DNA from: a virus
Lineage: Duplodnaviria; Caudoviricetes
Strand: one strand, 5' to 3'
DNA: 36,346 nt
IMG/VR virus record: IMGVR_UViG_3300032295_001243
Span: 1 to 36,346 of that record
Below are positions 1-36,346 of this stretch, piece after piece; positions within the stretch are counted from its first letter, which is position 1, and every line of letters starts with the position of its first letter. The position numbers and the translations under genes were made by a program. Under the pieces are notes generated by a model. It saw only the letters and a list, made by a program, of their open reading frames with translations, did no database searches and was not told where the DNA came from.

Positions 1-13
1 ATGAGTCCGCCAC
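1..13. repeat. Terminal direct repeat ATGAGTCCGCCAC (left copy); candidate cos cohesive end
   Basis: Bases 1-13 are identical to 36334-36346; lies just upstream of terS. Confidence 0.9.
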
Positions 14-192
14 CGCGTGAGGCTTGCTTAGTATAGGGTTCCCATGCGGGGCATGCCACTACAAGCTCGTTTCGCCCCTGTCTAGTGTCACGATTGCCAA
101 CGGTGACAAAACGCGCTAGAAACGCCATTACAGCGCAAACAAACGGCATTCCAAGAAGCGCAATGGCGGCGGTGTTGTTCATATAATCGCAA

Positions 193-693
193 TTACTTTG
201 CGTTTGCAATCTTGTTGTATAACTCCACAATAGGCTTTAGCTGCTCTGCGACTGCCACGCGCTGCATCTCATCCCATTGGTCGGGCGGCGTTTGCTTTGT
301 CATCTCGGAGAAGTAGCCCGTGAGTTTTCCCGTCCATGCAATCCACTGAGGCATGGCTGACTTCATCGGCTTCTCTGTCGGCTCGCTTTGGTCTTCGCTT
401 GTCATGCCGAGCAAGGTAAAGAAGCGATGGTCAATCGCATTGTCTGGTCGCTTGCGGTATGTCGCCTCAATCGAAAGGTAAGCCGCGATCTGCTTGTGCG
501 TAATCGTCGGGCAATTGTCACGAAGCCATGCGATGCGCACGCCTTTGGAGATTTCGCGCAGGTGTCCGCCAATCTCAACGCTCGCTTGCATCGCTTGATT
601 TACGGCATCCGTTGCGCCTTGCACGGATTGCAAGACTGTTTCATGAAGCGCATTGATACGCTCTGCTGTTGCTGTGGTAAGTTCGGTGTTCAT
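193..693 (-). CDS. DUF3102-like phage protein
   Basis: Helical N-terminus 'AERINALHE...EIGGHLRE...WLRDNC..I..KQIAAYL' resembles DUF3102; ATGA overlap with upstream gene. Confidence 0.55.
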   Translation of the reverse strand: MNTELTTATAERINALHETVLQSVQGATDAVNQAMQASVEIGGHLREISKGVRIAWLRDNCPTITHKQIAAYLSIEATYRKRPDNAIDHRFFTLLGMTSEDQSEPTEKPMKSAMPQWIAWTGKLTGYFSEMTKQTPPDQWDEMQRVAVAEQLKPIVELYNKIANAK

Positions 694-1040
694 TTCATGT
701 ATGTTGATGGTGGTATCTGAGCCGCTTTGCAGAACTCAGTTGCGGCGTTGGAAATTGTGGCGCGGCTGACTCGCATCGACGCTGCGACTTCGCTCATTGA
801 TTTACCAGCGCAATAAGGATGACCAAGAGCAAACATCACGCCCCATGCTTTGACTTGGCTTTCCATCGTCCAAGCAACCGCTAAGTGCATGACGCGCATC
901 ATCGCCAGTGCCGCTTCCCTATAAACATGCGGGTGCGTTTCGGCAATGTCAGCAACCGATTGTGCTTGCCAATCAGCAAAGGCTTGTGCGTCTGCGTTGT
1001 TCATGTAAAAGCGTTTAAGATTTTTTTCGTGAGTTGGCAA
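690..1040 (-). CDS. HTH DNA-binding protein (sigma-region-4-like HTH at C-terminus); start uncertain
   Basis: 'GKSMSEVAASMRVSRATISNAA' helix-turn-helix pattern. Confidence 0.6.
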   Translation of the reverse strand: MPTHEKNLKRFYMNNADAQAFADWQAQSVADIAETHPHVYREAALAMMRVMHLAVAWTMESQVKAWGVMFALGHPYCAGKSMSEVAASMRVSRATISNAATEFCKAAQIPPSTYMK

Positions 1041-1068
1041 GGAAAAAGTTTGCGTAGGAGGTAAGTCA

Positions 1069-1098
1069 ATTTTACCGAAGCAAATCCGCGCATGTCAA
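1069..1098 (-). promoter_or_regulatory. Sigma70-like promoter TTGACA-N18-TAAAAT
   Basis: Intergenic, near-consensus boxes upstream of the HTH gene. Confidence 0.6.
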
Positions 1099-1105
1099 GG
1101 GTAAA

Positions 1106-1288
1106 TCAATCGGTGCGCATATTTTGCTGGATTGCTGGCATTTCCCGCGCTTTTCTCGCCTTTACGCAGGATGGCACAAGCATCAGGAAAAGGATTGTAG
1201 CGACCAGCAAGATGGCAGGCAGCACGATAAAGATGCCGCATCCGATTTTCACGCCGTCCCAGATGGTGATTGATTTCTGTTGATTCAT
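1106..1288 (-). CDS. Small membrane protein
   Basis: Hydrophobic stretch 'IGCGIFIVLPAILLVATILFLMLV'; fits the gene tiling. Confidence 0.6.
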   Translation of the reverse strand: MNQQKSITIWDGVKIGCGIFIVLPAILLVATILFLMLVPSCVKARKAREMPAIQQNMRTD

Positions 1289-1860
1289 AAAACGGAAAAT
1301 GCTCCTGCTAATTTTGGCAGTTTTTTGTTTTTAGCTTTCGATCTTGTTCCAATTGATCGAATCTCTAAAATCACATCATCAATATCGTTGCTGGATGGCG
1401 CATTATAAAATCCCATTTCACGCTCAATCAAAATCCACCCGTAATCGCATTCTGCGCATTCCTCAAAAAAGAAATACATTTCAGACATCGCATCTTCGCT
1501 TAGCTTTCCCTTAACAAAGGACGCAATAAAAGGCATGATGATCTTTGCATCTCGCCTTAACAATGCCGCGTCTAATCCCTCAGAGAATAAATGCACTCCA
1601 TCTGGAATGTCATATTTTGCTCTTATTTTCTTCTTTAGAGAATTAATGATTTCGTCACTGCGTTCGTTTTGCGCATTTTCCGGCACGTCTATCATCAGCT
1701 TGGCCCATTCAGATGTTTCATGATCTCCGTAAAAATCATAAATTTCCTGCTGCGCATTTGCTATTCGCGTCAGCCTATCCTCAATCTGCGCAATGGCGAT
1801 TGCGATTTCAGTTTTTGTAAGCTCTCGATGATCCTGATTGGTTTCGGTTGTGGTTTCCAT
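1285..1860 (-). CDS. Hypothetical protein (AT-rich)
   Basis: 191-aa ORF in the minus-strand gene train; no motif recognised. Confidence 0.6.
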   Translation of the reverse strand: METTTETNQDHRELTKTEIAIAIAQIEDRLTRIANAQQEIYDFYGDHETSEWAKLMIDVPENAQNERSDEIINSLKKKIRAKYDIPDGVHLFSEGLDAALLRRDAKIIMPFIASFVKGKLSEDAMSEMYFFFEECAECDYGWILIEREMGFYNAPSSNDIDDVILEIRSIGTRSKAKNKKLPKLAGAFSVL

Positions 1861-2867
1861 TCTTTTAGTTCCTCTCCTTCGTTGTGTTCGTATTCTGGTT
1901 GTTTGTCTGTTGATTGCGATTGAATTTCTCTTGATTGGGTGGATTCGACCTTGCCTTGCAAGTCATAAATCTCCTTGTCGTAAATCGATCCATGAAAAAC
2001 GCCGTTGCCAGCAAGGTCTAAAATCGTGCATTCGATCTTGCCTTTAGCATTTCGCGTGCCTCTGCCTATCATCTGCTTCCATAGGCACCTGCTGTGCGTG
2101 TATCGGTTTAAGACTACCAAGTCCACAGAAGGAACGTCGACGCCCTCTGTGAATATCGTGTGATTGCAAATGACCTTGATTGATCCTTTTGTGAATCGCC
2201 TAAAAATTGATTCCCTTAGTAATTGATCGGTATTTCCGTTTATGCTTGCTGACTTGATTCCTAGATGCGTCAGTATTTTTGCTAATTCTTGCGCCTCTGC
2301 TACTGACCTGCAAAACACAATCCCTTTTGTAAAATTGCATTGCGCTATTTTTGCAGCGGCTGCGCATGGAGTCCACGCTGCTGATTTTTCAGATCTTGGA
2401 ATGTAAACCCTGACCTTGCAAAGTGATCCGTCATTTGTGAGATCATAAGTGTCTGGACCGTGTATGATTTGCGAGAATCCGCACGATCCTAGGCCTACTC
2501 CATCCAGTCTGTATGGCGTTGCGGTTAATGCGATGATTTTTGCGCTCGGGTATGATTGAATAATTTTACGATATTGGGAGGCGGCCACATGATGCCCTTC
2601 GTCGATAATGACTGAATCGAAATCGCCAATCACTTCGCCTTGCGCCATGAATACACTGATTCCAGATCCGTATGATCTCGCCTGCCTTGCAAGCTCCTTC
2701 CGGTGCGTCACCCATGCGATAGAGCCTTGCAATCTCGGGATGATGCCGTGCATCGCTATGACTGTTTTTCCGCTTCCTGTTGGGCAGGCGAGAACAACAC
2801 GCGTATGCGAATGCAGCGCGTCGATGACTTGATCGGACAAAGATTGTTGGTAGTCTCGTAGCTTCAT
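1770..2867 (-). CDS. Superfamily 2 DEAD/DEAH-box helicase (ResIII/RadD-like)
   Basis: Q motif LRDYQ, Walker A PTGSGKT, DEGHH, LTATP, EGVDVP, QMIGRGTR. Confidence 0.93.
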   Translation of the reverse strand: MKLRDYQQSLSDQVIDALHSHTRVVLACPTGSGKTVIAMHGIIPRLQGSIAWVTHRKELARQARSYGSGISVFMAQGEVIGDFDSVIIDEGHHVAASQYRKIIQSYPSAKIIALTATPYRLDGVGLGSCGFSQIIHGPDTYDLTNDGSLCKVRVYIPRSEKSAAWTPCAAAAKIAQCNFTKGIVFCRSVAEAQELAKILTHLGIKSASINGNTDQLLRESIFRRFTKGSIKVICNHTIFTEGVDVPSVDLVVLNRYTHSRCLWKQMIGRGTRNAKGKIECTILDLAGNGVFHGSIYDKEIYDLQGKVESTQSREIQSQSTDKQPEYEHNEGEELKEWKPQPKPIRIIESLQKLKSQSPLRRLRIG

Positions 2868-2935
2868 ATTCGTTTGATTTATTCACCTCCCCCCAGCGCA
2901 CCAAATCTTCGCACCGGAGGGAGGCACTATGCACC

Positions 2936-3187
2936 CTAATCATCACTCGACGGTGGGTAAATCTCCGCATTCCGTATCTCCGCGCAACTGGCAAACGGCT
3001 TAATATCTGCCGCTGCGTAAGTAGCATCCTCTGCCGTGCAGAATCCGATCTTGCACCCGCATTCGGAGCTAACCTCAATTCCGTGTTTATCGCATAGGTC
3101 TGCAACTGCCGCAAGGAAAGCGGTCATGCGTTGGTGTGGGGTCATGGCGTGTTGTTCATCCGTCCTCGGTGTTGGTTCTGTTTTCAT
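2936..3187 (-). CDS. Hypothetical protein
   Basis: 83-aa ORF; 'TPRTD' N-terminus typical of small early phage ORFs; overlaps upstream stop. Confidence 0.6.
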   Translation of the reverse strand: MKTEPTPRTDEQHAMTPHQRMTAFLAAVADLCDKHGIEVSSECGCKIGFCTAEDATYAAADIKPFASCAEIRNAEIYPPSSDD

Positions 3188-3342
3188 AATTTCTCAATGG
3201 TTAGCTTGTATCTGTTGCCGTCTGCGTCCGTGACAAGAATCACGTTGTCGCTGTCGGCGGATTCTGAGGCTGATTCGATGGTTGCTTGTGCAAATTCGCA
3301 TAGCACCTCGATAATGTCGGCTCGTATGTCGGTGATGTTCAT
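3184..3342 (-). CDS. Hypothetical protein (start re-called at MNITDI)
   Basis: ATG at 3342 avoids overlap with the upstream ORF. Confidence 0.55.
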   Translation of the reverse strand: MNITDIRADIIEVLCEFAQATIESASESADSDNVILVTDADGNRYKLTIEKL

Positions 3343-3383
3343 GGCTTGATTGCGCGTATTCAGCCGCGCCCCTGATTTTGGTT

Positions 3384-3578
3384 TTAGGCGAGATTTGCAG
3401 CGAGCCACGATTCCATCCACGCCTTCATGATTGGCAAACTAGCTCCCATTTGTTTGTTTTCGTGTTGGTCAATCAGGCTCATGAGGTTGCTGTCATGGCA
3501 GGGAATGCATTTTTTGCCAGATTTGAAAGCGATGGTTCCAAGGACTGCGGCGGTGACGATTGCGGTTTCAGTTTTCAT
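3384..3578 (-). CDS. Hypothetical protein (start re-called at MKTETA)
   Basis: First ATG after the promoter at 3604-3631, A-rich leader. Confidence 0.55.
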   Translation of the reverse strand: MKTETAIVTAAVLGTIAFKSGKKCIPCHDSNLMSLIDQHENKQMGASLPIMKAWMESWLAANLA

Positions 3579-3603
3579 ATTGTTTATTTCTGGTGACGCG
3601 CTC

Positions 3604-3683
3604 ATCATAACGAAAACGCGTCCGTAATCAAGATTTATTTTGCGAAAATCGAAAAAAGTTTTCTAGCCTTTATTTATCAAGGC
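3604..3683 (-). promoter_or_regulatory. Composite early promoter: TTGATT-N16-TATGAT, 14-bp operator at 3611-3624, upstream ATCAAGG box at 3676
   Basis: Same layout recurs at 10559 and 13880. Confidence 0.7.
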
Positions 3684-3867
3684 TTCTAGGCTCCCATTTT
3701 TTTGGCGGATAGTCGTCTGTAATCAGATTTTCGCACTCGAAAGCGACAATCAGCGGCGGTGCGATTATGCTTTCGCTGCCATTCCTAGGCGCGATTCGCC
3801 GCAAGCATGTCTCGCATTCTTCCCATTCCGCGCCGTTGCAACGGGCAATGTCGTTTGGTAGATTCAT
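3670..3867 (-). CDS. Small Cys-rich protein
   Basis: 'DIARC...CETCLRR...C' pattern; ATGA coupling. Confidence 0.6.
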   Translation of the reverse strand: MNLPNDIARCNGAEWEECETCLRRIAPRNGSESIIAPPLIVAFECENLITDDYPPKKWEPRSLDK

Positions 3868-4157
3868 GGCTCGCTGATGACATAGACTGCGCACCCGTCA
3901 CGCCGTCCGATTTGTTTGATTTTGCCCATGGCTTTTAGCTCGGTGATGCGTCCACTGATTGCGTTCATGCCGCATCCGTGCCGCTCTGCAATTTCCTTGC
4001 AAGTTGCGCCATCACTTTCAGGCTTCCAGCCTTTAGCGAGCTTGATTGTTGCAAGCACTTGCAGTTGCCGCAAGGTTAGTAGTTGCATGATGCCATCAAA
4101 CGCCTCATTACTCTGCGCGTTTCCGCCGTGTTTGTTTTTGGTGATGTCTGTTTTCAT
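3864..4157 (-). CDS. Winged-helix DNA-binding protein (LexA N-domain-like)
   Basis: 'LTLRQLQVLATIK...ATCKEIAERHG..NAISGRITELKAMGKI'. Confidence 0.7.
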   Translation of the reverse strand: MKTDITKNKHGGNAQSNEAFDGIMQLLTLRQLQVLATIKLAKGWKPESDGATCKEIAERHGCGMNAISGRITELKAMGKIKQIGRRDGCAVYVISEP

Positions 4158-4855
4158 TTTGTGTGTGTTGTTTGTTTTCTGTAGGATTGCCAGTTGCATT
4201 GGTAGATTCTCCCTGATTCTCGTATGCGGTCATTCACAGCATCGCTAAGTTGCCCCGCTAGCTGTTCAACGCTAAGGTTTGCAATCAGGATTGTGGGGCG
4301 CTTTTGACGATACCGCTTGTCGATGATGGTTGTCAACTTCCCATCCTCAAACTTCGTTTCGCCTCGCACCTGCAATTCGTCGATGATAAGCAATGAGGCG
4401 TTTTCGTATGCGCTCATTTTTTCCCATTCCGATGCGGTTGCTTTTGGTGAGTAAGTCGAGCGCAATTCGATAAATACCTCCATTGCGGTGCGATAAATCG
4501 CGGGACGGATAACGGGAACATGCTTCATTGCCCACTGATGGCGCGGAATCGTGATGTTTCGCATCTTGGTTTGCTTTGCTATCTCATGCGCCATGCGCCC
4601 CTTGCCAGCGCCATGATTGCCCACTAGCGCAACAATGCCGCCATTTTCCACATGCTTCATCGCATCGGCAAACGTGGCGAGCCATTGCGCCCCGTGTGGC
4701 GGCGGTTCGTCGTCGTATAGCGTAGGGAAGCCGTCAAAGGTGTCGATTGCGTAACTTGGAATCTCAGCGATTGGCGCTTGCGTTTCGCCGTCTAGGGCGA
4801 TTCCGTCCTCTGCCGCTTCGATGAGCTTGTCTAATGCTGCTGTAATGTCACTCAT
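4154..4855 (-). CDS. DnaC/IstB-like AAA+ helicase loader
   Basis: Walker A GNHGAGKG, Walker B LLIIDE, 'IIDKRY..KRPTILIANL', 'DRIRE'; follows the initiator. Confidence 0.88.
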   Translation of the reverse strand: MSDITAALDKLIEAAEDGIALDGETQAPIAEIPSYAIDTFDGFPTLYDDEPPPHGAQWLATFADAMKHVENGGIVALVGNHGAGKGRMAHEIAKQTKMRNITIPRHQWAMKHVPVIRPAIYRTAMEVFIELRSTYSPKATASEWEKMSAYENASLLIIDELQVRGETKFEDGKLTTIIDKRYRQKRPTILIANLSVEQLAGQLSDAVNDRIRESGRIYQCNWQSYRKQTTHTK

Positions 4856-5660
4856 TGGTTTCTGGTAGTTTGAAGATTAAAGAGTCGTCGAATTTGATGT
4901 TTTCGCGCTTTGCGTTCGGGTTGCGGTCTGCAATAGAGTTTCCGCCGCTGGCATTATCAGCCTCTGGCAAGTTTTCCCATTGCATATTACGCACCCATTT
5001 TTCAATTCCTTCACAATAGCCCGTTTTCCATTTGTTCGATGCGTTCCATGACGCAAGCGCATTTTTAACCGTTTCCATGGCTGGCTTGTTTTTGGCGGCG
5101 AGTTTGCGCCATGCGTCCGCTAGCTTTGGCTTGCTGCTTCTTTCCCTCCCCTGCTTGGGGCATGATTCCCAAATGAGCTTCAGAATCTCGCTGTCGTCCG
5201 ATGAAATCGGACAAGTAATCTCCTTCCCTTCCCCTTCCATGTTCCCTTCCCTTCCCTTCCCTTCCGCTTTCCCCGCGTGCCTGACGCGTGCCTGACGCGT
5301 GCCTGACGCGTGGCAAATGCTTATTTCATCAGGTATTGGAAGCTCAGAGGGTCTTTCTCTGTTGTTTATCACCTGATGCGTGTTGAAAGACGGGATGCAC
5401 CCAAAATCACCCGATTCTGTCGCGTATTTCAAAATGAAATCACGCGTCCACAACGCGTCAAGCACGCGTGAAAAGTCGCAAGAATCATACGGCATGATTT
5501 GCGTTTTTAGACGGCGCGGCTCCCACTTGAAACGACCTTCGCGATCTGCCGCGCACCATAGCCCGATGAAGGCGAGGCGCAACGGCAGCTTGGTTTCATG
5601 CTCGGCATCGTAAATGCCCTCATGGTTGAAAAATTCAGGTTTAACTGTTCGGATTCTCAT
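4848..5660 (-). CDS. Phage replication initiator (lambda O-analogue)
   Basis: 'MRIRTVKPEFF...LAFIGLWCAADREGRF' N-domain, internal iterons, EGKGREG linker, upstream of DnaC-like. Confidence 0.85.
   Translation of the reverse strand: MRIRTVKPEFFNHEGIYDAEHETKLPLRLAFIGLWCAADREGRFKWEPRRLKTQIMPYDSCDFSRVLDALWTRDFILKYATESGDFGCIPSFNTHQVINNRERPSELPIPDEISICHASGTRQARVRHAGKAEGKGREGNMEGEGKEITCPISSDDSEILKLIWESCPKQGRERSSKPKLADAWRKLAAKNKPAMETVKNALASWNASNKWKTGYCEGIEKWVRNMQWENLPEADNASGGNSIADRNPNAKRENIKFDDSLIFKLPETNE
5221..5469. repeat. Putative replication origin: CGCGTGCCTGA x3.5 (5274-5312), three ACGCGT at 11-bp period (5442-5469), CTTCC tract (5221-5265)
   Basis: Directly visible repeats inside the initiator gene. 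Confidence 0.75.
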
Positions 5661-5733
5661 AAAATAAAAAGCCCTTAACTCTACCAAGCGTGAACCCCGC
5701 AGAACGATCGCGGCACTTGGCAGAATTAAAGGC
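5661..5733 (-). terminator. Leader terminator/attenuator: 20-bp stem (with G-U pairs) plus U-tract directly before the initiator ATG
   Basis: GCCTTTAATTCTGCCAAGTG pairs with CGCTTGGTAGAGTTAAGGGC, then TTTTTATTTT. Confidence 0.75.
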
Positions 5734-5791
5734 TGTTTGTTTGAAGTTCATTTCTCTTACTCGGGTTCAGTCGAGGTCTTGCGACAAGGCG

Positions 5792-5819
5792 AGAGTATCA
5801 CACTCCGCGCCATTGTCAA
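5792..5819 (-). promoter_or_regulatory. Sigma70-like promoter TTGACA-N16-TACTCT with extended -10 TG
   Basis: Intergenic, upstream of the structured leader of the initiator. Confidence 0.7.
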
Positions 5820-5862
5820 TCTTGCTTAGTAAATATGCGGTGTAACTTGTCTTTTCTGCGAT

Positions 5863-6159
5863 TTATTTCATCAACTTCGACAAATACTCCACGCCCTTTT
5901 TGGTCGTCTTGTAGTTGTTCCGCTCGTGGCTTCCGTTCTTCCCTTTGACGCGCTGCCATTGCTTTTCGAGTAGCCCTTGCGCGATGTATTCGTGGAATCG
6001 AATCGACTTCTTTGGAGTCATGTTCGCCTTGTCGCGGATCTCTTTGCGCGTTTGCCATTTGCCGTGCGCCGCCATGAGTATTTTGATCTTTATCATTTCC
6101 TTGGCGGTTGGCTTCATGTTTCGCAACAGGCGCAAAACGTCTTGGATTCTGTCGGTCAT
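5863..6159 (-). CDS. Winged-helix protein
   Basis: 'TRKEIRDKANM...YIAQGLLEK...YKTTKKGVEYL'. Confidence 0.65.
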   Translation of the reverse strand: MTDRIQDVLRLLRNMKPTAKEMIKIKILMAAHGKWQTRKEIRDKANMTPKKSIRFHEYIAQGLLEKQWQRVKGKNGSHERNNYKTTKKGVEYLSKLMK

Positions 6160-6503
6160 GATGCCTCCTTTCTTTTGATTCGCTCGCTGATTTTCGCAAG
6201 CTCGCTTTGTAGCTTCGTGATGACCGCTTGCCCCGTTGTCGTGATGCGGTAAATCTGCAACGGCTTATTGTTCGCCGCCCTTGTCCCGTAAGGGCAATTC
6301 ATGCTTACGATGTAACCAGCGGCAAGCAACTTCTGCCGATGCGTCTTGTAGCGGTCGCCTTTTATGCACTCGCCGTGCGAGAGATTGTATAGCGACAAGA
6401 GCGTGGTGCAAGTGACCGATGAACCCGCCCGTCTTGCGACTTCCCGCGCAACTGGCAGTTTTCTCACGGCGCTGAGTTGCTTTAGAATTTCGTATGGGGT
6501 CAT
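6156..6503 (-). CDS. Winged-helix-like protein
   Basis: 'KLLAAGYI...YRITTTGQAVI' wing motif. Confidence 0.55.
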   Translation of the reverse strand: MTPYEILKQLSAVRKLPVAREVARRAGSSVTCTTLLSLYNLSHGECIKGDRYKTHRQKLLAAGYIVSMNCPYGTRAANNKPLQIYRITTTGQAVITKLQSELAKISERIKRKEAS

Positions 6504-6940
6504 GGCTGCCGTGTTCCGTAGGTTGCAATCAAAAGCGCATCAGCCGTGGCGTGAGTGACTTTCAATTGCGGGTATAGTTCCTGTGCTTTGCGCTTGGTGA
6601 CGTTTTTTTCGCCTTTAGACATGCATCCCATGGCTTTCTGCCAGACTTGCGGTCGGACGCGCTCAAACGGTATGCCCGCCGCCGTGAGCGCCATTTCCAA
6701 GTGACCGTAGCCGTTGCCAAAGCTGAAAGCGGAGACAACGCCCATTTGCGGCGATGAATGCACTTGCTCTAGGTATGCTTTGCATTCTTCGTTGCAGATG
6801 CGATAATGACCGCCACGTATTGCGTCGATGATCTCCCAAAGGTCTTTTAGCGTATCAGGCATTTTTTCAACGCATGGTTTTCCATCTGAAATCCACGCGA
6901 TGCCGCCGTTCTTGCCTGGGTCAATTCCGATTGTAATCAT
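6500..6940 (-). CDS. RuvC-like Holliday junction resolvase
   Basis: IGIDPG, YLEQV, FSFG, V.PQ.WQK, ADALLIA. Confidence 0.88.
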   Translation of the reverse strand: MITIGIDPGKNGGIAWISDGKPCVEKMPDTLKDLWEIIDAIRGGHYRICNEECKAYLEQVHSSPQMGVVSAFSFGNGYGHLEMALTAAGIPFERVRPQVWQKAMGCMSKGEKNVTKRKAQELYPQLKVTHATADALLIATYGTRQP

Positions 6941-7635
6941 AACTCCCCCTTTCCATAAATGCTCTGCCAAGTGACAGGCGCGTATTTCTGCGGCGACTTG
7001 TTCAGCATCGCGTCCTTGTATTCCTGCAACCATCGCTCCCAATTATCGCGTAGGTCTTTCTCTGCGTCATCTAGCGCGGCGGATAGCGACTCCGTGTAGC
7101 TGTCTGGCGTTACTTCGATGACGTTGAAATCCAGCGGCCATGCCTCGGGGCAATAGTTGACGTAAAGCCAGCACGGCAGCCCTGTAACGTCAAGCGAGCC
7201 ATGCACTTGCGGCTTGTTCTCCGTTGGCAACTTCCCGCCGTTGATGATCGCAAGATGCTTTTCGAGCTTGTAGCATTTGATTTCCACGCCGCCAATCGGC
7301 TTGTCATTGTGGTAAATCAGCCCGTCAGGTGACGCGCCACGGATGGCGCCGTCTTTGATGCACAAGCCAGCGGTGCGAATGTCAAAGCCAGTTTCGTCAA
7401 TCAGGCGTTGCAATGCAATAGGCTCAAGCTCATGCCCTCGGTCAGTCCATTCGTTGCCAGAAAAGCCTGGCACTTCGAATTCGGTGGCGATAGCGAGCCT
7501 GCGCAAATACATTTCGCGCTGTTCGCTGGTCTTGCCCGTGCCAGTGTAAATCTTGGCAAACTCGCTAGCTGTTGGGCGAACCGTGCGCCATTTGTGCCAT
7601 TCGGCGCTTCCTTGGTCTAGGTTGAGGATTTTCAT
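6937..7635 (-). CDS. YqaJ/lambda-exonuclease family 5'-3' exonuclease
   Basis: 'QGSAEWHKWR..PTASE', 'RGHELEP', 'GASPDGL', 'EIKC'. Confidence 0.9.
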   Translation of the reverse strand: MKILNLDQGSAEWHKWRTVRPTASEFAKIYTGTGKTSEQREMYLRRLAIATEFEVPGFSGNEWTDRGHELEPIALQRLIDETGFDIRTAGLCIKDGAIRGASPDGLIYHNDKPIGGVEIKCYKLEKHLAIINGGKLPTENKPQVHGSLDVTGLPCWLYVNYCPEAWPLDFNVIEVTPDSYTESLSAALDDAEKDLRDNWERWLQEYKDAMLNKSPQKYAPVTWQSIYGKGEL

Positions 7636-7955
7636 TGTTTTTTCAATATCAAAAGTTTCGACAATTCATCCGCCATTGCGCCGTATGCAATTGCCGCTCC
7701 AAGTGCTTTTTGTCCGCTTTCAAGCAAAAGATATTCTTCCTCATCCTTGAATTTTTGCACTGTGTCTTCTAGTTTTCTGACAACTTCAACGCATCGCATC
7801 GTTGCAGCAATTAGTCCACTTTCTCCCCAAAGCTCGCTGTCAGGATGCCCGTCTAGCGCAATTCTAAGATGTTCTTCGACTCGTTCTTGAGAGCATCCGT
7901 GCATTCTTTTTATACCGGACGGGTCTGCGTATTTTTCTTTATCTGTCATTTTCAT
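7632..7955 (-). CDS. Hypothetical protein
   Basis: 107-aa ORF coupled on both sides. Confidence 0.6.
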   Translation of the reverse strand: MKMTDKEKYADPSGIKRMHGCSQERVEEHLRIALDGHPDSELWGESGLIAATMRCVEVVRKLEDTVQKFKDEEEYLLLESGQKALGAAIAYGAMADELSKLLILKKQ

Positions 7956-8317
7956 ACGGCTTCGATGTGGAATTCAATACTGCCAAAATACTGCGTGCCT
8001 AGCCATTCATTATCGGTTGCGTCCCAATATCGTATCTGGCGATTAGGCAATATGCCGCTGTCATAGCCCTTAAATTTGCCCCTGCCAACCCACCGTGATT
8101 TACCTTTCGGCAACTCAGGCAGCGGAAACATCTCGGCAGGTATCTCAACCTCGCGCAAGGTCGGGTCGCTGTTAGCTTTTAGCGCATCGCATAAGAGTTG
8201 CATTGCGTCAATGTCGCAGTCGTGCGCAAGCGTGATGCTTGTCACTACGTCCGCGCCGTCTGCGTCCACGATGTAGTTTTGCGGGTATTGCCCCGCGATT
8301 CGGAAAGGCGGTTTCAT
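7952..8317 (-). CDS. Hypothetical protein
   Basis: 121-aa ORF coupled on both sides. Confidence 0.6.
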   Translation of the reverse strand: MKPPFRIAGQYPQNYIVDADGADVVTSITLAHDCDIDAMQLLCDALKANSDPTLREVEIPAEMFPLPELPKGKSRWVGRGKFKGYDSGILPNRQIRYWDATDNEWLGTQYFGSIEFHIEAV

Positions 8318-9078
8318 GGCTCCACCTCCGTTTCCGCTGTGGTTTCGATAGCCGCAAACGGGTCAATGCGTTCCTCGCGCTGAACGGGCGTTACGTTGCG
8401 AGCCTGCGTGAACTCAATTTCTTCCTCTTTTCGTATTACGTCTTGAATCTCGGGGGACAGCGGCAACCATTTACTTGCGCGTCTAAACACGGTCTTCTTC
8501 GCCATTTCATCAAAGTCGCTAACCCACGGGCCGGATTGACCAGAACGCGAACGCTTGCGGATAGCTTCGATTTCATCGCGCGTCATGACTTCGCTTTTCT
8601 CGCTGCCATCTTTAAATGTAATCAGGACGTAGTAAGCGTAAGGCGTGCCACGGTCTGCCGCGTAGTTCGGCTTGTGCGTGACAATGCGGCCACGGTCAAC
8701 CTCAAATGCGTCATTGATGCAAACCTTGTCAGCGTGAATGCTTGCCACTGTGCCGCTGCGCATGACAAGCTCGGCAATGCCTTTGTAGTCGAGAATCAAA
8801 GTGCATTCCTTGCCGTAGGGGATCAAATGCGCGCGGCGGCCGTCTGGCTCGATGCCAAGTGCGCTCAGGTCTAATAGGCACTTCATGAAGCTCTCAGGCG
8901 TGCATTCCTGCAACTTTGGCGTGCGTGTCAGCGCCGTGATGGCGACACGGGCAAAGCGGTCTGCGTTTAGGTGTTTCGGCAGCGCAAGGGCAAATTGCGC
9001 CTTTACGTTATCTTCAGATAGCAAGCCTTTCAGCGTACGCGGTTTTGTTGGTTTGGTAATTTCGTTTTCTGATTGCAT
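8314..9078 (-). CDS. recT: RecT-family ssDNA annealing protein
   Basis: 'LPKHLNADRFAR...CTPESF...AHLIPY..ECTLILDYKG...PWVSDFDEMAKKTVFRRASKWLP'. Confidence 0.93.
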   Translation of the reverse strand: MQSENEITKPTKPRTLKGLLSEDNVKAQFALALPKHLNADRFARVAITALTRTPKLQECTPESFMKCLLDLSALGIEPDGRRAHLIPYGKECTLILDYKGIAELVMRSGTVASIHADKVCINDAFEVDRGRIVTHKPNYAADRGTPYAYYVLITFKDGSEKSEVMTRDEIEAIRKRSRSGQSGPWVSDFDEMAKKTVFRRASKWLPLSPEIQDVIRKEEEIEFTQARNVTPVQREERIDPFAAIETTAETEVEP

Positions 9079-9092
9079 GGTGTTATTGTTTA

Positions 9093-10124
9093 TTATTTCA
9101 GCGATGAGTAAATTGCGCGGATTTCAGAAAGCGCCTTGTCAATTGCGGTTGCGGCGGCAAGGCAAGCCGCTTTGCCGTATGCCGTAGTTCCGATTGGCAT
9201 GTCAATAGCTTTGATTGCTTTTGCGTATGCTGCAATCTTTTCCTTGTCAGGCGCTAGCGCGGCTTTTTTCGCCTCAGCTTCGGCGGCTTCTTTTGCTGCT
9301 TTTTCGGCTGCGATTCTATCAGCTTCGATTTTGGCCAGTCGGTCGAACTCCGCTTTGGCCGCACGTTCGGCGGCTTCCGATTTCTCGCGTTGCGCCTTCA
9401 TCTCTGCTTCGAGCCGTGCGCGCTCTGCCTCTGCTTTTGCACGTTCCTCTGCAAGCGCCTTTTCCGCCTCATCAGCAATGCGTTTTTGCTCTGCCTCTGC
9501 CTTTTCACGCTCGGCACGCTCGGTGGCTAACTTAATCTGCATTTCTGCATGTTCTTTCGCTAATCGCTCGCGTTCTTCGCGCTCTGCTTTTTCCGCCGCG
9601 ATTCGCGCTTCTTCTTCCGCCTTTTGACGCGCAATGATCGACTCATGCGCAAGTTTTGCGTTTTCTAGCAATCCGGCAAACTCGTCATTAGACATGCGCC
9701 CAAAGTCAAAACTGGCGTAAGCATCGCTGTATCTTGCAATCTCTCCAATGCGTTCGGCGTGTAGCTTTTGCCGCGCTTCCTCGGCGCGAATTTCCGCACG
9801 ATCTTCGATTGCTTTCAACTCCTTTTCGATTGGCGCAGTTGCCGCAATGACGATGTTTTTTGCGCCGTCGATTGCGCGCCCTTGAACCAAAATATCCTGC
9901 TTCATTTCCTTGTGGATTTTGTCAGCGCCCGTGCGGATTTTAACAAGAGACAAGCGGCATTCACGCGCCTGCTTTTCTTGCATTGCGCTTTCTGGCATGG
10001 CAACGATTTCTTGCGCTTTTTCTGCCAGTGATTGAGTTTGTGTCAGCAAGTCGCCAAAACTTGCGCGTATTTTTACTTGGAAGTCAGGCGACACTTCCGA
10101 TAGTTCTAGTGTTTGTGTATTCAT
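9093..10124 (-). CDS. Long coiled-coil protein
   Basis: A/E/K/R-rich heptads; next to RecT. Confidence 0.75.
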   Translation of the reverse strand: MNTQTLELSEVSPDFQVKIRASFGDLLTQTQSLAEKAQEIVAMPESAMQEKQARECRLSLVKIRTGADKIHKEMKQDILVQGRAIDGAKNIVIAATAPIEKELKAIEDRAEIRAEEARQKLHAERIGEIARYSDAYASFDFGRMSNDEFAGLLENAKLAHESIIARQKAEEEARIAAEKAEREERERLAKEHAEMQIKLATERAEREKAEAEQKRIADEAEKALAEERAKAEAERARLEAEMKAQREKSEAAERAAKAEFDRLAKIEADRIAAEKAAKEAAEAEAKKAALAPDKEKIAAYAKAIKAIDMPIGTTAYGKAACLAAATAIDKALSEIRAIYSSLK

Positions 10125-10132
10125 GGTGTTGG

Positions 10133-10330
10133 TTAAAAAGCAAAGGTAAAGGCGAGCATGGCGATGCCAAAGCCGCTAGCGACTCCGAAAGCGTAAAGCG
10201 CGAACATGCCGAGCATAGGCGGCTGGCATTGCTCAGGCTCCGACAATCCAAGGCGAGCGCGTGTCTGGCTTGGCATTGAGTTAATTTCCGCTGGCATTGG
10301 CAGCGCGGGGATTGATGGTAGTGTATTCAT
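10133..10330 (-). CDS. Small protein with C-terminal hydrophobic helix (start re-called at MNTLPS)
   Basis: A-rich leader; 'MFALYAFGVASGFGIAMLAFTFAF'. Confidence 0.55.
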   Translation of the reverse strand: MNTLPSIPALPMPAEINSMPSQTRARLGLSEPEQCQPPMLGMFALYAFGVASGFGIAMLAFTFAF

Positions 10331-10350
10331 ATTTTGTAGTTGGTTGGAGA

Positions 10351-10515
10351 TTATTGGTCGCAAACAGCGGAACGCTTAACGCTCCACTTCCATTTTTTCG
10401 CAAAGTCTCTTGCTTGCTTTGCGGTTGCAAATGTCGATGTTGGGATCTTATCGCCTTTGTAGCGCATGAGAGTCCATTCTTCTCCTGTCTTGAATAGTAT
10501 TGCGGTTGTTTTCAT
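10351..10515 (-). CDS. 54-aa basic protein missing from the ORF track (MKTTAILFKTGEEW...AVCDQ)
   Basis: Hand-translated; first ORF after the promoter at 10559-10586. Confidence 0.65.
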   Translation of the reverse strand: MKTTAILFKTGEEWTLMRYKGDKIPTSTFATAKQARDFAKKWKWSVKRSAVCDQ

Positions 10516-10558
10516 ATTTTGGTTTGGTTAGTTGCTTGTCACTCGCGGCGACAGGGGA

Positions 10559-10643
10559 AGAATAGCGGAAACGTATTCGATGTAAAGCGATTTCGGAAAG
10601 TTTTTTCAACTATTTTTGATTTTGTTGATTTATCAAGGGTTTG
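10559..10643 (-). promoter_or_regulatory. Composite early promoter: TTTACA-N16-TATTCT, operator 10566-10579, IHF-consensus TATCAAGGGTTTG at 10631-10643
   Basis: Layout shared with 3604 and 13880. Confidence 0.75.
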
Positions 10644-10649
10644 CGGGTG

Positions 10650-11441
10650 TTAAAAAAGCGTCATTTGCGACTTCTCTCGCTCTAGCCATTGCAACGCCGC
10701 CTTGTGGAAATTCTTCTTGATCTCAAAGCCGTATGCGCTGCGGTTGCTGTGATGTGCCGCGACGATTGTTGATCCGCTTCCGCAACAAGGGTCGATAACA
10801 ACGTCGCCCTCATCGGTGAATAAGCCAATCAATCTTTTCAGTAGTTGCACTGGCTTTTGTGTTGGGTGAATCTTTTCGCTTTCGTTGTCACGCGGCCAGT
10901 CCATCGCATTAAAAACCATTTTTCCATGATTGTTAAATTTTGGCAACTTGTCGCGGTAGAGAATCAATCCGTATTCGCAATTGCCGACAACGCGCATATT
11001 TGCCTTCAGCACCTGCGCTGAAAAGTTCTTCACAAAAACAAGGTTGATGTAATTCATGAATCCATGCTCTTTTGCCTTCTCGATGATTTCCATTTGCTGA
11101 TCGAATGCGCAAAATACAATCATGCAAGGCGCTGTTCCTGTCTCTTTTTTGTTTTCTGGCTTTAGCATCCGTGAGCAAAAATGAAGAAACTCGGAAATGC
11201 GAAAATCTTTATCGGTGTCGAAAAACTCCTTGTTCGCAAGCTCGCTTTCGCCGTTCTTGCTGTCGCCTCCTTCATACCATGCGGGATTGCTACCGTATGC
11301 GTTTTTCCCCACATTATAGGGAATGTCCGCAATAACTAGCTGCGCTTTGGGGATGTTATGTCGCTTGAAATTCTGAAAATGGTCGTTGTAAATTTCATGC
11401 TTAATTCGTGGCTTTTGCTGTGTGTTTTCTGGTGTATTCAT
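10650..11441 (-). CDS. Beta-class N6-adenine/N4-cytosine DNA methyltransferase
   Basis: Motif IV variant DIPY near N-terminus, HPTQKP, motif I DPCCGSGST. Confidence 0.92.
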   Translation of the reverse strand: MNTPENTQQKPRIKHEIYNDHFQNFKRHNIPKAQLVIADIPYNVGKNAYGSNPAWYEGGDSKNGESELANKEFFDTDKDFRISEFLHFCSRMLKPENKKETGTAPCMIVFCAFDQQMEIIEKAKEHGFMNYINLVFVKNFSAQVLKANMRVVGNCEYGLILYRDKLPKFNNHGKMVFNAMDWPRDNESEKIHPTQKPVQLLKRLIGLFTDEGDVVIDPCCGSGSTIVAAHHSNRSAYGFEIKKNFHKAALQWLEREKSQMTLF

Positions 11442-11623
11442 ATTCTGTAATTCTTCTCCTTGTATCTTTTCTCATGCGCCTCAATCCGCCGTTGCACGAA
11501 CTCTCGATGCTCTGGATGATCGGCTTTTAACGCCGCTGCCGTGACGTTGATTGCCTGCCGCTCCCACGTTGGCGCTTGCTGCCAGTATTCGCGCAGTTGC
11601 GCTAGTTGGTCATCGGTGGTCAT
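11438..11623 (-). CDS. Hypothetical protein
   Basis: 61-aa ORF with ATGA coupling. Confidence 0.55.
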   Translation of the reverse strand: MTTDDQLAQLREYWQQAPTWERQAINVTAAALKADHPEHREFVQRRIEAHEKRYKEKNYRI

Positions 11624-11838
11624 GGCTTCTCTTTCTTACGCTTCCATGCCCTATTTGCGCGGTCGCTGTTCTCTTGCCACTTCGCCGCATAGCCTGTCTC
11701 GCGTTCCATCAGGAATCGGTCACAAGCGCGGTTGAATTCGACTTGCCAGAGTGGGGGTAACTCTGGTTCTTCCTCAACGCAAAAGACTTCCGCCCGTTGC
11801 GCCCCGCCGCTGATGTTGGTCATGGTTTTGCGTTTCAT
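11620..11838 (-). CDS. Hypothetical protein
   Basis: Coupled ORF; start re-called at MKRKT. Confidence 0.5.
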   Translation of the reverse strand: MKRKTMTNISGGAQRAEVFCVEEEPELPPLWQVEFNRACDRFLMERETGYAAKWQENSDRANRAWKRKKEKP

Positions 11839-12023
11839 AGCTTTAGCTTCCAGATGTGTAAGCGACCTTCGCAAATCGGCGCGGTAATCACAACGCCCTC
11901 GCGCTGCATTCGCTCCAGTGTCGCCATAACGGATGGGAGAGACTTCTCAGCGCGTTGGGCGATTGCGTCCGCTGTGGATTGGCCTGCCTCTAAATCGCGG
12001 CGTATGCGTTGTTCTAGGGTCAT
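11835..12023 (-). CDS. Small winged-helix protein
   Basis: 'STADAIAQRAEKSLPSVMATLERMQREGVV'. Confidence 0.65.
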   Translation of the reverse strand: MTLEQRIRRDLEAGQSTADAIAQRAEKSLPSVMATLERMQREGVVITAPICEGRLHIWKLKL

Positions 12024-12346
12024 TCTGATTCCTCCCATAATCCTAGAGTTCTCAGAAAAGCCTCGGCGCGTTGCGCGGCGGTGGCATCTAACAAATCAAG
12101 TCCAGATTGCTGATGGTATCCATGCGTCGGGCTCATAATGCGGGCTAATTTATCGACGAAATCATGCCGACTTGTCCAATCTTTTTCCCACAATGTTTGC
12201 TCCGCTTCATGCATCGCGTTGAGGTCGTTGAGGTAGTCGGGGATACCACGCGAGCCGACTTCTCCTACACGGCGAAAATATCCATCGGGGCGCATTTCAA
12301 AACCGCAAGCCTCGGCAATCTTGATTCGTTGTAGTTCTGGTGTCAT
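12020..12346 (-). CDS. Phage protein (NinX/ABA-sandwich-like)
   Basis: 'RIKIAEACG...PDYLNDLNAMHEAE...ATAAQRAEAFLR'. Confidence 0.6.
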   Translation of the reverse strand: MTPELQRIKIAEACGFEMRPDGYFRRVGEVGSRGIPDYLNDLNAMHEAEQTLWEKDWTSRHDFVDKLARIMSPTHGYHQQSGLDLLDATAAQRAEAFLRTLGLWEESE

Positions 12347-12347
12347 A

Positions 12348-12701
12348 TCAAAACGGGATTTCAGAATTATCATCCGTCGAATCAATCCACGAATCATCTT
12401 TCTTGGCAGGCGCGGATTGCTGCGAGCTGCCAAAGGTCAGCGTCTTGCCGTCTCCGATAAACACACGCGGTTCTTTCGCTTGGCGTGCTTCCTTGCTTTG
12501 ACGCATGGCGATGCTGTGCGTATTATCGAAGCGGTCAACTTCCTTGCGCTCTGACAGGTCACAGTCAAGATACGCGCCTTTCTCGCCAATGTAGATTGAC
12601 GGATGCGGAATGGCGACATGCCATGTGCCGTCCTTGCTCTGGAATTTGCGTGCGCCTGGGATTTTTAGCAGGTCGATTTTCAGTGGGTGGATTGTGCTCA
12701 T
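12348..12701 (-). CDS. SSB-like single-stranded DNA-binding protein
   Basis: Beta-rich core, flexible linker, acidic tail 'DDNSEIPF'. Confidence 0.7.
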   Translation of the reverse strand: MSTIHPLKIDLLKIPGARKFQSKDGTWHVAIPHPSIYIGEKGAYLDCDLSERKEVDRFDNTHSIAMRQSKEARQAKEPRVFIGDGKTLTFGSSQQSAPAKKDDSWIDSTDDNSEIPF

Positions 12702-12834
12702 TTGTTCTTTTTCTTACGTGGTTGTTTTGCTGCCCGTTGCCGTTGCGCGATTGCTGCGGCACTCATTGTTTTTTTGATCCCCGCGCCAAGGCGGGCTAGT
12801 GCCTGCGCGTGGGGATTCTTTGTTGTGTTATTGC

Positions 12835-13236
12835 TCATTGTTGTAAAAGTTTGATTGGCCATGCGTCCAAGATTTCGGCGCGGATTTGACGCATTGAGTA
12901 GTTGATAGCCTCTCCATATTCAAGGGGCTGAATCATGCGTGCGTAATCCAGAATCAAATCAATCGCCGCAATCGTGCTGCGCCATCCTGCTTCGGCGCGT
13001 CCTGCGCATGCGGCGATGTAGGCGGCGTTGTTTTCACTGGAAATATCGAAGCCTTTGTCTTGATAATTAAAGAACTGAGCCAGTTGGTTTTGTTTTTCTC
13101 CGCCCCGTAAAATGTAAGACGTGTGATAGGCTTTATGATCATACACGTTCCACTCCCCTTGTGTGCGTTTCTCCGACAATGCAAGCAATCGCTCGCACTC
13201 GGTTTTTATTAGTTGTAGGTGCTCTGTTGTTGTCAT
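12835..13236 (-). CDS. Ead/Ea22-like protein
   Basis: 'TQGEW...NNAAYIAAC' pattern. Confidence 0.55.
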   Translation of the reverse strand: MTTTEHLQLIKTECERLLALSEKRTQGEWNVYDHKAYHTSYILRGGEKQNQLAQFFNYQDKGFDISSENNAAYIAACAGRAEAGWRSTIAAIDLILDYARMIQPLEYGEAINYSMRQIRAEILDAWPIKLLQQ

Positions 13237-13243
13237 AGAGTTG

Positions 13244-13615
13244 TTAATTAGTAAATAATGAGTTGTAATCATCAATCCAGTCTTCTACTGCATCGCTTTC
13301 TCCGTCTTTTGGAATTACAGAGTTTTGTAAAATGTTCTTAGCTGATTCAAGCAACGAATAAACTGCTTTGTCTGACTTTAATGCTTCGATAACCATTTTT
13401 GGCGTAAATTCTATTTGGCTAGGGCATTCTTCCCAATTCTCCCAAAAACATTCATTGCCCATGCCTGCTCTTGTCCATTCATGGCAGCAAGCTAAAACTA
13501 AAAATCTCGCCATTGATGGTTTTGCTCTATATTCTTCTCCGCAATCTCTGCACCTGTTTTCAGCCATTGGCATTTGATCAGATCCGCAATGCTGGCAAAA
13601 TTCTGTGTTGTCCAT
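13244..13615 (-). CDS. Zn-ribbon-containing hypothetical protein
   Basis: CQHC...CRDC; AT-rich. Confidence 0.6.
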   Translation of the reverse strand: MDNTEFCQHCGSDQMPMAENRCRDCGEEYRAKPSMARFLVLACCHEWTRAGMGNECFWENWEECPSQIEFTPKMVIEALKSDKAVYSLLESAKNILQNSVIPKDGESDAVEDWIDDYNSLFTN

Positions 13616-13618
13616 AAA

Positions 13619-13858
13619 TTAAAATGCTGAGATTTTGTTTCCGTCGATGCAGAGAAGGTTTTTACCATGTCGAACGTATGATCCGTTTTTACCGGCAACA
13701 AACATGTCAATGTGCTTCTTGCTGTATTGCGTCGAGCGCATGTGATTGGTAATGCAAACGATGCGACCTTCTTCTAGGCGAGCTTTAATCCATGCAATTG
13801 TTTTGCGCGCTTTAGCCCAGCTTGCAAATCGGTTTGGTTTCATTTGTTCGTTCGTCAT
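13619..13858 (-). CDS. Hypothetical protein (start re-called at MTNEQM)
   Basis: First ORF after the promoter at 13880-13908. Confidence 0.65.
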   Translation of the reverse strand: MTNEQMKPNRFASWAKARKTIAWIKARLEEGRIVCITNHMRSTQYSKKHIDMFVAGKNGSYVRHGKNLLCIDGNKISAF

Positions 13859-13879
13859 ATCGTTTATTGTCTCGCCCCG

Positions 13880-13968
13880 AAAGTAATCGGAAACGGTTTC
13901 GTTGTCCACTAAATTCTGCAAGAAAAATAAAAAAAGTTTGTTTTCCTTGGAAAATCAAGGGTTGCGGG
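13880..13968 (-). promoter_or_regulatory. Composite early promoter: TGGACA-N17-TACTTT, operator 13888-13901, ATCAAGG box at 13954
   Basis: Layout shared with 3604 and 10559. Confidence 0.7.
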
Positions 13969-14034
13969 GCGGTGATTTTGCGATAATGTCGCATGAAATT
14001 TGCAAAAAACAGCTTTTCGTGCGGAAAATGGGCG

Positions 14035-14062
14035 TTGACAATCTGCGCAGGTGTGGTATTGT
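14035..14062 (+). promoter_or_regulatory. Sigma70-like promoter TTGACA-N16-TATTGT with extended -10 TG, pointing into non-coding DNA
   Basis: Near-consensus boxes; no credible plus-strand ORF follows. Confidence 0.75.
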
Positions 14063-14068
14063 GTTTTT

Positions 14069-14200
14069 GCGTTTGAGCAATGAGGGGCATTCGTAACTAG
14101 GACGTATCGCGGGGTTCGGTCATCCGACTCCTTGTTAGACTCGAAAGAGCGTAGGGGCTATCATTGCGGGATGTAGCGACCTGATCTCACTCGCGCCAAT
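14069..14200 (+). ncRNA. Putative structured ncRNA (family unknown)
   Basis: GCAATGA/TCATTGC stem, GGGGTTCGG/CCGACTCC hairpin, CTC-GAAA-GAG tetraloop; follows a promoter. Confidence 0.5.
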
Positions 14201-14268
14201 AGCGCCATGATCTAATGCAAAAGATGCCCTCTTTCGGGGCTATGCGGGTTAAAATCCCGCTGGCGCTA
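14201..14268 (+). tRNA. Non-canonical tRNA-like cloverleaf (68 nt, truncated anticodon arm)
   Basis: AGCGCCA/TGGCGCT-A acceptor; TG; ATCT/AGAT D-stem; GCCC..GGGC; GCGGG-TTAAAAT-CCCGC T-arm. Confidence 0.75.
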
Positions 14269-14538
14269 CTTCGCTGAATACGCGTTGCATTGACGCCCGT
14301 TCATGCGAATCTTGCGCACACTGAAAACGCCACGAGCTACAAGCCTTGTCATAGCGCCTCGGCACGCATCGTCAGTCACATCAGGTTCGCGCAGCCTGCG
14401 CTTTTCGATGTAGTCATCAATCGTAAACTCATCATCGCGCAAAGTGAAGTCACACGACATTTCGAGCGCCTTTTCCAGCGCCGTCAAAGTATTCCTTGTG
14501 GCGAGATCCAGACTCCGTTTTCCTTTGTTATTTGCCAT
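14266..14538 (-). CDS. Winged-helix-like hypothetical protein
   Basis: 'FTIDDY...CRGAMTRLVARGVF.VRK'. Confidence 0.55.
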   Translation of the reverse strand: MANNKGKRSLDLATRNTLTALEKALEMSCDFTLRDDEFTIDDYIEKRRLREPDVTDDACRGAMTRLVARGVFSVRKIRMNGRQCNAYSAK

Positions 14539-15215
14539 GCTTCCCAACTTCCGTTTTTAGTGTTTATGATGCCGTATAAAAAGCCGTTGCGATGCCCTAG
14601 CTTTGCGGGTTGCCTGTCGCTGTAACTCAGCTTGTCCAAGTCTGCCATGCACGCGACAGAAAACGCTTTCCCACCGTCGATGTGCCGCGCTGTATGTTCA
14701 TCCTTCGTGTGGCAATGACCATGCAGGCACTCGCCCCAGTTGTCAAAGTGAGCCTTTGCTGGATACATGTTCGAGCGGAAACCGTGAATCAGTTTTGGGC
14801 CGCCCTCTGGCATGCGCAGATACTTCGTCACCTTGTATTCGCAAAACGTGATCTTGCGGCGCTTAAATTCTTTCTCGCTGGCAATCACAAGTTCCTCGCA
14901 GCGTTCGCGTAACATACCGTCAGCGCAATGCGTGGCGTATTGGTAGATGCGGTCATCATGGTTGCCAAGCGTCAGAAAATTCGGCTTGTATTCGTCGAGA
15001 AAATTCAAGCCCTCCACGTAGTCATCGGAAATTCCGAACGCTTTTTCCTCTTGGCTCGCACCACGGCGCAATGGCGAGAAATCCCAAAGGTCGCCAAGGT
15101 GGATGCGGTATTGCGGCTTCCAGGTCTCGCAGAATGCCAGCAAGACTTTTTTCGCCTCGTTGCAGACTAATCCGCCGTGATTGTCAGTGGCGACGATGAA
15201 TTTTTTATGGCTCAT
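14484..15215 (-). CDS. Calcineurin-like metallophosphoesterase
   Basis: DNHG, GDLWD, GNHD, HG, GHCH motifs. Confidence 0.9.
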   Translation of the reverse strand: MSHKKFIVATDNHGGLVCNEAKKVLLAFCETWKPQYRIHLGDLWDFSPLRRGASQEEKAFGISDDYVEGLNFLDEYKPNFLTLGNHDDRIYQYATHCADGMLRERCEELVIASEKEFKRRKITFCEYKVTKYLRMPEGGPKLIHGFRSNMYPAKAHFDNWGECLHGHCHTKDEHTARHIDGGKAFSVACMADLDKLSYSDRQPAKLGHRNGFLYGIINTKNGSWEAWQITKENGVWISPQGIL

Positions 15216-15511
15216 AATTTCGCTTTGATTCCATCCCACGCGGGGAAGTAGATGTTCTCAATTGCTCGCACCACGGTTTCTTCCTCGTAATGCTCCAAAA
15301 ATGATGCGCCGCTAACATGCAAGGCGGCGTGTAGAATCTCATGACGTAGCGTTTCGCGTAACGTCTGCGCTTTGGCTAGGCATGCCGTGCTTATCAAAAT
15401 CCTGCGCTCGTCGAATAGCATCCGCCCGTAGTCCCCGCCGTCTAGCTTTTCAAGGGCAATCGTAAATCGAATGCCGCCGATCATGACTGACGATGGGAGT
15501 TTAGCCTTCAT
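15212..15511 (-). CDS. Small zincin-like (ImmA/IrrE-like) HEXXH protein
   Basis: 'TLRHEILHA...EE'. Confidence 0.75.
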   Translation of the reverse strand: MKAKLPSSVMIGGIRFTIALEKLDGGDYGRMLFDERRILISTACLAKAQTLRETLRHEILHAALHVSGASFLEHYEEETVVRAIENIYFPAWDGIKAKL

Positions 15512-16052
15512 TTGTGGAAATTGCGCCAGATGCCCTTACAAGGTAGGGTTTCACTGTTTCGGGCGTGTTTATGTAAATCGGTCTGCGCCGTGCAATACAG
15601 CGGCTTTTAGCGATGCGCGTGACGGTCACAGCGTCCGATTGGTTACCGCCAAGAACGTGATAGCATTCCGCATCCTCTGCGACGTAGAATCCAACGTGCC
15701 CGCCGCCATTGCGCGAGAAAACCAGAATGTCGCCTAGTCCCGCGGTTCCCACGGGTTTTCCGTAGTTCGCCCAGCTTCGCGCCCATAGCGGTGATTTGAC
15801 TACCTCGCCAATGTTCCCGCGCCGTTTGTAGGTGATATAAGCCGCAAAGAGTCCGCACCACGGGATTTCATCCGCCGTGTAATCGGTAAGGTCGCAACCT
15901 GCGTCCATCAGTTCCCGCGCCCATGCCATGATTGCCGCTTCATGTCGGCGCCCAGGTATCTCTGTCACGCCATACAAGCGCAACGCCTCGGCAATCGTGC
16001 GCGGCAGCGGATTGACGGATTCAAGCCAAGCGTATTTTTGTGGCAAGTTCAT
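15501..16052 (-). CDS. Endolysin, CHAP/NlpC-P60 peptidase (TIGR02594-like)
   Basis: 'DEIPWCGLF', 'ARSW', 'GGGHVGFY', 'LGGNQSD'. Confidence 0.88.
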   Translation of the reverse strand: MNLPQKYAWLESVNPLPRTIAEALRLYGVTEIPGRRHEAAIMAWARELMDAGCDLTDYTADEIPWCGLFAAYITYKRRGNIGEVVKSPLWARSWANYGKPVGTAGLGDILVFSRNGGGHVGFYVAEDAECYHVLGGNQSDAVTVTRIAKSRCIARRRPIYINTPETVKPYLVRASGAISTNEG

Positions 16053-16213
16053 TTGTCGGTTTCAACTTCAATTGCGCGGTATGGTTTGAAAGAATATTCC
16101 CCATACTGCCCGTGAACGGTAACTTTTCTGATGCTGCATGAGTTTAGCACCACGATCAATACCGCAAGCGTGATTGCCAGCGCGGTGAGAATGATTTTGT
16201 CGAAGTTTTTCAT
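16049..16213 (-). CDS. 54-aa lipoprotein missing from the ORF track; spanin-like candidate
   Basis: MKNFDKIILTALAITLAVLIVVLNS-C lipobox; ATGA overlaps on both sides. Confidence 0.7.
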   Translation of the reverse strand: MKNFDKIILTALAITLAVLIVVLNSCSIRKVTVHGQYGEYSFKPYRAIEVETDK

Positions 16214-16629
16214 TGCTTCACGATTCTGATGCTCTTTTCCTCCCCGAAATGAATCCAGCCAAACAAGCGAACGCCAGCGAAAACGATGCCAGAATGCCGC
16301 GCCTTGTTGGATTCCATAACTGCTTTTAGACTTTTGTCCGCATCGCGTCGAGATAAAAGTGTCGTCTGGTAAAGAAAATCATGCAGCAAAGCGCATGGCA
16401 GGTTAGCGGCATCATCTGGCCAGTTCGTCATGCCGTCGAACGCATACCCTTTGTAAATCGTCAAAATGTTATGCAACACGCTTCCAAGCATCCGCTTCCC
16501 GTGGTAAATGTCGCAGTTCGGAATCGTCACGCCGTCGAAACGATAGCTTGCCAAGTTGGTCGTGCAATACAACCACGTTTTATTAAAATCCGTGTGGAAG
16601 CTAGGGCGTTGGACGATGAAGACTTTCAT
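16210..16629 (-). CDS. DUF1353-like protein
   Basis: 'GYAFDG...ALLHDFLYQ...RRDAD...FAGVRLFG'. Confidence 0.75.
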   Translation of the reverse strand: MKVFIVQRPSFHTDFNKTWLYCTTNLASYRFDGVTIPNCDIYHGKRMLGSVLHNILTIYKGYAFDGMTNWPDDAANLPCALLHDFLYQTTLLSRRDADKSLKAVMESNKARHSGIVFAGVRLFGWIHFGEEKSIRIVKQ

Positions 16630-16973
16630 TGTAATTTGCGTTCGATGGTTTCAATCAATTTCTCATTCGACTGATGCAGCTTGTCCAAAGTCGTGTCGAG
16701 TTTGATCCGCGCCTCGGTAGCTTTTTCGTGAATCTCCCTATCCTTCACCATAAGCTCGTCAAGTTTCGCTTCCCGCTTTTCGAGCTTGTCGCGTAGGTAG
16801 CGCAAGCCTAAGAGCAAAATGCCAACGCTTAAAACCGTGCCGCCGCTTTCAACCCATTTCGCAAGATCAGCCGCCATGACTTGTCCTAGTAGGTGGGAGC
16901 CGTATTTCGTGACTCCCGCACTCCCTAAGACAACCGCAAATTTCCACGCTTCAAATTCCATCGCGTTAGTCAT
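16626..16973 (-). CDS. Putative holin-like membrane protein
   Basis: Hydrophobic segments plus C-terminal coiled coil; in the lysis cluster. Confidence 0.55.
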   Translation of the reverse strand: MTNAMEFEAWKFAVVLGSAGVTKYGSHLLGQVMAADLAKWVESGGTVLSVGILLLGLRYLRDKLEKREAKLDELMVKDREIHEKATEARIKLDTTLDKLHQSNEKLIETIERKLQ

Positions 16974-17331
16974 TTTCTATGGGTTCAGGTTCAGGGTTTA
17001 CGGGGGGGCTGTAAACGAATTGGCCGTCTTGGAAAGCGTAGCCGCTCGGCATGACAACGGGAACGCGGCATTGAAACTCTGGCAAATTCGCTGCGTCAAG
17101 TTGCGCGTTAATAGTCGTGCCGACCGCTGTATTTCGCTGCAATACGTCGAGCCAATGCGCAAGATTTCCGTTCAGGATTTCCAGCAAGATTGCAGGCGAT
17201 GCGCTCCAGAAATTATCATACGCTGCCGTCATGACTTGCGCTAACTTGTTTGCGGCATCGAGCGATTGCAAAACCGACTGGCGGATTTTCCATTCGTGGC
17301 TTTTTGTTGGTGTTAGGGAGTCAATCATCAT
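16966..17331 (-). CDS. Hypothetical protein downstream of the tail fibre (possible chaperone)
   Basis: Position only. Confidence 0.55.
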   Translation of the reverse strand: MMIDSLTPTKSHEWKIRQSVLQSLDAANKLAQVMTAAYDNFWSASPAILLEILNGNLAHWLDVLQRNTAVGTTINAQLDAANLPEFQCRVPVVMPSGYAFQDGQFVYSPPVNPEPEPIEND

Positions 17332-17332
17332 T

Positions 17333-18961
17333 TTACCAGTTGGGGATTTCGGTGACAGATATGTTTGGGCGAACTACGTTGACCGTCCTTGTGGTCATGT
17401 TTCCGCCCGTGTTTTGAAATGTTCCAAGGCACAAATAATCATTTGCCGCCAGCGTTCGGGTAATGGCGTAGTTTACGTGCGCATAAGTATTCAATCCGCC
17501 TGAGTCAATGGCTGTCGGCACAACTGCGAGCATCGCAGGGGCGGTTGCCAGTGATGTTGTTGCATTCAGGAAAATCATGCCGTATGCCTCAAATCCCGCG
17601 AAAGAACCAGACCTATTAAGCGTGGCGAGCGCGGACAAAGCATAAACTCCAGCGCGGCGAATACGACAAACGACGATGCTCGAAACCGTGTCATTCATCA
17701 GTCCCGTGTTATTCTGCAAAATTGTCGCAATGCTGATTGGCACGTTTGTGGCGTTAGCAACCGTGACTCCCGCGCCGTTCTCACCTGAGAATACCATGGG
17801 GCGCGATTTGCCTGCAATCTTAGTCCAGCTCGTGCCGTCACACATTAGCACACATGATTCCTGCGCCCACATTAGGCGCGTTGCCAACCCGTCAATCAAT
17901 GCGCCGCCTGCGCCTGCAATTGTCACAAAGCGAGTGAGCGCGTTAGACATGCGAATCGTGATGATGCGCCCCGCATTGCCTGATACGCTTGGCAAATCGA
18001 CTTGGTAGTCTGCCGATGTGCCGCTGCATACGTGAATCAGTCCGAATGCCGTGCTTGTGAGCGTGGTTGCGCCCGTGATGCTGACTTCGTTCGGGCCGAC
18101 TGTAACAAGGTCGCTTGTTCCGCTTGTTGCCGCTCGCCAGTTGGCAACGGTGGGAGTCGCAAGATATGTCGCTACGTTTGCGCCAAAAAGCGCCGATGAA
18201 TACGGGTAATTCGCCCACGCCCCGCTGTGAAAAACGCGCCTGATTAGCGTTCCCGCAACGCTGTAAGCCGTGCCGCCGACTGTCGCCGTGCCGTTGCGCA
18301 CAAGGATGGAAAATGAAGCGCCCTCGGACGGCGTGGGGTCTGTGACGGTTAGCGTGGCGACTGATACATACGCGCCTTTATCGGCAGCGGTGAAATTTGC
18401 GGATTTAACTTCTTGCGGGGGAATGTCGCTAGTGAGTGCGATTGTGCCGCTTGCGTTGGGAAATGAAATTGCGCGATTCGCTGTTTGCGTTCCTGAAAGA
18501 GTTGTGGTAAAAGTTCCGTCTGTGATCTTAAAGGTGCTGGAGGTTTGAATGTAACCGCCATTGACGGTATAAATGTGGGCATCTGACCCATAAGTATAAA
18601 TGCCAGCATCGCTACCCGACGTGGAAATAGGAGCAAACTGCCCCACGGTAACGATTCCACCCTCTGATTCAATGCTATTGACATCAAGTGTATCAATCGA
18701 CAATTGCGCCGTCCCATCGCTTGTCGTCGCACTTGTGACGCTGTTCGGCCCTGCTGCGCCCGTTGCGCCCCGTGGTATCGTGAAATTGAATACAGCCGCG
18801 CTGCTTGTGCCGCTGTTTGTAACGCTTGCATTTGTGCCTGCGCTGCCCGTGGTTGTTGTGCCTACTGAGATGGTAGCGGAAGCGCCACGCGCCCCGTTCG
18901 GCTCAAGCGTGATAACCTTAACGGGCGTTTCTCTGTCAATGTGAATGTGTATATCGCTCAT
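17333..18961 (-). CDS. Tail fibre / receptor-binding protein (start re-called at MSDIHI)
   Basis: 'ISVGTTTTGSAGTNASVTNSGT..AAVFNFTIPRGATG' fibre repeat; T/S/G-rich; beta-sandwich C-terminus. Confidence 0.8.
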   Translation of the reverse strand: MSDIHIHIDRETPVKVITLEPNGARGASATISVGTTTTGSAGTNASVTNSGTSSAAVFNFTIPRGATGAAGPNSVTSATTSDGTAQLSIDTLDVNSIESEGGIVTVGQFAPISTSGSDAGIYTYGSDAHIYTVNGGYIQTSSTFKITDGTFTTTLSGTQTANRAISFPNASGTIALTSDIPPQEVKSANFTAADKGAYVSVATLTVTDPTPSEGASFSILVRNGTATVGGTAYSVAGTLIRRVFHSGAWANYPYSSALFGANVATYLATPTVANWRAATSGTSDLVTVGPNEVSITGATTLTSTAFGLIHVCSGTSADYQVDLPSVSGNAGRIITIRMSNALTRFVTIAGAGGALIDGLATRLMWAQESCVLMCDGTSWTKIAGKSRPMVFSGENGAGVTVANATNVPISIATILQNNTGLMNDTVSSIVVCRIRRAGVYALSALATLNRSGSFAGFEAYGMIFLNATTSLATAPAMLAVVPTAIDSGGLNTYAHVNYAITRTLAANDYLCLGTFQNTGGNMTTRTVNVVRPNISVTEIPNW

Positions 18962-19302
18962 GCTCGTGTGACTGTTCCCGTTACGGTGACATTGCCTTCC
19001 ATCCAGCGTTCCACTTGTCCATCGCCATCGGTGACGCGCAAGTCCCAAACGTAGCTGCCTGCGGTGAGCGCCAGTGTATCAGCGGCGGAAATAGAAACGA
19101 CGATTTGCCCTGATGCGGCATTCGTGGTGGAAATGTCAAATTCAAAGATGACGGCAGTTGTAAAAGATGTTCGCACCTGCGCCCTGAAAGCGTAGCCAGA
19201 TACGTTAAGCGTTTGCGTTCGCTGGCAATCGCTGTAAAACGTCACCGCCTGAGAAAAATCGGTGTCAATTAAGACGGTCAAGTTATAGACGGCGGGTGTC
19301 AT
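18958..19302 (-). CDS. Small beta-sandwich fibre adaptor (BppU N-domain-like)
   Basis: 'GYAFRAQVR...GQIVVSISAADT..L..GSYVWDL...EGNVTV'. Confidence 0.7.
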   Translation of the reverse strand: MTPAVYNLTVLIDTDFSQAVTFYSDCQRTQTLNVSGYAFRAQVRTSFTTAVIFEFDISTTNAASGQIVVSISAADTLALTAGSYVWDLRVTDGDGQVERWMEGNVTVTGTVTRA

Positions 19303-19305
19303 TTC

Positions 19306-19917
19306 TTATGGTGCGGTGTCAAATAGCTTTAATCCTTCAGTAACCCTATCGTGCCGCAAGTTGATTGGCAGCGTGGCGCAATATCCGCGCTCATCGCCAT
19401 CTTGCCATTGTGTAACGTGATACGCTTTGACTTTGATTGAAGGCGGCACAAGGTAAAGCGCCCTCATGTTTAGCCATGATTCTGCGCAGTTGCATCGGTC
19501 GATTGTATCGGCGGCGATGCGTGCCGCCTCTACGTGTTCGCGTGTTGCGCTCCAGATGCCGCCCCACGCCTGCGTTTTGCCGTTATACATGATGCGCATG
19601 GATTTTGCCTGCCCTGCCTCTGCTAGCCAGTCTGCGCATTCTTGCGATAGCCAAATGTCGCAATCCATTTTCATCAGCACCTCCCCTGCTTGTGAGTTCG
19701 CCAGCATTCCATCCATGATCGCCTTCGCGCAAGAATTGCCATACATGCCGCGACCGTGCGTGCTGTAATAGCCGTAAACAACGTCATCAGGCGGCGTTGT
19801 CCATTCCGTAGGGTCAATCATTATGTCAGCTTGCCAGCCTAGTGACCGCATCCGTGCTTGGCACGCACGCGCAACGGGCATGTCTGATTCTCTGGCTAGT
19901 ATAAACGCTCTGGTCAT
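19306..19917 (-). CDS. Possible GT-A glycosyltransferase-like protein
   Basis: 'VLMKMDCDIW' DxD after a hydrophobic strand; downstream 'WGGIW' and acidic 'AES'. Confidence 0.45.
   Translation of the reverse strand: MTRAFILARESDMPVARACQARMRSLGWQADIMIDPTEWTTPPDDVVYGYYSTHGRGMYGNSCAKAIMDGMLANSQAGEVLMKMDCDIWLSQECADWLAEAGQAKSMRIMYNGKTQAWGGIWSATREHVEAARIAADTIDRCNCAESWLNMRALYLVPPSIKVKAYHVTQWQDGDERGYCATLPINLRHDRVTEGLKLFDTAP
19315..19322 (-). promoter_or_regulatory. TTGACACC late motif, 12 nt before ATG 19302
   Basis: Exact octamer recurring before structural genes. Confidence 0.7.
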
Positions 19918-20663
19918 GTGCATACGCTGTCGATTCCGATTTCCTCTAGGTTGTCAGATAGCGGTCTTGTAGCTACTGGCTGGCCGATTCCGTGAAGATA
20001 ACCGCTGATAAATGACAACCGCGCAAGCTGTGTCGGCGTTGTCTCTGGCTCTGTCGGGCAGTCGATAATCCGAAAATCCGCCGTCAAGCCAGTGGTGTGG
20101 AAGATGTGTGAGCCAGTTAGAAATGGCACTAGCTTCACACCGCTTCCGTTGGTCTGCAACTCTGCGAGCTTGTAGTTGTATACGCCATCAACCGTATCTG
20201 GGATGTAGTTGCGCGACTCGGCGGCGGTTGACCCTGCATTGATTACTACTAAAGTCAAATCTTCGCCGCCTTTGACCCTTCCAGATTCATCCTCTTTGAC
20301 TTGCACGAAAATCCCGTCGCCAACGGCCATGGAGAACTTTGTAGGATCGTCATTTACATCCAGCCGATTGTCGCATTCATGCAAAATCAATGCGTTTTCG
20401 CCGTCTAAGGCTGAAATCGCACGCTCGGCAACGTAGCCTTGCGCCACGGTGACGTAGTAAGCATCTGAAACAGGATCGCGCCCAAGCGTTAGCTGAAAAG
20501 GATTTTGCTCTACGTATTGGCGCGTGCTTGTTCCGACTGGCGTTCGGTCACGCAATCGCTGCAATGACGAGCGAATGCCGTTTGCCCATTTTGCCGTGAT
20601 CGGGTCACCTGATCGGATAAGATCAGGCAACTGAATCGGCGCTTCTCCGTTTCTTATTTTCAT
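19914..20663 (-). CDS. Putative tail tip/baseplate protein
   Basis: Position; 'GDPITAKWANGI' resembles tail-fibre anchor motifs. Confidence 0.6.
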   Translation of the reverse strand: MKIRNGEAPIQLPDLIRSGDPITAKWANGIRSSLQRLRDRTPVGTSTRQYVEQNPFQLTLGRDPVSDAYYVTVAQGYVAERAISALDGENALILHECDNRLDVNDDPTKFSMAVGDGIFVQVKEDESGRVKGGEDLTLVVINAGSTAAESRNYIPDTVDGVYNYKLAELQTNGSGVKLVPFLTGSHIFHTTGLTADFRIIDCPTEPETTPTQLARLSFISGYLHGIGQPVATRPLSDNLEEIGIDSVCT

Positions 20664-21472
20664 GTGTCGTAAAGGAAAGAATCCCATCCATCATCCTCTG
20701 AAAGCGTCCATTCCAGATTTGTGCGGTATAGCTCGCCAGATTGCGATTGTGAAACACTTGTCAACATCCAGTCACGCGTTCCCGTCGGCTCTGGCGGCGT
20801 TCCTCGCGGTGTTGCAATCTTGCCAAGTTTGTTGATTTGCTGTGGCGTGAGTTGGTCAACGCCCTCCGTCGATTCGTTCCATGTATAGACACTTTTTTGA
20901 TACGTGGTCTGTCCTTGCTGAATTCGTGTTGCAAATTCGATTGCGTCCGCGCCGGCTAACTGGTCAATGTATGCCACCTCAGCGTTTGCTTCATTGTTGA
21001 GATATAAAACGCCATCGCCTATGTTGTAGGTCAACTGCCCCGCAATTAGCATTCCAAGCAAAGTCTTATCAAGATCGACTAGCGGCTTCCATTTCGGATG
21101 CTGCGAGAAAGAAACGTCTGATAGCTGCCCTGTGAGCGTGTATGTTGGCTCTACTCCAGGCGTAAGCTCATCGCCTTCAAATTGCGCCGTGCCGCCCGTA
21201 GCGGTCACGTTGAAAGTGTAAAGATCGCCATCCGTGCGGACAAAGGTCACCGTGTCGATTGTCAGGAAAGAATCAAACGGCGCTGGCACGTTAGGGTCAA
21301 CCGATGAAAGCAATGTCCCCCGCACAAAGTTTGGAATAACGTCCGCAAAGTCTGATGCCTTTACAACGATTTCATGCGTTGCCGTCCATCCGCCTGATTC
21401 GCTGCGTGTGATTGAAAGCCCAGGTTGAGCTTTCATTTCATTTACCCCAAAACCAAAAATTGTTGCTGCCAT
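20660..21472 (-). CDS. Putative distal tail/hub protein
   Basis: Directly after the tape measure; beta-rich, acidic. Confidence 0.6.
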   Translation of the reverse strand: MAATIFGFGVNEMKAQPGLSITRSESGGWTATHEIVVKASDFADVIPNFVRGTLLSSVDPNVPAPFDSFLTIDTVTFVRTDGDLYTFNVTATGGTAQFEGDELTPGVEPTYTLTGQLSDVSFSQHPKWKPLVDLDKTLLGMLIAGQLTYNIGDGVLYLNNEANAEVAYIDQLAGADAIEFATRIQQGQTTYQKSVYTWNESTEGVDQLTPQQINKLGKIATPRGTPPEPTGTRDWMLTSVSQSQSGELYRTNLEWTLSEDDGWDSFLYDT

Positions 21473-21473
21473 A

Positions 21474-22736
21474 TTAGTTTGAGAATCTTGCGCTTGTTGC
21501 GCTTGGTTGTTTTGCCCATGCCTCCAAAATGCCAGCTTTTACCGCATCGCTCATTTCTGCCGTGATGCCAGTTTTAATGCCTTTTTCCACTTGCGATTCA
21601 ATGTTGACTTTTTCAAGTGCTGCGTTTGCGCCAGTGGTTTCCATCGCTCCCGTGAATTGCTCGCGGAAGTTCGTTCCGCCTCGCGTAAATTCTCGGATGC
21701 CCTCGCCAATGCGTTTTGCTCTGTCAGGGTCAAGCATGGAAACTCCGCTTAGATTTTCCGCGCCGTATGCTAGTCCTTTTCCTAGTAATTCTCCTAAGTT
21801 GTCCAATCCTGCAATCAGACTTGCTTGTAATCCTGCCAGAAATACGGTTCCGACTGTTTCGCCAATCATGGCAAACTTGTCAGTGTTTCCCTGTAGTGAT
21901 TCAGTGATTGCCGCGCCAAGAAACTCGCCAGTTGCAGCGAATTTGCCCTCCAATTGCGGCAGGAAATTATTGCTTGCGTCCAGCGCGTCTTTCAGCCCCT
22001 CATTGAATCCCGTGCCAAATGCGACTTGTAGTTGAGTTACAGCCGCTTTTGTCTGATTGATTTTCGCGTTGGTGGTGGTGCTTCCTTTTTCAATCGCTTT
22101 ATAGAATCTCCCGCCTTCGCTGGTTGCAACTTTCAATGCTTGCGCGACAACACCAATGGTTATCTTGCCAGCTTCCATGTCCTTGAACAAATCAGAGTAT
22201 GACCTGCCCGTTTTTTCTGCAATAATTTGCAGCGGGTTAAATCCACTTTCGGCAAGCTGGTTTAATTCTTGCCCCATTAGCTTTCCTTTCGCCGCAATTT
22301 GAGCAAACGCCACTGACAACCTCCCGAATCTCTCGCTGTTTCCAAGGGAAATATCGCCAATCATTTGCAGCAATGGCGTAACATCTTTAATTGCAACGCC
22401 GAATCCAAGCATGAGCTTTGCGCCCTCTGCGTAGTCTTGCAAATTCAGCGGCGATTTCTTTTCTTCCTCCCTGAATGTTTTGATAAGGTCTTTAGCGATT
22501 TTTACGCTTCCAGTCAAAACCTCAAATTGCAATGTCAAATCCTCTACGGACGCGGCAGCGTTTGAACTAGATACGACAAGCGCACCAAGTCCAGCAGCAC
22601 CAGCAGCGCCCATTGCGGTCAATCCAGCAACTCCAGTTGCCGTTGCGCTACCGATGTTCGCAATCGAGCCTTTAACGCTGCGCAGCGTCTTCTCTAGATG
22701 CGTTGCGTTGCCGCGAATATCTACGGTAAATGCCAT
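21474..22736 (-). CDS. Tape measure protein (short, 420 aa)
   Basis: 'IGDIS.GNSERFGRLSVAFAQIAAKGKLMGQELNQLAE.G' tape-measure domain; follows the chaperones. Confidence 0.9.
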   Translation of the reverse strand: MAFTVDIRGNATHLEKTLRSVKGSIANIGSATATGVAGLTAMGAAGAAGLGALVVSSSNAAASVEDLTLQFEVLTGSVKIAKDLIKTFREEEKKSPLNLQDYAEGAKLMLGFGVAIKDVTPLLQMIGDISLGNSERFGRLSVAFAQIAAKGKLMGQELNQLAESGFNPLQIIAEKTGRSYSDLFKDMEAGKITIGVVAQALKVATSEGGRFYKAIEKGSTTTNAKINQTKAAVTQLQVAFGTGFNEGLKDALDASNNFLPQLEGKFAATGEFLGAAITESLQGNTDKFAMIGETVGTVFLAGLQASLIAGLDNLGELLGKGLAYGAENLSGVSMLDPDRAKRIGEGIREFTRGGTNFREQFTGAMETTGANAALEKVNIESQVEKGIKTGITAEMSDAVKAGILEAWAKQPSATSARFSN

Positions 22737-22981
22737 ACTTCTTCTAATTCGCTGGTGTCAATTTCATGCGCTGCAAATGCAATTGGTTCATGCTGTTCCG
22801 TTTGTATCTCTCGGCGGTAAGTCTTAGCGCCTTTGCGGTATAAGATCGCGTGAAACAATTCCGCCTCTTCGTCGATTGGTAGCTCATCTATCTGCTTTCG
22901 TGTCCATCCGTATTCTGATGCCAGCAAGTCAACTATAAAGGCGCGGTCACTTGGCGGGTCACCTCGGTCTGTGGCTTTCCC
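22721..22981 (-). CDS. Tail assembly chaperone frameshift extension (gpT-like)
   Basis: -1 frame opens at GGGAAAG; 'DLLASEYGWT..QIDELP'. Confidence 0.8.
   Translation of the reverse strand, partial: GKATDRGDPPSDRAFIVDLLASEYGWTRKQIDELPIDEEAELFHAILYRKGAKTYRREIQTEQHEPIAFAAHEIDTSELEEVWHLP
22754..22761 (-). promoter_or_regulatory. TTGACACC late motif, 17 nt before the tape measure ATG
   Basis: Exact octamer, longer spacing than the others. Confidence 0.5.
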
Positions 22982-23298
22982 TCGTCGGCAGTAACGACTT
23001 GAGCCGCCTCCCATCGGTTGATTACGCCTTGCACGTATGCGCCAATCTCGTTCTCGTCGTCTTCGCTAAGGTCGAGCGCAACGGCGGTCATCGCGTCGAA
23101 AAACTCATCGTCGGAACGCATCGCCTTTCGCACTTCCTGATCATCAGTCATTGCTAGTGCCGCATAGCCATAAATCAGCACCGTGCTATGACTTTTCCCG
23201 CGCCGTTTCTCGTCGGGGAGAAATTCGCATAACCGCGCCCAGATGAAGTGATTCAGTGGTCGCAATTCTTTTCCTTGTATTGTTGGTGGTGTGTTCAT
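22933..23298 (-). CDS. Tail assembly chaperone (gpG-like)
   Basis: Position and slippery site near the 3' end. Confidence 0.78.
   Translation of the reverse strand: MNTPPTIQGKELRPLNHFIWARLCEFLPDEKRRGKSHSTVLIYGYAALAMTDDQEVRKAMRSDDEFFDAMTAVALDLSEDDENEIGAYVQGVINRWEAAQVVTADEGKPQTEVTRQVTAPL
22975..22981 (-). other. -1 programmed frameshift heptamer G GGA AAG
   Basis: Same heptamer and phase as lambda G/GT. Confidence 0.85.
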
Positions 23299-23996
23299 TT
23301 TCGATAGAGTAGTTTTTCAAGCGTGAGAATCGTTTTCTGGTCGTCGTCTTTTCCGATGTATGCCGTTCGCCCCTTGTGTTTTACTGCCGTATGCGTAGCG
23401 GTTTTAATGTCGGCTAATAGCTGTTTCCAGTTGAGCAACGCAGCTTTGATATAGGACAAATCAGCCGTTGGCAGCTTTAGGTGAATCTCCTTGTCCATCC
23501 ACAAATCAAGATCAACTGCCGCGGCGCGGTTAAAGTGCCACCATGTCGAGCCTGCATGTTCATTGTAGCCGACGCACGGATGCCCTAGCGCAACAAGAGT
23601 TGCGGCAATCGGTGTTCCCGCCGTGCTGATGGTATCGCCACTGTTGACCCGTGAGACGTATTCCGCGCCGCCTTTCGCATGTTCCGCCATCTGCCACATG
23701 ACCGTGAACGCACGTTTAATTCTGGTTAACGTATGTTCAGGATTTTTCAACATCCATGCTTCGTCGAACCACGCCTTCATTACGACTTCCGCCGTGTTGC
23801 CAGTAGGCGATGCCCCGCAGAACTGCCAGATGATTTTCTGCGCTCGTATGCCATCGCCTACAATAACGCGCATGGGCGCCGCTGGATGCAATGGAACGTC
23901 AATGCTAATGATCGCCGCCGCGAGTTTCGGATCGGTGACTTCCTGCATGATGTGCGCGACACTATCGCCGCGCACTCCTGTAAAAGGCTTGTTCAT
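23295..23996 (-). CDS. Hypothetical protein with an internal domain duplication
   Basis: 'TDPKLAAAIISIDVP..WQF' vs 'AGTPIAATLVALGHP..WHF'. Confidence 0.7.
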   Translation of the reverse strand: MNKPFTGVRGDSVAHIMQEVTDPKLAAAIISIDVPLHPAAPMRVIVGDGIRAQKIIWQFCGASPTGNTAEVVMKAWFDEAWMLKNPEHTLTRIKRAFTVMWQMAEHAKGGAEYVSRVNSGDTISTAGTPIAATLVALGHPCVGYNEHAGSTWWHFNRAAAVDLDLWMDKEIHLKLPTADLSYIKAALLNWKQLLADIKTATHTAVKHKGRTAYIGKDDDQKTILTLEKLLYRK

Positions 23997-24010
23997 ATTA
24001 GATTGTGACG

Positions 24011-24385
24011 TTACGATGCGATGGTCGGAACGTAGGTTGCGCTCAGTGAAATGGAGCGGTAATCATCGGCAGCTTGCGTCACTTCGATGGTGTCGATGAT
24101 GGTCAGTCCGCCAGTCATCGCGGCGATAAGGTGATCGGTCGGAACGGTTGCAAGTGTGATTCCCGATGAAATCGTGCCGCTGAATGCGCTGGTCGCTGGA
24201 ATCTTAGCATTGAGCGCGATGGTGCAATCTTCGTCAAAGTCGCTGCGCCCTGTGCGGTCGCCCGTGATATTCATGACGTTCTTGGTTTGGCACTTGTAAC
24301 TCCATGTTACGCCCTCCAATAAAAAGCCAGTTTGCTGCGCAGGAATGCCCCACACTCCGTTCACAGATCCAAGTAAAGTTGCCAT
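24011..24385 (-). CDS. Putative tail tube protein (124 aa)
   Basis: Position after the terminator gene; beta-rich; has its own TTGACACC motif. Confidence 0.6.
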   Translation of the reverse strand: MATLLGSVNGVWGIPAQQTGFLLEGVTWSYKCQTKNVMNITGDRTGRSDFDEDCTIALNAKIPATSAFSGTISSGITLATVPTDHLIAAMTGGLTIIDTIEVTQAADDYRSISLSATYVPTIAS

Positions 24386-24396
24386 GCCTTTTGCAT

Positions 24397-24404
24397 GGTG
24401 TCAA
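24397..24404 (-). promoter_or_regulatory. TTGACACC late motif, 11 nt before ATG 24385
   Basis: Intergenic exact octamer. Confidence 0.75.
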
Positions 24405-24407
24405 AAT

Positions 24408-24809
24408 TTACGTTGTCTGAAATACAATGTCGCAGTCAAACGCGCATTCCAAGCTATCAGACTCCCATTGCGGCACGCCTCCGTTCGGCGCGAAGTAGTC
24501 AATGTAAATGCTGCTCAATTCCGCATTGACGAGCGTGGCGAAACTGGATGCAAGCAAGGTTTCCAAATCATTCGTAATGTCATTGATTTGATCGACCGTC
24601 AAAGAATCGCCAGAATGCGCCCTTAGCTTGATTTCCACCGTGCCGCGATATGCTTTCGGCAGCGCGTTTGAAATGCGCTCTGTAGTCATCGTAACGCCAA
24701 TAAAGGGCAATTCCACCTCCGCGAACTGTTCTGCGTCCACGGCGGGAATGTCGGTGATGTTCGCGCCAATGACTGAAACAATGGCGGCTTTGATTTGTTG
24801 TGTTGTCAT
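24408..24809 (-). CDS. Putative tail terminator protein
   Basis: Size, 'LPFIGV' motif, synteny. Confidence 0.6.
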   Translation of the reverse strand: MTTQQIKAAIVSVIGANITDIPAVDAEQFAEVELPFIGVTMTTERISNALPKAYRGTVEIKLRAHSGDSLTVDQINDITNDLETLLASSFATLVNAELSSIYIDYFAPNGGVPQWESDSLECAFDCDIVFQTT

Positions 24810-25510
24810 TTAAGATTTCGGAAAATTCTTTTAGCTGCGGTGATACTGCGTCGATAGCCGTCCGCAATTGCCGATTGCACGTTGCCATGATTTGAGTTGC
24901 GCTTGGCGTAGGCATAGTCAACCTTGTTCGTGAGAAGAACGGAGCTGCTCATAAGTTGCCGCTTGACTAGTTTTGACTCGCCAGCACGCGCATTTACATG
25001 GCGGCGAACCCATCGCGGAACGCCTTTGATTTTGCGGATTTTGCCGCGCACGGTTTTTAGCAATGGCGAATCAATTGTTTCTCCCGCCTGAATCCATCCC
25101 GCTTTTGCCAATCCCGCTTTCGCCATCTGTGAATCGACATATTGCTTTAGCTCGGAGCGGTCAAAGGTCTTGCGCTTTGGCTGAAACTTCGCAGGCGGCC
25201 TAACCAACACTTGAAACTTGGCATTCTGGGAACGAAGCTGCCGATGGATGCTTTTAATGTCACCCTCAAATCCCTTAAACTCGGCATAACGAGCCGCTTT
25301 ATGAACCTGCTTTGCGATGCTGCCCATGTATTCCTGCCCAACGTCATTCGACAATCCGAACGGTTGAACCTTCCGCGCAAGTTCTTTTGCAACGGACGTT
25401 CCAATGATCGCGACAGTTTCAGCAACGCTCACTTGCGCCCTAGCTGCGAACGCTTTCAATTCTGCCTCTAGCTTCGCTGATTGGCGCTTGCTTATTTTTA
25501 CGTCAATCAT
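24806..25510 (-). CDS. Putative tail completion/neck protein
   Basis: Basic; 'AKAGW', 'LTNKVDYA'; synteny. Confidence 0.6.
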   Translation of the reverse strand: MIDVKISKRQSAKLEAELKAFAARAQVSVAETVAIIGTSVAKELARKVQPFGLSNDVGQEYMGSIAKQVHKAARYAEFKGFEGDIKSIHRQLRSQNAKFQVLVRPPAKFQPKRKTFDRSELKQYVDSQMAKAGLAKAGWIQAGETIDSPLLKTVRGKIRKIKGVPRWVRRHVNARAGESKLVKRQLMSSSVLLTNKVDYAYAKRNSNHGNVQSAIADGYRRSITAAKRIFRNLK

Positions 25511-25821
25511 TTCTCGTTAGGGTCTGCTAGGGTGAAATGAATGCCAATCGTGCCAACGTCCACTTGTGAGACACGATAAGCCGCGCCGTTGATTGTGCAT
25601 CGTTTGTTGAGTAGCGTTAGCGGCGAAGTTACGTCCGCAGGTTGCGCCGTGACAACTCCGCGCACTTGCGGTTCTAAGCCGCCAAACTCGCCATCCACTG
25701 ACTTGCTGGTGAGATTGTCCACAACGGAAAATGTCTGCCCTGCGCAGATCATTGTCGCAATACCCATTGTTGTGTCGCATTGGTCGTTATGCGACAGCAT
25801 GAAATCATCCACCAAGCTCAT
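25507..25821 (-). CDS. Putative head closure protein (gpFII-like)
   Basis: 104-aa beta-rich; 'TINGAAYRVSQV'. Confidence 0.6.
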   Translation of the reverse strand: MSLVDDFMLSHNDQCDTTMGIATMICAGQTFSVVDNLTSKSVDGEFGGLEPQVRGVVTAQPADVTSPLTLLNKRCTINGAAYRVSQVDVGTIGIHFTLADPNEK

Positions 25822-25832
25822 GCTTTACGCAT

Positions 25833-25840
25833 GGTGTCAA
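25833..25840 (-). promoter_or_regulatory. TTGACACC late motif, 11 nt before ATG 25821
   Basis: Intergenic exact octamer. Confidence 0.75.
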
Positions 25841-25842
25841 CT

Positions 25843-26574
25843 TCACTCGTAATCACGCACGGCGAGGAACGTAGGGAAACGAGGCTTGCCGCTGTCGGTC
25901 GTGCCGCAAAATGCAAACGATACTTGCGCCCCGATTGCGGGAAGCGATGCGCGAACGGCGTTAGTGAATCCCGCGCCAAGGTCAAAAATCATGCCCATCC
26001 AATCGACTGTAACGGCGTTTGTCTTGTGAGCAATCACGGTCGCCTCGTCGCTGTCCACCCATTTGATTTTCAGTAAGTTGTTTGTGCGTTTTTGCTCGTA
26101 TGCCATAACTGGATTACGGAGCATAACGCCTTCCGCACCCACTGCTCGCAATGCGTCAAAATAGCCGTCTAAATGCGCCTCAGACTGGCAAACGATATGC
26201 TCCACCACTTGCGCCACAGAAACGCCCTGCAAGGCATCCTGCGCGTATTGCAAGCGTGCCGTGAAATCGCCTTGTGCCTCTGGTGCGTCGAAAACGTGAA
26301 ACTTGATTTGCGACCAGTCGCCTGCTTTGCTGCGCACGATTCCGACCGCTTGCTGAAACATGCCGCGCCCCATGAACAACTCGCCATCGAGAGCCGCGCT
26401 TGGTAGTTGAGCCGTGAACCATGCAGGTGCGTGAAACGCATTGCCGTTGCGGGAAATGAACTGCTTTCCATCCCACAATGCACGCACTCCATCGAGCTTT
26501 TCAGACATGAGCCATCCTGTCGGGTCTTGCCCTTCGTAGGTGTTGGCTAGTGTCGGTTTCGTGGTCACGCGCAA
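25843..26574 (-). CDS. Minimal ATP-dependent DNA ligase
   Basis: Motif I SEKLDGVR, III LDGELF, IIIa FHVFD, IV EGVML, V LLKIK, VI PRFP. Confidence 0.93.
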   Translation of the reverse strand: MRVTTKPTLANTYEGQDPTGWLMSEKLDGVRALWDGKQFISRNGNAFHAPAWFTAQLPSAALDGELFMGRGMFQQAVGIVRSKAGDWSQIKFHVFDAPEAQGDFTARLQYAQDALQGVSVAQVVEHIVCQSEAHLDGYFDALRAVGAEGVMLRNPVMAYEQKRTNNLLKIKWVDSDEATVIAHKTNAVTVDWMGMIFDLGAGFTNAVRASLPAIGAQVSFAFCGTTDSGKPRFPTFLAVRDYE

Positions 26575-26603
26575 GATTTAGCGAAAACCATTTCGCTCGT
26601 CAA
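26575..26603 (-). promoter_or_regulatory. Promoter TTGACG-N17-TAAATC containing inverted repeat AGCGAAA-N4-TTTCGCT
   Basis: Between a terminator and the ligase start; operator matches the early promoters. Confidence 0.6.
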
Positions 26604-26616
26604 TCTTTTTTTACAG

Positions 26617-26648
26617 AAAAAAGCCTCGCACCGTTTCCGATGCGAGGC
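26617..26648 (-). terminator. Intrinsic terminator after the glycosyltransferase cassette
   Basis: GCCTCGCATCG-GAAA-CGGTGCGAGGC-TTTTTT. Confidence 0.88.
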
Positions 26649-26681
26649 AGACGCAATACACACATCGACCAGACAAAAAAT

Positions 26682-27239
26682 TTACTCAGGCGCAAGCGTT
26701 GTTGACGCATCGTGCCTGTAATAATGGAGAACCGTGTCAATATGCAACGCGGATTTGACTAGCTGCCGCGCTTGCACGCACCACGCCAAGTCTTCGCCGT
26801 AGTTCACACTCAGAAATTGGCACTCCTTCACCTTTTCGCGCTTCCATGCGCAAACGTGCCACGGCGCTCGGAGAGTAACGCCGCCAGCAACGAAGTTCTG
26901 GTCTGGATTGTTCAGCCCGAAATGCACAATACTTTTCAGCCCGTTATACGTGCTATCTTGCTTGAATGTAATCACATCAGGCTTGCGCTCAATCGCGGAT
27001 AGCAAGCGCGAAACGTAGTCATCCGAAATGTCGTCATCGTCATCCACAAAAGCGATATACTCGCCTTGTGCAATGTCAACCAATGACTGCCGCTTCTCGC
27101 CAATGCTGCGCTTTCGGTTGTCGGAAAACACAAGATGTTCTACCTCATGCGTCCCGATCTGCTTTCCGATTTTTGCGGTTAGCTTTTCGAGTTGGTTTGC
27201 CCTGCTCGGAACTGTCGGTGTTAGTATGCTTAGTTTCAT
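26682..27239 (-). CDS. GT2-family glycosyltransferase
   Basis: 'KLSILTPT', 'GEYIAFVDDDD', 'GED'. Confidence 0.88.
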   Translation of the reverse strand: MKLSILTPTVPSRANQLEKLTAKIGKQIGTHEVEHLVFSDNRKRSIGEKRQSLVDIAQGEYIAFVDDDDDISDDYVSRLLSAIERKPDVITFKQDSTYNGLKSIVHFGLNNPDQNFVAGGVTLRAPWHVCAWKREKVKECQFLSVNYGEDLAWCVQARQLVKSALHIDTVLHYYRHDASTTLAPE

Positions 27240-27321
27240 TTTTTCTGAATATGTTTTCGTAGTTGTTTCTGTATGCCTCGCCTTTTACTGGTCGCGGCGA
27301 ATCTCCTTTTCCTGCGCTCAT
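27145..27321 (-). CDS. Small phage peptide MSAGKGDSPRPVKGEAYRNNYENIF
   Basis: ATGA-coupled to the large GT; fills the gap between the GT genes. Confidence 0.55.
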   Translation of the reverse strand: MSAGKGDSPRPVKGEAYRNNYENIFRKNETKHTNTDSSEQGKPTRKANRKNRKADRDA

Positions 27322-29534
27322 TCGTTTTCTTGTTTTGGTTTTTTGATCCAGCATCGACCAACTGTCAGATAATCCACGCCAGATGTTTTCAATGCCTCTT
27401 TCACGCTGTCAACGTCAATGTCGTGACCAGCGAAAAAGCCCCCTTGTTTTACCTTTGGCGACCATGCCGCGATGTCCGCTTTCACAGAATCGAAGTCATG
27501 CGCCCCGTCAATAAAGATGCCATCAATCTCGCCGTCAAGGAATTGTTCTGCCGCTTGCACGCTTTCCATTTCCACAATCTGAATCATATCCGCAACGCCT
27601 GCGCGTTCGATGTTATCCTTGAATTGCGCAAGGATGCTGCCGCCGCAATGCTCAACGTATTGCTGCTGGTCTGCTTTGTCTTGCTCGCCTTTCCATGTGT
27701 CAACGCAGTAGAGCGTGACGTTCTTGCCCATGCTCTGCAATTCCTGAGCAAGCGCAATGATGCTTTGCCCTAGCCATGCGCCGACTTCCACGAACTTTCC
27801 GCCCTCTGGCAACGCCTCGGCAAGCGCAAAGTAAAGGTTCTGAAAGTCGCACCATCCGTGAACTTGCGAGGGCGTTAGTTTGTCAGCCATAAGCAAATCG
27901 AATGTCTTCTTCCCGCGCCGATAGTTTGTATCGCTGTTGCTGCGCTTGTAAGTTTCGTCCCACTCGCCTTTTCCGAACAATGGGTGGTAATGATTGAAAA
28001 CCAGTCTGTCGCGTGCGTCGATGACCACGCCATCCATGAACGCTTTGTGTGAAAACCACGTATCAGAATACATCGAGAAGAACTCAGGGTGATAGAGATA
28101 GCCTTGTTCTTTGTAGCGTTTGCGAGTCAGAATCGACATACAAAGCAAATCGTCTTTGCGGTTGCCGTCGCTGACTGCCAGCACCTTTGATTCGCTCAAA
28201 TCGCCAAGCTCGGCAAGGATAAGTTCATCCCATCCCATCGGCGGTTCAAAGTCATCCGATACTTGCACCAGCACATCGCCGCGGCTTTTCTTTGCCGCTG
28301 CGTTCCATGCGCCTACGCATCCGCCAGACAGGACGATTGTGTGATTCGCCAGGCACAGCGGCAGGCTCGCTTCGTCGTCGTGGTCGATAGCAAAAATATG
28401 CTCAATAGCATCTGGATTCTTGGCGCGGCGCAACCATTCCTTGCGGCACATCCATGCCTTTTGCGGTCTGCCTCGCGTGGCGTGAAGCAGGCTGATTTTT
28501 TTACCGTTCTTGATGAAGTGATTTGTTTCCAGAACATCGGCTTGCGCGATAGCATTGTTTGCGCGTAAAGCCATGCCACGGAGCGAGACGCCTAAAGAAC
28601 CGTAATACGGGCGGCGCAAGTTCCATGGTGGATTCTGCGGTATGTCTAGCGCAAGCATTGCCTTGGTTAGCCCTAGCGCCTTTTCTGGCTCCACGGTCAG
28701 CAATGCAAGCGCAAGCTCGCCGTATGCCTCGCGCCGATTCGGGTCGGTCATGAGCGCCTGCCCCAGCATCGTGATTCTTGTTTGCAGGTCATCCGACAAC
28801 TGCGCCAATTGGAAAAACGCTTCGTATTTCTCATTCGTTCCCGCTTCATCATCACGCACAAAGTCAATCGCCGCCATGGTCGCATCATCGCGGCGGTCGA
28901 GCGCAATCAGCGATTGCATACGATGAAACTTCTGCGAAATGCTGCGCTCGTCTTCTGGAACGCTTTCGATGATTCGCAAGTTGCGCTCATCGCGCGAACT
29001 ATGGCGCGGCTCGCTTGCGTGGACAATTTGCGCATGTTCCAGAACTACCGCTTTGTGGTCTTCTTTCAGCTTGAAGCACTCGTGAATCGGATTTACCCAC
29101 CGCCCCGCGCCTTTGCGCCAGATGCGTTCGCGAATGTTGATAACGCCGTCTTCTGGCACTACGTAAGGCATCAGCACGCAATCGACTTCCTTGTCTCGAA
29201 TGTCTTTCAGCAACAACTTGATTTGCTCGATAGATTCGGCGCTGATTATGTCATCCGTATCAGCCCACATAACCCATTCATTTTTCGCCATGTCGCAAGC
29301 AAGATTCCTCGCACGTCCGAAGTCGTCACAATGTGGCCAATCGCAATCTGGCTTGTTGAAATACTCAGAAATGCGAACGCCGCGCTTCTCACAGATTTTA
29401 AGCGTTCTATCCGCTTTTTGGTTGCCAATCGCACGAACCGCGATTATCTCGTCAGCTAGTGGTTGGAAGTGATCTAGGAAGCGACCAATGATGGATTCAA
29501 CATTGCCAACGATAATACATAGACTGATTTTCAT
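27318..29534 (-). CDS. Multidomain GT2 - TPR - GT-A - SAM-dependent O-methyltransferase (start re-called at MKISLC, 738 aa)
   Basis: 'WADTDD'; TPR-like helices 'DPNRREAYGELA'; 'SLLHATRGRP..QVSDD'; 'VEVGAWLGQS..VDTW..FIDGAH..GHD'. Confidence 0.88.
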   Translation of the reverse strand: MKISLCIIVGNVESIIGRFLDHFQPLADEIIAVRAIGNQKADRTLKICEKRGVRISEYFNKPDCDWPHCDDFGRARNLACDMAKNEWVMWADTDDIISAESIEQIKLLLKDIRDKEVDCVLMPYVVPEDGVINIRERIWRKGAGRWVNPIHECFKLKEDHKAVVLEHAQIVHASEPRHSSRDERNLRIIESVPEDERSISQKFHRMQSLIALDRRDDATMAAIDFVRDDEAGTNEKYEAFFQLAQLSDDLQTRITMLGQALMTDPNRREAYGELALALLTVEPEKALGLTKAMLALDIPQNPPWNLRRPYYGSLGVSLRGMALRANNAIAQADVLETNHFIKNGKKISLLHATRGRPQKAWMCRKEWLRRAKNPDAIEHIFAIDHDDEASLPLCLANHTIVLSGGCVGAWNAAAKKSRGDVLVQVSDDFEPPMGWDELILAELGDLSESKVLAVSDGNRKDDLLCMSILTRKRYKEQGYLYHPEFFSMYSDTWFSHKAFMDGVVIDARDRLVFNHYHPLFGKGEWDETYKRSNSDTNYRRGKKTFDLLMADKLTPSQVHGWCDFQNLYFALAEALPEGGKFVEVGAWLGQSIIALAQELQSMGKNVTLYCVDTWKGEQDKADQQQYVEHCGGSILAQFKDNIERAGVADMIQIVEMESVQAAEQFLDGEIDGIFIDGAHDFDSVKADIAAWSPKVKQGGFFAGHDIDVDSVKEALKTSGVDYLTVGRCWIKKPKQENE

Positions 29535-29540
29535 AATAAG

Positions 29541-29574
29541 AAAAAGCGCACCGTGCAAACACACGATGCGCTTT
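29541..29574 (-). terminator. Intrinsic terminator after the major capsid gene
   Basis: GCGCATCGTG-TGTTTG-CACGGTGCGC-TTTTT. Confidence 0.85.
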
Positions 29575-29599
29575 AGTCATGCAATTGTCAACCAGAAAA

Positions 29600-30490
29600 T
29601 TATGGTTTCGTCGCAAGCGCCAAGCCAAGGGTCAGGCCAGTCGCCATACCGTAAAGGCACTCAAGAGCGATGTAGTGAACGCCAGCGGCTTCGTTATAGC
29701 TGCGGCGAAGACCCATCACGATGCCCGAAGGATCAGCAACGCGTTCCACGGCCAGGTAAGCCTCGGGAGCTTGCGGGGCGAGATAGCGCATCGCAACACT
29801 AATGGCGTCAGGGTGAGCGGCGAAGGCAACTAGCGAAGTGGAGGAAGTCGGCAGCAGGTTGGTTTCGTAAGGAGTAAAGCCGACCAACTTGCGACCAAGC
29901 GAACCATCGCGAGCGGCGAGATTGTCGCCCATGGCGTAGGCTTGCAGCACGTTGGAAGAACCAAGCAGGGCAGCGCCGACGATGGGATTGAAAAGCACGG
30001 AGCAATCGTCGATGTTGACGTTGTTCTGAGCCAGCTTGGAACGCAGGGCGATGATTTGCGCCAGCGTGTAGTTAGCCTCGGCGGTGGTAACGGTAGCGGC
30101 ACCAAAGTTAGCAGTCGTTACCAGCTTGAAGATGTTTTCCAAAACTTTAGCACCAAGAGCGCGACCAGCTTGTGCGGCCATCGCGTCAATACGAGCGGCC
30201 GAGCTGTTGGCGAACTGCAAATCGGTAACATCAACCGAAATCACGTTGTGTTGGTTAAGATTGACCGTGTTGTGAGTCACAGCGCCGCCAGCAGTCTGAT
30301 AGTTGGCAGTCGTGGCGTTGAAGGTGGTTGCAGTCAATGCGCTGATTTGAGGCACAAGGATTGCGTCACCTTTGCCGCGAGCATCGGAACTAAAGTCACG
30401 GGAAAATGCGTTGATTGGTGCAAGAACGGCAGTAAATGCCCGAAGTGCTTCTTGCGCGAAAATGGTGTCGTTAAACGATAGTGTGGACAT
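29600..30490 (-). CDS. Major capsid protein
   Basis: 296 aa after protease/scaffold, followed by a terminator; 'KGDAILVP', 'HPDAISVAMR', 'LYG'. Confidence 0.85.
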   Translation of the reverse strand: MSTLSFNDTIFAQEALRAFTAVLAPINAFSRDFSSDARGKGDAILVPQISALTATTFNATTANYQTAGGAVTHNTVNLNQHNVISVDVTDLQFANSSAARIDAMAAQAGRALGAKVLENIFKLVTTANFGAATVTTAEANYTLAQIIALRSKLAQNNVNIDDCSVLFNPIVGAALLGSSNVLQAYAMGDNLAARDGSLGRKLVGFTPYETNLLPTSSTSLVAFAAHPDAISVAMRYLAPQAPEAYLAVERVADPSGIVMGLRRSYNEAAGVHYIALECLYGMATGLTLGLALATKP

Positions 30491-30492
30491 AA

Positions 30493-30948
30493 TTATTTGA
30501 TAAGTTGAGCTTTAATTTCTTTTTGGTTTTGATTGTAATACTTGGTTTTTTCTTCAGGCGAGAGAGTCGCCATGATTGAAATATGGTCGGTTGGCGCTGC
30601 TTCGTCGGCGCTTGCGTCAACAGGCGCGATGCCTGCTTGTGCTACGATTTCAGCGGCGCGAGCTTCGGCGGAAGTGCTGGCTTCGATAACGCTTGCTTCC
30701 AGTTCCGCGACTTTGCTTTGAGCTTCGGCAAGCGATGCCGTGAGCGTGTCGCGTTCTGCGGTGATGCTGTCGAGTTGCGCCTTTACGCTAGCAAGCTCGC
30801 CAATCGCGTTCTCAAGGTCTGCCGTGCGCTCGGTGAGTGCTGCGGTCATGTCGCTGATTTCCGTTTGCGCGGATTCCAGACTAGCTTCCAGCCCTTGCAC
30901 TTTTTCAGTGAGAGCTGCATCAGGGCGGAATTTGTCGAGGATGCTCAT
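30493..30948 (-). CDS. Nested in-frame scaffolding protein (MSILDKF..., 151 aa; lambda Nu3-like arrangement)
   Basis: Coiled-coil C-terminus of the protease ORF; in-frame ATG preceded by TTGACACC at 12 nt. Confidence 0.7.
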   Translation of the reverse strand: MSILDKFRPDAALTEKVQGLEASLESAQTEISDMTAALTERTADLENAIGELASVKAQLDSITAERDTLTASLAEAQSKVAELEASVIEASTSAEARAAEIVAQAGIAPVDASADEAAPTDHISIMATLSPEEKTKYYNQNQKEIKAQLIK

Positions 30949-31854
30949 TGCATTTATTTTGGTGTCAAAAATTTCGTCGGCAAATCCCATCTCAATTGCC
31001 TGCTTTGCGGTCATCCATGTTTCTTTTTTCATGAGAGCGCGAATGTCGTCTTTGTCGCGTTTTGTCTTCTCGGCGTAGATGCCCGCGATTTCGTCGCTGA
31101 TGTTTTCGAGCAATTCCGCATACCGTAGCAAGGTTTCACTGTCGCCTTGTGCGCCGCCTGATGCCTCATGAATCATGATTTTCCCGTTGCTGGCAATCTC
31201 CACTTTGTCAGCCGCCATCGCAATTACGCTGCCCATGGATGCTGCCAGGGTATTGATTCGCGCCGTGACGTAAACGCCGCGCTCGCGTAGCTTTTTCATT
31301 TCGTTGAAAATGCGATAGCCCTCGAAAACGCTGCCACCGCCTGAATGGATTTCAACGTCGAGCGTATCAATGGCGTTATCTGCGCAGGCTATGATTTCAC
31401 CGAATGCGTAGTGATTCTCCACGGCTTTCATTCCGTAAACCTTGGCAATGTCGTCGATGAGTTTGTCCACGCTGATCTTGTCCACGTGGTCATTCAATTT
31501 CACCTTTGCCGCTTTGTTATCAATCGTAATCATAAAATTATCTGCGTTTAGTTGTTTGTTTTTTTGATTTGCCCATGACTTGCCAGCATCGCCGCCCCAT
31601 AGCGCCCATGCGATGCGCCCCGCTGACGGGTAACCCTCCTCGCCTTGCCGGAATCCTTGCGCCTCCTTGTCAACTTCGTGCCGTGCAAAATAGCTAACCA
31701 TGCGCCGAACTGTCTCAGGCGATAGATTAGCGCGATTGCTAATGTCTCGCGCACGCGCAACGCCGATTGCCGTCCCTCCACGGTTGAACTCGGCACGCCA
31801 CGCAAGTCCGCGCCGCGCCTCGTCTGCCATTTCGGTTGTCGGCTTTAGGGTCAT
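30493..31854 (-). CDS. Prohead maturation protease (ClpP-like) with extra N-terminal domain and C-terminal scaffold
   Basis: 'IHSGGGSV', 'LAASMGSVI', 'IMIHE', 'ETWMTAKQAIEMGFAD'. Confidence 0.9.
   Translation of the reverse strand: MTLKPTTEMADEARRGLAWRAEFNRGGTAIGVARARDISNRANLSPETVRRMVSYFARHEVDKEAQGFRQGEEGYPSAGRIAWALWGGDAGKSWANQKNKQLNADNFMITIDNKAAKVKLNDHVDKISVDKLIDDIAKVYGMKAVENHYAFGEIIACADNAIDTLDVEIHSGGGSVFEGYRIFNEMKKLRERGVYVTARINTLAASMGSVIAMAADKVEIASNGKIMIHEASGGAQGDSETLLRYAELLENISDEIAGIYAEKTKRDKDDIRALMKKETWMTAKQAIEMGFADEIFDTKINAMSILDKFRPDAALTEKVQGLEASLESAQTEISDMTAALTERTADLENAIGELASVKAQLDSITAERDTLTASLAEAQSKVAELEASVIEASTSAEARAAEIVAQAGIAPVDASADEAAPTDHISIMATLSPEEKTKYYNQNQKEIKAQLIK
30961..30968 (-). 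promoter_or_regulatory. TTGACACC late motif, 12 nt before internal ATG 30948
   Basis: Exact octamer at the protease/scaffold boundary. Confidence 0.7.
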
Positions 31855-32213
31855 GCTTCCACTGCTACAATAAGAATGTTCGCCGCCGATGTGTTGGCTT
31901 TAGCGTAAAGCGTTGCACTGCTCGGCGTGAACAGGCACGCACCGCCTGCCGCAATCTTCGTTTTGAATACGGTCAAGCCAGAATCGCCGCCAAGCTCAAC
32001 AAATCGCGTGGTGCTGAGGTTGCGAATCATGACTAGCTGCGGAGCGCCAGTAATGTCGCCAAAATCCACAAGCTCGGCAGTCGTGCCGATGTTCTGCGTA
32101 ACCTGCGTCATTTGTGCGCCCGCCATGTCCGCAAACAGGTTAGCGGTTTGATTTACTGTCGCGTTGTCTTTGCTCGCCTTAAGCGATACGGAAAATGTTA
32201 CTTCGTTAGCCAT
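31851..32213 (-). CDS. Small beta-rich head-associated protein
   Basis: Between portal and protease; beta-strand composition. Confidence 0.6.
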   Translation of the reverse strand: MANEVTFSVSLKASKDNATVNQTANLFADMAGAQMTQVTQNIGTTAELVDFGDITGAPQLVMIRNLSTTRFVELGGDSGLTVFKTKIAAGGACLFTPSSATLYAKANTSAANILIVAVEA

Positions 32214-33663
32214 TTGCTTGTGGTGTTTGTGTTGGTGTTTCGTTCGGTGTCAGCATCGCCATTTCTCGGTCTTCGATTGTGATGCCTAGCCCTGATTCGT
32301 TGACTGCTTTTTGCTTGAGCTTCTGCATCGTGAGATAGGCGAGGCGTTCGTCGAGACTTTCCTCGGCGGATTTGCCAAGATAGCCCAAAATGTCTTGCGG
32401 ATTCAAGAATCCCGCTTTCCACATCTCGATCAGTTCTTTTGATACGCGCCCATCGTCGATGGTGAGTTTTTTAGGATAGGTAAACTTCCACTTCCACCAA
32501 TCGTTCGCGGCTTGCAGTCTGCCAAGTTTGATGAACTTCGCGGTGACGTAGTTGACGATGCGTGCCGCTGCATACTCCAGCAGGTCTTGACGGTCTTCTA
32601 CGGCTCGCTGTGCGCGTCCAAGGTCGGCGCGTTCTGCTGTGCCTTGTCCCGTTGCGTGCCATACCATCGAATACGGCCAGTTAATGCCGGCAAGCGCCTT
32701 GCGGATGATGCGATTTTGGAAACTCTCCCACATGTCGCCTGGGCGGTCGTTTTTTACGACTTCTAGCTTGCCGCCGCTCTTGGCTGCAAAATAACGCACA
32801 GTGCCGCCTTGATAGTTCTCGGAGATGATTCCTTGCTCATTGGTGCAACTTGTGCCGCCGATGACATTCGCGTTGTCGTCAATGTCGGGCAGTCCAGTTT
32901 CGTTGTGTTCCGTCATGACAATGGACGAAAGCATCAACTGCGCGTATCGCTCCCATTCGTGAGATTGCAGAGCATCGCGCAGGTCATTGATCGCGTGAGT
33001 GAATGCTGGCAATCCGCGCCCTTGTTCCTGCCATGACGGGTCAAAGATATGCACCATGTCGGCGGCGGCGATGTATTGGATAAGCTCGCCGTATTCGTCG
33101 TTGAAGCAATACGCCAATGGCGCACCGTTGCTATAAATGATGCCATCGGTTAGCGTCTTGCCGCGATACTGCCCCGTGGTCAACTTCCCGTCTTCCATTC
33201 CAACGGGCGTTGCAATCCGATGCGCGGGGATTTGCTGGATTCGCGGGTAGTCGTTTTCCGTTTTTGTCAGCAAGATAAACGCCTCGCCATCGCGGTCAAT
33301 GGCGCACGACATGCTGTAAAGGTTCGTCTGAAAAGTATTCTGACCGCCGCGAACGTCGCAGATTTTATACCATTCGTCATTCAGCAAATCCTCGGCTGAT
33401 TGCGCGAACTCTCGATCTTTCGACTTGCTTTGCGCCTGCCATGAGCGACCTACGGAATACATCGCCTTTTGCTGAATTGCTCCAAGCAAAATGCCGTCGT
33501 TAAGATACAGGCGGCGGGAAAACGAAACAAGCGCCTTGCGGTCATACGCTGGCACAAGCTCGCCAATGTCCTTCATTTGCACGGGCTGAAACGGTCTCGC
33601 TGCTGAGTAGCGAACCGCCCCTTGTGCTGCCTTCCATGGCTGTCCGTATTGGTCAACTATCAT
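32206..33663 (-). CDS. Portal protein (lambda family)
   Basis: 485 aa; 'DRDGEAFI', 'IQQIPAHRI', 'MVHIFDP..EQGRGLP'. Confidence 0.88.
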   Translation of the reverse strand: MIVDQYGQPWKAAQGAVRYSAARPFQPVQMKDIGELVPAYDRKALVSFSRRLYLNDGILLGAIQQKAMYSVGRSWQAQSKSKDREFAQSAEDLLNDEWYKICDVRGGQNTFQTNLYSMSCAIDRDGEAFILLTKTENDYPRIQQIPAHRIATPVGMEDGKLTTGQYRGKTLTDGIIYSNGAPLAYCFNDEYGELIQYIAAADMVHIFDPSWQEQGRGLPAFTHAINDLRDALQSHEWERYAQLMLSSIVMTEHNETGLPDIDDNANVIGGTSCTNEQGIISENYQGGTVRYFAAKSGGKLEVVKNDRPGDMWESFQNRIIRKALAGINWPYSMVWHATGQGTAERADLGRAQRAVEDRQDLLEYAAARIVNYVTAKFIKLGRLQAANDWWKWKFTYPKKLTIDDGRVSKELIEMWKAGFLNPQDILGYLGKSAEESLDERLAYLTMQKLKQKAVNESGLGITIEDREMAMLTPNETPTQTPQANG

Positions 33664-33955
33664 AAACGGTTCTGTTAAGCAAATCTCCCACCGTGCGCGA
33701 TTGCGGACGGATTCCGCGCTTAATCCACGCGATTGCTTGGTTCAAAACGACAAGCCGCGTGGTTTCTGGTAAAGATACGAGAACGGTGTAGCTGATGCCG
33801 TTCTTTTGCGAGTTAGTCAGGGTGTTGCCGCCACCTTTGGAAAGCATACCCGTAAGCGCCGCCGTGCGTGCGTTGATGAGTGAACGCAAAATTGATGGGT
33901 CGTCCTGCGCTGCGTCATAATACGCCTGAATCAGTTGTTTTGCCGATACGTCCAC
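33653..33955 (-). CDS. Head completion/adaptor protein (gpW position)
   Basis: Between terL and portal; GTG start supported by TTGACACC at 11 nt. Confidence 0.6.
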   Translation of the reverse strand: MDVSAKQLIQAYYDAAQDDPSILRSLINARTAALTGMLSKGGGNTLTNSQKNGISYTVLVSLPETTRLVVLNQAIAWIKRGIRPQSRTVGDLLNRTVYDS

Positions 33956-33966
33956 GCATGATGCGC

Positions 33967-33974
33967 GGTGTCAA
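33967..33974 (-). promoter_or_regulatory. TTGACACC late motif, 11 nt before GTG 33955
   Basis: Intergenic exact octamer. Confidence 0.75.
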
Positions 33975-33977
33975 AAC

Positions 33978-35696
33978 TTACTCCGCTTCTTCCTCATCTT
34001 GGCGCGTTCCGATTAGTCCAAACATGGAAGCAAGAACAACTTGCATGGCTTCGCAGTCAACGGCATGGTTATCATTGTGCCGCTTTTTCCAGACGGCGGT
34101 TTTCCCTTCGCCGCGCCTAGCTTCTGCGTCAATTTGCCGTAAGTATTCGCGCCCAACGTCATCGGGAATCTCCCATGCAACGCCTTTTTGGTTGCGTAGC
34201 TGATGCAAAATGTCCTTGTGCCGCAAGTTCGACCAGTAGCAAGCCATCGTTTTTTTGCCATTCGCGCTTGTGACGTTTTGATACCGCGAAAACGCTTTGT
34301 AAATCGGTTTCCCTGTCTTGCTCGGATGCGGGTAGCTATCGCGCCCATCGCCGCGCAATGCAAGCCAGCCATATTGATTGCATCGGCTGTAAACTTCGCT
34401 TGTCTGATAGCCGCAGTCGATTTGCGTCTTGCGGTTTTCGACTTTGTAAGTCTCTTGGATGACTTTGCAGCGTTCCCATGTGTCCACTTTGCCAAACCAT
34501 AGCAAGCGGGAGCTGCCATCGTGCCGCCATGCGCGAATCACGCACCAAAAATGGTCTGCTTGCCTATCAAGGGTCATAAACCGATGCGCTTCGTCGTCGA
34601 TCAATTCGCCCTTGTCATACTCGGAAATCAAATACCCGAAGTCCGACAGCGTAACGCGGTTGTCTTCTTGCTCGTCTGACCAGAAATCAGCGAGTCGTTT
34701 CTGAATAAACTGCCGCAGCAAATCCAGATTGCCGCGGCTGACTTCATCCATGGCTTCGCATCGTTCTATGACTAGCCGCCAGAGTGGAAGGCGCCAGTTT
34801 GCCAGCGCGGAATAATGGTAGCCTTTTGAGTCTGGCATTCCTTCCGTCTGCTGTATGTATTTGCCGGCGGTAGCAATCTCGCGGCGGATCTGCGGCTTGT
34901 CTTCGATGTGGTAATCGCAATCAGCATTCGCACACTTGATTCTCGCCGTTTGCGCCATCGTAACGCGGTCCGTGATGGTTTCGTCATAAACTACGTTTTC
35001 CCACCGCCAGCCCTGCCAAGTGCCGCATGACGGGCAACAATACGAAAACTCATATTGCGAAGTTGCCGCCCATTTCTTGTGCCAGTCATCGCCAACATAG
35101 CCGCCTTGACTGAGGAGGTAAAATTGCCGATTCCATCGGTCATGCAATCGCCCCTGAGCCTCGCGGATCATGCCCTTGTCCCATGTCCAAACCTCGTCGC
35201 AGAGAACGCGGCGCATGGATTTTGCTTGCAAGCCTGAGATGTTTGCCCCTGTCAGGAACATGCTCATGTGCGGGAAAATGATTGCATCCTTGCGCAGCTT
35301 GTGACGGTGCTTGCCAGTCGGAAGCAGGCTCGCCGTTTCTCGCGTGTTGCGCAACGTATGTTGCATCCGCGTTTCTGCCCAGTCCTTAATGTCGGCATCG
35401 GTCTGCCCTACGATCATCGTGCCGCCTGGATCTTCACTGATGACAAACGCCAATGCCGCCTCGATCATCGTGGTTTTTCCAGTGCCGACCGGAGCGAGTA
35501 AGCAAACTTCCTTTGCGTCAATGTCAGCGAATGCGTCCAGCGGTTCTCGGAGCCATGGCGCTGAGTCTGCCTGGTAGGTTGGCGAAAGTCCCTCGTAGAG
35601 CGCCACTCTGCCAGTTGCCCATTCACTCGGATGCATCTTTACCGGTGGACGGCACGCGGATCGGAAGGCGGAGAAAAGGATCTCTGTTTTATTCAT
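33978..35696 (-). CDS. terL: Terminase large subunit (lambda GpA family)
   Basis: 'PSEWA', 'PWLREPL', Walker A PVGTGKT, Walker B LCDE, CPSC, 'IDCGY', 'NHAVDC'. Confidence 0.92.
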   Translation of the reverse strand: MNKTEILFSAFRSACRPPVKMHPSEWATGRVALYEGLSPTYQADSAPWLREPLDAFADIDAKEVCLLAPVGTGKTTMIEAALAFVISEDPGGTMIVGQTDADIKDWAETRMQHTLRNTRETASLLPTGKHRHKLRKDAIIFPHMSMFLTGANISGLQAKSMRRVLCDEVWTWDKGMIREAQGRLHDRWNRQFYLLSQGGYVGDDWHKKWAATSQYEFSYCCPSCGTWQGWRWENVVYDETITDRVTMAQTARIKCANADCDYHIEDKPQIRREIATAGKYIQQTEGMPDSKGYHYSALANWRLPLWRLVIERCEAMDEVSRGNLDLLRQFIQKRLADFWSDEQEDNRVTLSDFGYLISEYDKGELIDDEAHRFMTLDRQADHFWCVIRAWRHDGSSRLLWFGKVDTWERCKVIQETYKVENRKTQIDCGYQTSEVYSRCNQYGWLALRGDGRDSYPHPSKTGKPIYKAFSRYQNVTSANGKKTMACYWSNLRHKDILHQLRNQKGVAWEIPDDVGREYLRQIDAEARRGEGKTAVWKKRHNDNHAVDCEAMQVVLASMFGLIGTRQDEEEAE

Positions 35697-35709
35697 CTAC
35701 CGCAGGCGC

Positions 35710-35717
35710 GGTGTCAA
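35710..35717 (-). promoter_or_regulatory. TTGACACC late motif, 13 nt before the terL ATG
   Basis: Exact octamer overlapping the terS stop. Confidence 0.7.
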
Positions 35718-36277
35718 TCAATCTGCCATAGCTCCGATTCTGTTTCACTTAGTTCTGTCAGTAGCTTCTCCGATGACTCTCCGATGATCTTTGCCATGCG
35801 GCTGGGTGATTGCCCCTCCAATGCTGGAGGAAGGTCGGCTTGCATTCGCATTATGCCTGCGCGAATTACCGCGCCTAGCTTCGTGAATGCGTCCCTGACT
35901 TCGTTGACGCTGATGTATGAGGCGTTGAGAACTTCGAGCTTTTGCGCCGAAAGCAAGCCGTCAATCTGAGTCTTTAGCCGCCGCGCCTCTCGCTCGTCAA
36001 GCGTGCGCATCAGCGCGTTTTTTAGCGCCTCTATGTCTTGGTTTTCTTCCGATTGCGCGGGAGTCGGCAGGTAATCGGGATTGATTGTCTTTGGTCTTTT
36101 TTGCAGCCTGGCAACGTGCGCCTTCACGCTCTCGTCGTCTTGGATATTGCATCCGTCATTCTCCCAATGAGCCAAGGTTGCCACGCTAACGCCAATCGCA
36201 AGGCCACGCGCACGAAGCATATCTGTGCGTCCTGTTTTTGGTCTGCCTGCTGGCAATTTTGATGGTTTGTTCGCCAT
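35714..36277 (-). CDS. terS: Terminase small subunit (Nu1-like)
   Basis: N-terminal HTH 'AIGVSVATLAHWENDGC', coiled coil, 'YISVNEV', 'LPPALEG'; upstream of terL. Confidence 0.75.
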   Translation of the reverse strand: MANKPSKLPAGRPKTGRTDMLRARGLAIGVSVATLAHWENDGCNIQDDESVKAHVARLQKRPKTINPDYLPTPAQSEENQDIEALKNALMRTLDEREARRLKTQIDGLLSAQKLEVLNASYISVNEVRDAFTKLGAVIRAGIMRMQADLPPALEGQSPSRMAKIIGESSEKLLTELSETESELWQID

Positions 36278-36301
36278 GAAATGCTGCTTTTCCCGCAATT
36301 A

Positions 36302-36325
36302 GTCAAAAAATCGGCTCATTTTGAC
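36302..36325. repeat. Inverted repeat GTCAAAA-N10-TTTTGAC between cos and terS (cosB-like candidate)
   Basis: Visible inverted repeat. Confidence 0.45.
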
Positions 36326-36333
36326 AAAGTGCG

Positions 36334-36346
36334 ATGAGTCCGCCAC
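36334..36346. repeat. Terminal direct repeat ATGAGTCCGCCAC (right copy)
   Basis: Identical to bases 1-13. Confidence 0.9.

What the first reader, a model, noticed from the sequence alone, without database searches (positions are those of the whole stretch)
19300..35717. TTGACACC octamer 11-17 nt before seven late-gene starts: an unexplained late-expression signal
Seen: on the minus strand TTGACACC occurs at 35710, 33967, 30961, 25833, 24397, 22754 and 19315. It is followed by a start codon after 13, 11, 12, 11, 11, 17 and 12 nt (terL, gpW-like, nested scaffold, head closure, tail tube, tape measure, fibre adaptor). I found one more copy not at a start (19261) and none in the early half; about 0.55 copies are expected per strand by chance. 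Known: TTGACA is the sigma70 -35 box, but a -35 needs roughly 30 nt to the transcription start, so here the -10 would fall inside the gene, and no TANNNT is conserved there. There is no Shine-Dalgarno either. Inference: a compact late promoter giving leaderless mRNAs (read by a phage factor such as the sigma-4-like HTH at 690-1040), or a non-SD translation-initiation element. It marks most late genes that are not translationally coupled, including the restart after the ligase insert.
Basis: partly seen in the sequence, partly recalled or inferred. Interest (0 to 1): 0.85.

Follow-up and report, generated by a model that had tools for sequence, protein, structure and literature searches.

The report
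Compact TTGAC late promoter, Verrucomicrobia phages
This phage and many relatives in Verrucomicrobia-type bacteria put the word TTGAC 19-22 bases before the start codons of their separately started virion genes, with no second promoter box; it likely marks an undescribed compact late promoter that would start messages at or just before the start codon, probably switched on by a small phage DNA-binding protein, though no RNA data test this.

Summary
In detail: there are 8 TTGACACC copies, all on the minus strand (shuffles give 0.66), and seven precede starts at the stated spacings. The eighth is a coding coincidence. The window is a complete 36-kb lambda-like phage, probably of Verrucomicrobiota. 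The conserved core is TTGAC, not the octamer. In distant prophages, 125 of 623 TTGAC lie 19-22 nt before an ATG, with a sharp lower edge at 19; host DNA and loci around other terminases show no peak. A pyrimidine-purine step sits at +18/19 or +19/20 even when the ATG lies further away, as a fixed transcription start would. The spacer is GC-rich, there is no -10 or SD, and the motif often runs out of the capsid terminator. Best reading: a compact, factor-dependent late promoter giving leaderless or short-leader mRNA. The 104-aa sigma4-like HTH (690-1004) is a core gene of these phages and the best candidate switch; binding is untested. Cultured phage P8625 lacks it and has TTGACA at the canonical 36 nt. 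No RNA run was listed. This scan reported the same element three times on other DNA.

The parts
35710..35717 (-). TTGAC(ACC) box before terL; predicted start site 35698 (T|A step), 2 nt before the ATG at 35696; the TGA in the box is the terS stop
   Evidence: present in 9 of 14 close terL relatives listed
33967..33974 (-). Box before the gpW-like head gene; predicted start at the G of GTG, 33955 (C|G step)
   Evidence: 23 of 23 distinct relatives
30961..30968 (-). Box inside the protease gene (codons F-D-T) before the nested scaffold start at 30948; predicted start 30949; would drive scaffold plus major capsid
   Evidence: 17 of 17 relatives; TTT GAC kept in 14 of 14 distinct F-D-T sequences
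25833..25840 (-). Box before the head-closure gene; predicted start at the ATG, 25821
   Evidence: 13 of 13 relatives; in 9 of 11 loci folded it starts in the U-tract of a -23.6 to -32.8 kcal/mol hairpin
24397..24404 (-). Box before the probable tail tube gene; predicted start at the ATG, 24385
   Evidence: 11 of 11 relatives
22754..22761 (-). Box before the tape measure gene (ATG 22736); predicted start 22742, 6-nt leader; no pyrimidine at -1 in this copy
   Evidence: 10 of 10 relatives; PHROG tape-measure hit
19315..19322 (-). Box before the fibre adaptor gene (ATG 19302); predicted start 19303; no YR step in any of 5 distinct close copies
19261..19268 (-). Eighth copy, inside adaptor codons; chance copy
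   Evidence: lost in 4 of 7 relatives
690..1004 (-). 104-aa sigma4-like helix-turn-helix protein (ATG at 1004), candidate late switch; last-but-one early gene before terS on the circular map
1069..1098 (-). Canonical sigma70-type promoter (TTGACA-18-TAAAAT) of the HTH gene; same geometry (TTGACG-18-TAAAAT) in L013 and L022
193..693 (-). 166-aa gene coupled to the HTH gene; distant relative of LmbU-like proteins that follow the HTH gene in many prophages; possible co-factor
   Evidence: phmmer E 2.5e-4 to L128; relatives hit NF038070 below its cut-off, the window protein itself does not hit it
29543..29574 (-). Terminator-like hairpin after the major capsid gene
26566..26648 (-). Terminator-like hairpin (26648-26623), then TTGACG at 26603, 35 nt before the ligase GTG at 26568: canonical leaderless geometry with an imperfect -10; internal contrast to the 19-nt boxes

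Best explanation
TTGAC sits 19-22 bases before the uncoupled late start codons of this phage family and is likely the single recognition element of a compact late promoter that would start transcription about 19-20 bases after its first T, giving leaderless or very short-leader mRNAs, probably only once the phage's sigma4-like HTH protein (690-1004) has been made. Shown: the motif, its spacing, its conservation, its restriction to this phage family, the fixed pyrimidine-purine step, the absence of -10 and SD, and the HTH gene as a core gene with its own ordinary promoter. Inferred: (1) transcription starts at +19/20; (2) the HTH is the switch; (3) host sigma-A region 4 reads TTGAC after being moved about 16 bp towards the active centre by the phage factor (about 55:45 against the HTH reading it directly). 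How a GC-rich stretch without a -10 is melted is unexplained. The layout would give separate late messages for terL, gpW-portal-protease, scaffold-capsid, closure, tube, tape measure and fibre.
For: (a) Spacing has a sharp lower edge and a right tail. Among 155 non-redundant sites, 2 lie below 19; then 65, 26, 18, 25, 5 and 3 at 19-24. This fits a start site that the ATG cannot precede. (b) Initiator signature. A pyrimidine precedes the ATG in 63 of 65 sites at d=19, and in 31 of 31 against 181 of 320 other first ATGs (p 8e-8). Where the ATG lies at 21-24, a YR step still falls at position 19 or 20 in 39 of 51 sites, against 25.7 +/- 3.6 in shuffles (0 of 2000 reach 39). In phages with 28% TerL identity, 12 of 14 structural-gene sites have Y|A at 18/19 or 19/20 although the ATG lies at 20-39, and A/C-rich leaders fill the gap. 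YR at -1/+1 and 10% leaderless starts are reported for Akkermansia (PMC4782308, passages). (c) The 13 nt before motif starts are GC-richer and A-poorer than before other starts (66% vs 56% GC, p 2e-5), with SD-like words in 1 of 64 against 37 of 320. (d) The motif starts inside the capsid terminator U-tract in 9 of 11 close loci. The capsid gene itself has none, but the scaffold start just before it does. (e) Phage specificity. Hits at d 19-22: host stretches 7 of 636 and 4 of 492; stretches around other terminases 4 of 639; stretches picked only by a regulator hit 49 of 291 on the sense strand and 1 of 217 antisense. (f) The HTH family is in 54 of 401 genomes and shares 32 of them with the 58 TerL genomes (p 1.6e-17). 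P8625 has no hit and carries TTGACA at the canonical 36 nt before 4 of 52 genes. (g) Host RpoD region 4.2 reads TRERIRQIE in 3 of 3 genomes. TTGAC stays fixed across HTH helices SRATISNA, TRAAVSKR, SSGTISHH and SKQ[AD]FHYH.
Against: No 5'-end, ribosome or binding data. Two of the window's seven sites (tape measure, adaptor) lack the YR step, as do all 5 distinct close adaptor copies. In the YR test other offsets reach up to 34 of 51, so the excess is moderate. The sites are related by descent and not independent. The 14 distant-phage sites come from a few clades, and those at 34-39 could also be read as ordinary -35 boxes with poor -10s. The non-motif control set contains false starts. The fold match to sigma4 is weak (best Z 5.3 and 6.2, tied with LuxR-type domains). 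The G050 prophage has the motif but no significant family member, only a protein aligning at E 0.003, probability 10%. An element in G081 has the HTH but no box before terS or its broken terL. A few boxes precede non-structural genes, including one upstream of the HTH gene in L126/L128. No promoter known to me opens GC-rich DNA from a lone element at -19.
Confidence: 0.6

Rival explanations
1. The same compact promoter, but the HTH is not the switch: it is read by host holoenzyme alone, by the LmbU-like partner, or by another phage or host factor.
For: The core equals the host -35 consensus and does not vary with the HTH helix. The G050 prophage has boxes with no significant family hit. Co-occurrence shows only that the HTH is a core gene.
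Against: Host DNA shows no peak at this spacing, which argues against unaided host enzyme. Loci picked by regulator hits alone carried the motif. P8625 lacks both the factor and the short spacing.
Confidence: 0.13
2. An mRNA element (UUGAC) that recruits ribosomes or a translational activator in a host that hardly uses SD, or that helps re-initiation after the upstream stop.
For: It is tied to start codons, including the nested scaffold start, and marks uncoupled genes only. Its TGA is the nearest upstream ORF stop in 24 of 91 sites. Spacers fold slightly better than shuffles (19 of 91 with z below -2).
Against: The 16S tail is the ordinary CCUCC type in 2 of 2 genomes and has no GUCAA. The spacer is GC-rich. 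A YR step stays at 19/20 while the ATG moves out to 39. The capsid gene has no box. The box starts inside a terminator U-tract.
Confidence: 0.12
3. A processing signal: an endoribonuclease cuts long late transcripts about 14 nt after UUGAC and leaves 5'-AUG leaderless mRNAs.
For: It would also explain the fixed distance, the lower edge and the lack of a -10. Start codons are paired in the predicted fold in 12 of 16 gpW and 7 of 9 tube sites (expected 9.9 and 4.3).
Against: It needs read-through of the capsid terminator. Y|R is a transcription-initiator pattern. The conserved companion gene is a DNA-binding HTH, not a nuclease. Over all sites the start codon is paired in 46 of 91, against 38 expected.
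Confidence: 0.09
4. A Q- or AlpA-like antitermination or pause site: sigma4 grips a -35-like word during elongation while the HTH modifies RNA polymerase.
For: The HTH gene lies at the end of the early region, as Q does. Lambda Q stabilises sigma R4 on a -35-like sequence (PMC6606751, passages). AlpA appears among the fold rows (Z 4.9, rmsd 2.8, 69 aligned).
Against: Q sites occur once per late operon, beside a promoter and a -10-like word (recalled). Here there are 7 to 16 boxes per phage, fixed to start codons, and TANNNT is rare at every spacing.
Confidence: 0.05

Closest known systems
Canonical leaderless sigma70 promoters (ligase gene of this phage; Verrucomicrobia phage P8625; Akkermansia, PMC4782308)
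   Same: Same TTGACA word, YR at the start, message beginning at the start codon.
   Different: There TTGACA lies 35-36 nt before the start with a -10 box; here it lies 19-22 nt before, with no -10.
Thermus phage Lalka27a late promoters (bioRxiv 10.64898/2026.04.20.719267, passages)
   Same: Many late promoters, mostly leaderless transcripts, phage factor proposed.
   Different: They keep a TANNNT-type -10 (TAGGGT) six bases before the start; this element has none.
Lambda Q with the -35-like TTGACT of PR' (PMC6606751, passages; PR' sequence in PMC4604602)
   Same: A phage protein holds host sigma region 4 on a TTGAC word at a non-standard position. Six bases, one base, a six-base -10-like word and six more give 19, the modal distance here (my arithmetic; the +1 to +6 position of the pause word is recalled).
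   Different: Q acts on a paused elongation complex at one site and needs a -10-like word; here there are many sites and no such word.
T4 sigma appropriation (AsiA/MotA), P23-45 gp39 and Xp10 P7 (PMC7403470, passages); T4 gp55/gp33 late promoters (recalled)
   Same: Small phage proteins displace or remodel sigma4 to redirect host polymerase; T4 late promoters use one element.
   Different: Those promoters keep a -10 element. No sequence relation to these proteins was found in the Pfam, PHROG or NCBIfam scans.
Start-associated sequences of cluster K mycobacteriophages (PMC3203893, passages)
   Same: Asymmetric repeat tied to start codons, function untested.
   Different: SAS lie 3-7 bp from starts, contain AGGAG and mark non-structural genes; this box lies 13-16 bases away, has no SD and marks mainly virion genes.

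Membership tests
Canonical sigma70 promoter | -35 hexamer TTGACA | tested here: met
   TTGAC invariant; sixth base A in 106 of 134
Canonical sigma70 promoter | TANNNT 16-18 nt after the -35 | tested here: not met
   6 of 134 sites; it would lie inside the gene
Canonical sigma70 promoter | Start about 35 nt after the first T | not testable with these tools
   needs 5'-end data; the sequence signature points to 19-20
Shine-Dalgarno site | Complement to the 16S 3' tail, 5-10 nt before the start | tested here: not met
   tail is CCUCCUUUCU in 2 of 2 genomes, no GUCAA there; motif ends 13-16 nt before the start
Sigma54 promoter | GG at -24 and GC at -12 (consensus recalled) | tested here: not met
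   position tables show GA rather than GG and no fixed GC twelve bases on
Phage-factor-dependent late promoter | Restricted to the phage and to late units | tested here: met
   no peak in host or other-terminase DNA; mostly late genes, a few exceptions
Phage-factor-dependent late promoter | Transcription starts there and depends on a phage protein | not testable with these tools
   needs an experiment
Sigma70-family sigma factor (for the 690-1004 protein) | Region 4 fold | tested here: inconclusive
   best rows are sigma4 domains at Z 5.3 (rmsd 2.7, 60 aligned) and Z 6.2 (rmsd 2.7, 63 aligned), tied with LuxR types; Foldseek none at E 0.001
Sigma70-family sigma factor (for the 690-1004 protein) | Region 2 domain for core binding and -10 melting | tested here: inconclusive
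   104 aa leaves little room; no Sigma70_r2 hit; a long homologue scores 17 bits on TIGR02937 against a cut-off of 42.9; the N-terminal helices of the long form were barely covered by the fold search
Q/AlpA antiterminator system | One binding site within a late promoter plus a -10-like pause word | tested here: not met
   7-16 boxes per phage; no TANNNT at any fixed spacing
Cluster K SAS | SD-containing 13-mer 3-7 bp from non-structural starts | tested here: not met

The most novel reading that the evidence does not exclude
A family of over a thousand phage sigma4-like proteins reprograms Verrucomicrobiota RNA polymerase so that a -35 consensus word is read at -19 and transcription starts on GC-rich DNA with no -10 element. 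This would be a new mode of bacterial initiation, the initiation counterpart of lambda Q's sigma4 relocation, with one word serving early promoters at 35 nt and late ones at 19 nt.
Probability: 0.45. Interest if true: 0.9.

Novelty: new variant of a known kind. Interest (0 to 1): 0.74.

Why it matters
Every bacterial promoter class I know (recalled) that uses host polymerase relies on an element near -10 or -12 to open the DNA. A promoter made of TTGAC at -19 followed by GC-rich DNA would be a new architecture. It is cheap to test: host region 4.2 has the standard sequence, and the candidate factor is only 104 aa. It would also give a function to a large uncharacterised phage protein family, a start-calling rule for phages of an abundant freshwater and soil phylum, and possibly an orthogonal 20-bp inducible promoter.

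Tried and rejected
No RNA holder was listed for window 24001-33990, so no reads were laid.

Host-wide signal: rejected. The roughly threefold excess of TTGACAC[CG]-N11-13-ATG over its reversed control in the host order did not resolve into gene starts. Most of the ATGs in the 40 loci checked open no ORF of 60 codons or more, and of the rest I recognised none as a true start; the one cluster that did resolve was another prophage.

Obligatory start-hiding hairpin: rejected as the core mechanism. The shift is real but modest (mean z -0.72; start paired 46 of 91 against 38 expected).

Also rejected: sigma54-like and Bacteroidota-like promoter readings (by inspection; consensus recalled) and 16S pairing. 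The first 16S pattern found nothing; a shorter one worked.

No cultured phage encodes the HTH family by tblastn at E 1. A viral-contig scan with the wide HTH alignment could not be run because the alignment has no conserved stretch long enough. Foldseek against PDB gave nothing at E 0.001; in BFVD the hits at E 0.001 or better were all uncharacterised phage proteins.

Literature searches that found no description of this element. The library holds open-access and preprint papers only. PMC1797609 was not held; bioRxiv supplements are closed, so the Lalka27a promoter logos were not seen.
Full report
Observation. The window holds 8 TTGACACC, all on the minus strand, against 0.66 expected. Seven precede start codons at 21, 19, 20, 19, 19, 25 and 20 nt from the first T. 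The eighth lies in codons of the adaptor gene and is lost in 4 of 7 relatives. The window is a circular 36.3-kb phage with a 13-nt end overlap and a lambda-like module: terminase, portal, ClpP-type protease, capsid and tape measure by PHROG hits. The gpW-like, scaffold, closure and tube labels rest on position and size. The host is probably Verrucomicrobiota: a 77%-identical TerL fragment lies in a bin titled Verrucomicrobia bacterium (a 1.1-kb contig, so weak alone), and 58 of 401 genomes of that bin's order carry TerL relatives, many at 33-38% identity.

Conservation. Among close viral contigs the box is kept before gpW (23 of 23 distinct sequences), tube (11 of 11), tape measure (10 of 10), scaffold (17 of 17) and closure (13 of 13). 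It is kept before terL in 9 of 14 and before the adaptor in 6 of 8, and is absent before portal and capsid (part was cut and the affected genes of interest were rerun). It follows the gene when the upstream neighbour changes, and appears before the 120-aa gene in the one contig (L048) where that gene's upstream sequence differs. Inside the protease frame TTT GAC is kept in 14 of 14 distinct F-D-T sequences, although this phage uses TTT in 50 of 96 and GAC in 116 of 176 cases; a fifteenth protease lacks F-D-T. These sequences are related, so the count overstates independence.

Breadth and specificity. In 40 stretches around prophage terminases, 125 of 623 distinct TTGAC lie 19-22 nt before an ATG and only 9 lie at 8-18. 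The reversed and complementary words give 1 of 591 and 9 of 446. Host DNA gives 7 of 636 and 4 of 492. As a forward test I fetched 20 stretches from 12 elements chosen only by a hit to a candidate regulator: 49 of 291 on the sense strand, 1 of 217 antisense. Twenty stretches around Terminase_6N hits gave 4 of 639; not all of these are verified prophages, and each covers at most 20 kb. Among 653 first ATGs, TTGAC occurs 100 times at 19-22 against 1.5 in background windows, and no single-mismatch variant exceeds 9. The element is therefore an exact five-base core; 'ACC' is this clade's version.

DNA start site or RNA signal. Four features favour a start site. First, the spacing has a wall at 19 and a tail to the right. 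Second, a pyrimidine precedes the ATG in 63 of 65 sites at 19, and where the ATG lies at 21-24 a YR step still falls at 19 or 20 in 39 of 51 sites (shuffles 25.7 +/- 3.6; other offsets 12-34). In distant phages with 28% TerL identity, 12 of 14 sites before structural genes have Y|A at 18/19 or 19/20 while the ATG lies anywhere from 20 to 39, and the extra stretch is A/C-rich. YR at -1/+1 and 10% leaderless starts are reported for Akkermansia (PMC4782308, passages). Third, the 13 nt before motif starts are GC-rich and lack SD words, and the 16S tail offers no partner. Fourth, the box begins in the U-tract of the capsid terminator in 9 of 11 close loci, and it precedes scaffold-capsid and tube, the units needed in most copies. 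Against this: two window sites lack YR, only 5 of 91 prophage sites follow a terminator by my filter, the box's TGA is the nearest upstream stop in 24 of 91 sites, and spacers fold a little better than shuffles. No -10 exists at any spacing. The same phage uses ordinary promoters for early genes (1098, 5819 and 14035+) and the canonical 35-nt geometry for the ligase.

Candidate factor. The 104-aa protein at 690-1004 has a canonical promoter, also seen in two relatives, and lies just before terS on the circle. Its family has 1,325 representatives at E 0.001, with a conserved helix (R 81%, A 85%, S 98% of 148) and a PS..M tail. It occurs in 54 of 401 genomes, 32 shared with TerL (p 1.6e-17), with two copies in G211, G086 and G188, which each have two TerL. 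Models (pLDDT 85.7) match sigma region 4 domains best but weakly. The next gene is LmbU-like in many prophages. P8625, a cultured Verrucomicrobia phage with a related module, has no family hit and has TTGACA 36 nt before 4 of 52 starts and at 19-22 before none; this is one outgroup only. Counter-cases: the G050 prophage has 7 boxes but only a doubtful relative of the factor (E 0.003, probability 10%), and the G081 element has the factor but no box before terS or its broken terL.

Which protein reads TTGAC. The core equals the host -35 word, host RpoD region 4.2 is standard in 3 of 3 genomes, and the core does not change across four different HTH recognition helices. I therefore lean, about 55:45, to host sigma4 reading it from a shifted position. 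Lambda Q is the precedent for a phage protein holding sigma R4 on a -35-like word (PMC6606751, passages); in PR' that TTGACT ends one base before +1 (PMC4604602, passage). The intolerance of mismatches and the conserved R and S in most family members favour direct reading by the HTH. How the DNA is melted is unexplained.

Novelty. Dense leaderless late promoters under phage control are known (Lalka27a, passages), as is sigma4 remodelling (PMC7403470, passages), but these keep a -10. Six searches of the held library found no description of this element; subscription papers are mostly missing. PMC7969949 (AlpA) was seen only as a search listing. Earlier agents of this scan reported the same element on three other sequences; those notes are leads, not support. 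The forward test, the YR statistics and the helix comparison were computed here. Verdict: a real and widespread element, most likely a new promoter architecture within the known class of phage late promoters. Confidence is 0.6 for promoter plus this factor and about 0.73 for a promoter of any kind.

Noticed in passing
L212 (P8625) upstream of 5448, 10772 and 15594: Three late promoters with TTGACA at 36 nt share an inverted repeat, GTATC...GATAC (imperfect at the third), over the -10 region; a possible operator for a different late regulator.
   Followed up: no
window 26566-29574: Two glycosyltransferase-type genes (one with a methyltransferase domain) and an ATP-dependent ligase lie between the capsid terminator and the closure gene; most relatives have closure directly after the terminator.
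   Followed up: partly
window 30493-31854: The protease gene has a 110-aa N-terminal domain ahead of the ClpP domain and a nested scaffold start at 30948.
   Followed up: partly
window 22721-23298: Two overlapping ORFs before the tape measure gene, arranged like a tail chaperone frameshift pair; not tested.
   Followed up: no
L114, L119, L123 just upstream of terS: A 74-75 aa XRE-like gene carries its own box at 19 nt in several prophages; boxes also precede methyltransferases, a nuclease, an ATPase (24 nt) and the LmbU-like partner.
   Followed up: no
L027-L039 (distant viral group): These boxes have a second conserved word, GCA at about +12 to +14, followed by an A/T-rich stretch up to the predicted start, unlike the GC-rich spacers of the main group.
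   Followed up: no
G006, several contig ends and internal sites: A repeated word beginning TTGACACCGG(G/T)GGCGGGGTG occurs 8 times, probably an insertion-sequence end, and inflates the pattern count.
   Followed up: no
L187:14706-15455 (G050 prophage): A separate 250-aa family with an SKQ[ND]WQ helix and a KS..AR..Y tail, found in 14 of 401 genomes, sits in prophages that carry the box; possibly a remote branch of the factor.
   Followed up: partly
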